Source: Nitrospirota bacterium
GTDB lineage: Bacteria; Nitrospirota; Nitrospiria; 2-01-FULL-66-17
Direction: 5' to 3'
NCBI GenBank assembly: GCA_049325335.1
Contig: JBMOMC010000043.1
Location: 373,852 to 437,851, forward strand
DNA length: 64,000 nt
Shown: positions 1 through 64,000 of the stretch, piece by piece
Numbering within the stretch: the first letter of the stretch is position 1
How the letters are laid out: the number at the start of each line of letters is the position of its first letter
Position numbers and translations under genes: made by a program
Notes under the pieces: model-generated
Told to the model about the DNA's origin: nothing
The model's database searches: none
The model's input: only the letters and a program-made list of their open reading frames with translations

Positions 1-23
1 CCGTGCGAATCGAGTCGGCATTT

Positions 24-1247
24 TTAGAGGCAGATCACGTCCTGTCCCGGATACCGCAGAGAGAGAAACAGCAGGAGATAGTCCCGCAGATGCCGTGTCA
101 GCAAGAAGTGCTCCCGCACGTGCTCGCGGCCCTGTTCTCCAAGGCGTTGCGCGTAGTCCGGCTCGCTCAACAGTTGTTTGATCCAGTAGGCCGTGCCTTC
201 GATCGAGTGCGTCAATATGCCGGTGCGGCGGTGCGCCACTTGCAGCGGAATGCCGCCCACCGCGCCGGCAATGACCGGCTTGCCTTTCCAGAGGGCTTCG
301 GACACGGTCAGCCCGAAACCTTCCTTGATGGATTTCTGAATGATGAGCGTCGATGCCCGTTGGATGGCATTGATTTCCAGATGGCTGGTGGGAGGAAGTG
401 CCCGCACGATGACGTCCTCGTCATGCTGCGCGCGCTCTTGCACCGCGGCCAGGACCTGGGCGCCTTCCGGATCATCGTCGGCCGAACCGCCGACCAGCAG
501 CAGTCGGGCGTCAACGTACGCACGAGCCAGCCGAAACGCATCGATGACGCCCAGCGGGTCTTTCAACCAGTCAAAACGGGAGACCTGGGTGACCAACGGC
601 TTGTCCAGCGGGATGTCGAGTCGATCCATGACGGCGGCGATCGTCTCGGGTGGGAGGTCTCGATTTTTCTCGCTGAGCGGATCGATCGACGGAGCGATGA
701 GCACCTGACGCACGCGGAGCCGCTGCGCGAACGACGGCGCCGAGAACACGGCGGCGTTGTACTGTTCGATCAACGGCGCGAGGAACGCCCAGACTCGCGG
801 GTCCGGTCTGGACACGTCGAGATGACACCGCCAGATCCAGCGGCCTCCCGCTGCGGGCTTGCGCGCCACGAGGCCCGCGGGTTGCGGGTCGTGGATAAAG
901 ACCACGTCGTGGTCCAACGCCATCTGCGCCAGGTTCTCTTCCTGGGCCGCCCGGTACGCGTCAAAGTCATCGTCGGTAAACGACTGGGCCACGCCGTGCA
1001 ATGCGTTGTGGAACTTCTTGGTCACGTCGAAGAACCGATCCCCCCCTTTGATCACTTGCCACTCGGTGTGAACCCCGAGTTGGTTGAGGAGCGGCACCAT
1101 CCGTGTGAGGATCTCCGCGACGCCCCCGCCCACCGGCGTGGAGTTCACGTGACAGACGGAACTACCGCGCAGACGATCCGCCAACAATTGGATCTCGTCG
1201 GTCACGGCTTCCCCGACGACGGAGACGTAGTCTTCGAAGCGGATCAT
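24..1247 (-). CDS. treT: GT4 glycosyltransferase, TreT-like trehalose synthase
   Basis: Motifs HVNSTPVGGGVAEIL, IHDPQP, WRCHLD, QVSRFDWLKDPLGVI and EGFGLTVSEALWK are typical of TreT-like enzymes. Start reassigned to ATG 1247, which overlaps the upstream stop (ATGA). Confidence 0.85.
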   Translation of the reverse strand: MIRFEDYVSVVGEAVTDEIQLLADRLRGSSVCHVNSTPVGGGVAEILTRMVPLLNQLGVHTEWQVIKGGDRFFDVTKKFHNALHGVAQSFTDDDFDAYRAAQEENLAQMALDHDVVFIHDPQPAGLVARKPAAGGRWIWRCHLDVSRPDPRVWAFLAPLIEQYNAAVFSAPSFAQRLRVRQVLIAPSIDPLSEKNRDLPPETIAAVMDRLDIPLDKPLVTQVSRFDWLKDPLGVIDAFRLARAYVDARLLLVGGSADDDPEGAQVLAAVQERAQHDEDVIVRALPPTSHLEINAIQRASTLIIQKSIKEGFGLTVSEALWKGKPVIAGAVGGIPLQVAHRRTGILTHSIEGTAYWIKQLLSEPDYAQRLGEQGREHVREHFLLTRHLRDYLLLFLSLRYPGQDVICL

Positions 1248-1918
1248 GCCGTCTCCTGTTCGCGAATGCGCTGTGCAGTCAGGCGGGCGATGCGACGACG
1301 CAACCCCTCCAGGGTCTGCGTGTAGGGGTCCATCCCGGCGATGGACCGAGCCAGGGAGTGTTCGCCCAGCGAGTGCTCCATCCATGCGGAAAAGTCGTTT
1401 CGTTCGCGCTTGAGGCGCAGCCGCGCATCGATCATGTGGTGGTAGAGGGAATGGACGGAGACCTTCTGCAGCCCGTCGAGGAATTCGCCGAGGGTGCTCG
1501 CCTGGTAGGGGGTGGGAAGGATGACGTTCACGGCTTTCATGAAATGAAATTCGCCGTTGTCCGGCGCCACGCGTTGGACCGTGGCGTTGGCCACATATCG
1601 CTCAAGAATGCCGATCAGTGCGTCACGCAGCGTTTCGAGGGAGTGAAACCGGACGATGTCCACCGCGGCAAATTGTTCGCCAAGCCGCCGTTCACCGAGC
1701 ATCTCCGCGGTCCAGTACGCGAAATCGTTGGGCGGTTCCGGCGACACGAATTGGTGGTCGTTCACGAATCGATGGGTGTGTTGGTAGATCACGCCCACGG
1801 GCACTACCCGCAGGTGATTGAGCAATTCCTCTATTGTCCGCGCTGAGAGGCCGGTCAGTTCAACTTGAACGATCTGGGTGACGAATCGAAACGGCTCAAC
1901 GGCGATCGGTGTCATCAT
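1244..1918 (-). CDS. DUF5752-like (OrfY-like) protein with internal duplication
   Basis: Two similar halves (PFRF...IYQH...NDFAYW..LGE and EFHF...LYHH...NDFSAW..LGE). Lies between TPP and the TreT-like gene with ATGA overlaps. Confidence 0.75.
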   Translation of the reverse strand: MMTPIAVEPFRFVTQIVQVELTGLSARTIEELLNHLRVVPVGVIYQHTHRFVNDHQFVSPEPPNDFAYWTAEMLGERRLGEQFAAVDIVRFHSLETLRDALIGILERYVANATVQRVAPDNGEFHFMKAVNVILPTPYQASTLGEFLDGLQKVSVHSLYHHMIDARLRLKRERNDFSAWMEHSLGEHSLARSIAGMDPYTQTLEGLRRRIARLTAQRIREQETA

Positions 1919-2736
1919 GACGGACGCTCTCCCAGATCAGCCGTGTTGAGCCATTGTTCGATAAAGCGTCGAACGTGATCCGGACTGGGCAAACAGTATC
2001 GCGCGGCGCTGCGGCGCGGCGGGCCCACCAAGATGCCGATCCCGTCGCGCCGGATGGCGCGGAAGGCGTCCTCGTCGGTCGTGTCGTCTCCCAGGTAGAC
2101 CGGGGTGCGACCGGTCAAGGTTGGGTGGTCGATCAGCCACCGCACCGCAGCGCCTTTGTGCCAGCCACCAAGCGGCCGCAACTCGAGAACGGCTTTCCCC
2201 CGGACCACGCGCAAGCGGCCGTTGGCCGTCGGTAGGGCGAGTCGCTCGCAAAGCGTGGGCAGCCAACGTCGGCGCTCCGCCGGGGCCACGAGCCGATGGT
2301 GGATGCTGGCGGTCGGTCCCTTCCGCTCGATCAGCACGCCCGGCGGCGCGTCGGACTCGATCGCGGTCAGCAGACGATCGAGCTCGCGCGGCCAGGCCGC
2401 CGGAAGCGGTATGCGGTATCGCACCCCGGGCCCGGAGATCTCCAGGCCGTGGTTCCCCACATAGTAGAGCGAGGGTACGCCCACCAGTTTCCGCAACGCG
2501 CTTCGTGCGCGTCCGCTGACAATCGCGACCGGAAGACGCCGGGCCAGGGCGCTCAGGAGCCGACGGCCGGCCTCGTCAAGGACGGCCTGATCCGGGTGCG
2601 GCGCGATTGGAACCAACGTCCCGTCGTAGTCCAAGCACAAGAGGATTGAGCGCGTCATCAGCCGCTTCGCCAATACCGCGGGCCTGACCCTGATGGGTCG
2701 CCCGGCGGCGCGCCCGGGCGCGGGCACGACCGCCAT
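1915..2736 (-). CDS. otsB: Trehalose-6-phosphate phosphatase (HAD)
   Basis: LDYDGTL, IVSGR, GNHGLE, KGAAV and YLGDDTTDEDAF motifs. Start ATG 2736 or GTG 2739 overlaps the otsA stop. Confidence 0.92.
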   Translation of the reverse strand: MAVVPAPGRAAGRPIRVRPAVLAKRLMTRSILLCLDYDGTLVPIAPHPDQAVLDEAGRRLLSALARRLPVAIVSGRARSALRKLVGVPSLYYVGNHGLEISGPGVRYRIPLPAAWPRELDRLLTAIESDAPPGVLIERKGPTASIHHRLVAPAERRRWLPTLCERLALPTANGRLRVVRGKAVLELRPLGGWHKGAAVRWLIDHPTLTGRTPVYLGDDTTDEDAFRAIRRDGIGILVGPPRRSAARYCLPSPDHVRRFIEQWLNTADLGERPS

Positions 2737-4976
2737 CACGTCCCGCCAAAGGGCTCGGAAGCCGCCACGCGGACTTCCGCGACATCCGCGACGAGATTTG
2801 CCGCCCACCGATAGATGTTGGACGTGCGGATCTGCTCGCGCATCGCGGACATTCGCCGGTTCTGTTCGTCCGTCGGCATGCCCAGCGCGTACGCGATCGC
2901 GTCGGCGAGTTGTTCCGTGTCGTAGGGGTTGACGATCAGCGCAGTGGCGAGTTCTCGCGCGGCGCCGGTAAACGGACTCAGGATGAGGGCCCCGGAGTCA
3001 TCGTCCCGAGCGCTGACGTATTCCTTAGCGACGAGGTTCATGCCGTCATGCAACGAAGTCACCATACAGACGTCCGCGATTCGGTACCACTTGAGAATGT
3101 CGCGGTGGGTGTGGTGTCCCTTAAGAAAGAGCAGCGGGGTCCAGGTTTTGGTGCGGAATCGCCACGTGATGCGGTCCGATTCCGCGTCGAGCTCGCTTAC
3201 CAGGTCGTGATAGCGTGGAATGTGCGTGCGGCTCGGTGCGCCGAGTTCCACGAACGTGAAGCGCTCGCGGAACTCCGGATATTTGTCGAAGAACCGTTCG
3301 ATGCCACGAAACCGCTCGGCAAGGCCTTTTGTGTAGTCCAGCCGATCCACCCCCACGCCTACGCGCACGGTGGGCGGGAGCCCGAATTCCTTGAGTAGGA
3401 TCTCGCGCGCGTCCGGGCCCGGTGCGGGATCGGACCATGGGGCCACGCTGATCGGGTACGGCCTCACCAACGCGGTCTGCTGCTCGCGGGCGACGGCGAA
3501 TCGCTCGCGGTCGATGCGGCACTCCAGGGCGCGGTCGACCGTGTCGAGAAAATTATTGCAGTGAAACTGGATGTGAAAACCGATCAGGTCCGCACCCAGC
3601 ATGCCGTGCAGGATCTCTCGCTGCCACGGGCAGATCGCCATGGCTTCGGGATTGGGCCATGGAATGTGCCAGAACAAACCGACGCGTGCGTCAGGACGCG
3701 CGGTTTTGATCAAGCGCGGCAGGAGCGCGAAGTGATAGTCCTGGATCAACACCACCGGTTCCGGGCTCTCTTCGATCTCGCGCAGCACGGCGTCGGCAAA
3801 CTTGGCGTTGACCGCCTGGTACGCGGCCCAATCGTCGCTCCGAAAGGTCGGCCGCGTATGGGCGATGTGACACAACGGCCAGAGCCCTTCGTTGGAGAAT
3901 CCGTAGTAGTATCCCTGCTCCTCGTCTTTGCTCAGCCACACGCGCTTGAGCGTGTACGCGGGCTCGTCGGGCGGAACGCGCACGCGGTCGTGCTCGTCCA
4001 CGGTGAGCAAGTCCGCGTCTCCGCTGCCGTGCGCGACCCACAATCCTTCGGATGCGCGCATAACGGGTTCGAGTGCCGTGACCAATCCGCTCGCCGGCAC
4101 GACCCACTCGACGGCCTTGCCCCGGCGCATGTGGATATAGGGCTCGCGGTTGGACACGAGGACGAACGCCCGGCTTTCGAGTTTGGTGCGCACGAACTCC
4201 TTGAGGCGTTCCGCGGTCCACAGGGATTCGGACGTCAGGCGAAGCCGCGCCTCCTGTTCGGCCGAGGCGCGGGCTTGGGCCAGGCTGGAGACCATGCGCG
4301 CGGCTTCCGACGCCAAGGGTTTGAAGAAGGACTCAGGTACCGGGGGCTTCCCGACCGGGACCTGGCCCAGACGGAGTTGTTTCATCCATTCGGCCATGCG
4401 CGCGATGGGACCGTGGATGCTCCACCGGACGACGAGCAACGTGGTGAGGGCGACGGCAAACGCGTAGGTCAGCAGACGCAAAAAGCTGTTGGTCCAGATT
4501 TGCTTCATGCGGTCACGGATGTATTGGGCGTCGTGAACCACGGCGAGCACGCCGACGTTCTGTTCCCCTTCGATCAGCGGCAGTGCATACACGTGGAGCA
4601 GCCGACCATCGCGCTCAATCAACTCGCCGTGGTCGCGTCCCGAGTCCAAGACGGATCGGGTATCGACGAAGAACGTGGGCGTGGACAGCGCGGCGGTTGC
4701 CACGAGCGGCGCTCCGGTCGGGTCGAACACCGCAATGCCGACCAGTTGTTCCCGGTTGCCGAATCGGTCCACGATCCGACGGAGCGAACGTGTCTGGTGG
4801 TTCGCCAGGGCCGGCGCCACGGTCTCCTGGAGACTCTCCCCCACGAGTTGCGCGCGCCGTAACAAATCATTCTCGGATCGGTCATATTCGCGCCGTGTCT
4901 GGCTGAACGTGAAGACGACGACCGCCGCGGTTAGCACGACCACGAGTGACACGATGAGACGCAGCGAAATCTTCAT
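2736..4976 (-). CDS. otsA: Trehalose-6-phosphate synthase (GT20) with N-terminal TM-periplasmic-TM-HAMP-like extension
   Basis: C-terminal ~480 aa has VSNREP, YYYGFSNEGLWPLCH, QDYH, WHIPWP, VDRLDYTKG and DGMNLVAKEY. N-terminal ~250 aa has two hydrophobic helices flanking a soluble domain. Confidence 0.92.
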   Translation of the reverse strand: MKISLRLIVSLVVVLTAAVVVFTFSQTRREYDRSENDLLRRAQLVGESLQETVAPALANHQTRSLRRIVDRFGNREQLVGIAVFDPTGAPLVATAALSTPTFFVDTRSVLDSGRDHGELIERDGRLLHVYALPLIEGEQNVGVLAVVHDAQYIRDRMKQIWTNSFLRLLTYAFAVALTTLLVVRWSIHGPIARMAEWMKQLRLGQVPVGKPPVPESFFKPLASEAARMVSSLAQARASAEQEARLRLTSESLWTAERLKEFVRTKLESRAFVLVSNREPYIHMRRGKAVEWVVPASGLVTALEPVMRASEGLWVAHGSGDADLLTVDEHDRVRVPPDEPAYTLKRVWLSKDEEQGYYYGFSNEGLWPLCHIAHTRPTFRSDDWAAYQAVNAKFADAVLREIEESPEPVVLIQDYHFALLPRLIKTARPDARVGLFWHIPWPNPEAMAICPWQREILHGMLGADLIGFHIQFHCNNFLDTVDRALECRIDRERFAVAREQQTALVRPYPISVAPWSDPAPGPDAREILLKEFGLPPTVRVGVGVDRLDYTKGLAERFRGIERFFDKYPEFRERFTFVELGAPSRTHIPRYHDLVSELDAESDRITWRFRTKTWTPLLFLKGHHTHRDILKWYRIADVCMVTSLHDGMNLVAKEYVSARDDDSGALILSPFTGAARELATALIVNPYDTEQLADAIAYALGMPTDEQNRRMSAMREQIRTSNIYRWAANLVADVAEVRVAASEPFGGT

Positions 4977-6040
4977 GCGCCCTCTCTTGCCGCCGATCCG
5001 GTGATCGGCCCCTGCTCTTCGCCGTGCACGTACACGGTGCGCGACGGGTATGGGATCTCGATGCCCTCGGCTCGGAATCGTTTGAGGATTCGTAAACGCA
5101 ACTCGTGCTGCACCAGGTATTGATCGACGAATTCGCGGACCTGGCAGATCAACGTCCAGTCCAACGACGACTGACCGAAGCCAGGAATGAATCGAACAAA
5201 CGGCGCGGGATTTGCCAATAAGCCGGGAACCTGCCCTGCGGCGTGAGTGGCTTCTTCGACCAAGATTCGTTGCACCAGCGCGGTATCCGAGTCATACGAT
5301 ACGCTGATCGGAATCAGCAACGCCATGCTCTTGTCGGGCAGGCTGTAGTTAAGGATTCGTGCTTGCGCGAGTTTGTTGTTGGGGATGATCACGACGTTGT
5401 TGGGCAGCAGGCGAATGCGCGTGGTGCGCCACCCGATGTCGCTGACCGATCCCTCCTCCCCGCTCTCGAGTTTGATGACGTCGCCCACCCGGATCGACTT
5501 TTCCATCAAGATGTGAATCCCGGCAAAGAGGTTGGAGAGCGTGTCCTGCAACGCCAAGGCAAGGGCCAAGCCGCCCACGCCCAACGCGGTCAGGATCGGC
5601 GCGATGGAGACGCCGAGGGTGCCGAGCAGGATCAGCACGCCGAGCGAGATGATGACGCCCTTGACCACCACTTGGGTCAGCCCGGCGACCGGCAGCTCCG
5701 CGCGCTCGGCCGCGTAGCGCAGCGCGTGCGACGCGATGTTGGCGGCGACGAAGGTGAACGAGAGGATGACCAATGCGTGCAGGATCGAAAACGAGACCTG
5801 GATGATGCGCGGGGGCAGCACGGAGGTGCCGATGCCGACATACAGACCCAGGGCGATTGCCCACGAAATCGACGGCCCGCGAATCACGCTGAGGAACAGA
5901 TCATCCAGCGCGGTCTCGGTCTTCGCGGCCCAGCGGCGGAACAGGGCGAGCAGGAGGCGACGTGCGAAGAGCGCGGTGCCGGCCACCGCGATAAAAATGG
6001 CGGCCGAGGTCGCGATCTGGCGGAGCGTGGTGGGATCCAT
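4973..6040 (-). CDS. Small-conductance mechanosensitive channel (MscS family)
   Basis: ALGVGGLALALALQDTLSNLFAG, GDVI...IGWRTT and IPNNKL motifs; several TM helices. Confidence 0.92.
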   Translation of the reverse strand: MDPTTLRQIATSAAIFIAVAGTALFARRLLLALFRRWAAKTETALDDLFLSVIRGPSISWAIALGLYVGIGTSVLPPRIIQVSFSILHALVILSFTFVAANIASHALRYAAERAELPVAGLTQVVVKGVIISLGVLILLGTLGVSIAPILTALGVGGLALALALQDTLSNLFAGIHILMEKSIRVGDVIKLESGEEGSVSDIGWRTTRIRLLPNNVVIIPNNKLAQARILNYSLPDKSMALLIPISVSYDSDTALVQRILVEEATHAAGQVPGLLANPAPFVRFIPGFGQSSLDWTLICQVREFVDQYLVQHELRLRILKRFRAEGIEIPYPSRTVYVHGEEQGPITGSAAREGA

Positions 6041-6160
6041 GCGAGGTCTCCGACTGAAAATGATATGGAAACGTGCGCTGTCTAGCGCATCGGCCGCGAC
6101 GAAGTCAAGGGACGGCGGTCGATCGCGTGCGCGACATCCGTGCGGGTGCGAGCCGAGGGG

Positions 6161-7294
6161 TTACTGGAGTAATGCCAGCACGGTGTCGCCGTAGCGAGCG
6201 ACCTGCCAGCGGCGGACGCCGGGGACCGCGGCCAATGTTTCGATGGCCCTGGGCCACGCGCGCACGATCGACTTGAGTTGGTCCGTGGACAAGATCATGG
6301 CGGGTTCCACGCCTTCCTCCCTGGCCTGGTTGCCGCGCCAGACGCGAAGGCGCGCGAACGCGCGTTCTTGCGCCGCGCTGAACGGTTCCTGTCGAACCCC
6401 CGCGCGTTGGGGCAGCGGGGTGGGGTCGGCCAAGCCCTCGCGGATCGCTTCGATCCATCGCAAGGGCTCCCGTCGAGCGGGCGCGGAGGCGGAGGGAAAG
6501 AGCGCATCCAGCTCGGCGGGCGTTTGAGGTTGCTGCAGGGCCAACGTCAATAAGTCTTCGCCGGAGATGACTTTGAACGGCGGCCGGTTCAGGCGTTTGG
6601 CCATGCGGTCGCGCACCACGGCCAACGCGCGCAGGGCGCGTTGCGCGGGCGGGGGCAGCAGGGGGGCGCCTTTGATCCGCACGTAGTCGTCGGGGTGGAA
6701 CGCGCGGCCGGTCCACTCGCGCCGGCTCATCCACTCGCCTTCCTCCTCGACCTGGGCGAGTCGCCCTTTGGCTTCGACTTCCTTGCGCATGATCTCGTGC
6801 AGAGGAGGCAGGTACTGAGTGTCTTTAGCCGCGTAGTCGAGCAGGTCAGGCGCGAGCGGGCGTTTGGACCAATGGGCTTTCTGGTATTTTTTCTCCAGGG
6901 TGACGCCGAAGTACCGTTGGAGCAAATCTCCCAACGAGTATTTGGGTTCTCCCGCGGCCTGCGCGGCCAAACAGGTGTCGAAAATCGTGACGATGGTGAA
7001 CCCGAAGTCACGTTTGAGCCCCACCACGTCGTAATCCGACCCATGGAAGACCTTCAGAATCGAGGGGTCCGCGAAGAGAGGGGCGAGGGGTTGAACGTCC
7101 GCCAGCAGCAAGGGATCGATCACCGCGGTAAATCGTCCGTCGCTCATCTGAATGAGTGACACGCGTTCTTGATACGCGTGCAGCGAATCGGACTCGGTAT
7201 CCACCCCTACCACGCTGGCGCGGCGCAAGATGGCCGCGGCTTCAGCCAGGGCGTCGGCGGTGGTGACGTAGACGTAGTCCGTGGGGTCGGTCAT
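6161..7294 (-). CDS. rnd: Ribonuclease D-like 3'-5' exonuclease with HRDC domains
   Basis: VDTE, KVFHGSDYD, FDT, WSKRPL and YAAKDT exonuclease motifs. Start reassigned to ATG 7294; TATAAT on the minus strand at 7374-7379. Confidence 0.85.
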   Translation of the reverse strand: MTDPTDYVYVTTADALAEAAAILRRASVVGVDTESDSLHAYQERVSLIQMSDGRFTAVIDPLLLADVQPLAPLFADPSILKVFHGSDYDVVGLKRDFGFTIVTIFDTCLAAQAAGEPKYSLGDLLQRYFGVTLEKKYQKAHWSKRPLAPDLLDYAAKDTQYLPPLHEIMRKEVEAKGRLAQVEEEGEWMSRREWTGRAFHPDDYVRIKGAPLLPPPAQRALRALAVVRDRMAKRLNRPPFKVISGEDLLTLALQQPQTPAELDALFPSASAPARREPLRWIEAIREGLADPTPLPQRAGVRQEPFSAAQERAFARLRVWRGNQAREEGVEPAMILSTDQLKSIVRAWPRAIETLAAVPGVRRWQVARYGDTVLALLQ

Positions 7295-7474
7295 CAGTGA
7301 GCGTCGGCGTCTGTGATCCGGGACATCGTGCGGCCGCGCGTCGCGGCCGTTGGAAAGCCCTTGATCGACGCGAATTATACCGAATATGGCCGCGGCTTGC
7401 GAGGGCGGCACCACGGGGTGCCGCGGCCGCGCTTATGGTACAATGCGCGCCTGCCGAAACCTCGGAGAGACGAC

Positions 7475-8905
<1,431 letters not shown>

Positions 8906-8972
8906 CGGATTCGACGCCTCATGACAACAGAGTCCACAAATTAGTTGACCGGGCTTACCACCTCGCCTGATT

Positions 8973-8988
8973 ATAGACGCCCGTCTAT
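8973..8988. promoter_or_regulatory. Palindromic operator-like site ATAGACG-CC-CGTCTAT
   Basis: Perfect 7-bp inverted repeat with 2-nt spacer, upstream of the periplasmic protein/DGC operon. Confidence 0.45.
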
Positions 8989-9066
8989 TCCCCGGGCGCC
9001 GTCTTTACTGTTTGATCGGTTGGCATCTCTGGCGTGTGGGGAAAATTTTGTTATGCTTGCCGACCG

Positions 9067-9534
9067 ATGAGACGGAATGGTCTGATCGGATCACTCGGCA
9101 CCCGTGCGACCGCGTGCCTGATCGCGACGCTGATCCTGTGCGGTCTCTCATGGTCGGCGCGTGCGGAATCCATCGCCGTGATCGTCAATGCCGACGGCCC
9201 GCTGGTCGGTCTCACGCGCGCCGACGTGCGGGCGCTGTATCTCGGTGATCGCCAGTTTGTCGGCGCCGAACGGGTGTTGGCCCTCCACCTGCCGGAGGGA
9301 CCGGTCAAGGACGCGTTGCTGCGCGATGTGACCGGCAAGGGGTTAAAGGCATACCGGCTTCATTGGGTGCAGAAAGTCTTCCAAGAGGGTCTGAGCCTTC
9401 CCCGGGTCGTCGGTGCGCCGTCGGCGGTGGTGGCCGAGGTGCAGTCCCATTCCGCCGATATCGGGTACGTGCCTGAGAGCGCGGCCGACGGTGTGCATGG
9501 CATTGCGATTCTGTTCCGGGTTCCGGGGCCATGA
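9067..9534 (+). CDS. Small secreted periplasmic-binding-protein-like accessory protein
   Basis: Signal peptide ending ARA; IAVIVN...LTRADVRALYLG...IGYVP pattern of small PBP-like proteins; ATGA overlap with the DGC. Confidence 0.7.
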   Translation: MRRNGLIGSLGTRATACLIATLILCGLSWSARAESIAVIVNADGPLVGLTRADVRALYLGDRQFVGAERVLALHLPEGPVKDALLRDVTGKGLKAYRLHWVQKVFQEGLSLPRVVGAPSAVVAEVQSHSADIGYVPESAADGVHGIAILFRVPGP

Positions 9535-11336
9535 CCAGGACCAGGACGTCTTCGATCCGGGGCCGTCTCACGGCCATCGTGATTGCCGCCACGTTGCTGG
9601 CGGTCGGCGTGGTGGCGGTGCTGATGTACGTGATCGGCGATTTGTCTCGCACCGTGCAGGAGTTGGACCGACTCACGGTCCGCGTCGAACTGACGAATCG
9701 CCTCCAATTGGAACTCAGCCGGCTGTTGATCCCCCTCAATGCCTACTTGCTCACGGAAGACCTGTCCCGTCGTGACGCGTTCGATCAATCGATCGAGGAG
9801 ATTTCCCGCCTTTTGAACGACTTGCCGCGGGACCAGGCCGACGGCCAATGGCGAACCGTGGCCCAGGAGGTTCAGGGCCGCGTGACCCAGCTCAGTCTGT
9901 TGGCCGTGGAGGTCCTGTTCGTCGACCAACCGCTCGGCAACCCGCAGGTGATCCGACTCATGGACCGAGTCAATCGGTTGTCGGATGACACGATCAGTCA
10001 GGCCGCGCGCTTTCATGAATTGGCCGCACAGGAGATCGAAGCGCGACGGCAGCGCGCGGCGATCCAGTCCGTGCAGGTGAACCGGTTGCTGGCCGGAGTG
10101 GTGATTCTGGCGCCGCTGGCGCTCGTCGTGTTCTATCTGCTATTGACCCGGTGGGTGACGGTGCGCTTGAGCGCGCTCTCGCAGGGTGTGTTGGCCCTCC
10201 GATCCGGCCGCGCCGCGCGCCTGCCCGTGCACGCGCGCGACGAGATGGGCGAGGTCGCGGGCGCGATCAACGAACTGGCCGACCATCTCGCGGTTTCGCG
10301 CGAGGAGGCGCAGCGACGGACGCGCCAATTGGAGGCGGTGTACCGGGCCAATCAAACGTTGAGCAAGCAAAGTTCGCGCGAGGGGCTGTTCCACTCGCTC
10401 ACTGCGCTGGTACGATCCGAACTCAATATTCCATACGCGGCGCTGGCGGTGTTCGACGAGCGTGGGCAACTCGACCAGTTGATCGAGTCCGGCGTGCCCC
10501 CCGTGCTGCGTTGGAGCGAGCCGGATCGGCGGGCCATGATCGCCCTCCTGCCGCGTGAAGACCGGCCGTTGCGGTTCGCCAACCACGAGTCCGAGACGTG
10601 GATGCCGCGAGTCCCCGGTCCACCGGTGACGTCGCTGATGGCCGTCCCGGTGTTGGTCGAATCGCGCCAGCGGGCGTGGTTATATCTGTTCCAAACCCGT
10701 GACGAGACGTTCTCCGACGAGGACGAGGGCCTCGTGTTGACGATCGCCGCGGACGCCGGCCAGTCGCTCAAGGTGATCGCGTTACACGAGGAGGCCGAAC
10801 GGTTGGCGTCGATCGACGCGCTGACCGGGTTCATCAATCGAGCCGCGTTTGAAGACCGGCTCGGCCAGGAATTTTCCCGCGGGGCGCGCCACGGCCGTCC
10901 GTTCGCGTTGGTGTTCATCGACTTGGATCACCTCAAGACGATCAACGATCGCTTCGGCCACGCGGTCGGCGACGCCGCGATTCGTCGCTTCTGCGACGCG
11001 ATCCGCGACGTCATTCGCGCGACCGACGTGGTCGGGCGATACGGGGGGGACGAAATCCTGGTGCTCATGCCGGAGACCGATCTGCGCGAGGCCCTGCAGG
11101 CGGGCAACCGTATCTTGTCCCGGGTGGTCGGTTCTCCCCTTGCCGTGGAGCGCGAGCAAGTCGCGCTCTCGGCCAGCATCGGCATCGCGATCTTTCCCGA
11201 GCACGGCCGCGACAAGGAGGCGTTGTTACGGGCGGCCGACTTCGCGCTGTACCAGGCGAAAGCTGCGGGACGCGGACGCGTTCATGCCGTCACCCCGTCG
11301 GCGCCCCGCGCCGCCGATGGGTCGCAAGCGGCGTAA
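9531..11336 (+). CDS. Membrane diguanylate cyclase (TM-periplasmic-TM-HAMP-GAF-GGDEF)
   Basis: DALTG, IDLDHLKTINDRFGHAVGD, RATD I-site followed by RYGGDEI; HAMP motif RDEMGEVAGAIN. Confidence 0.9.
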   Translation: MTRTRTSSIRGRLTAIVIAATLLAVGVVAVLMYVIGDLSRTVQELDRLTVRVELTNRLQLELSRLLIPLNAYLLTEDLSRRDAFDQSIEEISRLLNDLPRDQADGQWRTVAQEVQGRVTQLSLLAVEVLFVDQPLGNPQVIRLMDRVNRLSDDTISQAARFHELAAQEIEARRQRAAIQSVQVNRLLAGVVILAPLALVVFYLLLTRWVTVRLSALSQGVLALRSGRAARLPVHARDEMGEVAGAINELADHLAVSREEAQRRTRQLEAVYRANQTLSKQSSREGLFHSLTALVRSELNIPYAALAVFDERGQLDQLIESGVPPVLRWSEPDRRAMIALLPREDRPLRFANHESETWMPRVPGPPVTSLMAVPVLVESRQRAWLYLFQTRDETFSDEDEGLVLTIAADAGQSLKVIALHEEAERLASIDALTGFINRAAFEDRLGQEFSRGARHGRPFALVFIDLDHLKTINDRFGHAVGDAAIRRFCDAIRDVIRATDVVGRYGGDEILVLMPETDLREALQAGNRILSRVVGSPLAVEREQVALSASIGIAIFPEHGRDKEALLRAADFALYQAKAAGRGRVHAVTPSAPRAADGSQAA

Positions 11337-11428
11337 TTTCCCGCGCCGAACGGACGGCGCGTTGCTCCGCTCCCCGTAGTGTCGCCTGCGGCGACGGTTT
11401 TCAGGCGCACCCTTGGCGCGCTGCGCGT

Positions 11429-11458
11429 TTGACAGACTTCCGCCGCCTTCGCTACAAT
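11429..11458 (+). promoter_or_regulatory. Sigma70-type promoter, probably leaderless
   Basis: TTGACA-18-TACAAT, with ATG 7 nt downstream. Confidence 0.65.
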
Positions 11459-11465
11459 CCGCCGC

Positions 11466-12101
11466 ATGTCGATAATCCCTTGGAAGTCCGTTGGTTCGAT
11501 GGCGTGGGCAGTGACCGTGTCGCTGCCCATGGTGTTTGGGCCGGTTGCCTGCGAGAAGAAAGAGTCCGCCCCATCGTCCGAAGTTCCCGCGCCGCCGGCC
11601 GCCTCGGGGGAGTCCGCCGCGCCGCCGGATCCTCAAGTCGCGAAGGCGATGGAGGAGATCGTCCAATACCGTCAGCGGGTGGCCCAAAACCCGAACGACG
11701 TGGAAGCATTGGCCGCGCTGGGCACCGTCAATCTCATGTTGCAGCGCCCTGACCACGCGAAAGAATGGTTTGAACGCGTGCTGAAGGTTGATCCGAATCG
11801 CAAGGACACGCGGATCGATCTGGCCATTGCGCTTCGGTATTTGCAGCAATCCGACGAGGCGATCAAACAGCTCAACCTTGTTCTGGCCAAAGACCCCAAG
11901 AATGCCGCCGCGCTGTTTAATGCGGGCATCATTCTGCTCGAGGACAAAAAAGATCAACCCGCGGCGATTGCCAAGTGGGAAGCACTGATGAAAGCGTACC
12001 CCGACGACCCTCGGGTGCCCCAGCTCCGTCAGATGGTCGAGGGGCTGAAACACCCGACCGCCGCCGCGCCGCCCACGCCAGCGGCTCCTTCCGGCGGCTG
12101 A
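11466..12101 (+). CDS. TPR-repeat (lipo)protein
   Basis: Lipobox-like PVAC; Pro/Ala linker; TPR helices (PNDVEALAALG, DPKNAAALFNAG). Confidence 0.8.
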   Translation: MSIIPWKSVGSMAWAVTVSLPMVFGPVACEKKESAPSSEVPAPPAASGESAAPPDPQVAKAMEEIVQYRQRVAQNPNDVEALAALGTVNLMLQRPDHAKEWFERVLKVDPNRKDTRIDLAIALRYLQQSDEAIKQLNLVLAKDPKNAAALFNAGIILLEDKKDQPAAIAKWEALMKAYPDDPRVPQLRQMVEGLKHPTAAAPPTPAAPSGG

Positions 12102-12130
12102 CGTCGTCGCGTGGCCCGGTCCGCATCCAC

Positions 12131-12217
12131 GCCGGTGTGGCGGAATCGGCAGACGCAAGGGACTTAAAATCCCTCGGGGGCAACCCCATCCCGGTTCGAT
12201 CCCGGGCGCCGGCACCA
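12131..12217 (+). tRNA. tRNA-Leu (anticodon TAA)
   Basis: GCCGGTG acceptor stem, D-arm GGCGGAATCGGCAGACGC, anticodon arm AGGGA-CTTAAAA-TCCCT, long variable arm, GGTTCGAT T-loop, encoded CCA. Confidence 0.96.
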
Positions 12218-12256
12218 TCCCAGCACGTGTGCGAGACCTGGATATAACGATCCGGA

Positions 12257-12778
12257 ATGCTGCGCGCGATTCTTAAACTCCTCACGGTCCTGAACTCCGA
12301 GGCCGAACCCGGCCAGATCAGCCTCGCGGTGGCGTTCTCGCTCATCGTGGGGCTGACGCCGCTGTGGAGTCTGCATAACCTACTGGTCCTCTTGATCGTA
12401 TTGCTCCTGCGCGTGAATCTGTCCGCGTTCCTGCTGGGCACCGCGGTCTTCTCAGGTCTCGCCTATCTAGTCGATCCGTTGTTTCACAGCGTGGGCCTCG
12501 CTGTGTTGACCGCGCCGTCACTCGAAGGGTTGTGGACCGCGCTGTACAACTCCACGTTGTGGCGGATCGAACGGTTCAACAATTCCATCGTCATGGGTAG
12601 CCTGCTTGTTTCGCTCGCGCTCTTCCTGCCGACAGTCCTCATGTTCAACTGGGCCATCAGGAAATACCGGGAGCGCGTGGTGGCCAAGGTCAAACAGTGG
12701 CGCCTGGTGCAGACCCTCACCGCGACGCGGTTCTTCCAGATGTACCGGTCGTACTCGAACTGGGGCAACGGCTCATGA
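12257..12778 (+). CDS. TIGR03546-like membrane protein
   Basis: LNSE..PGQISLA, LLRVNL and RFNNSIVMG motifs; paired with a TIGR03545-like gene. Confidence 0.8.
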   Translation: MLRAILKLLTVLNSEAEPGQISLAVAFSLIVGLTPLWSLHNLLVLLIVLLLRVNLSAFLLGTAVFSGLAYLVDPLFHSVGLAVLTAPSLEGLWTALYNSTLWRIERFNNSIVMGSLLVSLALFLPTVLMFNWAIRKYRERVVAKVKQWRLVQTLTATRFFQMYRSYSNWGNGS

Positions 12779-14523
12779 AGTGGGTGCGCTGGCCGGGGCT
12801 GATTGCGTTCCTCGTGATCGTGGCCATCGGCGCGGCCGTGTGGTGGCTGGTGGTGGATGCGCTGGTCAAGCGTGGGATCGAAGCCGTCGGGACCAAGATC
12901 GTCGGCGCCAAGGTCGAATTGGCCAAGGCCGACGTCACGCTGATTCCGCTGGGCATTGAACTGCGGCGCCTGCAAGTGACCAATCCGGATGAGCCCATGC
13001 GCAACGCGGTGGAGATCACCCGCATGGCGTTCGGCATGGAAGCGCTGCAACTGCTGCGGCGCAAGGCGATCATCGACGAGATGGCCATCGACGGGATGCA
13101 GTTCAATACCGTGCGGCAGACCTCGGGCGCGATCGTTCGCCCGGCCGAGAAGAAAGAAGCGGAGAAACCGGGCGGTTCGTTCATCGACCTGCCCTCGCTC
13201 GACCTGCCGAGCGCGAAGGACGTGGTGGCCCGGGAAGATTTGGAGTCGCTCCAGGCAGTGGCCGCAGTGCGCGCCGAGATCGAGTCCGGCCGTCAACGCT
13301 GGAAGCAGCGAATCTCGGAGACCGTGGACAAGACCAAGTTGGATGACTTTAAGCGCCGGGCCGACGAGATCAAGAAATCCGCCAAGGGCGGAGTGGACGC
13401 GCTGTTGGGCAACGTGGGCGAGGCGGCTCAACTCCGAAAAGACGTCAAGAACGAGTTGGACACGATCAAGGGTGCGCGCGAAGACTTGGCCAAGGACTTG
13501 GCCGCGTTCAAGCGCCGGGTCGAAGAGGCCACTGCCGCGCCGCAGGCGGATCTCAAGCGGCTCAAAGAAAAATACGCCCTGTCCGCCGGGGGCATGGCGA
13601 ACGTGGCGGCCGCGCTCTTTGGTGGGGAAATCGGCTCGTGGGCCAAGACCAGCGCCGTATGGTACGAGCGCCTGCAACCCCTGCTGGCCAGCGCGAGCAG
13701 CAGCGGCCCCGAGCAGGTCAAGCCACTACGTGGCAAGGGCGTGGACGTGAAGTTCCGGGAGCGCCAACCCTTGCCGGACTTTTTGATCCGCACTGCGCGG
13801 GTTTCCGTCGAGATTCCGGCGGGCGTCGTGGTCGGTCAAGTGCGCCAAATCACCACGGATCAAGACATCCTGGGCGCGCCCACGACATTCGAGTTCGCGG
13901 GCGACAAGCTCGAACAATTACGATCCGTGGCGCTGCGCGGGGAAATCAATCGCGTGCATCCCGACCAACCTCGCGACACGGTCACGCTCAACGCGGATGG
14001 TTACGCCATCCAACGCGCCGTGCTCTCGAACAGCCCTAAGTGGCCGGTGGTGCTCGACGGCGCCGAGGCGGACGTGGACCTGAAAGCCGTGGTCGCGAAC
14101 GGCGCGCTTGACGCCACCGTCGATTCAAAACTCTCCGGCGTGCACTTCTCAACCGGCGATCACAAAGCCGAAGGCCGTATGGCCGAAGCCATCGCCTCCG
14201 CGCTGGCCGACGTCAAAGCATTTCATCTTGTTGCCACGGTTACGGGCACGACACAGAACCCGGACGTGAAGGTGACGTCCGATCTGGATTCCGTGCTCAA
14301 GAACGCCGTGGGCAAGATGATGACGGAACAGGCCGCGCGCTTGGAGGCAGATCTTAAAGCCGCGATCGCCGAGCGCGTCAATGGCCCGCTGGAGGACCTG
14401 AAGAAACAACTCGCCGGGTTTGGCGGGGTGGGCGACGATCTGGCGTCGCGTAGCGAGGCGCTCAATAACCTGCTCAACGAAAAACTCGCGCCCAAGGTCA
14501 AAGGGCTGAAGCTGCCGTTTTAG
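12775..14523 (+). CDS. TIGR03545-like protein (AsmA-like N-terminus, coiled-coil)
   Basis: RWPGL N-terminal anchor, GAKVEL, VTNPDEPMRN, RGKGVDVKF..PDFLIR; start ATG 12775 overlaps the upstream stop. Confidence 0.8.
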   Translation: MKWVRWPGLIAFLVIVAIGAAVWWLVVDALVKRGIEAVGTKIVGAKVELAKADVTLIPLGIELRRLQVTNPDEPMRNAVEITRMAFGMEALQLLRRKAIIDEMAIDGMQFNTVRQTSGAIVRPAEKKEAEKPGGSFIDLPSLDLPSAKDVVAREDLESLQAVAAVRAEIESGRQRWKQRISETVDKTKLDDFKRRADEIKKSAKGGVDALLGNVGEAAQLRKDVKNELDTIKGAREDLAKDLAAFKRRVEEATAAPQADLKRLKEKYALSAGGMANVAAALFGGEIGSWAKTSAVWYERLQPLLASASSSGPEQVKPLRGKGVDVKFRERQPLPDFLIRTARVSVEIPAGVVVGQVRQITTDQDILGAPTTFEFAGDKLEQLRSVALRGEINRVHPDQPRDTVTLNADGYAIQRAVLSNSPKWPVVLDGAEADVDLKAVVANGALDATVDSKLSGVHFSTGDHKAEGRMAEAIASALADVKAFHLVATVTGTTQNPDVKVTSDLDSVLKNAVGKMMTEQAARLEADLKAAIAERVNGPLEDLKKQLAGFGGVGDDLASRSEALNNLLNEKLAPKVKGLKLPF

Positions 14524-14563
14524 GAGTGCTTAATCGATGCCCGGCCGTCATAAGCACGGCCGC

Positions 14564-14627
14564 CTGGTTGCCCGCCTGCGCGGGCGTGACAGTACTTGTC
14601 GTCATTCCCGCCCGTGCGGGAATCCGG
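14564..14627. repeat. Pair of oppositely oriented REP-like palindromes (GTCA-type)
   Basis: CTGGTTGCCCGCCTGCGCGGGCGTGAC (14564-14590) and GTCATTCCCGCCCGTGCGGGAATCCGG (14601-14627) are diverged reverse complements, each with an internal CCCGC..GCGGG hairpin. Confidence 0.7.
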
Positions 14628-14673
14628 AGATCGTGGCATTGAGGTGTGGACTGAAGGCTGCTGGTGAGCGGCA

Positions 14674-14697
14674 GAAAACGGATCAGATCCCGTTTTC
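14674..14697. repeat. Near-perfect palindrome at the left edge of the defence island
   Basis: GAAAACGGATC-A-GATCCCGTTTTC. Confidence 0.65.
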
Positions 14698-14779
14698 CTC
14701 TTACTAAACCAATTTTGTGCGGTATAAGGTATAAAACAGGAAATTGCTCTGTTCGCCACGAAAAATCATATAGATAACG

Positions 14780-16228
14780 ATGCCGGCTAAGGACAAAAAG
14801 CCAACCAAAGACCTGGAAACGCTGCTGGCGCCGTATAACCCGTGGTGGGTGGAGCCGCGTGGCGTCTGGCGTGACAATTTGCCGGAGTATCAACGGCCCG
14901 TGGTGCGGGAGCTGCTAGCCGATCTCGCCGAGTTGCCGCAGATGATTTCCATCACCGGGCCTCGCCGCGTGGGCAAAACAACCGCCCTCAAGCAGGTCAT
15001 TCGTCACTTGTTGGATCACGAAAGCGTCGAGCCCGGTCGCATTCTCTATTTCTCGTTCGACGATCCGGAGGTGTACGGTTCGCCCGATCTCCAGCGGACA
15101 CTCTTCGAGCAACTCGTGACGCATGCTGGGGTGAAGCCGGGGCATGCAGGACGCTGCTATTTTTTCCTGGACGAAATCCAGCGCCTCCCAAAATGGGAAC
15201 TACATCTTAAGAAATACTACGACCTCAAGTATCCCATTCGCGTTACCGTCTCAGGTTCGGCCTCTTCGCCGATTTTCCGAAGCTCGCAGGAAAGTTTGCT
15301 TGGGCGCATCAAAGACCGCCACCTCTTGCCGTTCGGTTTCCGTGAATATTGTCAGTATCACCTGCGCGACCGGCCGCAATTTGCCACGACGCTTGATCGG
15401 TACGCCAATCTGCGTGGTCTTCTGATGGAAGGCAAGGGCACGGAGGTAGTGCAATTCGTGAACGCCATGCATGAGGCGTTCACACCGTTCGAATCCGAGC
15501 TCACCCGCGCAGTTGTCAGCTACTGCCGCGAAGGCGGGTTCCCCGAAGTCTGGAGCCTCCCCGATCCCGTGCGTAAGATGGAGTACCTGATGGAGCAGCA
15601 GGTGCGCAAGGTCCTCTATGAGGACCTCATGGCGCTCACGCAGTACCGCAAGCCGGAGAACGTGCTGCGCTTCTTCGTGTATCTGCTGGCCCATCCGGGT
15701 ATCGAGATCAACATGTCCACGGTGGCGCGTGACGCCGGCGTGGAGCGGCGCGTGGTGGACGAGAATCTCCCGCGCCTTGAAATGACCGACCTCGTCATCC
15801 GCATCCGGAAATTCAGCCACAAGCCGCTGCGTGTTCGCCAGGGGAATATCAAGTGTTACCCGGTGGATCTTGCGCTGCGCAACGCGGTGCTCAAGACCTG
15901 GGACGACTTTACGCAGAACCCGACGATGATGGGCCTCTACGCGGAAAATCTCGTCGCGCACGAACTCAGGAAATGGCCGGAGGCGATCGAGGTGACGTAT
16001 TACCGCGAAAAGGCGCAAGAGGTGGATTTCGTCGTCACACACGGTGGCGCGCGCTACCTGCCCCTGGAAGTGAAACACCGTACGGCGACCGCGGCGGTTT
16101 CGGGGCTGCGGCATTTTCTCAAGAAATTTCGGCTCGATTTTGGCGTCGTCATCACGCGCGATCGCGATTGTCGCTTCGAGCACAGCATCCTTCACTTGCC
16201 GCTTCGATATTTTCTACTCGCGAACTGA
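14780..16228 (+). CDS. AAA_14 ATPase with DUF4143 / PD-(D/E)xK-like C-terminus
   Basis: Walker A GPRRVGKTT, Walker B FFLDEIQ, SGS, GGFPE, ENLV and EVDFV...PLEVK. Confidence 0.85.
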   Translation: MPAKDKKPTKDLETLLAPYNPWWVEPRGVWRDNLPEYQRPVVRELLADLAELPQMISITGPRRVGKTTALKQVIRHLLDHESVEPGRILYFSFDDPEVYGSPDLQRTLFEQLVTHAGVKPGHAGRCYFFLDEIQRLPKWELHLKKYYDLKYPIRVTVSGSASSPIFRSSQESLLGRIKDRHLLPFGFREYCQYHLRDRPQFATTLDRYANLRGLLMEGKGTEVVQFVNAMHEAFTPFESELTRAVVSYCREGGFPEVWSLPDPVRKMEYLMEQQVRKVLYEDLMALTQYRKPENVLRFFVYLLAHPGIEINMSTVARDAGVERRVVDENLPRLEMTDLVIRIRKFSHKPLRVRQGNIKCYPVDLALRNAVLKTWDDFTQNPTMMGLYAENLVAHELRKWPEAIEVTYYREKAQEVDFVVTHGGARYLPLEVKHRTATAAVSGLRHFLKKFRLDFGVVITRDRDCRFEHSILHLPLRYFLLAN

Positions 16229-16328
16229 GGGGAGATGCGTGAAGGCAGTAATCACCATGTCGCCAACAGGCCAAAAAGTAGATCCGTGCCGTGGTTAGCT
16301 ACTCAGCCAACAATAAAATATCTTGATC

Positions 16329-18749
16329 GTGGCTCCTCTGACCGATAAGGAGAAACGCGAACTGCTCCGGCTAATTGAGGCCGGGGAGCCGTTGCCCGAG
16401 AAATGGCGCGGCCGGTTGTTCCCCGGAGGCGTAAGGGGGCCGGAGGTGGGGAAGGAATACCGGCTGGTCTATGACGGCAAGGCGCGGCGGGAGGAGGTGC
16501 TGGCGCAGACGCCGGCGGCGCCGTGGCAACTCGTCCGGCAGTTCTGCACTGAGCGCCCGCATCCGGATGGCTGGCGCAACCTGCTCGTGTGGGGCGACAA
16601 CCTGTTGGCGTTGCGCGAGTTGCTCGCCGACCAGCAGGGACCGAACCGCTTCGGCACGCGCGGCAAGATCCGCCTGATCTACATCGACCCGCCATTCGCC
16701 ACGCGGCAGGACTTCATGAAGGACAAGGAAAAGGCCTACCGCGACAAGGTGCTTGGTTCGCAGTTCATCGAGTTCCTCCGCCGACGGCTCATCCTCCTTC
16801 GCGAACTCCTTGCCGATGACGGCAGCATCTACGTCCACCTCGACTTCAAGAAGGGACACTATATTAAGGCAGTCCTCGATGAAGTCTTCGGTGAAGAAAA
16901 CTTCGTAAACGAGATCGTGTGGCAACGTTCCACGGCACACAACATGCGCACTAAAGGGTGGACGCGGTGCAATGATACATTGCTCTTTTATCGTAGGAAC
17001 GACCGTTTCGTCTTCAACGAGCAATTCGTTGGTTACAGCGCCGAGCAATTGGCCCGTTATAAGCGGGACGAAAACGGTGAACTCTACAAGGGCGAGAATC
17101 TCACCTTTTCTGGAGTAAATAAGGCCCGCCAGTTCACCTGGCGTGGGAGTAAGCCGCCTGCAAATCGCTCATGGGGAGCGGACGAGGACCAACTTGAACG
17201 TTGGTGGGCGGAGGGGCGCATCCTCAAGAAGCAGGACGGTAGCCCCCGCCTCGATGGACTCAAGATTTTTTTGAAGGAAACGAAAGGCGGCAGCCCCGTT
17301 ACGACGAATTGGACGGACATAGAGCGAATCGGTAACACGTCGGAAGAGCGCACGGATTACCCGACTCAGAAGCCTGAACAACTTCTGGGACGCATCATTC
17401 GCGCCTCTTCTAACGAAGGCGATATCATCCTCGACTGCTTCTCCGGCAGCGGCACGACAGCGGCGGTAGCCGAGAAGCTGGGGCGGCGTTGGATCGCGAT
17501 GGATTGCGGCAAGCTGGCGATCTATACGGCGCAGAAACGCCTGTTCTCCCTCACCACCACCATCGGTGCGGTCAAGAAGGACGACCGGAGCGAACCCGAT
17601 CGCGTGGAGGATTGGGGTGAGCATCTCAAAGAGGCGCCCGGTGTTCTCCTCATTACCGAGAAAGCCCGCAAAGGCGAATGCGAGGTGACGCTCGACCTCC
17701 TCGAAGACCTCGCCGCGCTGGTCAAAAAGCACGACCTCATTAAGAAGGATGCCGCGGTCTCGCTCGTCTGTCCCAAGGACAAGTTGAGTATTCCGGGATC
17801 GAAACTTCAAGACACTGACGAAGGCCCCGGCGCCAAGCGAATCAAGGTCAACGGCGTGGAGTTTCGCATCTCGTTCGTGACGGAGAAGGACAAACCGGAG
17901 AAAGACAAGCCCTTGCCGGCGCGGGAGTTCGCGCTGTATCGGGCTGGTGTGTACGACATGGCGGCGATCAAAGCGCTGCCGTGGGCCGAATACCGCCCGT
18001 TCGTGCTAAAGCTTTTCGGCGTGCGCGAACATTCGCACACCCGCTACGGCTTCACACTGGACGGCTACGTGGGCACGCACTCGGCCCTGCTCTGGAATTA
18101 CCCTGACCACAAGAAGCTGACCATCGACCACGGCTACGTGGACGACTTGCACCGCACGCTGCGCGGCAAGCCTGGCGAACGGTTCTACGTCATCGCCCCG
18201 GTTGTGTCGATGGCGTTCGCCGAAGACGAGGTGGTGCGGAACGGCACAACCTACGTCTTCCTCAAGGTGCCAATTTCAGTGCTGCTGAGATTGATCGAGG
18301 CAAAGGAACCCGCGGCGCTGAAGCAACCGACGAAGGAAGCGGACGTGAACGAGGTCATCGACGCGGTCGGCTTCGACTTTATCTCGCAACCTCTGGTGGT
18401 GGTGAAAGCCAAGAAGGAGAAACCGAAAGGCGAGTTGTTCGCGGATTGTGTACTGGAGATCCGCGAGTTTCGTTCGCAGACGCTGGCAACGGACCCGGAG
18501 GACTTCGCCAACTTCGAGACGTTCTCCATGGCCATGGTGGACCTCGACTATGACGGCGACGTCTTCCGGCTGGGCCGGGTTTTCTGGGCTGACGACCTAT
18601 TGAAAGATGCGGGCGGGCTGGAGAAGGCCGAGCGGCTGGCGGTGCGAATTCCTGAGCAGGACTTCATCGGAAAGCGCCTGATGGTGATTCTGTCCGACCG
18701 ATATGGAAACGAAAAGACGCTGGTCTTTGAGAAGAAGGATTTCCGATGA
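16329..18749 (+). CDS. mod: Type III restriction-modification DNA methyltransferase (Mod) with long C-terminal extension
   Basis: GDNL, LIYIDPPF (motif IV), YPTQKPEQLL and LDCFSGSGTT (motif I) in beta-class order; ATGA overlap with Res. Start GTG 16329 or TTG 16323. Confidence 0.88.
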   Translation: MAPLTDKEKRELLRLIEAGEPLPEKWRGRLFPGGVRGPEVGKEYRLVYDGKARREEVLAQTPAAPWQLVRQFCTERPHPDGWRNLLVWGDNLLALRELLADQQGPNRFGTRGKIRLIYIDPPFATRQDFMKDKEKAYRDKVLGSQFIEFLRRRLILLRELLADDGSIYVHLDFKKGHYIKAVLDEVFGEENFVNEIVWQRSTAHNMRTKGWTRCNDTLLFYRRNDRFVFNEQFVGYSAEQLARYKRDENGELYKGENLTFSGVNKARQFTWRGSKPPANRSWGADEDQLERWWAEGRILKKQDGSPRLDGLKIFLKETKGGSPVTTNWTDIERIGNTSEERTDYPTQKPEQLLGRIIRASSNEGDIILDCFSGSGTTAAVAEKLGRRWIAMDCGKLAIYTAQKRLFSLTTTIGAVKKDDRSEPDRVEDWGEHLKEAPGVLLITEKARKGECEVTLDLLEDLAALVKKHDLIKKDAAVSLVCPKDKLSIPGSKLQDTDEGPGAKRIKVNGVEFRISFVTEKDKPEKDKPLPAREFALYRAGVYDMAAIKALPWAEYRPFVLKLFGVREHSHTRYGFTLDGYVGTHSALLWNYPDHKKLTIDHGYVDDLHRTLRGKPGERFYVIAPVVSMAFAEDEVVRNGTTYVFLKVPISVLLRLIEAKEPAALKQPTKEADVNEVIDAVGFDFISQPLVVVKAKKEKPKGELFADCVLEIREFRSQTLATDPEDFANFETFSMAMVDLDYDGDVFRLGRVFWADDLLKDAGGLEKAERLAVRIPEQDFIGKRLMVILSDRYGNEKTLVFEKKDFR

Positions 18750-21346
18750 GTCTGCAGTTCCGTATCGCGGATCAGGTGCTCCGTGTGGACGACGCGCGTG
18801 ATGCCACGGAGGGACGGGTCCACAAATACGACGCGTTCTTGAACCTGCTGTGTGCAGATCGCTATGCCTTTCAGCGTGAGGCGGTGCGCGAGGCCTGGCG
18901 CTTTCTTGTGTCGGACAAATATCCGGACCTCGAACGGCTCGCGCGCGAGAACTGGAACACTCGTGAGGCGATTCGTCAGCGGCACGAAAGTGTAGACGCC
19001 TATCTAGCAAAGATGCCGCTGCGTGGCTGTAAGGCGGTGTCGCTCGACCTAGCGACGGGCACAGGCAAGAGCTTCGTGATGTATGCGCTGGCGGCGATCG
19101 CGTTGGCCGAAGGGCTGGTGGATCGGGTGCTCGTGCTGTGCCCGTCGCTGACCATTGAAGACGGACTGTTGGACAAGTTCACCACGCTGGCGGGCAACAA
19201 CGAGCTGGCGGCGATCATGCGCGAGTTGGGCGCCGTGGTGGCGATTCCAGGCATTAAGCGCGGGAATCAGACCGTTCAGGCCGGCGACATTTGTATTGAG
19301 AACATCCATGCAGTCTACGAAAACGCCGGTTCGTCGATCGCGGACAGTTTCCGTGGCTACGGTGCCCGGACGCTGGTGCTGAACGACGAGGCGCACCACA
19401 TCTTCAGTCCGCTGGACAAGGGGTTGAAGGAGTGGTTGAAATTCCTGCTGCACACGGATTACGGCTTCCGGCACATCGTCAACGTTACCGGCACTCCCTA
19501 TGTCGGTAACGACTATTTCCCTGACGTGGTGTTCCGTTACGGCTTGAAGCAGGCCATTGCCGACAAGGTGGTGAAGAAGCCGAACTACAAGCTGGAAGAC
19601 ACGTACGCCGCGCACGACTGGCAGAAGACCTACGCGATTCATCAAAAGAACCGCAAGGACTACGGCGCGAAACTCAAGCCGATTAGCATCGTGGTTACGC
19701 AGGAGATCGCGCGTTGTGTGGAGGTGTGGCGGGATCTCGTTGAGTTCCTGGTGACGAAGGAGGCGATTAGCCGCGCGGAGGCGGAGCAGAAGGTGATTTG
19801 GGTGACCTCGGGCATTCCGACGGGGGCCACCGACAAGGCGCGAGTTGAAGCGGCTTACGGACCGCGAAACGACAAAGACTCTCCGGAGAAACGGCGCAAG
19901 GAAAATCTCATCCTTCTTCGCACGGTGGACGATCCGGCGAACGACGTGGAGTGGATCGTGTCCGTCAGCATGCTGACGGAAGGCTGGGACGTGAAAAACG
20001 TTTTCCAGATCGTGCCGCATGATTCGCGGGCGTTCTCGTCGAAGTTGCTCATCGCACAGGTGCTCGGCCGAGGGCTGCGCGTACCGCCGGGACTGGTGAC
20101 GGAACCACTGGTGACGATCAACAATCATGAGGCATGGTCGGAGGAAATCGGCAACCTGCTGAAAGAAGTGCTGGAGGTGGAGAACACGCTCTCGTGGGGT
20201 TACGAGGCGCGCCGGGCCGCCTTTGCATTTCCGCTCCACAACCTGCGGTACGAACCGGAGCAGAAGTCGGTGGAAACCAAGCGCGAAAAAGCGCGTGAAC
20301 CCGAGGTGAACTTCCAAACACAGAATCGGAAGACGACGGAGTACTCCACCTTTTCCGAGACCGGCGCGTTGTCAGTCGAAATCCAGCACCTCGACTTACT
20401 TGAGATCGACGACGCGGTGCGGCTTATGCGGCTATTCCTACGGGAGAAAGACGAGAAAATTGCCGCCAAATGGCCAAAGAAACGGCTCCAAGATTTTATC
20501 GTAAGCGGATTGAAGAGGGCGGGGCAAGAGACAACCTTCCTCAGCAAGCAGAACTTTCTGTTGCTCCAGCACAGCTTTGGGCCGATGTTCCGCGAACTCG
20601 ACAAAGAGCATCCGCGCATGACCCAGACGGCGAAAGACCTCGTGCTCATCGACCTCGCTGCGGTGCCACGGCAATCGTTCTCCGAAGACACGCTCAAGGA
20701 GCACGGGACGGTGTACTACGCGAAGGAAGCGCAACCTCCTTACGGCCCACCAGAATTGCACCTGTGGGACCAGTACCAACGCCTCCGCAAGCAGCTTGCC
20801 GATTACGGGAACGACGCGTCCGACCAGGCGAAGGCGGTGGGATCACGACTTCAGGAAGTGGATCCCCCGAAGTTTAAGATGCCTTGGAACGTGCTTTACG
20901 CCAGCCATGAACCGGAGCGAAAGTTCTCCGATTTGCTGTTCCTGAACGCGGAACTATTCGATGGCTTCGTCAAAATGCCGAATCAGGGTGGCTACTCCTT
21001 CCCGTATTCTTACAAGCCGGCAAAGACCGCGAAAACCCACACGGCGAATGAGAACTTTAACCCAGACTTCTTTCTTCGGGTGCGTGGAAAGCACGACATC
21101 CTGGTGATAGAGATCAAGGCCGAAGGCGACGACTCCAACCGCAACCGCGCCAAGTGCCGTGATGGCCAGGCACATTTTCAAACACTTAACGCGAAACTTG
21201 CTGAAAAGCGCGTGCCTTGGTGCTACCACTTCTATTTTCTGTCCCCCGAAGACTTTACGAGCTTCTTCGAGCGAGTTCGGCAAGGCACCCTTGCCGGATG
21301 GAAGTCGGGGTTGATGCAGACGCTTGAAGGTGATCAGGTGGAATAG
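18746..21346 (+). CDS. res: Type III restriction endonuclease (Res), SF2 helicase plus nuclease
   Basis: LATGTGKS, NDEAHH, TGTP, MLTEGWDV, QVLGRGLR; C-terminal NPDF...VIEIK. Confidence 0.88.
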   Translation: MSLQFRIADQVLRVDDARDATEGRVHKYDAFLNLLCADRYAFQREAVREAWRFLVSDKYPDLERLARENWNTREAIRQRHESVDAYLAKMPLRGCKAVSLDLATGTGKSFVMYALAAIALAEGLVDRVLVLCPSLTIEDGLLDKFTTLAGNNELAAIMRELGAVVAIPGIKRGNQTVQAGDICIENIHAVYENAGSSIADSFRGYGARTLVLNDEAHHIFSPLDKGLKEWLKFLLHTDYGFRHIVNVTGTPYVGNDYFPDVVFRYGLKQAIADKVVKKPNYKLEDTYAAHDWQKTYAIHQKNRKDYGAKLKPISIVVTQEIARCVEVWRDLVEFLVTKEAISRAEAEQKVIWVTSGIPTGATDKARVEAAYGPRNDKDSPEKRRKENLILLRTVDDPANDVEWIVSVSMLTEGWDVKNVFQIVPHDSRAFSSKLLIAQVLGRGLRVPPGLVTEPLVTINNHEAWSEEIGNLLKEVLEVENTLSWGYEARRAAFAFPLHNLRYEPEQKSVETKREKAREPEVNFQTQNRKTTEYSTFSETGALSVEIQHLDLLEIDDAVRLMRLFLREKDEKIAAKWPKKRLQDFIVSGLKRAGQETTFLSKQNFLLLQHSFGPMFRELDKEHPRMTQTAKDLVLIDLAAVPRQSFSEDTLKEHGTVYYAKEAQPPYGPPELHLWDQYQRLRKQLADYGNDASDQAKAVGSRLQEVDPPKFKMPWNVLYASHEPERKFSDLLFLNAELFDGFVKMPNQGGYSFPYSYKPAKTAKTHTANENFNPDFFLRVRGKHDILVIEIKAEGDDSNRNRAKCRDGQAHFQTLNAKLAEKRVPWCYHFYFLSPEDFTSFFERVRQGTLAGWKSGLMQTLEGDQVE

Positions 21347-21364
21347 CGAGAAATTGGGTGTGAG

Positions 21365-21391
21365 AGAAATTGGGGTCGGAGAACAATTTCT
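21365..21391. repeat. Imperfect palindromic junction site
   Basis: AGAAATTG-GGGTCGGAGAA-CAATTTCT, preceded by a partial direct copy GAGAAATTGGG at 21348-21358. Confidence 0.6.
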
Positions 21392-21395
21392 GATT

Positions 21396-21446
21396 TACGA
21401 CATCAAGTACCGCATGGGGCGAGACGCGGAGGGCGAGGAGGATTGA
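21396..21446 (+). pseudogene. C-terminal stub of an Eco57I-like DNA methyltransferase / R-M protein
   Basis: Reads YDIKYRMGRDAEGEED-stop. I recall YDIKYRMG as the C-terminus of a family of Eco57I-domain methylases (not searched). Confidence 0.6.
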
Positions 21447-21449
21447 CTG

Positions 21450-22648
21450 ATGCCGCGTAAACCCACCAAGCCGAAAGCACCCCAAGGCGGTCTGAGCTTC
21501 ACCGCGTCGGTGGAAGCGGTCCGCCAAGTGCACGAGCACAGCGCGGCCGCGGCCGGCCGGGCGGTGAACACCAGCCTGACTCTGCGCACTGGGCCATCGG
21601 TTGCTACATCGTCGAGTACGAGCAGAACGGGGCCGACCGGGCGCAGTATGGAGAGCGCATGGTGGATCGCCTGGCCGAGGAGTTGCGCCGCCGCGGCGTC
21701 CCGGCCAGCGACCGCCAGAGGCTCTACGCCTACGTGGGCTTTTATCGCGCTTATCCGCAGATCGGTGAGGCGATTCCGGCCGCATGGGCCGTTCATGGTC
21801 TTTCTGCTGTGCCGACGCGACCGACCAAGATTGTCCGGTCACTGACCGGACAATCTGCCGATACCGCCAACGCAAAGGACATTGTCCGGTCAGCGACCGG
21901 AATAAGTCCGACCTCGGGGCAGATGCTCGTGGACCGCCTGTCCTACACCCACTTGGAACTGCTGGCCGGGCTGGACGACCCGCTCAAGCGCTCCTTTTAC
22001 GAGATCGAGTGCATCCGCGGTAACTGGTCGGTGCGAGCGCTCAAACGCCAGATCGCGACCCTGTATTTCGAGCGGTCGGGGCTGTCTACCGATAAGGACA
22101 AGCTGGCCGCCATGGCCCACGCCGCCGCCGAACAGGCCGAGCCGAGACTCGCGATCCGCGACCCCTACATTTTCGAGTTTCTCGGTCTGAACCCCAAGGA
22201 CGCGGCGGCCGAGTCGGACGTGGAGGACGCCCTGCTGGACAACGTGCAGGAGTTTCTGCTCGAGATGGGGCACGGCTTCTGCCTCGAAGCGCGGCAGAAG
22301 AGCATCGTGATCGGCAAGACGCGCGGCTTCGTGGACCTGGTCTTCTACCACCGCATCCTCAAGTGCCATGTGCTCATCGAGTTGAAGGTGGACGAGTTCC
22401 GCCACGAACACTTAGGCCAGCTCAACACCTACGTGACCTGGTATCGCCAGCACATGATGGCCGACGGCGACAACCCGCCGATCGGCCTCCTGCTCTGCAC
22501 GCAGAAAGATCACGCGCTGGTGGAATACGCCGTAGCCGCCATCGACAGCCGCCTGTTCGTCTCCAAATACCAGCTCGAACTGCCGAGCAAGGAAGATCTC
22601 CAGCGGTTCCTGGAGGACAAGCGCCGGGAGATGGGCGATCATGGGTGA
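21450..22648 (+). pseudogene. yhcG: YhcG / DUF1016 PD-(D/E)xK nuclease, frameshifted near 21588
   Basis: N-terminal ...RAVNTSLTLR continues as WAIGCYIVEYEQ..RAQYG in another frame (CGC AC TGG; one base missing). C-terminal RDPYIFEFL, FLLEMG.GF, DLVFYHR.LKC.VLIELK and GQLNTY. Confidence 0.85.
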
Positions 22649-23270
22649 AGGGAAGAGACAACCTCCCGTGGCACAGCGCATCGGACGCGGAGCCAGGGAG
22701 TACCCGGCGATCCTCCTTTCCCGCCTTGGCGACCACGCCCCCGAGGAATTGACCGCGCTCGGCAACCCGGCGCTGCTTTGCACGCGCAGGACCGCGCTGT
22801 TCTGCTCCGCCCGCACGCCCGGCGACGCCATCCTGCGCGCCCACGACGCGGCCCGGCGCCTGCGCGATGAGGGCGTCACGGTCATCAGCGGCTTTCACTC
22901 GCCGATCGAGAAGGAGTGCCTGCACATCCTTCTGCGTGGCAAACAGCCCATCATCATCTGCCCCGCACGCGCCATCGAGACGATGCGCATCCCTAATGAG
23001 TGCCGCGCCGCGTTTGACGCAGGGCGAGTGCTGTTCCTGTCGCCAGTTACGACACAACCCAAGCGTGTGACCAAAGAGTCGGCCCTTCGCCGGAACGAGG
23101 CTGTCGCTGCTCTGGCGGACGCGGCCTATATCGCACATGTATTCCCGAATGGCCAAACCGAACACATCGCGGCGATGCTCGAACGATGGGGCGTTCCGAT
23201 GTTGGAGGATGGTCGGGGTAAGGGAAAGGCTCGTGATCAGGTCTTGCCCTGCAACACAGGATGCGCTTGA
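22641..23270 (+). CDS. Short DprA/SMF-like SLOG-fold protein
   Basis: GNPALL, ALFCS, VISGFHSPIEKE, IICPAR and RRNEAVAALAD. Confidence 0.75.
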   Translation: MGEGKRQPPVAQRIGRGAREYPAILLSRLGDHAPEELTALGNPALLCTRRTALFCSARTPGDAILRAHDAARRLRDEGVTVISGFHSPIEKECLHILLRGKQPIIICPARAIETMRIPNECRAAFDAGRVLFLSPVTTQPKRVTKESALRRNEAVAALADAAYIAHVFPNGQTEHIAAMLERWGVPMLEDGRGKGKARDQVLPCNTGCA

Positions 23271-23409
23271 GGTGAGAGCGTCGTGGGTGGTCGGTTGCCT
23301 GTCAGGGGCTGCGCCCAACGAGACATCCCTCAGAGGGGCCTCCGGGCCTAGCCTAGTTATCGGGCAGATCACTCCCTGCGGGACGCTGCTTAATGCGTCG
23401 AATCCGGGT

Positions 23410-23616
23410 TCACCGGGTTTTCCGTTTCGTCGTGTCCACCCCGAACTTTGCGTTGAGCGGGCAGTAGCCGGTGAAAGCCGTGGCAATCCCCAGCAGCGCG
23501 ACGAGCGCGAAGATGATTTTTAGGAGGATACTCCCGGTGACAAATGTGAGCGCCAGGGAGAGAAAGCCGATTCCGAATCGGTAGAAGCGGTCCAGACCGC
23601 CGACGTTCTTTTGCAT
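23410..23616 (-). CDS. DUF2892 / YgaP-like small membrane protein
   Basis: KNVGGLDRFYR, two TM helices, GYCPLNAKFG; GGAGG RBS. Confidence 0.85.
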   Translation of the reverse strand: MQKNVGGLDRFYRFGIGFLSLALTFVTGSILLKIIFALVALLGIATAFTGYCPLNAKFGVDTTKRKTR

Positions 23617-23669
23617 GGTCACCTCCGCGTGCTGCTCAGCATGTCTCGTCGCGTCATCCCGACAGTCCA

Positions 23670-23948
23670 TTGGCTAAGAGGCGCATCGAACTCGGCGTGG
23701 CGGCGCAAGGCGCTGAATCGGTGTTTTACACCCGCGACACCGGCGCGGGATTCGACATGCAGTACGCGGACAAACTCTTGCGCGCGTTCGAGCGGCTCCA
23801 CGCCCAGAGCGAATTCGACGTCACCGGGATCGGTCTGGCCACCGTGGATCGCATCATCCGCCGCCACGGTGGGAGGATCTGGGCGGATGCGGAGCCGGGC
23901 CGCGGCGCGACTTTCCGATTTACTTTAGCGGCGAACCGATCAGGCTAA
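23670..23948 (+). pseudogene. Histidine kinase HATPase_c C-terminal fragment
   Basis: RDTGAGFDM..ADKL..FERLH..TGIGLATV.RII.RHGG.IW only; no N-box or HisKA region; degenerate G1/F/G2 residues. Confidence 0.75.
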
Positions 23949-24272
23949 GATGCCCAGAACGTTTTCCTCACGGACCATCACGAACTCTTCGTTGTCGATG
24001 GTAACTTTCGAGCCCGCATACCGCTCGTAGAGGACCTTGTCCCCCGGCTTGAGCGTGGTCTTGACATAGACCTTGTCTTCGGCCGCGGTTTTTTTCTTGC
24101 CGGAACGGTAGTCGTCGTCTTTGGACTTCCAGCGGCCTTCGCCGATTGCGATCACTTCACCTTCTTGCGGTTTTTCCTTGGCCGAGTCCGGGATGTACAG
24201 ACCACCCGCCGTCCGTTCGTCACCGGACGACTGTTTGATCACGGCCCAATCGTGTAACGGTCGAATCTTCAT
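23940..24272 (-). CDS. groES: Co-chaperonin GroES, stand-alone
   Basis: MKIRPLHD, TAGGLYIPDSAKEKPQEGEVIAIG, GDKVLY..YAG; strong GGAGGAGG RBS. Confidence 0.93.
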   Translation of the reverse strand: MKIRPLHDWAVIKQSSGDERTAGGLYIPDSAKEKPQEGEVIAIGEGRWKSKDDDYRSGKKKTAAEDKVYVKTTLKPGDKVLYERYAGSKVTIDNEEFVMVREENVLGILA

Positions 24273-24390
24273 AGCTACCTCCTCCCCTCGCTTGCGTAAC
24301 GCAACGCAGGCGCGTCTTTTGCGCCGAGGCTGCGAGACGCTGTTGACCTTATCTGTGGAGAAGAATTATAGGGATCAGGTCCGTCCCGAA

Positions 24391-25827
24391 TCAAGCCGTT
24401 CCGCGGTCCCGTTGGGCGCGGGGGTCCATGGCGTCGCGCACCACGTCGGCAAAGAGGTTGGCGGACAGCACCAATGCGAGCATGAAGGTGAACGCGGCCG
24501 CGAGCGACCACCACACCATGGGCTCACGCGCCATTTCCAGACGGGCGCCGTTGATCATGGTGCCCCAACTGATGGTGGTGGGGTCCACGCCCACGCCCAC
24601 GTAGGACAAGACCGCTTCGGCCAGCACCAGGCCGGAAAAGTCCAAGACCACGGTGATGAGCACGATGTGCATCACATTGGGCAGAAGGTGTCGCAGCATG
24701 ATGGTCATGGACCCTGCACCATACGCCCGTGCGGCCTGGATATATTCGGCTTCGCGCAGCTTGAGGGTTTCGCCGCGCAGCAAGCGGCACAACCCGGTCC
24801 AACTCGTTACGCCCAAGATGGCGCACAGAAACAACAGGCGCGCGTCCGCGCGCACCGCCGCGGTGTCGAAGAGGTCGGGATGGAGCGCAATATACGCCTG
24901 GAGCGTCAAGATGGCGGCGGCGATGAGCAACACGCCGGGGATCGAACTCAACGTGGTGTACACGTATTGGATCAGGTCGTCCGCCCAACCCCTCCAGTAC
25001 CCGGCCATAATACCCAGCATGACCGCAAACGGCAGCATGATGAGCGTGGTGAGCGTGCCGATCACGATACCGGTGCGGATACTCTTGAGCGACAGATACA
25101 ACACATCGTTGCCCACCTTGTCGGTACCCAGCACGTGGTACTTCACGGCCCAATGGCCGATCACGAAGCCGAGCACGATCAGCGCGCCGAGCGTGACGAG
25201 GATCACGCGCCAGGGGGTATCCGTGCGGCCCTGCGCCAACCGCGCGAACATCTCGGTCCACGCGAGGCGGTGACGCCGCGCTTGCCACGTCACCAGCAGC
25301 AGGACGATCACCAGCCAGACCAGCAATCCCCGCATGAACCCGGCGATCGCCGTGGTCGCGATGTCCGGCCCGCGGTCCGTCGTGGGATCGGCCAGGTGCG
25401 CGCCGCCGTACTGTAACCGGGGGAAATCCCGCGCCTGCGTGCCGTCGGGTCGTTCGATGGTTTCTTTCGCGTACGAGTGGGCGGCGAACGGGGCGGAGTA
25501 CGTCTTTTCGCCGCGCGTTTTGAGCGGAAGGACCACGGTGTCGAGCAGGCTCACCACTTCGGTCGAGTAATCCACGCGATCCACGCTCCCCGGGGTGTCC
25601 GACGGGGGGAGCGGCAGGCGGAAGTGCATTGAGTCCAACAGGCCGACGGTCGCGTACGCGCACAAGACGACCAACGCGGCCATGCCCAGCGGGTGTCGCC
25701 GCACGTGGCGCCACGGCGCGCGCAAGTGCTCGCGCGTGCTCGCGTACCAGCCGGCGGCCACGGCGACCCCGACCAACACGAACAGCAGGGCGTCCGTCCA
25801 TAACACGACCGGCTTGACCGGGATCAT
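24391..25827 (-). CDS. Peptide/nickel ABC transporter permease (DppC-like)
   Basis: LGTDKVG.DV, EYIQAARAYG, RHLLPN, EAVLSYVG. Confidence 0.9.
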   Translation of the reverse strand: MIPVKPVVLWTDALLFVLVGVAVAAGWYASTREHLRAPWRHVRRHPLGMAALVVLCAYATVGLLDSMHFRLPLPPSDTPGSVDRVDYSTEVVSLLDTVVLPLKTRGEKTYSAPFAAHSYAKETIERPDGTQARDFPRLQYGGAHLADPTTDRGPDIATTAIAGFMRGLLVWLVIVLLLVTWQARRHRLAWTEMFARLAQGRTDTPWRVILVTLGALIVLGFVIGHWAVKYHVLGTDKVGNDVLYLSLKSIRTGIVIGTLTTLIMLPFAVMLGIMAGYWRGWADDLIQYVYTTLSSIPGVLLIAAAILTLQAYIALHPDLFDTAAVRADARLLFLCAILGVTSWTGLCRLLRGETLKLREAEYIQAARAYGAGSMTIMLRHLLPNVMHIVLITVVLDFSGLVLAEAVLSYVGVGVDPTTISWGTMINGARLEMAREPMVWWSLAAAFTFMLALVLSANLFADVVRDAMDPRAQRDRGTA

Positions 25828-26801
25828 TCCAGGCGTACCCGTGGATCCACCAGTGTGTACGATACGTCGGTCAGGATCAGGCCCACGATGTACAGCGTCG
25901 AACCCAAAAACACCATGGCGCGGACAATGCCGAAATCCTGCGAGCGAATCCCGTCGATGGTATAGCTGCCCAAGCCCGGCACGCCGAAAAACGATTCTAG
26001 GATCAGGCTGCCGAGAAACAGCGACGGAATGATCACCACCACGCCGGTCAGGATCGGGATCAGGGCGTTCTTGAGCCCGTGTTTAAAGAGCACGCGAACT
26101 TCCGACAACCCTTTGGCGCGCGCGGTGCGAATGTAGTCCTTGGAGATCTCTTCGAGAAAAATCGTGCGATACAGTCGCGTGCTTCCGCCAATGCCGCTGA
26201 TGATGCCCACGACCACGGGCAGGACCAAAAACTTCGCGGCGGCAAAGCCGGTGTCGTACCCGGAGATCGGGGTGAGGTTTAAGAGCTTGCCGATCACGTA
26301 TTGCCCGCCGATCACATAAAACAGCGTGGAAATGGACAACAGGATCACGCACGTGACCACGCCCCACAGATCGAGATAGGTGCCGCGAAAAAACGCGAGC
26401 GTCATGGCGAACGTGATGTTGAGCAACATGCCGACCGCGAACATGGGCAGGGCGATGGCAAGGCTGGGCCACATGCGCTGCCCGATGTCCTCGCTGATGT
26501 CGCGGCCGTCGTCCGCGCGGCCGAAGTCGAATGCAAACAGCGCGAGCGATTTCTCGAAGAAGATCGTGTCGGTCATTTTGTCGGCGCCGGGAGCCGCGGT
26601 GTTCCAGAGCACGGGTTTGTCGTACCCGTGCTCGTGTTTCCACTTGGCGATGGCTTCGGGCGTGACGCGTTTGATCCCGAGGTGGATGCGCGCCATGTTG
26701 TCGGGCGGATTCACCACGAAAAACAACACGAACGTGATCAGGTTCACGCCGATGAGAATCGGGATCGCGTACAGCGCGCGGCGGATCAAGTACCGGATCA
26801 T
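25824..26801 (-). CDS. Peptide/nickel ABC transporter permease (DppB-like)
   Basis: YLIRR, DFG, DYIRTARAKGL, KHGLKNAL, ESFFGVPGLG; start ATG 26801. Confidence 0.9.
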   Translation of the reverse strand: MIRYLIRRALYAIPILIGVNLITFVLFFVVNPPDNMARIHLGIKRVTPEAIAKWKHEHGYDKPVLWNTAAPGADKMTDTIFFEKSLALFAFDFGRADDGRDISEDIGQRMWPSLAIALPMFAVGMLLNITFAMTLAFFRGTYLDLWGVVTCVILLSISTLFYVIGGQYVIGKLLNLTPISGYDTGFAAAKFLVLPVVVGIISGIGGSTRLYRTIFLEEISKDYIRTARAKGLSEVRVLFKHGLKNALIPILTGVVVIIPSLFLGSLILESFFGVPGLGSYTIDGIRSQDFGIVRAMVFLGSTLYIVGLILTDVSYTLVDPRVRLE

Positions 26802-28984
26802 GCGGCTGACCGATTTCGGCGGAGATACCCGATCACCGCGGGCAAGACCACGGCCACGGGCAGCAGGAGGGCCACGGCCACCGGCGCGAGGTGTGGACGG
26901 TTCCACTCGGCGCGACGCTGCGATCGTGGGCCGGGCTCGATCCGTTTGTACTTGAGCGTGTTGTTCGCCATCAAATTCGGTTTGGCGTTTTGGTACCACG
27001 CGTGGTGCAAGGTGAACTGTTTGGGGTGGAACCCGAACGCCCAGGGCGCGTCGCGCCGGACGATCTCGACCATCTGATCGATGAGGGCCTGTCGCTCCGG
27101 GCCATTGTCCATATTCTTCATGCGCTCGAACAGCCGGTCGAATTCCGCGTTCTGGTAATTGGCCGCGTTTTCACCGTTTTTCCCGACCTTGGCGTTGGGG
27201 CCGTACAGGAGAAAGAGGAAATTCTCCGGGTCCGGGTAGTCCGCGTTCCACCCCCATTGAAATATCTGCGCGGAGCCGTTGAGCATCTTGTCCTGAAACC
27301 GGTTGTAGTCCGTGTCGCGGATTTCCAATTCAATGTCGATTTTGGCGAATTGTTTGCGCACCCAGTCCAGCCGCGCCTTGTCATCGGGTCCGCCCGCCGT
27401 GACGTCGAAATGGAGCACCAAGGGTTTGCCGGTTTGACTGTCGCGGCCGTTGGGGTAGCCGGCTTCGGCCAGCAGGTCTTTGGCGCGATCGATCGATTTG
27501 CGCCGCGGCTGATCATCCGCCCAGTCAAAGACGTACGGATTGATCCCACGGGCCCCGTCCACATACCCGAAAATGCCGGGAGGAATGGGACCTTGCGCCG
27601 CGCTGCCGCGCCCGTTGCGAAAGATGGAAATGAACTCGTCGTCGTCGTACGCGATCGAGATGGCTTGGCGGAGTTTGCGGGCCCCATCGGAGTACCCACC
27701 GAGCACGGGATCGAGCATGTTGAAGCCCAGATAAAAAATCGATGTTTCCACCGACGTGATGAGGCGGATGCCCTTGGCCTGCATCGCGTCGGTGAGCCCC
27801 ACCTCGCCGTGCCCGCTCATTTGCACGGCTTGATCGAACGTCTCGGAACTGATGCCGCTCACGTCGTAGTAGCCCTGGAGAAACTTGTTCCAGTACGGGA
27901 TGCTTTCTTTTTCCAAGCTGTATACGGCCTTGTCAATGAACGGCAAGGGTTTGTCCGCGTCCGCGAGGAACCCCGCGGTCTGGTCGGTCGCCTCGCCCTC
28001 CGAGGGGTAGCGCTCGCCGTGGAAATTGGGGTTGCGCTCCATGACCATCTGCCGATTGGGGTTGTTGACGGTGAGCATGAACGGACCGGTGCCCACCGGA
28101 TACCAATCCAACGTGAGGTTTTTTTCGGCCATGCCGGGCTGCGAATAAAAGCGATCGACTTCCACCGGGATCGGCGCGAAAAACGGCATGGCGAGCCAGT
28201 ACACCATTTGCGGGTACTTGCCCTTGACCGTGAGCCGATAGGTGTAGCGATCAATGACCACCGCGCCGTCGAGCGGATACCGCGTTAGGTCGAGGAATTC
28301 CGTCGGGTGATCGGCCAAGGCCTTTTCCAGGGTGGTCCCATACTCGCCCAGGCCCACGATGTATTCGCTCATCAGGCCGAAGATCGGGGAGTGGAGCTTG
28401 GGGTGGGCCAGCCGCTTGATCTGGTACACGTAGTCGTCGGCCGTGAGTTCGCGCGTGCCGGTCTTCGGAAAATCCGCGAGCGTGGACACGCGCTCGAGAT
28501 CACGTGGCGTGAGGTTGTGATAGCTGAAACGTCCCGCGGCGTCCGTGGCAAACGCAGGGTGGGGTTGATACAGGACCCCGTGCTGAATGCGGATGTCGTA
28601 CGCGCTGTATACGATCCGTTCGATCGGCACGGAATCGGGCAGCCGTTGGTGCTGCGCATCAAAATACGCGGGTTTTGGTACTGCGGTCGCGGTCAGCGCC
28701 ACGAGTTCGTAGGGGCGTTTGAGAAAGTGGTACTGAAGCGGCGGCTCGTAAATCTGCGCCGTAAACGCGGCTTCGTTGGAGCTGTATGAGCGTGCGGGGT
28801 CCAGGTGTTTGGGCCGCTCGTCGAACGAGGAGTAGAGAATGTTCTGGTTGTCCTGCGACGCGGGGTACGGCGTATTCCAGGGGCGATTGGAGCAGGCGAG
28901 CAGGCCGACCTGGAGACCCAGTACGGCCGTGATCAGCGTGGTCAGGCGGGTTGGACGCGAACGAGCCCCCGGCATGAGGGGCAT
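26798..28984 (-). CDS. ABC substrate-binding protein family 5 (lipoprotein with C-terminal TM helix)
   Basis: Lipobox LLAC, LDPA, PVGTGPF, WNADYPDPENFL. Confidence 0.9.
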   Translation of the reverse strand: MPLMPGARSRPTRLTTLITAVLGLQVGLLACSNRPWNTPYPASQDNQNILYSSFDERPKHLDPARSYSSNEAAFTAQIYEPPLQYHFLKRPYELVALTATAVPKPAYFDAQHQRLPDSVPIERIVYSAYDIRIQHGVLYQPHPAFATDAAGRFSYHNLTPRDLERVSTLADFPKTGTRELTADDYVYQIKRLAHPKLHSPIFGLMSEYIVGLGEYGTTLEKALADHPTEFLDLTRYPLDGAVVIDRYTYRLTVKGKYPQMVYWLAMPFFAPIPVEVDRFYSQPGMAEKNLTLDWYPVGTGPFMLTVNNPNRQMVMERNPNFHGERYPSEGEATDQTAGFLADADKPLPFIDKAVYSLEKESIPYWNKFLQGYYDVSGISSETFDQAVQMSGHGEVGLTDAMQAKGIRLITSVETSIFYLGFNMLDPVLGGYSDGARKLRQAISIAYDDDEFISIFRNGRGSAAQGPIPPGIFGYVDGARGINPYVFDWADDQPRRKSIDRAKDLLAEAGYPNGRDSQTGKPLVLHFDVTAGGPDDKARLDWVRKQFAKIDIELEIRDTDYNRFQDKMLNGSAQIFQWGWNADYPDPENFLFLLYGPNAKVGKNGENAANYQNAEFDRLFERMKNMDNGPERQALIDQMVEIVRRDAPWAFGFHPKQFTLHHAWYQNAKPNLMANNTLKYKRIEPGPRSQRRAEWNRPHLAPVAVALLLPVAVVLPAVIGYLRRNRSAA

Positions 28985-29025
28985 CGTAGTGAAGCGTTCA
29001 GGCGAAAGTCAAACTTCAGGGACGA

Positions 29026-29235
29026 TCAGCCGAACACCATCCACGCCGTGGTCAGTCCCGCGGCGAAGCCCATGACCAGGATCGTGATCACGGCGATCAC
29101 GCCCATGGATCCCGCGGTCTCCAGCGCTTCGACCACGGCCTGTTGGCAGCAGCGCGCCGTTGGTTTCGGGACGGCGTGCGTTGCGGTGTGGATGATCGTG
29201 GAGTCAAATACCATCGGGGATGCCGCATGGCCCAT
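29026..29235 (-). CDS. Small hypothetical protein with C-terminal TM helix
   Basis: AAGGAG RBS 6 nt before ATG; hydrophobic C-terminus; fills an intergenic gap. Confidence 0.55.
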   Translation of the reverse strand: MGHAASPMVFDSTIIHTATHAVPKPTARCCQQAVVEALETAGSMGVIAVITILVMGFAAGLTTAWMVFG

Positions 29236-29307
29236 GAGGAGCTCCTTGGTGATCCCGCGGGCAAGAGGCCCGTCGGGTGGTGGCTACTGTCCGCGGGTTG
29301 ATCATAA

Positions 29308-29323
29308 TTCAAGGCCCATGCCA
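29308..29323 (-). promoter_or_regulatory. Sigma54-like -24/-12 element
   Basis: Minus strand TGGCATGGGCCTTGAA (GG-N10-GA, one mismatch at -12). Confidence 0.4.
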
Positions 29324-29416
29324 CGGAAATCCATGGTTGTGGTGGCTCCGACCGTGTCCGGCGACGGAAATGTGGCGGAAGTTGGGGCTTTGTGACGGAT
29401 ATTCGGCGTCGCCGGA

Positions 29417-30541
29417 TTACGCCGCGGTCCGGGCTCGGATCAGCGCGATAAAATGCCGCGCCAAACGTTCCTCGAAATGCGTGCCGATCCGGGTTTCCAG
29501 CATGGCGATGATGTCTTCGGACGGGCGCGAGTCCTGGTACGGGCGGTTGGTGCGCAGCGCGTCGTAGAAGTCAGACAAGGAGGTCAACATGCTGCACAGG
29601 TGTTGGGTACGCGGGCGCGGCAGCGCCGGGTACCCCGACACGTTGTACAACATGTGGTGTTCGTACGCGACGATGGAAGCCAACTTCGGGATGTTGGGGT
29701 TGCGCAGCAGCAGGATCGAGCCGGAGATTGGGTGTTTCTTCATCTCTTCGTATTCGTGCGGCTCCAGCTTGCCGGCTTTCTTGAGGATGTGCGCCGGCAC
29801 CAAGGTCTTGCCGATGTCGTGCAGCATGGCGGCCACGCCGAAATCGTGGATCAACCGCTTGGGTACGCCGAGCGATTCGGCTTGCGCCATGGTCAGGATC
29901 GCGATGTTGATGGCATGGGTGTACGTGTATTCGTCGTAACTCTTGAGGCTAGCCAGCGAAATCAGCGACGATTGATTGGCGAACAGTTGATCTTCCAGCA
30001 CCCGCATGATGTGTTCGACCTGATCCATCACCAGGCCCTGGATCTCGTCCCAGCCCTCGAAGATCTCTTGGAGCGCGTTCACCTGCGGCGACAAGTCCAC
30101 GTGCGCGGGTTGCGCGGACTGCGTCGGGGTTTGGCTGCTGATTTTGCCGGTTTGGACGTGGGGCAGGGCCGGGATCGCGCCGGCCGCCAGCCCTTCGACT
30201 AATGCCAGCAACTCGTGGCCTTCCAGTCCCTTGGTCAACACGAGGAGTTCGATCTGTTGAAGTTTGAGCTTCGCGCGCAGATCGTGCGCCACCATTTCCA
30301 ATTCTAGACTGCGGACGTCGTCCACGAAAAGGCGATCGTCGAGCGCCACGATCCGGATCTCGTCGCGTTCCTCGAACAACCCGCCCAGGCTGCAGACCAA
30401 TTCGTTCGACGCTTCCCGGAGCTGCGGGTGGGAGGGCGGATACAACGACCGGCCGCGCAGCACGCGGCTCAATTGTTTGAGCAGGCGATACCGCGGGTCC
30501 GCGGCGATGGCGGACATCGACCACTCAGGCAGTGCGCCCAT
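29417..30541 (-). CDS. HD-GYP phosphodiesterase with uncharacterised N-terminal domain
   Basis: YTYTH, LHDIGK, HP..G, EHH....SGYP, DFYDAL...RPY; GGAG RBS before ATG 30541. Confidence 0.9.
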   Translation of the reverse strand: MGALPEWSMSAIAADPRYRLLKQLSRVLRGRSLYPPSHPQLREASNELVCSLGGLFEERDEIRIVALDDRLFVDDVRSLELEMVAHDLRAKLKLQQIELLVLTKGLEGHELLALVEGLAAGAIPALPHVQTGKISSQTPTQSAQPAHVDLSPQVNALQEIFEGWDEIQGLVMDQVEHIMRVLEDQLFANQSSLISLASLKSYDEYTYTHAINIAILTMAQAESLGVPKRLIHDFGVAAMLHDIGKTLVPAHILKKAGKLEPHEYEEMKKHPISGSILLLRNPNIPKLASIVAYEHHMLYNVSGYPALPRPRTQHLCSMLTSLSDFYDALRTNRPYQDSRPSEDIIAMLETRIGTHFEERLARHFIALIRARTAA

Positions 30542-32630
30542 AGGTCTCCGACACCATCAGTCGATGTCTGCGCAGCGCCTCGCGAGCGGCCTTGCGGATC
30601 GCGGCTTGCTTGGGCAGGTCGAACAGGAGAAATCGGCGGCGTTTGGCCAATCGACTCAACAACGCGACGCAGGAAGGGTCTTTGCCTCGCGCCAACGCGT
30701 CGATAATCTTGAGCTTCCGCGGGTCCGACAGCCGCCTGTCGTCGGATTCAAACAGGTCCCGCAGCCGGTCCACGACTTTGGGGGTGGGGCGCTGACACAA
30801 GATGCCGATGGCGCAAGTCGCGACCCGTTCATCCGCGTCGAACGTCGCGGAGGCGAAGAGGTCGAGCGCGTGGTCCATGTGCGAGATCTGCCCGAGCGCC
30901 CGCAGCGTTTCGATGCGTACCTGTTCGCTGGTATGGTCGGCGAACGGGATGATCTTGGGCGCGGCTTCCGCGACCTTGGCTTCTCCCAGCAGCAAAATCA
31001 TGTTGCGCACTACGAACCACCGTTCGTCGTTGAGCGCGGCCATCACCGCGGGCGCGATCGGGCGGCCGATGCGCGCGAGGATATCGAGCAGGCGTTTACG
31101 CAACACCATGTCTGGCGCGTTGTTGAGGATATCGAGCAGCGGCCGCACCACGGGTTGACCGATCGTGACCAAGTGATCGGCCACGGCGGCCCCGCGAGTC
31201 TTGTCCAATTTGGGTAAGGCCTGCACCACCGGCGTAATCACGCGGGTCATGGTGGTCTGGAGGGTGTCGCGAGCCGAGGGATCGTCCGATGGAATGGTGG
31301 TGAGCGCGTCGAAGATCTGAAAGGCCATGTCCGCATGGTCATGGACCAGGGGATCCTCGATGGCGCCCGCCAACCGCTCGATGAGTTCCGACTGATTCGG
31401 GGAGGCCGTGGGATGTTGCAGCAGTTCGGCCATGACCGTGACCAAGTGGGAATGAATCTGCGCGTCGCCGACCGGATCCACCAAGTCCGAGACCGGATCG
31501 TGGGGAATCGGCCCGCCGGCCGCAACGCCGGAGAGTCCCTTGATGGTTTTTTCGTAGTTTTCGGGGTAATAATTTTTTTCGGCCTTTTTGTGGAACAGTT
31601 CCGCATACAAGGCGTGGCGGTCGGCCAAGTCGAGACTGTCCAGGTGTTCCATAATGGAGGGTGCCAACTCGGGCCGCTCCCGGCTGACGCTCACGAATTT
31701 GCGGAGCAGTTCCAGGGTGGGGACGGAAATCGCGCCGTGATGCGCCTGGATCTGACAGAGCACCTCCAGCAACACGGGCTCGGATAACTGATCGAGCACG
31801 GCGACCAAGGCGCCGGGCCCCCGGCTCTCCGGGGTGAACGCCAGACGGAACAGCCGTTCCCGGACCGCCGGGTCGAGTCGTTCGATCAACGCGGCCAATC
31901 GTCGGCGTTCGGCTTCGGGCAACACGGCCGCGCGCGTCGCGCCGGTGACCGGGTCGCGCAGGGGCGCCGCGAGGCGCTGGAGGTGTTCGAGCACCAGCCG
32001 CTCGTAGCGTCCGCCCGCGTCGCCGCTCCCCGCGGCGCGGTTGATCATCTCCGCGACCCGCTCCGGCCGGTCGCGGTCCGTTTCGCCGAGTCCCTCGGTC
32101 CGGCTCTGCCCCCCCTCCATGCCGGCTTCCAGCAACGCGTCCAAGAGTTGATCCCACGTGCCGCCGCGCGGGGTGTCCGCGGTGTCCGCCACCGCGCCGC
32201 GAAAACTGACCAATGACACCGTGATGGCGGGAACGGTTTGATGCAACGCCGCGAGCCGGGCCTGCCGCGCGTTCTCGTCCGCGCTTTTGCCCTGGAGCCA
32301 CGCAAAGAACCGGGCGAGCCCGTCCCCATCCAGTCCCCGGCGAACCGTGAGACGCGCCACGTGCGCGGTCGACAACGTCCGCGTCAACTCCGCCAACACG
32401 GGGTTCTCCGGATCACACGGCTCGCCGCCGATGAGCAGGTGTTTGGCGCCCACCGTGATGGTCAGTTCCGGGCGATCCGCCCACAAGCCGTTGAACCGCC
32501 TGATTACATTGTCGATCGCTTTGGGGATCAACGCATGCGTCGGGGGATAGAGCAGCAATTTGCGGCCCGTCTGATGAAGCTCGACGAGCGCAGCCACGAG
32601 TTCGCGGTCTGTCGGTGCGTCACCCGGCAT
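30525..32630 (-). CDS. HEAT-repeat protein with LYPPTH N-terminal domain
   Basis: C-terminal HEAT repeats (LNDERWFVVRNMILLLG, EQVRIETLRALG); stop overlaps the HD-GYP start. Confidence 0.8.
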   Translation of the reverse strand: MPGDAPTDRELVAALVELHQTGRKLLLYPPTHALIPKAIDNVIRRFNGLWADRPELTITVGAKHLLIGGEPCDPENPVLAELTRTLSTAHVARLTVRRGLDGDGLARFFAWLQGKSADENARQARLAALHQTVPAITVSLVSFRGAVADTADTPRGGTWDQLLDALLEAGMEGGQSRTEGLGETDRDRPERVAEMINRAAGSGDAGGRYERLVLEHLQRLAAPLRDPVTGATRAAVLPEAERRRLAALIERLDPAVRERLFRLAFTPESRGPGALVAVLDQLSEPVLLEVLCQIQAHHGAISVPTLELLRKFVSVSRERPELAPSIMEHLDSLDLADRHALYAELFHKKAEKNYYPENYEKTIKGLSGVAAGGPIPHDPVSDLVDPVGDAQIHSHLVTVMAELLQHPTASPNQSELIERLAGAIEDPLVHDHADMAFQIFDALTTIPSDDPSARDTLQTTMTRVITPVVQALPKLDKTRGAAVADHLVTIGQPVVRPLLDILNNAPDMVLRKRLLDILARIGRPIAPAVMAALNDERWFVVRNMILLLGEAKVAEAAPKIIPFADHTSEQVRIETLRALGQISHMDHALDLFASATFDADERVATCAIGILCQRPTPKVVDRLRDLFESDDRRLSDPRKLKIIDALARGKDPSCVALLSRLAKRRRFLLFDLPKQAAIRKAAREALRRHRLMVSETYGRTA

Positions 32631-32760
32631 GCGAAAAAACCATCCCTAACAAGACCAGATTTCTACGTATGGTTAGGATAGGAGCAAGCGCGGGGTCTGT
32701 CAAAATCCCGCGTCTTGCCCACGCATGCACTCGTGCGGTCCTGAGCCGTATAATGCCGGC

Positions 32761-34935
32761 GTGCGCGTCCTTCTGCTCACGCCGCCGCTCACGCAGCTCA
32801 ATACGCCCTATCCCGCCACCGCGTATTTGGCGGGGTTTCTGCGCTCGCGGGGGATCGACGCGGTCCAGGCTGATCTCAGTTTGGAAACGGCGTTGGCCGT
32901 GTTCTCGCGGGCCGGCGTCTGCGAATTGTTCGAGGCCGTGCGCGCGCAACGCGCGACATGGCCCGTTGTCGCGGACCACGCGCTCCCGTTGGCCGACGCA
33001 TACATCGAGACCATTGATCCGATCGTCGCGTTCCTGCAGGGCCGCGATCCCACGCTCGCCGTACGGATTGCCGCCGGGTCGTTTCTCCCCGAAGGCCCTC
33101 GGCTTGCTGGCTGCGAGGACGACCGATGGGCCTTCGGCGCAATGGGCACGTCGGACCGCGCCACCCATCTGGCGGGTCTGTACCTGGACGACCTGAGCGA
33201 CCTGATCACGGCGACCGTGGATCCGCTCTGGGGATTGAGCCGGTACGGCGAACGGTTGGCCGCGTCCGCCGCGTCGTTCGATCCGATCGAGCGGGCGCTG
33301 CGCCGGCCGTCCGGGTTCACGACCTCACGGCTCGACGCGTGTGCGCGCATCGTGGCGCGCGGGCCGCGGCCCGATCTGGTGGGGATCACCGTGCCGTTTC
33401 CCGGCAACCTGTACGGCGCGTTGCGCGCCGCGTCGGTCTTGCGAGAGGCGTGGCCGGGCGTGCCGATTGCACTGGGCGGCGGGTACGTCAACACGGAACT
33501 ACGCGAGTTGGACGAACCGCGTCTGTTCGACTACGTGGATTACGTGACCATGGACGCGGGCGAACGGCCGTTGCTCTGTTTGTTGGATCTGGTTGCGGGC
33601 GCGCGCACGATGGACCGCTTGTGCCGCACGTTTGCGCGCGTGAACGGACGCGTCTCGTATCTGAACGGTTCGGGTGAGCCCGACGTGGCGTTCGACGACG
33701 TGGGCGCGCCCACGTACGTCGGGCTGGATCGTTCGCGGTATTTGTCGATCGTGGAAGTGCCCAATCCCATGCACCGGCTCTGGTCGGACGGCCGGTGGAA
33801 CAAGGTGACCGTGGCGCACGGCTGTTATTGGAAGCGGTGCACGTTTTGCGACGTGGACCTCGACTACATTGCGCGGTACGATCCCGCGTCCGCCGACGTG
33901 TTGGTGCGCCGCATCGAGACGCTGATCGCGGAGACCGGGGAGACCGGGTTCCATTTCGTGGACGAGGCCGCGCCGCCCGCGCGACTGGTGGCGCTCGCCT
34001 TGGCGTTGTTGGAGCGGGGTCGCGTCATCTCCTGGTGGGGCAACATCCGGTTCGAGGCCGCGTTCACCCCCGACGTGTGCCGGTTGCTCGCGGCTTCCGG
34101 GTGCATCGCGATCAGCGGCGGACTGGAAACCGCGTCGGATCGCTTGTTGGCGTTGATGGACAAGGGCGTGACCGTAGATCAGGCGGCAACCGCCGCGCGG
34201 GCGTTCCGGCAGGCGGGCGTGATGGTTCACGCGTATCTGATGTACGGGTTCCCGACCGAGACGCCCCAAGAAACACTCGACGCGTTGGAGCGGGTGCGCC
34301 GGTTGTTCGACGCGGACCTGATCCAGTCCGCGTACTGGCACCGTTTCACCGCCACGCGTCACAGTCCGGTGGGGCGCCGCCCGTCGGAATTCGGGATTTC
34401 GATCGCGCCGTTACCGGACCGCGCGTTCGCGCGCAATGACCTGGTTCATCACGACCCGCGGTCCGGGGACCTCGAGGCCTTGGGCGAGGGACTGGCCCGG
34501 GCCGTGGCGAATTTTATGCGCGGACTAGGGTTGGACCGGGACGTGCGAACGTGGTTTGATGGGCGGGTGCCGCGTCCCCGGGTGCCGGCCGCGTGGGCAC
34601 CGGGCGGGCAGCCACGCCGCCGAGAACCCGGTATACTTAATCCCGCGTCGCGGGTGGTGTGGTTGGGTGAGCGGGCCGCGGTGGAGCGAGTGGGCGGGCG
34701 GACACGGCTGGCGTTGTCGGGACGCGCCCTGTTGGAACGCCTCCCGTTGCGCGGGCCGACGGCGGAATGGGCGGCCGGGTGGCTCGCGGCGGCGGCGCCT
34801 CGGAGGCGGGGCGGCGCGGCCTATCCGACGCTCGGCGAACTGAGCGCCTCGTATCCCGGGCCCGAGTCGTTCGCGAAGTGGACGCAGGGACGCACGTGGC
34901 GGGCGATGCGGCGCGCGGGGCTCGTGGTGGTGTGA
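32761..34935 (+). CDS. B12-binding radical SAM protein
   Basis: TPPLTQLNTPYPA, GGGYVN, CYWKRCTFC (CxxxCxxC), FVDEA, GGLE, MYGFP; TATAAT 6 nt before GTG. Confidence 0.88.
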   Translation: MRVLLLTPPLTQLNTPYPATAYLAGFLRSRGIDAVQADLSLETALAVFSRAGVCELFEAVRAQRATWPVVADHALPLADAYIETIDPIVAFLQGRDPTLAVRIAAGSFLPEGPRLAGCEDDRWAFGAMGTSDRATHLAGLYLDDLSDLITATVDPLWGLSRYGERLAASAASFDPIERALRRPSGFTTSRLDACARIVARGPRPDLVGITVPFPGNLYGALRAASVLREAWPGVPIALGGGYVNTELRELDEPRLFDYVDYVTMDAGERPLLCLLDLVAGARTMDRLCRTFARVNGRVSYLNGSGEPDVAFDDVGAPTYVGLDRSRYLSIVEVPNPMHRLWSDGRWNKVTVAHGCYWKRCTFCDVDLDYIARYDPASADVLVRRIETLIAETGETGFHFVDEAAPPARLVALALALLERGRVISWWGNIRFEAAFTPDVCRLLAASGCIAISGGLETASDRLLALMDKGVTVDQAATAARAFRQAGVMVHAYLMYGFPTETPQETLDALERVRRLFDADLIQSAYWHRFTATRHSPVGRRPSEFGISIAPLPDRAFARNDLVHHDPRSGDLEALGEGLARAVANFMRGLGLDRDVRTWFDGRVPRPRVPAAWAPGGQPRRREPGILNPASRVVWLGERAAVERVGGRTRLALSGRALLERLPLRGPTAEWAAGWLAAAAPRRRGGAAYPTLGELSASYPGPESFAKWTQGRTWRAMRRAGLVVV

Positions 34936-34942
34936 CGGAGAC

Positions 34943-35320
34943 ATGATGAACGCACCGGTACTGGACCACGCGGAACTCGCGGTGCTCGGTCACTGCGTGG
35001 AAGATTACTGCGGTTCGACCGAATTATTGTGGGCGCTGCAACGACTCACCCCGGGACTGACCAATCGCGCGGTCCTGGTCCGTCGCGGCCTGGCCATCCT
35101 TGAACGACTCTTGACCGAACGGTTGATCGCGGCGTTCGTGAAGACCGGCGACGCCACCGCCCCGTACGCGCAATCCTTAGACGGGAGCGATACCGTCGTG
35201 GCCGTGGTGGAGCGCGAACACGTGATCAGTCCGGAAGCCCCGTCCGCGCAACGGTATTGGTTCGCGGCCACGCCCGACGGGGTGGCGCGGTATTTCGCGT
35301 CCCAACAACAGGCGTCGTAA
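34943..35320 (+). CDS. Hypothetical protein
   Basis: GGAG RBS, 7 nt after the upstream stop, plausible composition. Confidence 0.6.
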   Translation: MMNAPVLDHAELAVLGHCVEDYCGSTELLWALQRLTPGLTNRAVLVRRGLAILERLLTERLIAAFVKTGDATAPYAQSLDGSDTVVAVVEREHVISPEAPSAQRYWFAATPDGVARYFASQQQAS

Positions 35321-35349
35321 CAACGACCGCCGATCAGGGCGCGGGCGGT

Positions 35350-35373
35350 GGGCGCACGGCCGTGCGCCCCTAC
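35350..35373 (-). repeat. GTAG-family REP palindrome
   Basis: Minus strand GTAG-GGGCGCACGGCCGTGCGCCC; perfect GC-rich palindrome preceded by GTAG, overlapping the maf stop codon. Confidence 0.75.
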
Positions 35374-35948
35374 AACGACACGTCGGCCGACACGGAACCC
35401 CCCGCCTGTCGTAATGCCTCGGCGACCCGCTGCAATGGGAGGCCGATCACGGTGGACGGATCCCCGTCGATGGATTCGATGAAACGCGCGCCGATGCCCT
35501 GCGCGGCATACGCCCCGGCCTTATCCAAGGGTTCACCGGTGGCGACGTAGGCGAAGAGGTCGTCGTCGCTGATGTCCCGCATGTGCACCACGGCCGTCTC
35601 GACAAAGCCCTGGTCGGGGCGTCCGGGCGCGATGATCGCGACCGCGGTGATGACCCGATGGGCGCGATGGCGCAGCAGGCCCAACATACGGCGCGCGTCG
35701 GCGGGGTCCGTGGGTTTGCCTAAAATGGTCCGATCAACGACGACCAGGGTATCGCTGCCCAGCACGACGGCGTCGGGCGCGGCCACGGACCGGGCCTTGC
35801 CCAACGCGAACGCCACGGCCTGATCTTCGGGCGCCGCGGCGGGGTCGATTACTTCCTCGTAGCGGGGAGACATGACCTCGAACGCGACGCCCAGACGCGA
35901 CAGGAGTTCCCGGCGTCGGGGCGACGTGGAGGCGAGGATCAACCGCAC
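35370..35948 (-). CDS. maf: Maf nucleoside triphosphate pyrophosphatase
   Basis: LILASTSPRRRELL, GSDT, LGKP, DKAGAY.AQG, IGLP; start GTG 35948. Confidence 0.93.
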   Translation of the reverse strand: MRLILASTSPRRRELLSRLGVAFEVMSPRYEEVIDPAAAPEDQAVAFALGKARSVAAPDAVVLGSDTLVVVDRTILGKPTDPADARRMLGLLRHRAHRVITAVAIIAPGRPDQGFVETAVVHMRDISDDDLFAYVATGEPLDKAGAYAAQGIGARFIESIDGDPSTVIGLPLQRVAEALRQAGGSVSADVSL

Positions 35949-37105
35949 GTCATGGACGCGACGCGCGCGCTCTCGCGGGTCCCCGCTTCGGCCCGAGGCG
36001 TTGCGTCGGTCAGCACCGCGTCCAATTCCGCGAGCGTCCGGACCTGCATCAACCGGGCGCGAAGCCCGGGTCGGTCTTCCGGGCCCCGCACGTACCACCC
36101 GAGGTGTTTGCGCATGACCGTGAAGGGGACGTGGTCCCGCAGCCGCTCGAACAGGGCCGCATGTTCGCGCGCCACGGCCCACCGGTCCGCGGAGTCCACG
36201 ACGGGCGGGGCGGGCGCGGGACTCGCGGGGTCGGCGCAGGCCGCGCGAAGGCGGTCGGCCACGCGGAAGATCCAGGGGTTGCCCATGGCCGCGCGGCCGA
36301 TCAACACGCCGTGCACGTGCGTCTCGCGGACGCGGCGGACCACGTCGCTCGGCGAGCGTAAATCGCCATTACCCAGCGCCAGCGTGGCCGTGCGTCGCGT
36401 CCGTTCCGCGGCGCGGGCGATCGCGTCCCAATCCGCGTCGCCGCTGTAGCGCTGAGCCAAGGTCCGGCCGTGGACCGAAATCGCGGCGGGTTCGGTTTCC
36501 AACAACGCGTCGATCCAGGAGTCGATGACCACGCGGTCGTATCCCAGTCGGGTCTTGACCGACACGGGGAGCGCCCGACGGACGTGATCCGACGCCCCGA
36601 CGCGCGCCATCATCCGACGAACGATGTCGCGTGTTTCGGCCGCGAGGCCCACTGACGCCAGGTCGCGGCCGTCGGCCCAATCCCGCATTCCGGACTGAGC
36701 GGCGCGGATAATGGCTTGCGCGCGATCCGGGGTGCGGATCAACGCCGCGCCGCACCCGTGCCCGGCCACGGCCTTGTCGGGGCACCCCATGTTAATGTCC
36801 AACCCGTCAAACCCCAGGGCCGCGACCACGTGCGCAGCCTTATAGAACGCCTCGGGTTCCGATCCGAAGACCTGCGCCACCACGGGCCGTTCGTCCGGGT
36901 GATAGTCCAAGTTCCTGAGCACGGCCGGGATGCCGCGGCAGATGCCCTCCACGTGGGTAAATTCGGTCATGATCAGATCCGGCCGACCATGCCGAGCCGC
37001 GATGAGTCGGAACGCCGCGTCCGTGACCCCGTCCATGGGCGAAAGGCCCAAGATCGGTTGCGGGAGCGTGGTCCAGAAGGACGTGGTCGGGGCGGCGGTC
37101 GTCAT
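35939..37105 (-). CDS. dus: tRNA-dihydrouridine synthase
   Basis: LSPMDGVTD, DINMGCP, SVKTRLG, VHGRT, GNGD, IGRAAMGNPW. Confidence 0.92.
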   Translation of the reverse strand: MTTAAPTTSFWTTLPQPILGLSPMDGVTDAAFRLIAARHGRPDLIMTEFTHVEGICRGIPAVLRNLDYHPDERPVVAQVFGSEPEAFYKAAHVVAALGFDGLDINMGCPDKAVAGHGCGAALIRTPDRAQAIIRAAQSGMRDWADGRDLASVGLAAETRDIVRRMMARVGASDHVRRALPVSVKTRLGYDRVVIDSWIDALLETEPAAISVHGRTLAQRYSGDADWDAIARAAERTRRTATLALGNGDLRSPSDVVRRVRETHVHGVLIGRAAMGNPWIFRVADRLRAACADPASPAPAPPVVDSADRWAVAREHAALFERLRDHVPFTVMRKHLGWYVRGPEDRPGLRARLMQVRTLAELDAVLTDATPRAEAGTRESARVASMTCG

Positions 37106-37269
37106 GGTGCGTGGGTTGGAGCCATTGGCGTACGGTACGCGAGCGCAGGACGCCCTGTCAATCGTGAGTGTGTGCGCCACGGCTCGGCCGAGTCGTGGCT
37201 TGAAGGCGTGGCGTGAAGGTCCTATACTGCGCGTGCTGAGGGGCAGGGTTCATCAGGAGATTCGCAACC

Positions 37270-37725
37270 ATGTTAAATGCCATTCAGGAATTCTTTGACG
37301 CGCGTATTCGTTCCACGTCCGGCCAGCCGGAATCCCTGGAGCGCGCGTTGCAACTCGCGACCGCCGCGCTGCTGGTGGAGGTCTCTCGCGCCGACCATGA
37401 GATCAAGGACGAAGAACGCCGGGTGATCGGCGAGGCGGTGCGACGGACGTTCAATCTGTCCGAACATGACACCGACCTGCTGGTTCGGTTGGCGGAGGAA
37501 GAGGCGCAGACCGCAACGTCCACGCACCAGTTCACGCATCTGATCGACAGACATTTTCCGACCGAGCAGAAGGTGCACATCGTCGAACTGCTCTGGCGGG
37601 TGGCGTTCGCGGACGCGAATAAGGATCGGCACGAAGAGCACCTGATCCGCCGGATCGCGGATCTCCTGCACGTGCCTCACCGCGAGTTTATCGACGCAAA
37701 GGTTCGTGCCCGCGACGTCACGTGA
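37270..37725 (+). CDS. TerB-family protein
   Basis: LATAALLVEVSRAD...E, LWRVAFAD...HEEHLIRRIADLL; AGGAG RBS. Confidence 0.85.
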   Translation: MLNAIQEFFDARIRSTSGQPESLERALQLATAALLVEVSRADHEIKDEERRVIGEAVRRTFNLSEHDTDLLVRLAEEEAQTATSTHQFTHLIDRHFPTEQKVHIVELLWRVAFADANKDRHEEHLIRRIADLLHVPHREFIDAKVRARDVT

Positions 37726-37761
37726 CGTGACGTCGCGCCGCATGGTATCGTCTGCGGTACG

Positions 37762-38319
37762 ATGGAATCCCGCTCCAATCATCTCCACATCAAGGCCTTG
37801 CCCGGCGATGATCTGCCGCAGATCGTTCCCAGCGAGCTGTGCCTGCGGTGTGATGTGTGTTGCCGCTTTCCAGAACGCGAGAGTTTTTTGCGTCCGTATT
37901 TTACGGCGCAGGAGCGCGAACGCGCCATCGCGGCCGGGCTCGCGTCGGACCGGCTGCCCGATCCGGCGGGCGGGCGGGTCGAGCTGGTCCCCCATCCCAC
38001 TGACGACGGGTATATCTGTCCCGCGTTCGACGTGACCACGCAGCATTGCCGGATTTACGATGTGCGGCCGCTCGATTGCCGGATCTACCCGTTGGCGCTG
38101 ATGCGGGACGACGAGGGGCGGCGGGCGATGGTGGGGCTGGACACCAAGTGCCCCTATGTACAAGACGCGGCGCAGGCGGACGGGTTGGCGGCGTATGCCG
38201 GGCGCGTGGGCTCGCTGCTGCGCGCGCTTCCCCTGTCCGCGGTGCTCGCGGCCAACCCCGAATTGGTCAACCGATTCCAGGACGACGTGCGGCCGGTCGG
38301 CGACATCAGCCGCGACTGA
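37762..38319 (+). CDS. YkgJ-like CxxCxxCC cysteine-cluster protein
   Basis: CLRCDVCC...CPAF...CRIYDVRPLDCRIYP...CP. Confidence 0.85.
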   Translation: MESRSNHLHIKALPGDDLPQIVPSELCLRCDVCCRFPERESFLRPYFTAQERERAIAAGLASDRLPDPAGGRVELVPHPTDDGYICPAFDVTTQHCRIYDVRPLDCRIYPLALMRDDEGRRAMVGLDTKCPYVQDAAQADGLAAYAGRVGSLLRALPLSAVLAANPELVNRFQDDVRPVGDISRD

Positions 38320-38325
38320 CCCCCC

Positions 38326-39246
38326 GTGCCGGACGCGTCGCTTCAGCCGCTCGCGCTCAGCGATCGGTCCCGGCTCCAGCCTCTGTTGGCCGCGACCCCG
38401 AGTGACCTCGGGGCCCGGACGTTTCCCGGCGTCTACATCTGGCGGGAGCACTTCGATTACGCGTGGACATGGCTTCACGGGTACTTCTGCCTGTTCGCCC
38501 GGTACGGTCCCCACACCTATATGCCGTGGCCTCCGTTGGCCGGACCGGACGCGGAGCCGCCCCAATTTCCCGCGGCGGTGGCCGGGGCGTTCACGCTGAT
38601 GGCCGGGTCCCGCGATCATGGGGCGGCCGCACGGATCGAGGGCGTGGACGAAGGGGAGTGTGACGCGTTCGTGTCTTTGGGCTACGACATCCTTCCCCAC
38701 GCGACCGAATACGTGTATCGGCGCGAGGCCCTCGTGAATCTCCGTGGGAATGCTTACAAATCAAAGCGTTGGGCTTGGAATGATTTTGTGAAGCAACGGG
38801 TCTTTACTCTGGACCCTCTGGATGACCGGCACGTTGCCCAGTGCTTGGCCCTGTACCGCGGGTGGCGGGAGGCCAAATTCGGTCGGACCACGGACGAGGT
38901 GGCCCGCGCCATGGCCGAGGATGCCGAGTCCGCGCACCGCATCGCGCTGACCGAGCGGAGGGCTTTGGGGTTGACCGGCCTGGTGGTCGTCATCGACGGT
39001 CGGGTCGTGGGGTACACGTTGGGCGGGTTGGTGAGGCCCAATCTGTTTGGGATCTGGCTTGAAATCGCCGATCCCGCGACACGCGGATTGGCAACGTATC
39101 TGTTTCGAGAGTTCTGTCGCGCGCAGACGGGAGTGGAATGGATCACGGCGTTGGACGATTCGGGGCTGACTTCACTGGCGAAGGTGAAACACTCCTACCG
39201 CCCCGCCCGGTTGGTCCGATCGTACATCGTCCGCCGCGCGGGTTGA
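38326..39246 (+). CDS. DUF2156 (soluble aminoacyl-transferase-like GNAT) protein
   Basis: EYVY....LVNLRG..YKSKR...N.F, EIAD...RGL, DDSGL..L.K.K.SYRP. Confidence 0.8.
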   Translation: MPDASLQPLALSDRSRLQPLLAATPSDLGARTFPGVYIWREHFDYAWTWLHGYFCLFARYGPHTYMPWPPLAGPDAEPPQFPAAVAGAFTLMAGSRDHGAAARIEGVDEGECDAFVSLGYDILPHATEYVYRREALVNLRGNAYKSKRWAWNDFVKQRVFTLDPLDDRHVAQCLALYRGWREAKFGRTTDEVARAMAEDAESAHRIALTERRALGLTGLVVVIDGRVVGYTLGGLVRPNLFGIWLEIADPATRGLATYLFREFCRAQTGVEWITALDDSGLTSLAKVKHSYRPARLVRSYIVRRAG

Positions 39247-40139
39247 TCCAAGCGCTGGTGGTCTTCGCCGCGGTATCCGGCTGCGGGGTGGAGTCGATCG
39301 GCCCCGGCGAGCCGCTTCCGGTCGCTCCGCCGCCGATCAGCATTGTGGGAGGCGCGGGGGCGGACCGTGATTTCCCCGACTTTCCCGGCATCACCAGGAC
39401 CGCTGATGCGGTCGGCAACGCGCGGTACCTGGGTGAAGTGCAGAACCAGGGCGACCGGATCGCGTGTAATATCCGCGTGTCGATCAATTCCTATGAGCGG
39501 ATTGATCCGGCGGTGAATCCCGGCGATCCGAATGCTCCGGAGAACTTCCGTCTGATGACCAATCCGGCCAATCAACGGTTCGGGTTCGCGGACCTCTTGG
39601 GCGAGAGCATGCGGTATTCCTTGTTTGCGCCCGCCACGATTGAAACGTGTCTGAGTCCGGGGAACCGGGCGACGTTTGATGTTCCCAACGATTTTGCGCT
39701 CAGCCGGGTCGACAAAATCGAGGCCAGCACCACCTGCGACGGCACGTTATACGAAGGCTGCCTGCCGCTGCCTGATAGCCCGGACTTTGTGGCGCCGTCC
39801 GCGGCGGTGGTCTTATCCGGGACCATCACGGAAGGGACGACCACCGACGGGCGCGTGCGGTACACCGGCACGCTTCGCAACCAGAGTCCGGCCGGCGGTC
39901 CGACCGCGTATCACACCAAGATCGTGTTTACCGCGAAAAACGCCGCCTGGCAGGTCGTGGACGCGGCCTGCGCCACGATTGACGGCGCCGTGTGTCCGCC
40001 CCCGAGCGGGGCCCAGACCGCGCCTCTCGGGATGGCGCCTGGTGACCAGTGGCATTTTACCGTGGACATGTCGGTCCCTCCGACCACAACCTGCTCCGGC
40101 TGCTTCTCGTATCTGATCAATCACAAGCCGGCTCCGTAG
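39243..40139 (+). CDS. Cys-rich lipoprotein with two FxLYD-like beta-sandwich repeats
   Basis: Lipobox VSGC after TTG start; repeated RY.G...NQ...(L/M).PG....F.V. Confidence 0.6.
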   Translation: MIQALVVFAAVSGCGVESIGPGEPLPVAPPPISIVGGAGADRDFPDFPGITRTADAVGNARYLGEVQNQGDRIACNIRVSINSYERIDPAVNPGDPNAPENFRLMTNPANQRFGFADLLGESMRYSLFAPATIETCLSPGNRATFDVPNDFALSRVDKIEASTTCDGTLYEGCLPLPDSPDFVAPSAAVVLSGTITEGTTTDGRVRYTGTLRNQSPAGGPTAYHTKIVFTAKNAAWQVVDAACATIDGAVCPPPSGAQTAPLGMAPGDQWHFTVDMSVPPTTTCSGCFSYLINHKPAP

Positions 40140-40228
40140 CCCGCACCATCTGTTCACTGTCCGCGAATACCTAATCAGGTCTCACCCGTTTGGTGATCGC
40201 CGGCATCCGGTTTTTCCGCACTTCCGGG

Positions 40229-40244
40229 TGGCACGCCCGCTGCA
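40229..40244 (+). promoter_or_regulatory. Sigma54 -24/-12 promoter
   Basis: TGGCACGCCCGCTGCA (GG-N10-GC). Confidence 0.65.
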
Positions 40245-40310
40245 ATGTTACTCTGCAGCGGGCGGGGGCGATGGGCGCCTTCGTTGTCGGCCGAAACCGG
40301 GAGGGGAGCC

Positions 40311-40691
40311 ATGAAACAGTTTGCGTGGATGGTGATGGGGGTGGCAATGTCGTGGATCACGATGGGGCTCGGCGCGGCGAGCGCGGCGCCGAATACGACC
40401 GGGGGAGCGGCCGTGTCCATGTCCGCGGACGCCGAGCCGGCCCAGGAGGCCGAGCAATCGCTCCGGTCGCGGCAAGCCACGGGCACCATCGTGGCGGTGG
40501 ACCAAGAGGCGAAGACCGTGACCGTGAAGTCTCGGAGCGGTGAGCGCACGTTCGTATTGTCGCCGCGCGTGCGGGTCAAGCTGGGCAACCTCAAGGCCAC
40601 GCTCGCCGAGGTGCAACCCGGAAAGAAGGTGTTCATTCGATACCGGGACGTGGCGGGCGAAGCCACCGCCACCACGATCAAGGTGCTGTGA
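40311..40691 (+). CDS. Small secreted OB-fold-like protein
   Basis: GGAG RBS, signal peptide ending ASA, TGTIVAVD...TVTVK...L.EVQPG.KV.I.Y. Confidence 0.75.
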   Translation: MKQFAWMVMGVAMSWITMGLGAASAAPNTTGGAAVSMSADAEPAQEAEQSLRSRQATGTIVAVDQEAKTVTVKSRSGERTFVLSPRVRVKLGNLKATLAEVQPGKKVFIRYRDVAGEATATTIKVL

Positions 40692-40699
40692 GGTTGGAG

Positions 40700-40725
40700 C
40701 GGGGGCGGCCGGATGGTCGCCCCCG
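40700..40725 (+). terminator. GC-rich hairpin after the secreted-protein gene
   Basis: CGGGGGCGGCC-GGAT-GGTCGCCCCCG followed by TCCGTTCTT. Confidence 0.5.
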
Positions 40726-40761
40726 TCCGTTCTTGAGTCGGCGGCTCACAGGAGAAAAGGT

Positions 40762-40804
40762 CAACTTCTCCCTCCCTCTTTGTCAAAGAGGGAGGGAGAA
40801 GTTG
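40762..40804. repeat. Perfect 21-bp inverted repeat between convergent genes
   Basis: CAACTTCTCCCTCCCTCTTTG-T-CAAAGAGGGAGGGAGAAGTTG. Confidence 0.85.
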
Positions 40805-40817
40805 TTAGTAGGGCCTG

Positions 40818-41780
40818 CTACAGTTTGATGTCGATGTGGGATCGTCCGCGCAGCAAGCGAATCCACCGGCGGTAGTAGTCGGTCGCCTGTTCCTGGTACA
40901 CGAGTTCTTCGATCTGCGGTTTGACGTCTTCAAGCGGGCGAGGGGTCGGCGGTTGCGCCTGCACCACATTGATGACGTGAAATCCGAGCGCGGTGGCGAG
41001 CACGGGGCTGACCTCGCCCACCCCGAGCCGATCCAACACGGCGTCGATTTCCGGGAGCAGGTCCCCCCGTTGCACGTAACCGAGGTCCCCGCCGTGCGCG
41101 GCTTCTGCGCCGTGCGAGGCGCGTCGCGCCAGTTCGCCGAAATCCGCGCCCGCCGCGGCTTCCGCGCGCAAGGCCTCGGCTTGGGCGTGGGCCGCGGCGC
41201 GAGCGGGCGCGTCGTCGGACGACGACTTGATGAAAATTTGTCGAATGCGGTATCGGCCCGGGCGCGTAAAACGATCCGCGTGCTCGCGGTAGTAGGCGTC
41301 CACGTCGGCGGCGTTCAACAAAATTTTGGAACGGACCTCGCGGTTGACCAATTTGACGATCGTGAGTTGTTCCTGCACGCGGTGTTCGATGTCCTCGTCC
41401 GCCGCGCCGGCCAGCTCGTCGAGCCGGTGTTGTTCGCGCAATGACTGCACGGCGCCGCGCGCTTCGTCCTTCGTGGCGGAGACCCCAAGCGCCTCGGCCT
41501 CGCGCAACAGCAGCCGTTGGTCGATCAAGGCCTCGAGCGCGGTCCGTGCCGTGGGGCGAGAGACCGTGTGTTGGAGCCCCGGCAGGATGTCGGACAACAG
41601 GTCCAAGGACGCCAACGCACGGGAGCCTTCCAACTCGCTCTCGGTGATGATCTCGTCGTTGACCACGGCCACCAGGCGATCCGTGGCCGCATGCGCCGCC
41701 GCGCTCGCCAGGAGGAGCAGGAGCCATCCCGACGCGCCGAGCAGTCGGGGCCTCCGGCGTCGGCGATGTCCGGGGATCAT
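40818..41780 (-). CDS. surA: SurA-like parvulin peptidyl-prolyl isomerase
   Basis: DRLVAVVNDEIITESE, ADFGELARRAS, GGDLG, GFHVI. Confidence 0.85.
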   Translation of the reverse strand: MIPGHRRRRRPRLLGASGWLLLLLASAAAHAATDRLVAVVNDEIITESELEGSRALASLDLLSDILPGLQHTVSRPTARTALEALIDQRLLLREAEALGVSATKDEARGAVQSLREQHRLDELAGAADEDIEHRVQEQLTIVKLVNREVRSKILLNAADVDAYYREHADRFTRPGRYRIRQIFIKSSSDDAPARAAAHAQAEALRAEAAAGADFGELARRASHGAEAAHGGDLGYVQRGDLLPEIDAVLDRLGVGEVSPVLATALGFHVINVVQAQPPTPRPLEDVKPQIEELVYQEQATDYYRRWIRLLRGRSHIDIKL

Positions 41781-44700
41781 CCGCGCACGGGCTCCGCGGG
41801 CGCGGCGGACGGCCCCAACCGGTTCAACAATTCAAGGACGCGCGCGCACAACGGCGGCCATCCCCCTCCGGGGTGCGTGACCATAAACGCGTAGTCGGAC
41901 AAGAACCGCACGGCGCGCGGATAGGCGCGTAGCAGCGTGTCCACGGCTTCCTTGGGGATCGGGGCGCGCGGCGTGGCCGCCACCACGATGCGGTGATCGT
42001 CGGCCTCGACCTTGGCCAACCGCAGCCCGCGGGCCAGCCGTTTGATGTTCATGACCTCGAACAGGCGCTCCACCGGTTCCGGGAGCGGGCCGAAGCGATC
42101 CTGCATGTCCTCGCGCAACGCGGCCAATGCCTCGGCGGTCTCCACCGACGCCACGCGTTTGTAGTAGGCCAAACGGTGATACGCGTCCGCGATGTATTCG
42201 TCCGGGATGAACGCGGAGACCGGGAGCGTCAACGCGGGGTCCACCTCGGGTTCTTGGTCGCCGCCCCGCAGCGCGGCTACCGCCTCTTGGATCATTTTCA
42301 AATACAGTTCAAGCCCCACGTCGGCGATGTATCCCGATTGTTCGGCGCCCAACAAGTTGCCCGCGCCGCGGATTTCCAGGTCCCGCGCCGCGATCTTAAA
42401 CCCGGACCCCAGTTCGGTGAATTCTTGAAGCGCTTCGAGACGGCGGTGCGCTTCCTCGGTCAGCGAGCCCTCGGGCGGCGCCAGCAGAATCGCATACGCC
42501 TGGCGCCCCGCTCGGCCCACGCGACCGCGGAGTTGGTAGAGCTCGGCCATGCCGAACCGGTCGGCGCGGTTGATCAGGATCGTGTTGGCCGACGGGATGT
42601 CCAATCCGGACTCGATGATGGTGGTGGACAACAAGATGTCGGCCTCCTTGGCGAGGAACGTCGCCATGACGCGTTCGAGTTGGCGCTCGCTGAGTTGGCC
42701 GTGACCCACCACGATGCGGGCCTCGGGTACGAGGTGCCGAATCTCCTCCGCCACGCGTTCGATGTCGTTGACCCGGTTGTGGACGATGAAGACTTGGCCG
42801 CCTCGGGCCAGCTCTTGCCGAATCGCGTTGCGCACGATGTCGGGATTCCACGGCGCCAGGGTAGTGCGGATCGCGAGCCGGTCCGCGGGCGCGGTCTCGA
42901 TCAACGACAGGTCTCGAATCGAGCCGAACGCCATCTGTAGCGTCCGAGGGATCGGCGTGGCGGTCAGCGTGAGCACGTGGACGTCCTTGCGGAGTTCCTT
43001 GAAACGTTCTTTGTGGCGCACGCCGAACCGCTGCTCTTCATCCACGATGACCAAGCCGAGGTCGTGGAACACCGCGTCCTTCTGGAGCAGGCGGTGCGTG
43101 CCGATGACGATGTCCACGCGGCCGTCCGCGAGCCCGGCTAGTACCTCGCGCTGCTCGGTTTGCGGGCGAAAGCGACTGAGCGCTTCGACCCGTACCGGGA
43201 ACGGCGCGAAACGCGCGGCAAAGGTTCGCGCGTGTTGCTGGGCGAGCAGCGTGGTCGGCACCAGCACCGCGACCTGTTTATGGTCCATCACGGCCTTGAA
43301 CGCGGCGCGTAGCGCGACCTCGGTCTTGCCGTACCCCACGTCGCCGCACACGAGGCGGTCCATGGGACGCGGTTTCTCCATGTCCAGCGCCACCTCCGCG
43401 ATCGCGCGCGCCTGGTCCGGCGTCTCTTCGTACTCGAAGCCCGCGGCAAAGTCCCTGGCCTCGATGCCTTCGGGCGGGAACGCGTGGCCTTTGGCCACCT
43501 CGCGTTCCGCGTAGAGCGTGAGCAGATCCGCGGCCATGCGCTGGATCGCGCGCTGCACGCGCTGTTTGGTCTTGACCCAGCCCGTGCCGCCCAGGGCCTC
43601 CATACGCGGGGTCTTGCCTTCCATGCCGCCGTACGGCTGCACCAGATCCAGCCGGTCGATCGGGACGTATACCTTGTCGCCGCCCAGATAACGCAGTACC
43701 AAAAACTCGCTCTCGGTCCCGCCCATGGCCATGCGTGAGAGGCCTTCGTAGCGGCCGATGCCGTATTCGCTGTGCACCGCCAGGTCGCCGGGCCGCAGGT
43801 CGTCGATCGACGACAGGAACGGCGTGAGGCGCGCGCGCCGGGTGGGGCGGGCGATCCGTTCGTGTCCGAGCAACTCCTCTTCGGTGACGATGAGCAGCCG
43901 CGATGCGGGGTCGGCGAGGCCCCCCGAGAGGTCACCCGTCGTGACGAATACGGGCGCCGGGATGGCGCTGAGGAGATCGGCAACGCCGCCGGACGGGAGA
44001 TCCGCGGCTGGCACGTTGTGGTCCGCGGCCAGGGTTTTGAATCGGGCGGCCTGCTCCGCGCTTCGACAGACGACTACGCTCAGAAAGTCCTGGCGCACGT
44101 CGTCCACCCGCTGGAGCGCGGTGGCGACTGATTGGCGCGCCGTGCCGATGCCGAACCGTTCCGGCGACGCGTGATCGGCCGCGAGCGAGATCCAGCCGTC
44201 CGGCGCCGCGATGGCCAACGAATGCAGTGTGATGATCCGTCTCAGGCGCGCTTCGCCATCGGTTGCCGGGAGGCGGCCGTCGAGCGGCGCGTCGGGCAGC
44301 AGTTCGGGTTCGTCGAGGGCCAGGACGGTGTCGAGCGAGAGGTACGCGGCGAGGGTGGAGTCGGCGTCCGCGTGCACGAACCCCGGCGCCGGACCGATGA
44401 CGACGCGCTCCACGTAGCGTTGCGAACGTTGAGTGAGCGGATCGACCAACCGCAGCGAGGCCACCTCGTCGCCGTCCAGTTCGATCCGCACCGGCGCGTC
44501 GTCGAGCGGCGAGAAGCAGTCGATGATGCCCCCGCGGAGCGCGGCCTCGCCGGGCAAGGTGACCGTGGAAACCATCTCGTACCCGGCCGCCATGAGAACT
44601 CGCGAGAGGTCCTCGCGCGCGATCGGCTGGCCTCGTTCAATCGTGCGCGTGTGCGCGCGAAACGTCACGGGCGAAATGAGCGGGGCTCTGAGCGCGTCGA

Positions 44701-45067
44701 TCGGCGCGATGGTGAGCGCGGCGGACCCGTCGAGCAGCGCAGCCAGGGCCGCCACCCGCCGCGCCTCCAGGTCGATGGGCGGGGGCAGCGCGGAGTTCCA
44801 ATCCGGGATCACCAGGACCGACGCGCGTTCGCCGTGCAGCGCGGCCAGACACCGCACGTTGCCGGCCAACGCGTCCGCCGTGTCCATCGACGCGGTGACA
44901 ACCAACACGGGACGAGCAGACGCGGCGTCTCGTAACAACGCGCCTTTGGCCGGCGGGCGAAGCCCGGCGACATGCACGCGCGCCTCGTTGGCTCGCAACG
45001 CGTCGTCCAGTTCGGCCGACGGCACGGTGATGAGAGGCGAAGTCACGGATTCGTGCGCGGGGGGCAC
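41777..45067 (-). CDS. mfd: Transcription-repair coupling factor
   Basis: RGGIIDCF, VHSEYGIG, ETPDQ, GDVGYGKTEVA, DEEQRFG, QLRGRVGR, DLEIRGAGNLLG. Confidence 0.96.
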   Translation of the reverse strand: MPPAHESVTSPLITVPSAELDDALRANEARVHVAGLRPPAKGALLRDAASARPVLVVTASMDTADALAGNVRCLAALHGERASVLVIPDWNSALPPPIDLEARRVAALAALLDGSAALTIAPIDALRAPLISPVTFRAHTRTIERGQPIAREDLSRVLMAAGYEMVSTVTLPGEAALRGGIIDCFSPLDDAPVRIELDGDEVASLRLVDPLTQRSQRYVERVVIGPAPGFVHADADSTLAAYLSLDTVLALDEPELLPDAPLDGRLPATDGEARLRRIITLHSLAIAAPDGWISLAADHASPERFGIGTARQSVATALQRVDDVRQDFLSVVVCRSAEQAARFKTLAADHNVPAADLPSGGVADLLSAIPAPVFVTTGDLSGGLADPASRLLIVTEEELLGHERIARPTRRARLTPFLSSIDDLRPGDLAVHSEYGIGRYEGLSRMAMGGTESEFLVLRYLGGDKVYVPIDRLDLVQPYGGMEGKTPRMEALGGTGWVKTKQRVQRAIQRMAADLLTLYAEREVAKGHAFPPEGIEARDFAAGFEYEETPDQARAIAEVALDMEKPRPMDRLVCGDVGYGKTEVALRAAFKAVMDHKQVAVLVPTTLLAQQHARTFAARFAPFPVRVEALSRFRPQTEQREVLAGLADGRVDIVIGTHRLLQKDAVFHDLGLVIVDEEQRFGVRHKERFKELRKDVHVLTLTATPIPRTLQMAFGSIRDLSLIETAPADRLAIRTTLAPWNPDIVRNAIRQELARGGQVFIVHNRVNDIERVAEEIRHLVPEARIVVGHGQLSERQLERVMATFLAKEADILLSTTIIESGLDIPSANTILINRADRFGMAELYQLRGRVGRAGRQAYAILLAPPEGSLTEEAHRRLEALQEFTELGSGFKIAARDLEIRGAGNLLGAEQSGYIADVGLELYLKMIQEAVAALRGGDQEPEVDPALTLPVSAFIPDEYIADAYHRLAYYKRVASVETAEALAALREDMQDRFGPLPEPVERLFEVMNIKRLARGLRLAKVEADDHRIVVAATPRAPIPKEAVDTLLRAYPRAVRFLSDYAFMVTHPGGGWPPLCARVLELLNRLGPSAAPAEPVRG

Positions 45068-45074
45068 GGAGCGA

Positions 45075-45572
45075 TCAGGTCCCGGCGGACCGAGCGGTCG
45101 CGCGCTCGACGATACGGCGGACCAGCGCGGTGGTGGACGAACCCGGCACGAGCGGCAACGAGACCACGCGCCCGCCGCGCGTTTGCACCACCTCGCGGCC
45201 GACGATCTTGTCCACGGGCCAATCGCCGCCCTTGACCAGCACGTCGGGCTGAACCGCCGCGATGACCTCGCCGGGGTCGGGCGCGTCGAAGATCGTTACG
45301 TAATCCACGCACCCGAGCGCGGCCAACACTTCGGCCCGCTCCTGCTCGGGCACCAGCGGCCGAGACGGCCCCTTGAGCGCGGACACCGACGCGTCGCTGT
45401 TGATCGCGACGATCAACAGATCTCCCAGGGCGCGCGCGTTTTGCAGGTACCGCGTGTGACCGATGTGGAGCAGGTCAAAACAGCCGTTGGTGAAGACCAC
45501 GCGGCGGCCATCGCGCCGGGCGGCGGCAGCGAGTCGGGCGATCTCGTCGATGGGTGTGAATTTGGCAGGCAT
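45075..45572 (-). CDS. rfaE2: D-glycero-beta-D-manno-heptose 1-phosphate adenylyltransferase
   Basis: [35 protein letters not shown]. Confidence 0.93.
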
Positions 45573-45876
45573 GGCATCCGCGTGCTAACCGAAAACTATA
45601 CTGATTTGCCGGTCACGGTTTCAACCGTCGCCCACGAGCCGGGGGCGTTCGGCTTGCGTCGATCGACGGGCCCGGAGTACAGTGTGGCTTCCTCACTGCC
45701 CGTTCCACCCGAGGAGCCGCCATACGGGTCAGCGATGCCTCCGTTACGAAGCGGTGTTTCCTGCTCCCCGTGAGCGATCCGACGACCGTGGCGCCCCTAC
45801 CAGCCATCGCGATCCTTGCATCCGTTCGAGCGATGGTGCCCCCGGTACGCCTCCGCGTGATTCATGAGAAAGGAGC

Positions 45877-48800
45877 GTGGCTTCCATGACCGACATCATT
45901 CGGGTACTCCAATTGGAGGATGACGCGACCGACGCGGAGTTGATTCACCGCCGGTTGACCCACGAGGGGCTCTACTGCGAGTTTGTCAGCGTCCATAACA
46001 AGGACGACTTTGAGCTGGCCCTGGTCTCGGAATCCTTCGACGTCATCCTTTGCGATTTCTCGATTCCGGGGTACGACGGGATGGAGGCGTTGCGCACCGC
46101 GAGTCGGGCGGCGCCGGACGTGCCGGTGGTGATGGTGTCGGGCGTGTTAGACGAAGGCGCGGCCGTGGCGTGCGTGAAAGCGGGGGCGACCGACTACGTG
46201 TTCAAGGAGCGGTTGCAGCGCCTAGGGCCCGCAGTGTCCCGGGTCCTGCGCGAGGCCGAGGAGCACCGCAAACGCCGCGCGGCCGAGCAGGCGGTTCGCG
46301 AGAGCGAACGGTTTTTGCGCGCGTGCCTGAACGCGTTGGCCGCCCACGTGGCCGTGCTGGACGAGGATGGCGCGATCCTCACCGTGAACGCCGCGTGGCG
46401 ACAATGTGCCGACGCGCACGGTGCCGCGTGGTTTCGACCGGGGGAAGGCGCCAACTACCTCGATGTCTGTGAGCAGGTCGAGGGCGACTATGCGGAGCCG
46501 GCGCGCGCGCTCGCCCGCGGGATCCGAGACGTGGCCGCGGGCCGGCGGGATGAAGTCGTCGCCGAGCTTCGGTACCCCGGGTCCGCGGACGTCCGGTGGT
46601 TCCTGTGCCGCGTTGGGCGAATCCCCGGGGTCGCGCCCATGCGCGTAGTGCTGACCCAGGAAGACATCACATTGGTCAAGGAAGGGCAAGCCGAGGTGGA
46701 GCGGGCCAAAGAGCGCTTCGAGACGTTGGCGGAAGCGTCGCCCGCCGGGATTTTTCAAGCCGACCCCGAGGGCCGGTGTGTGTACGTGAACACCCGATGG
46801 CTGACGTTCACGGGGATGACGCTGGAGGCGGCGCTGGGAGACGGATGGGTCGGGGCGGTGCACGGCGACGACCGGGAGCGGATCCAGGCCGCGTGGGCGC
46901 GCTCGGTCTCGGCGCAACAGGCCTCGCAGGAAGAATTTCGCTTTCGGTCGCCGGACGGGCGGGTGACGTGGGTGGACAGCCGGGCGTTGCCGCTGCGCGA
47001 CCACACGGGTCGGTTCGTCGGGTACGTGGGCAGCATGAGCGATGTGACGAAACGTCGACAAACCGAGGAGGCGCTCCGGACCATTCAGGTCGCGAGCGCG
47101 CGCGGCAGCGATGTGGAATTTCACGTCTACCTGGTGCAACGACTGGTGGAGATTTTGGGGGTGGAGTTCGGGTTCGTGGGGGTGTTGGCCGACGACAAGG
47201 GCGAACGCCTGCGGACGTTGGCGTGGTGGCGAGACGGGCGCTTGGCCGCCAATGTGGAGTTCGCGGTGGCGGGCACCCCGTGCGAAGGGGGGGTGGACCG
47301 CCGCGCCGCCATCGTGCCCGCGGACCTCCCACAGCGGTTTCCCGACGCGTCCATGTTGATCGACCTGGGGGCGGTCTCGTATGCCGGGGTCCCGTTGTTC
47401 GGTCAACGCGGCCAATCCCTGGGGCTGATCGCGGTGATGAGCCGCGGCCCGTTGGCGTCCCCGGACCTGGTGGAGGGGATTCTCAATCTGCTGGCGGTGC
47501 CGGCCGCGCGCGAGATCGAACGACGCCGAAGCGAACAGCAGTTTCGGGATCTGTTCGAATTCTCGCCCGAGGCCGCGATCATGGCCGATCGCGACGGCGT
47601 AATTCGGTTGATGAACCGCCAGGCCGAGCAACTGTTCGGCTACGACCAGACGGACCTTCGCGGCCGTCCGATCGAGTGGTTGGTCGCCGAGTCCGCGCGC
47701 CCGGCGCTCGCGGACCTGCGGCGGCGGTGCCTCCCGGCTGGCGGGTCGCGCGCGCTGGCGGCTGATCGTCCCACGCTGGCGGCCGCGCGCAAGGACGGGG
47801 AGGTGTTCCCGGCGGAGTTCGCCTTGGGGCCGCTGGAAACCGTGGAGGGCCCGGCGGTGCTCGCGGTGGTTCGGGACATGACCGCGAGCCGACGGCACGA
47901 GGAACGGATGGCGACGTTGTCCCGCATCCACACCGTGCTCAGCAGCATGAATTCCGCGATGTTGCGCATCCGGGACCGCCGCGAATTGTTCGATGAGACG
48001 TGTCGAATCGCGGTCGAGCAAGGCGGATTCCCGCTCGCCGTGGTCGCGGTCCCGGTTCCCGGAACCGCGCAGTTGACCGCGGCCGCCTGTCGACGCGCGG
48101 ACACCGGGGCCTCGCGATCGGACGTGGCCGCGTTCCCGATCGAAGAAGGCGTGTCGGGCGTTGCGGGCGCCGCCTGGCAGGACACGCGGGTCGTGTTGTG
48201 GCACGACCAGGGCGCGGACGCGGCGCCCGATCTGCGGTCGCAGGCCGCATTTCCGTTGACGGTGGGCGACACGGTGCAGGGCGTGTTGGTCCTGTACGCG
48301 ACCGCGCCCGGGTTTTTCGACGGGGAAGCGGTCAAATTGCTCCGCACGTTGGCCGGTGATATTTCGTTTGCGTTGGATCGCATCCGGAACGAGGAACGGC
48401 TGGACCGCCTCGCGTCGTACGACGTCCTGACCAACCTGCCCAATCGCACCCTGTTTTTGGAGCGGAGCAACCAGATCCTGAGCCTGGCGTATGGGGAGGG
48501 CAAGGCGTCGGTGTTGATCGTCATGGATATCGAGCGGTTTCGACAAGTCAACGACTCGCTCGGTCGGCACGCCGGCGATATGTTGCTGCAGTCCCTCGGA
48601 TTGCGGCTGAAAGCGGATGTGTCGGAGTCCGCCGTGGTGTCGCGCCTGAGCGCCGACTGTTTCGCGCTGTTGGTGCCCGGGGTGTCGGGGGAAGCCGACG
48701 CCGCGAAACTCTGCGAGGACCTCATTGCCCGCACCGTCCGGCAGCCGTTCGAATTGGAGGGGAACGAATATCACCTGGCGGCGCGCGCGGGACTGGCGAT

Positions 48801-49710
48801 GGCGCCGACCAACGGCACGGACGCCGAAACGTTGCTCAAGAACGCGGAGGCCGCGCTCAGCCGCGCCAAACACAGCGGAGAACAACGCCTGTTTTACGAG
48901 CCCCAAATGAACGTGCGGGTGACGGAGCGTCTCACGCTGGAAAACCGGCTGCGCCGCGCCATCGACCGCGAGCAATTCCGACTGCACTACCAGCCAAAAT
49001 TCGACGCGCGGACCAAGGCGCTCAAAGGCGTGGAGGCGTTGATCCGGTGGGAGGACCCGGATCGAGGGGTGGTCGCGCCGGGCGCGTTTGTCCCGGTGCT
49101 GGAGGAGACCGGCATGATTTTGGAGGTGGGGCGGTGGGCCTTGGACCGGTCGCTCATGGACCTGCGCTCCTGGGCGGAGCGCGGCGCGGCCCCGCAGCGC
49201 GTGGCAGTGAACGTGTCGGCCTCCCAACTGCGTCAGCGGGATTTCGTGGACACCGTGCAGCGGACGATCGGGCGGTACACGGGCCACGGCGGGCTGCCGG
49301 GCGGCGGGTTGGATCTGGAGATCACCGAAAGCATGATCATGGACGACATCGAGCAGAATATTCCCAAGCTCAGGGCGCTTCGCGACATGGGCGTGAACAT
49401 CCACGTGGACGACTTCGGGACCGGATACTCCTCGCTGCGCTACATCGGACGACTGCCGATCAACGGGGTGAAGATCGACCGTTCGTTCGTCAACAACATG
49501 ACCACCAACCCTGACGACGTCACGATCGTGTCGATGATCATCTCGCTCGCGCACTCGTTGAATCTGACCGTGGTGGCCGAAGGGGTTGAGACCCCCGAGC
49601 AGCACAGCCTGCTGACCTTGCTCAAGTGCAACGAAGTGCAGGGCTTTCTCTTCAGCCCCGCGGTGCCGATGGAGCAACTCGCCGCGGAGTCTTCGTTGTT
49701 CAGCCTATAA
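45877..49710 (+). CDS. REC-PAS-PAS-GAF-PAS-GAF-GGDEF(degenerate)-EAL signalling protein
   Basis: REC (LEDD, LCD, DYVFK), PAS repeats, GGDEF motif replaced by SADCF, intact EALIRW, LEITES, DDFGTGYSS, KIDRSF, AEGVE, QGF. Confidence 0.92.
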   Translation: MASMTDIIRVLQLEDDATDAELIHRRLTHEGLYCEFVSVHNKDDFELALVSESFDVILCDFSIPGYDGMEALRTASRAAPDVPVVMVSGVLDEGAAVACVKAGATDYVFKERLQRLGPAVSRVLREAEEHRKRRAAEQAVRESERFLRACLNALAAHVAVLDEDGAILTVNAAWRQCADAHGAAWFRPGEGANYLDVCEQVEGDYAEPARALARGIRDVAAGRRDEVVAELRYPGSADVRWFLCRVGRIPGVAPMRVVLTQEDITLVKEGQAEVERAKERFETLAEASPAGIFQADPEGRCVYVNTRWLTFTGMTLEAALGDGWVGAVHGDDRERIQAAWARSVSAQQASQEEFRFRSPDGRVTWVDSRALPLRDHTGRFVGYVGSMSDVTKRRQTEEALRTIQVASARGSDVEFHVYLVQRLVEILGVEFGFVGVLADDKGERLRTLAWWRDGRLAANVEFAVAGTPCEGGVDRRAAIVPADLPQRFPDASMLIDLGAVSYAGVPLFGQRGQSLGLIAVMSRGPLASPDLVEGILNLLAVPAAREIERRRSEQQFRDLFEFSPEAAIMADRDGVIRLMNRQAEQLFGYDQTDLRGRPIEWLVAESARPALADLRRRCLPAGGSRALAADRPTLAAARKDGEVFPAEFALGPLETVEGPAVLAVVRDMTASRRHEERMATLSRIHTVLSSMNSAMLRIRDRRELFDETCRIAVEQGGFPLAVVAVPVPGTAQLTAAACRRADTGASRSDVAAFPIEEGVSGVAGAAWQDTRVVLWHDQGADAAPDLRSQAAFPLTVGDTVQGVLVLYATAPGFFDGEAVKLLRTLAGDISFALDRIRNEERLDRLASYDVLTNLPNRTLFLERSNQILSLAYGEGKASVLIVMDIERFRQVNDSLGRHAGDMLLQSLGLRLKADVSESAVVSRLSADCFALLVPGVSGEADAAKLCEDLIARTVRQPFELEGNEYHLAARAGLAMAPTNGTDAETLLKNAEAALSRAKHSGEQRLFYEPQMNVRVTERLTLENRLRRAIDREQFRLHYQPKFDARTKALKGVEALIRWEDPDRGVVAPGAFVPVLEETGMILEVGRWALDRSLMDLRSWAERGAAPQRVAVNVSASQLRQRDFVDTVQRTIGRYTGHGGLPGGGLDLEITESMIMDDIEQNIPKLRALRDMGVNIHVDDFGTGYSSLRYIGRLPINGVKIDRSFVNNMTTNPDDVTIVSMIISLAHSLNLTVVAEGVETPEQHSLLTLLKCNEVQGFLFSPAVPMEQLAAESSLFSL

Positions 49711-49856
49711 AGACGGTGCGCCGGTTAACCGGGTGGCCGTGCCGAGGGAATTGCCAGCCCGAGAAAATACGGTATCGTTTCTTCTGTTGACCGGCTTTCC
49801 CGCCCGGATTGTGGTGGGTCGGAACGCGGAGAGCAGGTCGGCACGAAGGGAGGCTG

Positions 49857-50879
49857 ATGCCGTACACAACATTTTCCCATGGTGGGTTGTTCGGGTTTAT
49901 TGATCAGCCGCTCACGCTTCTCTCCTTTTTTAAGTGGTTCGAGATCCTGTCCGTGGCCGGGCTCGTCGGCTTTTTCGGATTTTGGCTCCTCGTGCTGCGA
50001 CCCACCTTACGTCCGTTGCCGGACTACGCGATGCAGTCGCCGCTGCGGATCAAGGTGCGGCGGCTGTTTGCGCTCTGGTGGGGCGCGTTTCTGCTCCTGG
50101 TCTTTCTGTCGGCGAACGCGAGTTCCGCCTTTCAGACCATCCGCATGTCCGGAGGCTCGGTGGAGACCGCGATGGCGTCGTGGAAGATCGTTCTTCTTCA
50201 GACGCCGGTAGGATGGGGCTGGATGCTGAAAATGGCGGCCATTGTGTTGCTCTTGGTCCTGTGGGTGTTCCGGCGCACCCCGGGCCGGGTGTGGCTCGCG
50301 CTGGCGGTGGGACTGTTTCTGTGTTACAGCGTCAGCTCCGGCGGACACGCGCTTGACCAGGGATACGTCTCTTGGTTGTTTGTGACCGACGGATTTCATA
50401 TCTTTGCGGCGAGCCTGTGGGTGGGCGGCCTCGTGATGTTGTTTTTATTCGGGCTCCCGATACTCAAACTGGTCAAGGACAACGACGCGTGCGCCCTGTT
50501 GACCGGGTGGCTGGAACGGTTCGCAGGCGTTGCGGCGCCGGCGGTGCTAGTCCTGATTGTGACCGGGATGTACAGCGCGTGGACGCGAATCCCGAACGTT
50601 GAGTCGCTGTCGGCCACGCCTTACGGCGGAACCATGGTGTTCAAAGTGGCGCTGGTCGGGCTGACGGTGGGAATCGGAGGGCTCAGCCGGTTTTATATCC
50701 TGCCCAACCTTCGCAAGCTCAGACTGAAAATGAGTGATGAAGTGGTTGCGTCCGGTAGACTCCGACAGCGCTTTTGGGCATTTATCGGCGTGGAAGCCGC
50801 GATTGCAATCCTCATTGTCATCGTCGCGGCCGCCGTTCTCACCCAACTTCCCCCGCCGTACTGGTTCGTGGCGCAATAA
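49857..50879 (+). CDS. CopD-family membrane protein
   Basis: About 8 TM helices, GHA, H..AASLWVGGL, TG, TPYG...FK, E..I; GGAGG RBS. Confidence 0.8.
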   Translation: MPYTTFSHGGLFGFIDQPLTLLSFFKWFEILSVAGLVGFFGFWLLVLRPTLRPLPDYAMQSPLRIKVRRLFALWWGAFLLLVFLSANASSAFQTIRMSGGSVETAMASWKIVLLQTPVGWGWMLKMAAIVLLLVLWVFRRTPGRVWLALAVGLFLCYSVSSGGHALDQGYVSWLFVTDGFHIFAASLWVGGLVMLFLFGLPILKLVKDNDACALLTGWLERFAGVAAPAVLVLIVTGMYSAWTRIPNVESLSATPYGGTMVFKVALVGLTVGIGGLSRFYILPNLRKLRLKMSDEVVASGRLRQRFWAFIGVEAAIAILIVIVAAAVLTQLPPPYWFVAQ

Positions 50880-50899
50880 TCCGAGACGCTGGGCGAGGT

Positions 50900-51883
50900 T
50901 TACCGCGCGGTCGGGCGTTTTTTGCCCAGGGCCTCGATCACCCCCGCGGCCAGCAGCGGAAACATGATCTCGTGGTGGCCGGTCAACGTGTAGCCGCGGC
51001 CGCCGGCTTGGGTGGGGCGGCGAACCACGTTGGTGACGGGGCGGTAGTGTTGGGTGAAGTCCATGTTCACGGTGGTGAACTTGACCACGCGGTGTCCGAG
51101 GTTTCTGGCGATCGTCACGGCTTTGAGGAAGACCTCGGGCAATAAGACGGCTGATCCCAGGTTGAGGTACACGCCGCCTTCGAGACGCGCCACCACGGCG
51201 GTGAGACGTTGAAAGTCCTCCAACGACGTGGCGCCGATCGCGGCGCCGTCGGCCGAAGGGTGCATGTGGATGATGTCGGTGCCGATCGCCACGTGCACCG
51301 TGGCCGGGATCCCGAGCCGGTCGGCGGTGGCCAGCAGGCTCGTGGATTTGTACGGGAACGTGCCGCGGTTGATCAACTCGCCCACGGTCTGCCCCATGCC
51401 GATGCCGCGTTTGGCGCCGTCCGCGATGGCGGCGTTGAGTAGCTCGGCGGTGTCGCGCGCCATGCCGAAGCTGCCGTCGTCGATACCGGCTTCGACTTCT
51501 TCAGACGTCTTGCCGACCAAGGCCAGTTCCAGGTCATGGATGATTCCGGCGCCGTTCATGGCCAGGCCGGAGATCACGCCGCGTTTCATGAGATCGATCA
51601 GGATCGGGTTTAACCCGACCTTGATCGGATGCGCGCCCATGCCCACGATCACGGGTTTGCGAGCGCGGTGGGCGGACACGATGTCGGTGATCACGGTTTT
51701 GAGCGTGCGGGCCGCGAGGATATCGGGTAACGCGTCGAGAAAGCGGGCGAAGCTGCGGCCGGTGCGATGCGGTTTGGCCACGTCGGCCACGCGGACTTTA
51801 CTCGGCCGCGATTGCGTGGCGTAGGTCTTGATCCGCGAAAAGTCGAGCGGAGGAAACGAGGAGGTTCGGCGAGAGCGTGTCAC
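50900..51883 (-). CDS. Deoxyhypusine-synthase-like protein (GSU2086-like)
   Basis: GMGAHPIKVG, NGAGIIHD.E, GSFGMA, VHVAIGTDIIHMHP, GSAVLLPEVFLKA, GHHEIM.P. Confidence 0.7.
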   Translation of the reverse strand: MTRSRRTSSFPPLDFSRIKTYATQSRPSKVRVADVAKPHRTGRSFARFLDALPDILAARTLKTVITDIVSAHRARKPVIVGMGAHPIKVGLNPILIDLMKRGVISGLAMNGAGIIHDLELALVGKTSEEVEAGIDDGSFGMARDTAELLNAAIADGAKRGIGMGQTVGELINRGTFPYKSTSLLATADRLGIPATVHVAIGTDIIHMHPSADGAAIGATSLEDFQRLTAVVARLEGGVYLNLGSAVLLPEVFLKAVTIARNLGHRVVKFTTVNMDFTQHYRPVTNVVRRPTQAGGRGYTLTGHHEIMFPLLAAGVIEALGKKRPTAR

Positions 51884-51934
51884 CGAGGGACAATCACACG
51901 CGGTCGGGCGCGCCGGGGTCCGACGGAGGAGGCG

Positions 51935-52513
51935 TCACCGATTCGGGGGAAACAGGGCGTCTTCCACCAATTCGCACAACACGTGCGCCAGGGTGATGTG
52001 GGTTTCTTGAATGCGCGGCGTACTGTTGGACGGTACGATAAACGCGTAGTCAACCATGGACGCCAGCTTGCCGCCGTCCTTGCCGGTGAAGGCGATGGTC
52101 ACCATACCCAGCGGTTTTGCCGCTTCCACGCCGCGCAACACGTTCGGCGAGTTGCCGCTGGTGCTGAGCGCGATGGCCACGTCGCCTGTGCGGCCGAACG
52201 CGCGCACTTGACGCGAAAAGAGTTCTTGAAAGTCGTAGTCGTTGCTGATGCTGGTCACAACCGATGGATCGGACGCCAACGCGATGGCGGGGAGGCCGTC
52301 CCGGTCGCGGTTGAAGCGATTGACCAATTCGCCCGCGATGTGGGAGGCGTCGGTCGCGCTGCCGCCGTTTCCGAACAACAACACCTTGTGGTCTTTTTTA
52401 TACGCGGCGACGATGGTGTCGGCGACCTCGGCGATCCGGTTCTCGTACCGCGTGAGAAAGGCCTCTTTTACCGCGATGCTGTCTTGAAACGACCGTCGAA
52501 TGCGTTCGATCAT
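51935..52513 (-). CDS. gmhA: Phosphoheptose isomerase
   Basis: GNGGSATDASH, ND, STSGNS.N, TG..GG, RIQETH. Confidence 0.95.
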   Translation of the reverse strand: MIERIRRSFQDSIAVKEAFLTRYENRIAEVADTIVAAYKKDHKVLLFGNGGSATDASHIAGELVNRFNRDRDGLPAIALASDPSVVTSISNDYDFQELFSRQVRAFGRTGDVAIALSTSGNSPNVLRGVEAAKPLGMVTIAFTGKDGGKLASMVDYAFIVPSNSTPRIQETHITLAHVLCELVEDALFPPNR

Positions 52514-52648
52514 GGCGAGATCGGGATGGTTGTGAGGATGGCTGCCGCGCGGGACATCTTATGCGCGCGTCTTTTGAGTTGTCAAGGCACGGGCGCGCGG
52601 GTATGATCTGTCGTGCGGCGCGCGCACGGATGGGCGCGTCGCCCGTAC

Positions 52649-54049
52649 ATGATCGACATCGTACCCTCTCACACGTGGTGGACGGCGGCGCGCTGGGCGC
52701 TGGGCGTCTCCGGCGCGGTGGTTGCCGGCGCCGCGGCCTGCTCGTGGTCCTGGCGGGTGGTTCGTCGCGCGGTGTTGACCCGCCGGGATACCCGCGTGGC
52801 CGGCGCACGTGTCATCGTCGAGACCCTGATGGCCCGGGACGGCGCCGCCGCGCCCGTTGTCCTCCCGAGCGTTGTTCTCTCCGACGTGTTCCTGGACCGC
52901 TTCGCCGACGTGTTCGACCGCGCGCCGGATTCCGTTCGAGTCCGACTGGCGGCACATGCCGAACAATTCGGCTACCCGGATCACTTTCGCGCGTTGAGTC
53001 GGAGCCCGTGGGCTCGGCGGCGCCTGCGCGCCGCGCGATGGCTGGGGCGCTTGCGGCACCGGGACGGGGTCGCGGATGTGGTCCGATTGACCCACGATCG
53101 GTCCGTACGCGTGCGGACCGCGGCCGTGGCCGCGCTCGGGCCGACGCGAGATGCGCGCGCGGCGGCCGCGCTGGCCGAACTCCTGGACGGCCTGGCAACC
53201 GGAGGGCCGCGTCGCACAGTACCGGTCCACGTGTTGACGCGGGCGCTTGCGGCGCACGGGGAGGACGGCACCGCGCTCGCGTTGGCCCGATTCCGGAGTG
53301 CTTCCGCCGCGGTGCGGGCCGCGGCAGCCGACGTGCTGGCGAGCGCGTCCACCCCGAACCCCGCCGTGCGCGACGCGCTCCAATCCGCGCTGAATGACCC
53401 GGACGGCGAGGTCCGAGCCCGCGCGGCCAAGGCCATCGGCGCCCTCGGGGACGCGGGCGCGGTGGGTTCGCTGGTCACGGCCTTGGCCGATCCGGTGTGG
53501 TTCGTCCGGCTTCAGGCCGCGAAGGCGATCGGCGCGTTGGCGCAGGCGCGGGCGGTGCGCGCGCTCATGACCGCGTTGACCGACGAGGCGTGGCAAGTGC
53601 GCGCGGCCGCGGCCGACGCGCTCCGACGGGTGGGCGCGCCGGCGGTGTCCGCGTTGGCCGAGTGCCTGTTGGAGAGTCGGGACCGCTATGCAAAAGAACA
53701 AGTGGTGGAAGAATTGCAGCGTACGCCGTGGGTCCTCGATCAAATCGAGGCGTTGGACGGGGCGCAGGCCGACGCAACCTTCGCGGCACAGCGTTTCCTG
53801 CGGGAAATGGCGCGCCACGGGGCCACGTCGGTGCTGCTCGACGCGCTCCGACGTCACCCCCGCGCGGGAGTGCGGCGCCGGCTGGCGGCCGTGCTGGGCG
53901 TGGTGGACGCGCCTCGGGTGATCGCGGCGCTCCACGACCTGGCGGAACATGATCGCGACGCCGGCGTCCGCGAGGCGTCGCGTCGCGCGCTCACGGGCCG
54001 CCCGAATCGTTCATTCGGCCGGCGCCCCGACCAGGAGCGCGCGGCGTGA
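52649..54049 (+). CDS. Membrane-anchored HEAT/PBS-lyase repeat protein
   Basis: N-terminal TM helix; repeats LNDPDGEVRARAAKAIG, LADPVWFVRLQAAKAIG, LTDEAWQVRAAAADAL. Confidence 0.8.
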   Translation: MIDIVPSHTWWTAARWALGVSGAVVAGAAACSWSWRVVRRAVLTRRDTRVAGARVIVETLMARDGAAAPVVLPSVVLSDVFLDRFADVFDRAPDSVRVRLAAHAEQFGYPDHFRALSRSPWARRRLRAARWLGRLRHRDGVADVVRLTHDRSVRVRTAAVAALGPTRDARAAAALAELLDGLATGGPRRTVPVHVLTRALAAHGEDGTALALARFRSASAAVRAAAADVLASASTPNPAVRDALQSALNDPDGEVRARAAKAIGALGDAGAVGSLVTALADPVWFVRLQAAKAIGALAQARAVRALMTALTDEAWQVRAAAADALRRVGAPAVSALAECLLESRDRYAKEQVVEELQRTPWVLDQIEALDGAQADATFAAQRFLREMARHGATSVLLDALRRHPRAGVRRRLAAVLGVVDAPRVIAALHDLAEHDRDAGVREASRRALTGRPNRSFGRRPDQERAA

Positions 54050-55425
54050 TCAACGCGGCGGTGTCGGCCGCCGCGGGGCTGTTCGCGGGGTACGCCGTGG
54101 TCATCGCGCTCGGCGGTCTGGCGTTGGCGTTCTCCGCCGCCTGGGTCGTGCTCCGTCACGGACGCGAGGCCGCGCTCGGGGCGGGTGATCCGTCGTTCGG
54201 GGGGCGCGCGGTCCCTCCCGTGTCCGTGGTGCTCACGGTGACCGACGAGGACCGGGACATCGGCGAACGGCTCGACGCATTGGCCGCGTTGGAGTACCCG
54301 GCGTTTGAACTCGTGGTGGTGTCCAACGGACCGATCGCGCCGGACCTGGCGCGAGCTATGACCCGCTTACACACGCAGCCGGTGGATCTGATCTACCGCC
54401 CGTTGATCAAGACCGGGCGGATCATGGGGTGTTACCACAGTCCGACCGCCTCGAATCTGATCGTCCTTGAAAAGGAACGCGGCGCGATCGCGGACGCGCT
54501 CAACGCGGGCATCAACGCGGCCCGCAGCCCGTATGTCTGCCTGGTTGAGCCGCGCACGTGGCTGGATCGCTCCGCGCTCGCGCGCCTCATGGGCCCGATG
54601 CTCGAAGATCCCGAACGGGTGGTCATGACCGCGGGAATCGCGCGCGTGATGAACGGGAGTTCGGTGCGCGACCATGACGTGGCGGTGGGCGAATGCCCGT
54701 CACATCCCGCTGTGGCGTGGTCCGTGTTGACCGGGCTGCGCGGCGCGTTGTTCGCGGCGGGCGCGAGCCCCATCTTGGGCGCCGGCGTCGGGCTGCGCGG
54801 CGCGGTGGTGGTTCATCGGAAGGAGGCGCTTCGCGTGGACGGGGTGCCGTCGGAGGGCGCGGCCGGAGATCTTGTCGTCGTGTCCTGGACCCGCGCGGGG
54901 CGTCGCTCGGCGTTCGTGCCGCTCCCGGTGGCGTGGATGGTCGCGCCCGCGACGTTCGCGGGGCTCGCGGCCGCGCACCGCCTCCACGCCGCGGCCGCGT
55001 TCGCCGCGCTGCGGGCGTTGTGGAGTCGGGCTGGGCGCCGAGAAGCCCACGGGGTCATCCGGCACGCGGCCCGTTTGGGTCGCCACGCGTGGACGCTGGC
55101 CGCGCCGCTCGACGTGGCCGCGCTGGTGGTGGCGAGCGCGGCGTTCGGGTTGGGCGCGCGCGATTTTACGCTCCTCCTCACGGTGTGGATGAGCGTGTTG
55201 GTGGGACGCACCGCGGCCTCCTCGGCCGCGATTTTGCTCCATGACGTGACCCCCAAGCGGTATCCGTCGTCGTGGGACGTGGCGCGGTTGTTCCTCGCCG
55301 TGGTGTTCGATCTGACGGTCGGGCGGTTGCTGGCCCTGTGGTGGACGGTCTCGGCCGCGCCGTGTCGGCGTCGCGCCGGCCCGCCCCCGATGTCAACGCC
55401 CGCAACCGCCGAAACCGGCGGGTAA
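54046..55425 (+). CDS. GT2-family glycosyltransferase homolog, catalytically degenerate
   Basis: PPVSVV, LEYPAFELVVV, ADALNAGINAAR, C-terminal TM helices; DxD, ED and QxxRW motifs absent. Confidence 0.7.
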   Translation: MINAAVSAAAGLFAGYAVVIALGGLALAFSAAWVVLRHGREAALGAGDPSFGGRAVPPVSVVLTVTDEDRDIGERLDALAALEYPAFELVVVSNGPIAPDLARAMTRLHTQPVDLIYRPLIKTGRIMGCYHSPTASNLIVLEKERGAIADALNAGINAARSPYVCLVEPRTWLDRSALARLMGPMLEDPERVVMTAGIARVMNGSSVRDHDVAVGECPSHPAVAWSVLTGLRGALFAAGASPILGAGVGLRGAVVVHRKEALRVDGVPSEGAAGDLVVVSWTRAGRRSAFVPLPVAWMVAPATFAGLAAAHRLHAAAAFAALRALWSRAGRREAHGVIRHAARLGRHAWTLAAPLDVAALVVASAAFGLGARDFTLLLTVWMSVLVGRTAASSAAILLHDVTPKRYPSSWDVARLFLAVVFDLTVGRLLALWWTVSAAPCRRRAGPPPMSTPATAETGG

Positions 55426-55433
55426 TGCGAGCC

Positions 55434-56603
55434 TCACTCTCCGGCGTCTGAATGTGCGCGGCGCGCCCGGGCCGTGGTGAGCAGGTGCCGAGCGGCCAAG
55501 ATCAGTCCTCCCGCGGCCGCGACCGCGCTGACCCCGAACAAGGCGGACGCGCCCCAGCGCGCGTACAACGCGCCGTTAAAGAGCGAACTGGCGGCCGAGC
55601 CCACGCCGTAGGCCAGGCTGCTGTAGAGGGTCTGTCCCGTGGCGCGCAACGACGGGGGCGCGGTACGGTGCACCAGCGTGACGGCTGCCACGTGAAACGC
55701 GCCGAAGGTGAGCGCGTGCAGCGCCTGTGCCGCGACCAATCCTGCGGTCCCCGGGCTCGCGCTCATCACCCCCCAGCGCGCGACCGCGGCCGCGAACGAG
55801 AGCGCGAACAAGGTCTCGGCGCTGATCCACGACATCACGCGCGCCGACCAGAACATGAACAGGATTTCGACCACCACGCCCACGGACCAGAGCGCGCCGA
55901 TCGCCGAGGCGGACCATCCGCGGCCTTCCAGCGCGATCGAAAAAAATCCGTAATACATCCCGTGGCTGAACTGCATGAGCAGACACGCGGCGTAAAACGT
56001 CCACAACGGCCGTAGACCGCGCCACGCGCGCGGTCGCAGCTCCGCGGGGTCCGGCGCGCCGCGCGTGGCGGGGAATCCGCACGCGGCCAGCGCGGCCGCG
56101 GCGTATCCGGCGAGCACGCCGTAGAGGATCACGCGGTCCGATTGGGCCGCCTTGAGCCACGCGCCCATCGCCAAGGTGGCCGCGACGAATCCGACCGACC
56201 CCCACAGTCTGATCCGACCGTAGTCAAAACGTTTGAGCCGGTCCACGGTCTCCAAGGTGGTGGCTTCCACCAACGGGAGGACCGGGGCCCAAACAAACGC
56301 AAAAACGACCATAACCGCCAACACGCTCCAAAACGTGGTGGTGACGAGGAATCCGGCGAACGCGAGCGTGGTGGCGACCGACATGGCGATAATCAGCCGC
56401 CGCCCGCCGCCCGACCGGTCTGCCACGAGCCCGAAGCCGGCGGGCACGAGGATTTTGAGCAGCGGCGGCATGGCGGCGAGCAGCCCGATCTGCCACGGGG
56501 TAAAACCCAGGTGCAGGAGGTAGAGGTTAAAGTAGGGGAGAAAGACTCCGAGCGCCGCGAACGACGCGAAGTAGAACGCGGTCAGCGCCAGGGCGGCCTG
56601 CAC
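55434..56603 (-). CDS. MFS transporter (MFS_1_like / HcaT-like)
   Basis: PYFNLYL, YGRIRLWGSVGF, GVVVEI, QALHALTFG; 12 TM helices. Confidence 0.88.
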   Translation of the reverse strand: MQAALALTAFYFASFAALGVFLPYFNLYLLHLGFTPWQIGLLAAMPPLLKILVPAGFGLVADRSGGGRRLIIAMSVATTLAFAGFLVTTTFWSVLAVMVVFAFVWAPVLPLVEATTLETVDRLKRFDYGRIRLWGSVGFVAATLAMGAWLKAAQSDRVILYGVLAGYAAAALAACGFPATRGAPDPAELRPRAWRGLRPLWTFYAACLLMQFSHGMYYGFFSIALEGRGWSASAIGALWSVGVVVEILFMFWSARVMSWISAETLFALSFAAAVARWGVMSASPGTAGLVAAQALHALTFGAFHVAAVTLVHRTAPPSLRATGQTLYSSLAYGVGSAASSLFNGALYARWGASALFGVSAVAAAGGLILAARHLLTTARARRAHSDAGE

Positions 56604-56651
56604 CGGGTCACGCGGCTTTCGCGCGGCGCGCGCCGCGATGCGGGGACACGG

Positions 56652-56987
56652 TCAGGACGGGGACGCCCCGCCCTCGAACCGGATCACGAGACGATCCACC
56701 ACCTCCCCGCGCCCGATGTGCCGGTCCATGACCTCCAACACGTCCGCCTCGGTGCGCAGCCGGTACCACACGCCCTCGGGGTAGATTACGACCACCGGGC
56801 CATATTCGCACGCGTCCAGACAGCCAGCCTTGTTCGCGCGAACCTGGGCCTGAAGCCCGCGGCGTTTCACCTCGGATTTGAACAGTTCCTGCAAACGCTC
56901 CGACCCCTTGGCCGCGCAACTGCCCTTGGGGTCGTCCGCGGTGCGCTGATTGATGCACGAGAAAATATGAAACCGGTACCGAGACAT
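56652..56987 (-). CDS. Thioredoxin-like [2Fe-2S] ferredoxin
   Basis: HIFSC...SC...AGCLDACEYGP.VVIYPEGVWY; start ATG 56987; TGCTATAAT upstream. Confidence 0.9.
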   Translation of the reverse strand: MSRYRFHIFSCINQRTADDPKGSCAAKGSERLQELFKSEVKRRGLQAQVRANKAGCLDACEYGPVVVIYPEGVWYRLRTEADVLEVMDRHIGRGEVVDRLVIRFEGGASPS

Positions 56988-57186
56988 CCGTCCCTCCGCG
57001 TCAAAGTGGGGCGGATTATAGCACGGCAGATCACTCTTCCCCAGTGCGAGAGACCGAGGTGTCCATGCGAACAAGGCCTGCCCTGCCGCTTGGTTTCGGT
57101 CGGTCTTCGCGGGTTCCGGGATCGGATTGTATTGGGTTGCGTCGGGTTCGCCTCCGGTCCCGGCTCTGTGGTAGCATGCCGGCGCC

Positions 57187-58512
57187 ATGGACCTGTTTAC
57201 CGCCGACCCCCCAAAGTCCGCCGAGCCCCGCCCGCCGCTTGCTGAGCGTATTCGGCCCCGCAGTTTGGATGAGTTCGTGGGCCAGGAGCATTTGGTGGGC
57301 AAGGGCCGGTTCTTGTCTTCGGTGCTCCAAGCGGAGCACCCGCCGTCGTTGATCTTCTGGGGGCCGCCGGGTTCCGGCAAGACCACGCTCGCGCATTTGA
57401 TCGCGAACAGCACCAAGTGCCGGTTCGTATTTTTCTCTGCGGTGCTGTCCGGCGTCAAAGAAGTGCGCGAACTGGTGGCCGAGGCCAGGACCCGGCGGCA
57501 GCACGGCGAACGCACGATCTTGTTCGTCGACGAAATCCATCGCTTCAATCGCAACCAGCAAGACGCGTTCCTCCCGCACGTGGAAGACGGCACCATCGTG
57601 TTGATGGGCGCGACCACGGAGAATCCCAGCTTCGAGGTCAACGCGCCGTTGCTCTCGCGCTGCAAGGTGCTCACGCTCCGGCCCCTGCGCGTGGAGCAGG
57701 TGGTGACGTTGCTGCGACGGGCGGTGAACGATCACGAACGCGGCGTGGGCGACTTGGGCGTGGTCTGCGACGACGAGTTGCTGGCCGAGATCGCAGAGTG
57801 GGCCGAGGGCGATGCGCGGCGCGCGCTCAACCTGCTGGAGCAATCGCTCGCGCTCTGCGCCGTGACCGACGGCCGACGGCTGCTCAGCGCGCGCGAGGTG
57901 CGCGAGGCCGCGCAGCACCGCGTCTTATTGTTCGACAAGGGCCGGGAAGAGCACTACAACGTTATCTCCGCGTTGATCAAGAGCCTGCGCGGCAGCGACC
58001 CCGATGCCGCGGTGTACTGGCTGGCGCGGTTGCTGGAGTCCGGGGAGGACCCGTTGTTCGTGGCGCGGCGGATGGTCATTTTCGCGTCCGAGGACGTGGG
58101 TAACGCGGACCCGCAAGGGTTGGTGGTTGCGGTGGCTGCGTTGCAGGCGTTCCACGCGGTAGGCATGCCGGAGGGCTGGATTCCGTTGAGCCACGCGGCC
58201 ACGTACCTGGCCACCGCGCCCAAGAGCAACGCAAGTTACGTGGCGTACCGCCGGGCCGCCGCGGAGTTGCAAGACAGCGGCACGTTGCCGGTGCCGTTGC
58301 ACTTGCGCAACGCGCCGACCAAGTTGATGAAGGCCGAGGGGTACGCCGAAGGGTATCGCTACCCGCACGATTTCCCGGGGCACGTGGTCAGCCAACAGTA
58401 CCTGCCGGATGCGTTGGCGGGGCGTCGCTATTACGACCCCGGCGATCAAGGCTACGAGCGCGAGATCGGTCGCCGCCTCGAAACGTGGCGAAACGACTCC
58501 GAGGAAGAATGA
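57187..58512 (+). CDS. rarA: Replication-associated recombination protein A
   Basis: PLAERIRP, WGPPGSGKTT, DEIHRF, ATTENPSF, KSLRGSDPDAA, SEDVGNADP. Confidence 0.95.
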   Translation: MDLFTADPPKSAEPRPPLAERIRPRSLDEFVGQEHLVGKGRFLSSVLQAEHPPSLIFWGPPGSGKTTLAHLIANSTKCRFVFFSAVLSGVKEVRELVAEARTRRQHGERTILFVDEIHRFNRNQQDAFLPHVEDGTIVLMGATTENPSFEVNAPLLSRCKVLTLRPLRVEQVVTLLRRAVNDHERGVGDLGVVCDDELLAEIAEWAEGDARRALNLLEQSLALCAVTDGRRLLSAREVREAAQHRVLLFDKGREEHYNVISALIKSLRGSDPDAAVYWLARLLESGEDPLFVARRMVIFASEDVGNADPQGLVVAVAALQAFHAVGMPEGWIPLSHAATYLATAPKSNASYVAYRRAAAELQDSGTLPVPLHLRNAPTKLMKAEGYAEGYRYPHDFPGHVVSQQYLPDALAGRRYYDPGDQGYEREIGRRLETWRNDSEEE

Positions 58513-58563
58513 GGCCCGCCGCGCTTGCATTGTGCTCGGAGGCCTTGCTATTCTGGCGCCGCC

Positions 58564-59178
58564 TTGGGTGCCGAGGACGAGCGCGAACACATACGTCGGG
58601 CCGCGTTGGCCCGACGCGACGCGTTGGCGCCGGAGACCCGCGACGCGTGTAGTCGCGCGATCGCGGATCGGTTCTGGGCCTTTCCCGAGGCGGCCGCGGC
58701 TCGGACGGTGCTGCTGTCGCTGTCGGTCGGCAGCGAAGTGTCCACGCGGACGCTGGTGGCTGAGGCGAGGCAACGCGGGCTGCGGGTGGCGGTGCCGGTG
58801 ACGTTGACGGCCGAGCGCCGTTTGCTGGCGGTGGAGTTCCCGGGGGAGGACCGGTTGGAACCGGGGCCGTTCGGCATTCTCCAACCCCGTCCCAACGTGC
58901 GGGTGCCGGTGCCGGTTGATCGACTCGATCTGATTGTGGCGCCCGGCGCGGCGTTCGACCCGCGCGGGAATCGGTTGGGGTGGGGCGCGGGGTATTATGA
59001 TCGGTTGCTGGCGGGGCGTCGTGCCGGCGCGCCGATCGTGGCGTTGGCGTTCGAGTGTCAAATCGTGCCGGCGATTCCGTCCGAGCCGCACGACGTGCCG
59101 ATGGACGTGATCGTGACCGAACAACGAGTGATCAGGTCCCGACGAGGGGCCGGGGTCAGCGAGATGAAAGGGGAGTGA
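58564..59178 (+). CDS. 5-formyltetrahydrofolate cyclo-ligase
   Basis: [44 protein letters not shown]; start uncertain (TTG 58564). Confidence 0.92.
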
Positions 59179-59180
59179 AC

Positions 59181-60050
59181 GTGGCGGCGCAGTTGATCGA
59201 CGGCAAGGTGATTTCCAAGGCAGTCAAAGAGGAGGTGCGCGCGCGGGTTGACGCGCTGATCGCCAAAGGCATCCGACCGGGCCTGGCCACGGTGTTGGTG
59301 GGAGAGGACCCGGCATCCCAGGTGTACGTGCGCAACAAGCAGCGCACGTGCGAGGAACTCGGGATGCACACGGTGGGGCACAACCTGCCCGCCGCGACTT
59401 CGCAAAGCGACTTGTTGGCGTTGATTCAGCGATTGAACGCGGATCCCGCGATCCACGGGATCCTGGTGCAACTGCCGTTGCCCAAACCGCTGCGCAGCGA
59501 GCCGATCCTCAACGCCATGTCGCCGGACAAGGACGCGGACGGGCTGCACCCGTTCAATATGGGCAAACTCCTGATGGGCGAGCCGCGGTTCGTCCCGTGT
59601 ACGCCCGCGGGGGTGATCGCGATGTTGGATTACCACAAATTGCCGATCGAGGGGAAAACCGCGGTGGTAGTGGGCCGCAGCAACCTGGTCGGCAAACCGG
59701 TCGCCCTGCTGTTGATGCACCGGCACGCCACGGTGACCGTGTGTCATTCCAAGACGCCCAACCTCGCGGAAGTCTGTCGGCGCGCGGACATTGTGGTGGC
59801 GGCGATGGGTAAGGCGCATTTTATCACCGGCGACATGGTCAAGGACGGCGCGGTGGTGATCGACGTGGGCATCAACCGGTTACCGGACGGTAAACTCGTC
59901 GGCGACGTGGACTTCGCGGCGGTCGCGCCCAAGGCATCGTGGATCACCCCGGTGCCGGGGGGAGTCGGGCCGATGACGATCGCGATGTTGATGCAGAACA
60001 CGATGCTGGCCGCGTCCATGACCGCGGACGCGGGGCAGCATCGGCACTGA
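59181..60050 (+). CDS. folD: Bifunctional methylene-THF dehydrogenase/cyclohydrolase
   Basis: [40 protein letters not shown]. Confidence 0.96.
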
Positions 60051-60059
60051 GGAGAGAGC

Positions 60060-60938
60060 ATGCGGCGATTGCGCGAAGTCATTGAATCAGGCCAATTTGC
60101 GGTCACGGTCGAATGCGAACCCCCCAAGGGCGCAGATGTCACGGCCGTGCTCTCGCGCACCAAGGCGTTGGTGGGGCGCGTACACGGCATCAACGTCACG
60201 GACAACCAGGCGGCCGTGATGCGGATGTCGTCGTTGGCCATGTGCCGGTTGCTCTATGAGCAGGGCCACGACCCGGTGCTCCAGTTGACCACGCGGGACC
60301 GTAACCGATTGGCGCTCCAATCCGACCTGCTGGGCGCGCACGCATTGGGCATTCGCAACGTGCTCTGCCTGCGCGGCGACGATCCCAGCGTGGGGGACCA
60401 CAAAGACGCCAAGCCCGTGTTCGATTTGGACGCGGCGCAACTGTTGGGCGTGGTGAACGGACTGAATGCGGGCAAGGATTTGGCGGGCAACGCGCTCAAG
60501 GGCGCGACCGACTTTTTCCCCGCGGCCGCGGTCAGCCCGGAAATGGTCCCACCGGAGCCGCAACTGGCCGGCCTCCAGAAGAAGATGGCGTCGGGCGCGC
60601 GGTTTTTCCAGACCCAGGCGGTCTACAACCCGGACCGGTTCGGCGCGTTCATGGACAAGGCGCGGCCGCTCGGCGCGCGTATTTTGGCCGGTATCGTGGT
60701 ACTCAAGTCCGCCAAGATGGCCGAATACATGAACAAGAACATCCCCGGCATCTCGGTGCCCCAGCCGCTCATCGACGAGTTGGCCGCTGCGAGCAAGGAG
60801 GAGGCCCTGGGTGTGGGCATCGACATTGCGGTGCGGCTCATCGGCCAACTCCGCCCCCTGTGCCAGGGCGTGCACATCATGGCCGTGGGCGCGGACCAGG
60901 CCATCCCGGAGATCCTCACCCGCGCGAAACTTTCCTAA
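60060..60938 (+). CDS. metF: Methylenetetrahydrofolate reductase
   Basis: E..PPKG, NVTD, TRDRNR.ALQS, GDDP, FFQTQ, GVHIM. Confidence 0.9.
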   Translation: MRRLREVIESGQFAVTVECEPPKGADVTAVLSRTKALVGRVHGINVTDNQAAVMRMSSLAMCRLLYEQGHDPVLQLTTRDRNRLALQSDLLGAHALGIRNVLCLRGDDPSVGDHKDAKPVFDLDAAQLLGVVNGLNAGKDLAGNALKGATDFFPAAAVSPEMVPPEPQLAGLQKKMASGARFFQTQAVYNPDRFGAFMDKARPLGARILAGIVVLKSAKMAEYMNKNIPGISVPQPLIDELAAASKEEALGVGIDIAVRLIGQLRPLCQGVHIMAVGADQAIPEILTRAKLS

Positions 60939-61741
60939 TGGCGCCCCCGCGCGTCACGGTGCCGGAACTGCAACGGCGCAAAACCGACGGCGAGCGGATC
61001 ACCATGGTGACCGCGTACGACTATCCGTTCGGCCGCATCGCGGACGAAGCGGGCATCGACGTGATCCTGGTGGGCGATTCAGTGGGCGTGGTGGTGCAAG
61101 GCCACAGCACCACGTTGCCCGTGACCATGGACCAAATGATCTATCACACCGAGATGGTCACCCGAGCCGCGCGGCGGGCGTTGATCATCGGCGACATGCC
61201 GTTCATGTCGTTTCAAGTCTCCGACGAAGAGGCGGTGCGCAACGCGGGCCGCTTCATCCAAGAGGGCCACGCGGCCGCGGTCAAATTGGAGAGCCCGCCC
61301 TCGATGATGTCGCGCGTGGCCGCGATCGCTGCCGCGGATATTCCCGTGATGGCGCACCTGGGTCTGTCGCCGCAATCGATCCACAAGATGGGCGGGTACA
61401 AGGTGCAGGGCCGCACGCCTCCGGCCGCGCAGCGATTGCTCGACGATGCCAAACGCGCGGAGGACGCGGGCGCGTTTGCGGTGTTGATCGAAGGCGTGCC
61501 CCCACCCGTGGCCAAGAAAATCACCAAGGCGCTGTCGATTCCCACGGTGGGCATCGGCGCTGGGCCCGGCTGCGACGGGCAGGTGCTGGTGTTGCACGAT
61601 TTGCTCGGCCTGTTCGTGGAGTTCAGCCCCAAATTCGTCAAGCGCTACGCCAACCTGCGCGAAACCGCGCTCAAAGCCTTGATCGCGTATCGCAACGAAG
61701 TGATGACGGGCCGATTTCCGACGGCGAAAGAAAGTTACTGA
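60938..61741 (+). CDS. panB: 3-methyl-2-oxobutanoate hydroxymethyltransferase
   Basis: TAYD, LVGDS, DMPF, VKLE, HLGL.PQ, GIGAG, DGQVLV.HD. Confidence 0.96.
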   Translation: MAPPRVTVPELQRRKTDGERITMVTAYDYPFGRIADEAGIDVILVGDSVGVVVQGHSTTLPVTMDQMIYHTEMVTRAARRALIIGDMPFMSFQVSDEEAVRNAGRFIQEGHAAAVKLESPPSMMSRVAAIAAADIPVMAHLGLSPQSIHKMGGYKVQGRTPPAAQRLLDDAKRAEDAGAFAVLIEGVPPPVAKKITKALSIPTVGIGAGPGCDGQVLVLHDLLGLFVEFSPKFVKRYANLRETALKALIAYRNEVMTGRFPTAKESY

Positions 61742-61816
61742 CTGCTTACGCGATGGAGTGGTCCGACCAGGGGCCGGAGCTGGGGGTTGCCTCAGACAGC
61801 CTGGAAACAGTCACGA

Positions 61817-62187
61817 AAAATAAATCCGTCCCCTTATCACGTCCTATAAAGAGAATAATCCGGCGAGGATTTAAGCTGCTTCTGGCTGTGATGGCGATAG
61901 GACTTGTCTACGGAGGCGTGAACCCTAGAACAATTTACGGTGTCACAATCAATCAAGCTAATTTCGGTGGATTCTTTCTTGTCTTTTTTGGACTATATTC
62001 CTTTATGTTTCATAATTCCGGTCTACATCGGGGAGAGACAAGAAATCCTTGTGAGGGGCTGGTGGGCAATCCTCATTAGGATTGCCCTTATCGCAACCGG
62101 CGGTTTCGTCCTCCTGAAGTTCGGTGGCTCGGGACCATGATGGGGACGTTCTTCAGAATACAAATGAAAAGGGGACGGATTTATTTT
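61817..62187. mobile_element. AT-rich segment bounded by perfect 19-bp inverted repeats, carrying a broken membrane-protein gene
   Basis: AAAATAAATCCGTCCCCTT (61817-61835) and AAGGGGACGGATTTATTTT (62169-62187); interior visibly lower in GC; no transposase. Confidence 0.65.
61836..62140 (+). pseudogene. Truncated/frameshifted small membrane protein
   Basis: Hydrophobic segments FKLLLAVMAIGLVYGG and FGGFFLVFFGLYSF in one frame (stop 62079); WWAILIRIALIATGGFVLL in another (stop 62140). Confidence 0.5.
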
Positions 62188-62230
62188 ATGAGGGTTGGGG
62201 CGGTGCCACCAACCACCATTTGACAATCGG

Positions 62231-62281
62231 TTGATTTTTGGATCTGTTGACGGTACAGTGAGACATACGTTCTGAGGTATG
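62231..62281 (+). promoter_or_regulatory. TA operon promoter/operator
   Basis: TTGATT-17-TACAGT (62231-62259), then inverted repeat CATAC-N8-GTATG (62264-62281). Confidence 0.55.
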
Positions 62282-62286
62282 CCGAA

Positions 62287-62568
62287 ATGAAGAGAGTCCC
62301 TGCGATCGTTCCGGTGACAGATCTTCGACAAGACGCCGCGAGTGCACTTAAACGCCTCAAGGCATCCCACGAGCCCCTCGTGATTACTCAGCGCGGTCGC
62401 GCCGCGGCGGTGATGTTGAGCGTCGAGGCTTATGAGCAGCGGGAGTCTGAGCGCGAGTTGTTGAAGCGGCTTGCGCTGGGCGAAAAAGAACTCGCCAAAG
62501 GCAAGGGACACAGCCTGGACGAGGTGTTGGCCGCAGCCGACGCGCTGTTAGCCGCCAAATCGGCGTGA
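62287..62568 (+). CDS. Phd/YefM-family antitoxin
   Basis: IVPVTDLR, PLVITQRGRAAAVMLS...YE; GTGA overlap with the toxin. Confidence 0.9.
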   Translation: MKRVPAIVPVTDLRQDAASALKRLKASHEPLVITQRGRAAAVMLSVEAYEQRESERELLKRLALGEKELAKGKGHSLDEVLAAADALLAAKSA

Positions 62569-62855
62569 AGCTTCGCTTCACGCCGACGGCACGCGCTGAT
62601 TTTCTCTCCGTCATCGCTTACATTTACCGCGACAATCCCCCGGCGGCTCGGCGATTTCGGCAACACGCCGAACGCGTCTTACGCCGCCTGGAACGCTATC
62701 CCGCTTCCGGGAGAGTGATCCCGGAGTTTCCAGACCTTCCACATCGGGAGGTCGTCGTTGCCCCGTATCGGTTCTTCTATCGCGTATATGACCGTAGGAT
62801 TTGGATCGTCGCTGTGTGGCACGGAGCCCGACTACCGGATCGCCCTACGCCATGA
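62565..62855 (+). CDS. ParE/RelE-family toxin
   Basis: FTPTARADF..V..YI..DNP.AA, YP.SGR, YR.FYR, VAVWHG. Confidence 0.9.
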   Translation: MKLRFTPTARADFLSVIAYIYRDNPPAARRFRQHAERVLRRLERYPASGRVIPEFPDLPHREVVVAPYRFFYRVYDRRIWIVAVWHGARLPDRPTP

Positions 62856-62927
62856 CAGCCCAGATACGCCATCCGTATCACGTTGTGATACAGGTCTCGA
62901 TGTAAAGAAAAGCGGACGGACTTCGTC

Positions 62928-63197
62928 TCAATGCTGGTGGCGATCAGTCCGGACGGTCTGTTGCGCGCGGTCCACGACCCGCTGGAAGACGGCTTGCAGG
63001 TCGTTGATCGTGAGGGAGGAAAGCGGCACGGCAACGGCGACAGTGCTCGCGGGTGTGCTGATTGTGATTTGATCCCCATGTTGGTCCACGCGCACCGATA
63101 CCAACGCCCCGCCGAACCGTAAGTGCCAGTCGCCGATCTGCCCTTCCAGACAGGTTGAGAGCGTCCACAAAAATTCCTCGACTTCGCCGATCGTCAT
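62928..63197 (-). CDS. Hypothetical protein (89 aa)
   Basis: GAGG RBS before ATG 63197 (MTIGEVEEFLW), just downstream of the ABC permease. Confidence 0.55.
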   Translation of the reverse strand: MTIGEVEEFLWTLSTCLEGQIGDWHLRFGGALVSVRVDQHGDQITISTPASTVAVAVPLSSLTINDLQAVFQRVVDRAQQTVRTDRHQH

Positions 63198-63217
63198 TGG
63201 GGCGTTCCTCGGAACCG

Positions 63218-63991
63218 TTACTCCCCAACCTGCAACAACAGGCCTTTGCGGCGCGCAACCCGGAACATGCCGAGGAACCCCGCGCAGCCCAGGATCAGAT
63301 ACACGGCGTTTAGCGCGAGCGCGCCGAGCAGCAGCCCGACGTCGAACCGTCCCTCCAACAAGACGGCGCGCAGGCCTTCGAACACGTGCGCGGCGGGGGT
63401 GGCCCAGGCCACGGGTTGCAGCCAGCTTGGCAGCACGGAAACCGGATAAAAGACCGCGGCCACGGGTTGGAACAAGAAAATCACGGCCCAGGCCAGGCTT
63501 TCGGCGCCTTGCCCGAACCGCATGATCAACGCGGACACCAACATGCCAATCGACCACCCCATGATCAGCAGGTTGACGAAAAACGCGGCTAACGCGAAGC
63601 CCATCGCAAACAGATTGTAGTGATACAGCAATGCGGCCAGCAATGCCATGAACAGAGACGCGATCAGGGTGCGGGCCAGCGCCACGATGACCTGGCTGGT
63701 CACGAACTCCAACGGAGTCAAGGGGCTGGCGAACAAGTTCGAGAGGTTACGCGACCAGATTTCTTCCAGGAACGCGAGCGAGACGCCGATTTGCGCGCGA
63801 AACAACACGTCCCAGAGGATCAACCCGCCGAGGAATAACATGACGAAGTCCGGCAGCCCGGGGCCCAGCCCGCGCAGGTAGATCGTCAGGAAGCCCCAGA
63901 CGAACAATTCCATGGCGGGCCAGTAGACGAGTTCGACCAGGCGGGTCCACGAGCTACGGTACAGGTATATGTGACGCCAGACCATCGCCAT
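63218..63991 (-). CDS. ABC-2 type exporter permease (true start may lie beyond the window edge)
   Basis: Six TM helices, EEIWSRNL.NLFASP, FYPVSVLP.WLQ..A...P. Confidence 0.85.
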   Translation of the reverse strand: MAMVWRHIYLYRSSWTRLVELVYWPAMELFVWGFLTIYLRGLGPGLPDFVMLFLGGLILWDVLFRAQIGVSLAFLEEIWSRNLSNLFASPLTPLEFVTSQVIVALARTLIASLFMALLAALLYHYNLFAMGFALAAFFVNLLIMGWSIGMLVSALIMRFGQGAESLAWAVIFLFQPVAAVFYPVSVLPSWLQPVAWATPAAHVFEGLRAVLLEGRFDVGLLLGALALNAVYLILGCAGFLGMFRVARRKGLLLQVGE

Positions 63992-64000
63992 GACGCGGCG

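Follow-up and report, generated by a model that had tools for sequence, protein, structure and literature searches.

A trehalose-6-phosphate synthase behind a Cache/HAMP-type membrane module in Nitrospirota, a likely receptor-enzyme

Why would a trehalose-6-phosphate (T6P) synthase carry the input module of a membrane receptor? The OtsA/Tps1 enzymes of known structure form soluble dimers or tetramers under metabolite control (PMC6879718). The question is raised by a gene (tps) in the window, a 64,000-nucleotide stretch of contig JBMOMC010000043.1 from a Nitrospirota genome (GCA_049325335.1), which automatic annotation shows as a plain trehalose-6-phosphate synthase, the module being hidden. 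An initial annotation had read the product as a one-component receptor-enzyme. The gene lies in a five-gene run on the minus strand:

4973..6040, minus strand: mscS, small-conductance mechanosensitive channel family, 355 aa (three Pfam MS_channel families above cut-off)
2736..4976, minus strand: tps, sensor-fused trehalose-6-phosphate synthase, 746 aa (P0001; AlphaFold model with mean pLDDT 86.6)
1915..2736, minus strand: otsB, trehalose-6-phosphate phosphatase, 273 aa (TIGR00685 148 bits, cut-off 68)
1244..1918, minus strand: DUF5752 protein, 224 aa (Pfam E 1e-63)
24..1247, minus strand: treT-like GT4 trehalose synthase, 407 aa (Pfam TreT_GT1 E 1.9e-55; NF041139 351 bits, under its cut-off of 775)

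Stops and starts overlap along the order mscS-tps-otsB-DUF5752-treT. The mscS stop overlaps the tps start (ATGA), an ATG with AAGAGAGGG upstream, and the 273 residues of OtsB are counted from the ATG that overlaps the tps stop (TGATG). A promoter scan of positions 1-7700 returned 1 site versus 1.2 expected, with none upstream of mscS, and Rfam found no riboswitch across the window, its sole match being a tRNA. The tps gene is the only GT20 gene of this genome, and a single GT20 match is also the rule in most sampled Nitrospira-family genomes; no GH15 gene was found in this genome, which is 99% complete. GC3 is 0.79 in the N-terminal part of tps and 0.81 in the GT20 part. We considered an assembly chimera or a frameshift fusion and rejected both, because the two genomes of the same genus that we examined have this fusion too, as do hundreds of further records; the fusion is thus neither chance nor chimera.

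The sequence motifs quoted in the initial annotation (LIVSLVVVLTAAVVVF, GIAVFDPTG, HVYALPL, VGVLAVVHD, PIARMAEWMKQL and FKPLASEAARM) were all found in the protein, which we divided as follows:

4902..4958, minus strand: TM1, residues 7-25 (hydropathy peak 2.71; N-terminus predicted inside)
4491..4892, minus strand: predicted single Cache (extracytoplasmic PAS-like) domain, residues ~29-162 (from fold matches of the N-terminal model)
4422..4484, minus strand: TM2, residues about 165-185 (hydropathy peak 2.03)
4257..4421, minus strand: divergent HAMP, residues ~186-240 (hhalign; AS1 with P190 and G204, connector 204-219, AS2 from P220)
4221..4322, minus strand: AS2 and signalling helix, residues 219-252 (fixed length of 33 from P220 to W253)
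4173..4220, minus strand: W253/L258 cap (invariant columns), then helix 255-266, which runs on into the first GT20 strand
2778..4166, minus strand: GT20/OtsA catalytic domain, residues 271-733 (Pfam E 9.6e-109)

The catalytic part is an intact GT20 domain, as had been claimed (PF00982, 364.6 bits against a cut-off of 32.5). It shares the GT-B fold of the OtsA/Tps1 enzymes of Mycobacterium thermoresistibile (5jij), Burkholderia (5v0t) and E. coli (1gz5/1uqt), with Z scores of 42-43 and an rmsd of 2.1 (43.1 over 436 aligned residues for 5v0t; 42.3 for 5jij), at 30-34% identity and with the donor and acceptor residues shared and otsB adjoining. Using the M. thermoresistibile donor residues R286, K291, D385-L389, E393 and H168 as reference (numbering of PMC6879718), we matched R545, K550, D644-L648, E652 and H437, each present in 116/117 family sequences. 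The reference glucose-6-phosphate (G6P) residues R18, Y90, D144 and R324 correspond to R277, Y357, D413 and R583, conserved in 117/117, and the position of Q146 is H415, also in 117/117. L578 aligns with the ADP-favouring L319, a position occupied by Ile in 65/117 and by Leu in 43/117 of the family. The best stand-alone GT20 model of NCBIfam was OtsA (TIGR02400), at 417.2 bits against a cut-off of 564.85; GgpS gave 282.2. By sequence and fold, we assign the enzyme as a T6P synthase. The solved structures align to residues 267-740 only; by comparison with them, P0001 has 268 more residues that hold two TMs, Cache and HAMP, and it belongs to a separate clade. The extra N-terminal stretch was thus correctly noticed, but it measures about 268 residues rather than 250, because the Pfam GT20 match spans residues 271-733.

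The claim of two TMs flanking a Cache-like region held up. A hydropathy scan of the 746-residue protein gave exactly two helices, 7-25 and 165-183, and the mean numbers of K/R (2 in residues 1-7 and 4 in 184-203) are the basis of the predicted topology. Between the two TMs, the model predicts a long N-terminal helix, a second helix and a five-stranded PAS-like sheet (pLDDT 91.6). This predicted region aligned with the sensor domain of WalK (4ywz; VIA-align Z 15.2, rmsd 2.4, 134 residues aligned) and with those of KinD (4jgo) and CitA (2j80; Z 13.3 each), Foldseek matched it to 5is1 (E 4e-8), and nearly all of its best 50 structural matches are extracytoplasmic sensor domains. Pfam Cache families stayed below their gathering scores (CHASE8 17.2 bits versus 27, E 0.006), and sCache_3_2 matched 13/61 family members at E<=0.05 (best 3.3e-6). 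The Cache part is the least conserved of the folded parts (0.53, versus 0.75 for GT20). The input module of WalK (YycG), TM1-Cache-TM2-HAMP-helix, is the best fold match both to the periplasmic domain and to the whole module (integrative model 9a5d, TM-score 0.74 over 255 columns). Unlike WalK, to which it is 11-15% identical, P0001 has a divergent HAMP and a glycosyltransferase output, and neither HisKA nor HATPase_c matches it in Pfam. Histidine-kinase and cyclase clusters in the Atlas matched the module with TM-scores of 0.72-0.80 (HAMP-cyclase cluster, 0.72).

The proposal of a HAMP-like segment fared well by profile-profile comparison but not by Pfam. Aligned by hhalign with 19 HAMP domains of the same genome, the segment gave a probability of 95.1 (E 3.1e-8, 58 columns), and non-overlapping control windows gave at most 3.5. 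The Pfam HAMP family (PF00672) did not match P0001 and matched 1/61 family members, and its match to P0023 was below cut-off (E 0.0011); in a blind genome search with a subfamily A HAMP profile, canonical HAMPs took 5 of the best 25 places, none significantly. P190 and G204 are conserved as the proline at the start and the glycine at the end of AS1, and the first predicted helix ends at 202, with the next beginning at 216-219. Together with the WalK match, these results are consistent with a Cache/HAMP fold in the N-terminal part.

The fusion might have been unique to this assembly, yet it is spread across genomes. We collected 609 homologues from at least 11 phyla, which form one GT20 clade with two subfamilies, and assigned 93 sequences to subfamily A and 24 to subfamily B from the tree. 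The clade is separate from the solved OtsA enzymes (SH-aLRT 99), and in the sampled tree the fusion arose once. Cultured bacteria with the fusion include Rhodoferax ferrireducens and Noviherbaspirillum aridicola. Sensor, relay and enzyme are conserved together in one chain: PF00982 is present in 120 of 120 N-terminal homologues among the matches listed, and the module lies inside the TPS open reading frame at 78/80 loci. No other output domain was seen on the module among 153 proteins, mostly fragments (150 listed representatives and 3 long matches from the N-terminal homologue search), 53 of which reach GT20 and 67 of which stop no more than 35 residues beyond the module; the tails of the other 33 proved, on reading, to be a short GT20 start or out-of-frame text. 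The module also has weak matches to kinases (L082, E 9e-11). The sister group of the fusion clade includes TPS-TPP fusions (L105); the apparent extension of L105 by 500 residues was set aside because the reading frame is too long there, ahead of a soluble TPS-TPP, and a Mesorhizobium plasmid match (81% coverage) was rejected as a member because it is without the TM module.

The part between HAMP and enzyme is largely fixed in length. The N-terminal model predicts one continuous helix from 216 to 252, and the distance from P220 to W253 is 33 residues in 92/93 sequences of subfamily A and 26 in 22/24 of subfamily B, exactly one heptad apart. The same lengths recurred among the matches listed for the N-terminal homologues (33 in 116 of 120) and for a further homology search (26 in 119 of 120). 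Of 54 measurable divergent representatives, 12 depart from both values (24, 25, 27, 28, 34 three times, 39 and four without the proline). The connector from G204 to P220 takes 5 lengths in subfamily A and 8 in subfamily B. Across 61 sequences taken from the two subfamilies, only the columns of W253 and L258 are invariant, and W253 is 22 residues from S275 in 115/117 sequences. In a subset defined by regex, the linker of subfamily A (0.72) is nearly as conserved as GT20 (0.75). The hydrophobic period of the helix is 3.3-3.5, peaking at 3.35 rather than 3.5. Signalling coiled coils of Rec-GGDEF enzymes are marked by lengths in steps of 7, according to the part of that study covered here (PMC8041772). 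A linker fixed in a one-heptad step beside a connector of free length is therefore the signature of a phase-keeping signalling linker and argues against a passive anchor; it suggests mechanical coupling of module and enzyme.

Natural variation within the clade cuts both ways. The Cache region of subfamily B has exactly two cysteines (24/24 and 112/112 sequences), an invariant pair that fits a periplasmic disulfide, and that of subfamily A has none in 86/93; the polar pocket residues also differ between the subfamilies. The HAMP of subfamily B is unrecognisable by profile (hhalign probability 2). Three homologues have a duplicated Cache, and three independent records (L088, P0272 and P0273) lack it and keep the TM hairpin, the HAMP-like part and the spacing of 26. 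Two clade relatives, L100 and an Aminobacter plasmid protein (P0270, absent from the tree), have one TM only. The Cache is dispensable in a few natural members, and a periplasmic ligand is therefore no more than a possibility.

Across 80 loci, the genes that recur nearby are otsB, treT, DUF5752 and GH15. The otsB gene is present at 55/80 loci, mostly directly downstream, mscS is nearby at only 5/80, and MscS-DUF5752 fusions occur at three. A GH15 trehalase-like gene lies near subfamily B at 17/29 loci, where the synthase would need post-translational control. The ORF clusters of the 80 loci held no conserved periplasmic partner, and no recurrent T6P-binding regulator and no YycH/YycI-like partner were seen in the neighbourhoods. 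An operon of Thermoproteus tenax (msc-gt-tpsp) likewise combines genes for a mechanosensitive channel, a glycosyltransferase of family GT4 and an enzyme of family GT20, and its TPS needs activation at the protein level; unlike P0001, the TPSP is soluble, joins TPS to TPP, becomes active on binding the GT4 protein and has no membrane sensor in its chain, as described in the part of that report covered here (PMC3634074).

We conclude that P0001 is probably a T6P synthase controlled by a Cache/HAMP membrane sensor, that is, a likely dimeric receptor-enzyme that gates T6P synthesis directly. By analogy with other HAMP receptors, a periplasmic or membrane stimulus would move TM2 of a parallel dimer and repack the HAMP, and this could rotate helix 219-252 or shift its register. 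The model and the OtsA structures suggest that the W253/T254 cap and helix 255-266 would relay the motion to the N-terminal Rossmann lobe, at a point just ahead of R277 (acceptor phosphate) and of loop 293-297. The corresponding loop of mycobacterial OtsA moves up to 12 Å on closure; a relay at this place would thus shift the open/closed balance. OtsB would convert the T6P to trehalose, a sugar that protects against stress. If so, the signal would most likely be the envelope or osmotic state, with a small ligand almost as probable. In favour of the receptor-enzyme we count the fold matches, the HAMP probability, the linker steps and conservation, the cysteine pair, the Cache duplication, the GH15 neighbours of subfamily B and the T. 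tenax operon. Against it we count the low Cache conservation, the Cache-less and single-TM members, the HAMP of subfamily B, the spacing outliers, the period of 3.35, mscS at 5/80 loci and the non-significant blind HAMP search. Furthermore, the GT20 active site lies within one protomer and so has no obvious need for dimer geometry, unlike GGDEF.

The same architecture could be the relic of a receptor, a membrane anchor and dimerisation scaffold that conveys no signal and places a constitutive enzyme beside MscS, OtsB or TreT. The Cache-less and single-TM members, the degenerate HAMP of subfamily B and the MscS-DUF5752 fusions, which would suit a membrane-held trehalose complex, all agree with this, but an anchor has no need for a linker fixed at 33 or 26 beside a variable connector, for a subfamily-specific cysteine pair or for the periplasmic domain of ~130 residues retained in nearly all members across 11 phyla, and we regard it as unlikely. 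Signalling could also run inside-out, as in LapD, with substrate or T6P at GT20 acting through HAMP on a periplasmic domain that binds or releases a periplasmic protein. A LapD-type output domain is among the matches (4u64; sequence E 0.012, fold Z 11.3), and T6P is a signal for Arthrobacter OtsA in the part of that source covered here (PMC5685639); yet the input domains of WalK, KinD and CitA score above 4u64, 116-117 of 117 sequences keep the catalytic residues and the 80 loci lack a conserved periplasmic partner, making this route quite improbable.

The enzyme domains of LapD are degenerate. Neither this catalytic degeneracy nor, across the 80 loci, a recurrent periplasmic partner gene was seen in the P0001 family. 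We consider it very improbable that P0001 makes T6P as a second messenger rather than a bulk osmolyte, with OtsB as the off-switch in the manner of diguanylate cyclase/phosphodiesterase pairs. The receptor architecture is otherwise used by messenger cyclases, the operon has a separate TreT route to trehalose and T6P is regulatory in Arthrobacter (PMC5685639, in the part covered); set against these are the frequency of otsB, which here overlaps the tps stop and suits channelling to trehalose, and the absence of a recurrent T6P-binding regulator from the neighbourhoods. Since every NCBIfam GT20 model scored below its cut-off (OtsA 417 of 565) and no assayed enzyme of this clade came up in the literature searched, GT20 could conceivably make another product, such as glucosylglycerol-phosphate, or take a membrane-associated acceptor. 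We give this hardly any weight, because OtsA scores far above GgpS (417 versus 282 bits), the G6P-contacting residues of mycobacterial OtsA are matched, the adjoining trehalose-phosphatase is above cut-off and the sister group has TPS-TPP fusions.

As receptors that combine sensor, HAMP and enzyme in one chain, YfiN/DgcN, LapD, HAMP adenylate cyclases and Chlamydia RsbU resemble P0001, and the module has weak matches to DgcN/YfiN (E 6.5e-5, residues 1-250), 4u64 and 6mab. The outputs of these receptors synthesise, degrade or bind second messengers or act as protein phosphatases, whereas P0001 has as its output an enzyme of biosynthesis in sugar metabolism, with its active site inside one protomer. 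Arthrobacter A3 OtsA is a proposed osmotic stress sensor and in this role resembles P0001; it differs in that T6P promotes its self-assembly, and a membrane module is unmentioned in the part of that source covered here (PMC5685639).

More generally, Cache-HAMP modules drive kinases, cyclases, phosphodiesterases, phosphatases and chemoreceptors. A search of titles and abstract openings found no paper on a Cache-HAMP-GT20 fusion. The word "transmembrane" does not occur in the first 300,000 characters of PMC11046441 and occurs once, in an unrelated context, in PMC7549927. The 2016 Cache census reports, in the part covered, known signalling outputs for all families except SMP_2, and "trehalose" is absent from its text and from 12 of its 18 supplements (PMC4822843). 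Tentatively, and with more doubt than confidence, P0001 may be the type member of a class of transmembrane receptors, widespread but so far undescribed, with a biosynthetic output: a one-protein osmosensing switch that would read envelope or turgor via Cache-TM-HAMP and turn trehalose synthesis on in a matter of seconds, bypassing kinases, second messengers and transcription, with MscS as the release valve of the same operon. If the output is a glycosyltransferase of core sugar metabolism, transmembrane signalling would extend to the direct control of metabolic flux. As the sole GT20 match in this and most sampled Nitrospira-family genomes, the enzyme may therefore control how nitrifiers and soil Acidobacteria withstand stress. 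It would also provide a one-chain system, easily assayed by UDP/ADP release, for what an osmosensor senses and for how an enzyme with its active site within one protomer reads the motion of HAMP, and the natural variants (Cache-less, double Cache and one heptad shorter) are ready-made controls.

The predicted sensor-fused trehalose-6-phosphate synthase is encoded by a single open reading frame:

2736-4976, minus strand: tps, encoding 746 aa

All of the motifs quoted by the initial annotation were found in this frame, and the membrane module it had placed ahead of the GT20 domain was recovered as two hydrophobic helices (residues 7-25 and 165-183, by hydropathy) followed by GT20 at residues 271-733 (Pfam, E 9.6e-109). 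GC3 was equal across the two halves of the gene (0.79 and 0.81). Ahead of GT20, Pfam gave sub-threshold matches only, the top one being CHASE8 (residues 38-146, E 0.006), and NCBIfam matched residues 1-250 weakly to CreC, a YfiR-associated kinase, DgcN/YfiN and WalK (E 1e-5 to 7e-5). The N-terminal model (270 aa, pLDDT 91.6) comprises two helices (2-58 and 62-73), five strands, a long helix (151-202), a loop and two further helices (216-252 and 255-269). Its closest match among 48,161 chains was the WalK extracellular domain (Z 15.2, rmsd 2.4, 134 aligned), consistent with the Cache-like periplasmic region originally proposed; KinD and CitA (Z 13.3) and a LapD-type domain (Z 11.3) followed. 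The top Foldseek match was an integrative WalK model that is itself partly predicted (TM 0.74, 255 columns). Sequence profiles agreed weakly with these folds (5o7j, E 0.0009; 5is1, E 0.004), and the Atlas placed the module with sCache_3/HAMP clusters by features (0.96-0.97) and with kinase and cyclase clusters by structure (TM 0.72-0.80).

The HAMP-like segment of the initial annotation held, in divergent form. We compared positions 180-240 of the alignment of subfamily A, the branch of the fused clade to which the protein belongs, with 19 HAMP domains from the same genome and obtained a probability of 95.1 over 58 columns; among 23 sliding control windows, the 21 other than 151-211 and 181-241 scored at most 3.5. 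Pfam HAMP matched 1 of 61 family members, a blind search of the genome for HAMP gave no significant result, and subfamily B, the other branch, reached a probability of 2 in the same test. Because of this combination, the HAMP domain is, at the level of profile comparison, real but divergent in subfamily A and degenerate in subfamily B.

The HAMP connector varied in length (15 to 19 in subfamily A, 9 to 25 in B). The distance from P220, the proline opening HAMP helix AS2, to W253, the invariant tryptophan capping the signalling helix, was 33 in subfamily A (92 of 93 sequences) and 26 in subfamily B (22 of 24, with 25 in the other two), and W253-S275 measured 22 in 115/117; these spacings were also checked without an alignment. 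Additional sets gave the same picture: 33 in 116 of 120 homologues from the N-terminal search, a set overlapping the first (three had 32 and one lacked the proline), and 26 in 119 of 120 from another set (one unmeasurable). The distance could be measured in 54 of 149 divergent representatives and was 33 in 32 of them, 26 in 10 and some other value in 12, with none at 29-31. The seven-residue step fits a phase-keeping signalling helix and matches the length pattern published for Rec-GGDEF linkers (available part of PMC8041772), which is suggestive rather than statistical proof because it rests on essentially one evolutionary event. The helix has conserved small (A235, A239, A243) and charged (E242, R246) residues, and its hydrophobic period peaks at 3.35, helical rather than a clean heptad.

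The full-length model (pLDDT 86.6) matched OtsA structures with Z 42-43 and rmsd 2.1. Residue roles, as described in the available part of PMC6879718, were transferred from 5jij by alignment: R545, K550, D644-L648, E652 and H437 correspond to the donor contacts; R277, Y357, D413, H415 and R583 correspond to those with the acceptor. Each is conserved in at least 116 of the 117 sequences left after filtering to <80% identity, in keeping with an intact GT20 domain as first described. The NCBIfam OtsA equivalog score (417) fell under its cut-off of 565, yet was well over that of GgpS (282). We regard GT20 as a predicted trehalose-6-phosphate synthase.

In the periplasmic Cache region, exactly two cysteines were counted in every subfamily B sequence (24/24 and 112/112) and none in 86/93 from subfamily A. 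Both transmembrane helices have basic residues beside their inner ends. R41, the 74-78 loop and D149 are conserved across both subfamilies and, judged from topology alone, would lie closer to the membrane than a ligand pocket does. Three homologues (P0023, P0024 and P0035; 913-931 aa, linker spacing 32) carry a tandem Cache duplication. Dechloromonas/Azonexus members (L088, 6578-8632; P0272; P0273) have a short loop in place of Cache and keep the transmembrane hairpin, the HAMP-like part and the spacing of 26. A single transmembrane helix, with the W-x-x-x-R cap kept, occurs in a Bdellovibrionales genome (L100, 6854-8557) and on Aminobacter plasmids (protein P0270; locus L133:4842-6659). The existence of Cache-less, double-Cache and single-helix variants argues for membrane attachment plus linker as the likely core of the module and leaves ligand sensing a possibility. 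P0026 has an added C-terminal LMWPc/ArsC-like domain (765-885, E 3e-22), and damaged or mis-assembled copies include L038 (without TM2), L045 (split in the N-terminal part) and L094 (split inside GT20).

We consider the product to be, with somewhat better than even probability, a dimeric receptor-enzyme, for which we infer the dimer, the transmission, its sign and the signal. A periplasmic or membrane change would displace TM2, whose movement would repack HAMP and shift helix 219-252; this helix would act via W253 and helix 255-266, biasing the lobe with R277 and loop 293-297. In mycobacterial OtsA, helix 1 and the equivalent of this loop move up to 12 A upon closure (available part of PMC6879718). 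That the module is a passive anchor is unlikely, and signalling from the inside out is quite improbable. We give still less credence to T6P as a messenger and the least to a GT20 domain that makes another product. Both halves of the receptor-enzyme come from known families, and sensor-HAMP-enzyme chains are already a known kind. Literature searches for this fusion, with poor coverage of subscription journals, found no paper on it, and databases name its members plain trehalose-6-phosphate synthase.

The host genome (99% complete) has no second GT20 gene above cut-off. The tps gene is the second of five minus-strand genes in which each stop overlaps the next start. The others are:

4973-6040, minus strand: mscS, first of the run
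1915-2736, minus strand: otsB (trehalose-6-phosphate phosphatase), after tps
1244-1918, minus strand: DUF5752 gene
24-1247, minus strand: treT-like gene, last of the run

Two same-genus genomes keep mscS-tps-otsB, and neither has DUF5752 or treT beside it in the 14 kb taken from each; the absence of the pair (24-1918, minus strand) there points to recent gain or loss. By tblastn over 80 loci, which differ in length, subfamily A (n=51) had otsB in 27, DUF5752 in 17, treT in 17 and mscS in 3, and subfamily B (n=29) had otsB in 28, GH15 in 17, mscS in 2 and treT in 1. The GH15 protein bears a trehalase-like N-terminal domain. No recurrent periplasmic partner gene was seen in the tps neighbourhoods of the 80 loci. 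Three loci encode an MscS beta-domain fused to DUF5752, between sensor-TPS and treT:

L023:7889-9325, MscS-DUF5752 fusion
L075:9467-10840, MscS-DUF5752 fusion
L138:6151-7542, MscS-DUF5752 fusion

DUF5752 and treT are found together, in one shared set of 17 loci of subfamily A, which suggests a possible role for DUF5752 in linking TreT to a mechanosensitive channel. The msc-gt-tpsp operon of Thermoproteus tenax, whose TPS is activated at the protein level, is a precedent (available part of PMC3634074). An RNase D-like gene (6161-7414, minus strand) lies upstream of mscS; in one compared genome (G093), a 1239-aa beta-propeller gene (L136:755-4471) sits between the two on the opposite strand.

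With residues 1-265 as query, 609 of 7,999 scored candidates matched; PF00982 was present in 120/120 matches listed, among which the nearest named homologues came from Nitrospiria/Nitrospirota (84% across the N-terminus). Against 1.84 billion representatives, a profile returned 234 matches at E<=1e-30; the 3,023 at E<=0.001 certainly include ordinary receptors. A GTDB scan yielded at least 600 matches, from which 80 loci, biased to full-length matches, were kept. The fusion recurs in this survey: 78 of the 80 carry the module in the TPS frame (the exceptions are L050, at a contig edge, and L100). Bias was lower in a sample of 151 genomes from the phylum, of which 51 had a GT20; the best 30 loci divided into 18 with the module and 12 without, the 18 being exactly those with GT20 >50% identical to the window protein. 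In a quick IQ-TREE of 115 GT20 domains (SH-aLRT as the sole support, rooted at the midpoint and built without 11 duplicate loci and partial domains), every one of the 100 fused sequences fell on one branch together with L050 and L100 (support 99, length 0.85), separate from a thin outgroup of 13 soluble sequences; the two subfamilies had support of 81 and 89. By their labels the members span 11 phyla: Nitrospirota, Acidobacteriota, Pseudomonadota, Myxococcota, Thermodesulfobacteriota, Elusimicrobiota, Omnitrophota, Bacteroidota, Gemmatimonadota, Verrucomicrobiota and Vulcanimicrobiota. One ancient fusion event would be the simplest reading of this tree.

Elsewhere in the window, a 166-aa protein without a Pfam family overlaps a HAMP-GAF-GGDEF diguanylate cyclase (9034-11336, plus strand) and is possibly, at a guess, its periplasmic partner. 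A type III restriction-modification-like region (14780-21346, plus strand; AAA_14/DUF4143 ATPase, N6/N4 methylase and ResIII helicase) has lowered GC, about 0.59. The sole Rfam match was a tRNA gene (12131-12214, plus strand). A 1277-aa REC-PAS-GAF-GGDEF-EAL protein (45877-49710, plus strand) and an Mfd/TRCF gene (41777-45067, minus strand) are also encoded.

Follow-up and report, generated by a model that had tools for sequence, protein, structure and literature searches.

The closest described systems are TIRYT/TIRtron elements, TIR-flanked Y1/HUH transposases of TnpA-Y1 subclass 2.1, named in 2013 by Di Nocera, De Gregorio and Rocco with the consensus GGGGWSAS (PMC3733652). In these elements, Y1 genes lie between inward terminal inverted repeats (TIRs) that share this consensus and may overlap the 3' end of the gene, and TIR copies are also scattered as singles, dimers and groups (PMC3733652). 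The available parts of that paper do not connect TIRs with cargo, with the borders of accessory DNA or with duplications at junctions; its Figure 9 and Additional file 5 may list the end types reported here. Subclass 2.1 has long Y1 proteins with a Y---NP motif and no canonical REP nearby (Quentin et al. 2018, PMC6006769), and is reported from 14.9% of strains (PMC6006769). TIRYT/TIRtron elements are widespread, yet only two works in the literature that we searched name them. In the REP, BIME and REPIN systems, an HUH Y1 enzyme (RAYT, or TnpA-REP) likewise acts in trans on short extragenic repeats (PMC3333891, PMC8266576). Integrons (IntI, attI, attC) are similar in having short sites between small accessory genes, in arrays in some genomes.

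The window, a stretch of 64,000 nts from a Nitrospirota genome (G000), contains short sites that are orphan terminal inverted repeats of TIRYT elements. They belong to this known, named repeat class, constitute no new recognition motif, and are positioned between the modules of two islands with no counterpart in congeneric genomes (Table 1). Unlike the described TIRYT/TIRtron elements, they are solo ends without a neighbouring transposase gene, they face outward around cargo, and they read GGGGWCGG instead of GGGGWSAS; within these families, the copies that flank genes have GGGGWCAG, and external copies have A or G at that position. The window includes no complete TIRtron, its pair at 61817 and 62169 being outward-facing. 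Compared with REPs and REPINs, the sites have no GTAG foot (the tetranucleotide GT[AG]G at the foot of a GC-rich hairpin is not present at them) and no obligatory hairpin. TIR sites are also low in copy number, with 68 dispersed sites in G000 over nine patterns (3 in each of two Markov genomes), and they are enriched in variable rather than stable DNA; inward TIR dimers shorter than 150 nts, of which there are 11, resemble REPINs. Compared with integrons, the window has no integrase and no attC-like match (a rough scan for RYYYAAC...GTTRRRY hairpins places none of 15 genome-wide matches in it), the end-families are mixed, the junctions are imprecise, and the chemistry is that of HUH enzymes, not of tyrosine recombinases. 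An Rfam search found only a tRNA.

Table 1. Features of the two accessory islands. PWM scores refer to the 62-kb end-family.
Feature	Position	Strand	Remarks
Accessory defence island	14525..23409		Between DUF748 gene and small core gene; approximate borders; GC 0.595
Probable decayed TIRYT end, 62-kb family	14674..14697	-	Self-complementary; GGG head towards AAA gene; 12.5 bits (at 14691), 0.11 expected per 64 kb
AAA_14 + DUF4143 ATPase (PADLOC PDC-S01-like), cargo	14780..16228	+
Weak TIRYT end, probably decayed, 62-kb family	16273..16290	-	Between AAA and Mod; 9.3 bits (at 16291), 0.35 expected per 64 kb
Type III-like Mod (N6_N4_Mtase) + Res (ResIII) pair, cargo	16323..21346	+
TIRYT end, second family	21365..21391	+	Preceded by 11-nt tandem duplication of its own outer end
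3' stub of type IIG restriction-methylase gene	21396..21446	+	Cut 0-5 nt past the 21365 TIR
Frameshifted YhcG/DUF1016 nuclease + DprA-like gene, cargo	21450..23270	+
Further decayed TIRYT end	23235..23255	+	Family of TIRYT L001 of G000
Accessory island, 1.2 kb	61742..62927		Between panB and next core gene; GC 0.546
Intact TIRYT end, 62-kb family	61817..61835	-	GGGG head towards AT-rich fragment; 38.1 bits (at 61833)
Low-GC hydrophobic ORF remnant, orphan	61836..62140	+	GC 0.47; frameshift near 61990
Possible decayed end, further TIR family (GGGGACGTTC type)	62142..62161	+	Weak
Intact TIRYT end, 62-kb family	62169..62187	+	GGGG head towards AT-rich fragment; 41.8 bits (at 62171)
Phd/YefM antitoxin + ParE toxin pair, cargo	62287..62855	+
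Possible decayed end, 62-kb family, right island border	62907..62925	+	8.0 bits, 0.59 expected per window

The short sites and their cognate transposases

An earlier note on this DNA described five related sites (14674, 16273, 21365, 61817 and 62169) with a shared core. All five sequences are present where it placed them, and the match of 16273 to the 61.8-kb copy at 14/17 positions is correct, but they are not one motif. On a PWM of the 62-kb family trained on 115 external, non-seed copies, 21365 scores -5.6 bits; we therefore assign it to a different end-family and reject a single motif for all five. Judged by their sequences, the TIRYT ends in the window represent at least three end-families. 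A composite pattern made from the earlier description has no match anywhere in the window, and the bare core GGGGWCGGA is nonspecific, with 117 genome matches. The 62-kb 19-mer with at most two mismatches has 3 genome matches versus 0.0 in three order-5 Markov genomes, and the 21365-type end also has 3 versus 0.0, so that the three strong sites (61817, 62169 and 21365) are far above chance level. The first two form a 23-nt inverted repeat with 96% identity. Because of their low PWM scores relative to chance expectation, 14674 and 16273 are each borderline alone; they are probably weak, decayed copies of the 62-kb family. A clearer site of that family occupies the same place and orientation as 14674 in G004. 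The exact 14674 palindrome has no copy in metagenomes, and a relaxed pattern gives 6 matches in 5 other genomes among 401, mostly variants of the 62-kb family. The end at 23235, absent from the earlier note, agrees at 19/20 nts with the 3' TIR of L001 and has 3 mismatches to its family pattern. The two weak candidates at 62142-62161 and 62907-62925 had also gone unnoticed: the former has 4 mismatches to the GGGGACGTTC pattern, a level at which there are 33 matches versus 6.3 expected, and the latter is not significant by itself.

An alternative takes the sites for terminators, for operators of regulators, or for A/T-tract motifs that arise by chance in intergenic DNA of low GC. Sites 14674 and 21365 each form an 8-bp stem (z of -3.0 for 14674), and 14674, 16273 and 62907 are each near chance. 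The 62-kb sites show no folding (z about +0.3 and +0.7), which leads us to reject a hairpin or terminator as the common principle, and yet exact copies of them are present in at least 127 stretches from distant genomes; moreover, each of the two strong end types brackets intact Y1 genes as an inverted pair. This explanation is refuted for the three strong sites, and could still apply to 14674, 16273 and 62907; as an account of the whole we consider it highly improbable.

As the earlier note had stated, no integrase or transposase is in the window: none of the 53 ORFs scanned matches such families, and there is no Y1 gene. All four Y1 genes of G000 lie outside the window, flanked by inward GGGGWC TIRs of other types than the window's main ends. 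Searches of G000 with PF01797 and with the L101 protein returned these same four genes and no cognate TIRYT for the two main end types. Elsewhere, both end types flank Y1 genes as inward inverted pairs. The 62-kb ends lie on both sides of intact HUH/Y proteins of 231-239 aa in five metagenome loci (L375-L378 and L380), and 21365-type ends flank a 236-aa TIRYT in G015 (L313) and a 233-aa TIRYT in G006 (L314). The 21365 end itself matches at 22/24 nts a copy 830 nts upstream of the intact G015 gene, whose own two TIRs are both of the 21365 type. Named intact enzyme-end pairs are thereby identified for the two main end types of the window, and the enzyme class guessed in the earlier note, an HUH/Y1 RAYT-like transposase from elsewhere, is confirmed; its expectation of Y1 genes flanked by the motif holds in other genomes and metagenomes and not in G000. 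PF01797 is above cut-off for L313, L314 and L101, and HUH and Y---NP motifs are seen in the cognate proteins; in L101 the HUH motif is damaged. Subgroup 2.1.2 has Bac_DnaA_C or HTH tails (PMC6006769), as do the three G000 proteins scanned, whereas the cognate proteins of the main ends are shorter (230-240 aa), with an RGRP-type tail and no Pfam HTH match, and we infer that they belong to subgroup 2.1.1. Some of the five metagenome loci are near-identical to one another.

Islands, edges and accessory DNA

Both islands are absent in congeners. The defence island is missing in G001, G002 and G003, where its flanks are about 80-260 nts apart, and G001 has 33 bp in place of the panB island. The same loci carry other cargo elsewhere: in G004, different genes lie next to a TIR after DUF748, and in G006 a different low-GC gene flanked by two outward ends follows panB. 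One gene is truncated at a site. From 21396 on, the methylase stub after 21365 aligns to the final codons of a type IIG REase-MTase gene that is intact in a relative, G027; the YhcG and DprA genes that come next in the window come next there too. The earlier note had claimed truncated genes at two or more sites; for the fragment between 61817 and 62169, which is AT-rich as it reported (GC 0.47 versus 0.64 for the window), a site-made truncation is not borne out. It reads as a hydrophobic ORF split by a frameshift; a homolog search with the second half of that ORF (49 aa) gave none, and there are no direct repeats of at least 14 nts, as from a target-site duplication, in 61600-63100.

The enrichment of sites in accessory DNA that the earlier note foresaw is strong. 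In G001, 28/29 classed TIR-bearing intergenic regions are in unshared DNA versus 407/1087 of the others (p=4e-11), and in G000 the counts are 14/15 versus 288/937 (p=9e-7). Of the TIR sites, 34/45 are in unshared segments of at least 500 nts, versus 5/89 copies of a 130-bp repeat family.

Such an association could arise passively, if TIRtrons or their miniature dimers enter or accompany recently gained DNA, are tolerated in it and decay to solo ends, while the cargo comes separately, through homologous or illegitimate recombination, integrons or other elements. Several observations fit passive scars. Only 12/121 and 13/116 colinear gaps of at least 300 nts have a site, leaving about 90% of variable segments without one, and three to five of the eight candidate sites in the window are decayed. 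The genome holds other acquisition machinery, including two integron-integrase matches above cut-off. Homologs of the window modules in 401 genomes of one phylum are 64-77% identical and without matching brackets; the 15 loci examined have no TIR brackets around AAA, Mod-Res or toxin-antitoxin homologs, and one AAA homolog has another GGGGAC-type site close by. Near island edges, solo sites stand 26-277 nts away from where the alignment ends, with the inner side towards the host in 7 cases and the outer side in 8 (hand count). With 83% mean identity and intergenic DNA that does not align, breakpoints are located to alignment ends and not to the base, and the comparison of empty and filled alleles thus places the edges near the sites, not demonstrably at them. 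Although 17/24 site-bearing gaps have a site within 250 nts of an edge, we do not count this as evidence because edges are intergenic and gaps hold few genes. A GC difference between outer and inner flanks is not seen either: the outer flank is lower in GC at 39/74 external sites (p=0.51).

Other observations go against a purely passive origin, which we regard as rather unlikely. The 130-bp repeat family, also dispersed, is not tied to large unshared segments. Decay of whole elements predicts inward pairs or random solos, and yet neighbouring solo sites are outward around cargo in 8 cases and inward in 1 (hand count, window pair included). For two TIRtrons at orthologous loci in G000 and G001, homology breaks off no more than 1 nt from the GGGG at each of the four ends, and the DNA beyond differs between the two genomes. 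Finally, an intact end adjoins the gene truncation at 21365.

Proposed recombination at transposon ends

We favour, with a probability of roughly 0.55, the reading in which imprecise transposon-end recombination by a TIRYT acting in trans assembled the islands and the ends are its scars. The enzyme would recognise the GGGGWC-headed end on single-stranded DNA, nick close to it and join the nick to another strand. A usual cut at the outer GGGG edge would give small tandem duplications; outer-end duplications of at least 8 nts are found at 24/116 sites, whereas shuffles give 0.6 and inner ends have 2. An occasional cut on the inner T-tract side would give truncated genes. Ends would move with neighbouring DNA and turn into joints, and repeated events at permissive loci, such as those after DUF748 and after panB, would stack unrelated cargo (defence, toxin-antitoxin and membrane genes), with leftover ends as scars. 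The process would be imprecise recombination rather than ordered cassette integration at one site. The chemistry is taken by analogy from other Y1 subclasses: in vitro, TnpA-REP from E. coli cuts on the 5' or the 3' side of REPs and recombines ssDNA (PMC3333891, PMC8266576). An active role of TIRYTs in assembling the cargo is likely; the literature searched holds no report of experiments on any TIRYT. Contigs of three sequencing runs show no joints at sites in 12500-25500 and no circular or empty forms, which is uninformative on activity, as the one run that carries the whole region may be the source sample itself and another has scattered pieces only.

A more tentative proposal is that accessory genes are captured and shuffled at TIRYT ends, which would be joints that can be used repeatedly, as in integrons but driven by an HUH enzyme; a stationary or distant TIRYT might cut at the GGGG edge and add foreign ssDNA there. 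If so, defence mosaics in the Nitrospirota lineage would be built in this way, as would the orphan toxin-immunity arrays that follow Rhs/CDI genes in Pseudomonas, and the ends would provide an unrecognised route for assembling such islands and arrays; if not, they would still help to mark DNA acquired recently. TIR ends as cassette joints or immunity-array links are undescribed in the literature searched, which mostly excluded subscription journals, and the main text of a 2026 Stenotrophomonas Rhs preprint mentions neither transposases nor palindromes. The comparative evidence added here is that TIRYT ends mark accessory DNA far more than the other repeat family does, that the flanks of stationary elements switch exactly at the GGGG, and that truncated genes adjoin ends.

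Rows of sites in G000 and Pseudomonas

The earlier note proposed an integron-like cassette system. The data do not show such a system; solo sites lie near host breakpoints, not demonstrably at them. In a form close to that idea, a domesticated TIRYT would serve as a dedicated platform that adds, excises and reorders cassettes at TIR ends or dimers. We think this improbable: no discrete or identical cassette is found in two contexts among the 401 genomes of one phylum, end-families are mixed around one cargo, truncations and duplications make the joints imprecise, only 6/80 loci have a Y1 gene within 2.5 kb, and the three runs have no circular or empty form. What speaks for a platform is that TIRtrons are stationary between congeners and that sites can be closely spaced. 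On contig C2 of G000, 13 sites line up within 10 kb. In Pseudomonas loci, small low-GC genes follow one another downstream of Rhs/DUF637 toxin genes, and between them lies the same end type, mostly in the form of short inward dimers; 12/75 loci have at least three junctions within 5 kb. These modules include Pfam CdiI_3, Imm35 and Imm42 and an SMI1/KNR4-like gene.

Accessory islands and their sites

Two stretches of the window are accessory. In the congener G001 the next core gene starts 33 bp after panB, so the DNA between them here is accessory; likewise, the gene at 23410 closely follows the DUF748 gene in G001, G002 and G003, which makes the intervening defence island accessory. The two islands carry an AAA/DUF4143 ATPase, a type III-like Mod-Res pair, a frameshifted YhcG, a DprA-like gene, an orphan hydrophobic ORF and a Phd-ParE pair.

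Features of the window, with scores on the position weight matrix (PWM) of the 62-kb end family
Feature	Position	Strand	PWM position: bits (expected per window)	Remarks
tRNA gene	12131-12214			~2.4 kb upstream of the defence island, which is not inserted into it
Defence island	~14525-23409			after DUF748
Repeat	14541-14609			common to other G000 and G001 loci; between DUF748 and site 14674
GC-rich hairpin	~14600-14625			z -3.05; between DUF748 and site 14674; we take it to resemble the neisserial dRS3 motif
Site	14674-14697		14691: 12.5 (0.11)
Site	16273-16290		16291: 9.3 (0.35)
Site, 21365 type	21365-21391	+	-5.6	outer-end tandem duplication of 11 nt
Repeats	21830-21901			21-nt direct and inverted, within the frameshifted YhcG gene
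Added candidate	23235			19/20 nt match to a terminal inverted repeat of G000 transposase L001
Island after panB	~61742-62927			1.2 kb
Site, 62-kb type	61817-61835	-	61833: 38.1
Added candidate	62142			weak
Site, 62-kb type	62169-62187	+	62171: 41.8
Added candidate	62912		62912: 8.0 (0.59)

All five sites proposed in the earlier note can be read in the sequence at the coordinates it gives. Their bare GGGGWCGGA core is unspecific (117 matches in the 3.25-Mb genome), but the 62-kb pair's 19-mer taken whole, allowing up to 2 mismatches, has 3 genome matches versus 0.0 in order-5 Markov genomes, as does the 21365 type. At least 127 stretches from other genomes contain the exact 62-kb 19-mer (80 loci listed). 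With a PWM built from 115 unique external copies, none containing the seed, the only window positions above 7 bits are the five in the Table, each inside one of the two islands. The score of the 21365 site assigns it to a different family, and the idea of one motif for all five sites falls. Left-hand sites are minus-strand and right-hand sites plus-strand in each island, which turns the GGGG heads towards the island interior.

The methylase stub beside the 21365 site is indeed truncated, as the earlier note had it. In the related genome G027 the type IIG restriction-methylase is intact and stands ahead of the same YhcG and DprA genes; homology to that methylase starts in the window at 21396, 0-5 nt past the site.

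Transposases flanked by matching ends

The genome holding the window (G000) has four PF01797 (Y1_Tnp) genes, all beyond the window and each lying between inverted repeats that point inward and begin GGGGWC. The three proteins scanned have HTH or Bac_DnaA_C tails; the fourth gene has a stop within it. Such a layout, a Y1/HUH transposase gene between inward terminal inverted repeats (TIRs, consensus GGGGWSAS), is that of the TIRYT/TIRtron elements (Di Nocera et al. 2013, PMC3733652), tentatively equated with subclass 2.1 by Quentin et al. 2018 (PMC6006769). RAYT Group 1 of PMC5581495, a possible counterpart, is described there as somewhat IS-like. The family is already known, and what we add is a quantitative link to accessory DNA and named enzyme-end pairs, which make the role of TIR ends a testable question.

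Neither of the window's two main end types is found at the four G000 genes. Of 80 metagenome TIRYT loci, 78 were examined (the other two began mid-protein); in L375-L378 and L380 the 62-kb type lies on both sides of intact 231-239-aa HUH/Y proteins. A 236-aa TIRYT in G015 has 21365-type ends, with a third copy that agrees with the 21365 site at 22/24 nt, and G006 has a 233-aa TIRYT with related ends. These pairs identify the window's two main site types as TIRYT ends and agree with the HUH/Y1 enzyme guessed earlier from the window, and we consider it very improbable that the sites are non-transposon motifs. One G001 element is preceded, at C38:2615-3004, by part of a TIRYT gene, its 5' end with the TIR, copied in tandem.

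Distribution of ends and how it might arise

We scanned genomes with nine patterns taken from gene-flanking TIRs and the window's strong sites, finding 68 sites in G000 and 48 in G001 (2.24 Mb of ~3.2 Mb covered); two Markov genomes gave 3 apiece for comparison with G000. Using 437 one-to-one anchors between the two (83% mean identity; genes from a simple in-house caller), TIR-bearing intergenic regions fall in unshared DNA in 28/29 classed cases of G001 (5 unclassed) versus 407/1087 others (p=4e-11), and in 14/15 of G000 (23 unclassed) versus 288/937 (p=9e-7); the window's own sites are counted in the G000 tally and absent from the G001 tally. Colinear unshared segments of at least 500 nt hold 34/45 classed TIR sites (71 unclassed dropped), against 5/89 for a control 130-bp repeat family (20 dropped) and 9/22 for a control short hairpin family (7 dropped). 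The first outcome that would have refuted the earlier note, hits no commoner at accessory junctions than in other intergenic DNA, is thus not what we see; these ends are the opposite of canonical REPs, which are reported as depleted in variable DNA (PMC3390384). One 10-kb row near a contig end (G000 C2:443403-453558) has 13 TIR sites of four end-families, with four inward dimers.

Whole elements have sharp edges. For two TIRtrons at orthologous G000/G001 loci, homology ends at the GGGG head, to within 1 nt, at all four ends, and the DNA outside differs. The block outside one of these TIRtrons is partly common to G003 and G004 and the whole region is absent from G004, so this is an island with the element inside rather than a simple addition. 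Tandem duplications of at least 8 nt overlap the outer end at 24/116 sites; shuffled sequences give 0.6, and inner ends have 2. By hand count, neighbouring solo ends point outward around cargo in 8 cases and inward in one. The E. coli enzyme TnpA-REP makes nicks in ssDNA on the 5' or the 3' side of its repeat and carries out strand transfer (PMC3333891, PMC8266576). We infer that TIRYTs may act likewise in trans on GGGGWC ends, that the ends would carry and join neighbouring DNA imprecisely, and that they would pile up as joints in permissive loci; we give this reading a probability of roughly 0.55. Passive decay of ends in tolerated DNA is a weaker candidate, at perhaps half that credence.

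A dedicated integron-like platform, close to what was first proposed, is unlikely. Against it stand the few colinear gaps with a site (12/121 and 13/116) and the solo sites near edges, which are 26-277 nt away from where the alignment stops and, by hand count, have the inner side to the host 7 times and the outer side 8 times. Homologs of the window modules in 401 genomes are few, 64-77% identical and without matching end brackets, and the 74 external sites compared have no GC contrast between their flanks. Contigs of three sequencing runs show no joints at the sites over 12500-25500, which one run, maybe the source sample, covers fully and a second in scattered pieces. The window has no attC-like match, as had been said, and two integron-integrase matches lie outside it, on C38 and C40. 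Two of the four G000 TIRtrons, L001 (C40, ~65200-65700) and L002 (C11, ~2190-2950), directly adjoin attC-like sites and low-GC genes.

Host loci in relatives and other genomes

Relatives carry different cargo at both host loci. At the panB locus of G006, a low-GC ORF of 158 aa stands between two outward ends, one of the 21365 type and one of the 62-kb type. At the DUF748 locus, G004 has a second copy of that gene's 3' end and a 62-kb-type end oriented as site 14674, with what we take (partly by eye) to be a toxin-antitoxin pair and, past the TIR, Vsr-like and cytosine-methylase-like genes. There (L038, C122:1-1900), the 3' 173 bp of DUF748 are duplicated around the pair, followed by the TIR and other defence genes, so the locus is an independent insertion hotspot.

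Among the matches listed, 36/75 non-overlapping external loci with the 62-kb end have a short inward dimer and 12/75 at least three junctions within 5 kb; 6/80 of the loci listed have a Y1 gene, or what is left of one, no further than 2.5 kb away. The Pseudomonas junctions stand between small low-GC genes that lie downstream from Rhs or DUF637 toxin genes; several of these small genes belong to named immunity families. Literature searches found no paper on an association of TIR ends with toxin-immunity arrays; a preprint (10.1101/2020.03.09.984088) suggests that TnpA-REP may diversify lanthipeptide genes in a comparable way, calling causality unsupported. Array-like Pseudomonas loci, with 62-kb-type dimers between successive orphan toxin-tip and immunity genes, are L054, L064, L069/L070, L080/L081, L082, L089, L090, L102/L103 and L105. 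A 62-kb-type end occupies one host position in G000 (C1:5789), G004 and G006 (L211, L212; two genera), with different outer-side DNA. In other genomes of the class, around small toxin-antitoxin-like genes (labelled by eye), the 62-kb type forms inward pairs in G022 (C35, C51; L202, L203) and direct repeats with identical flanks in G009 (C87; L207).
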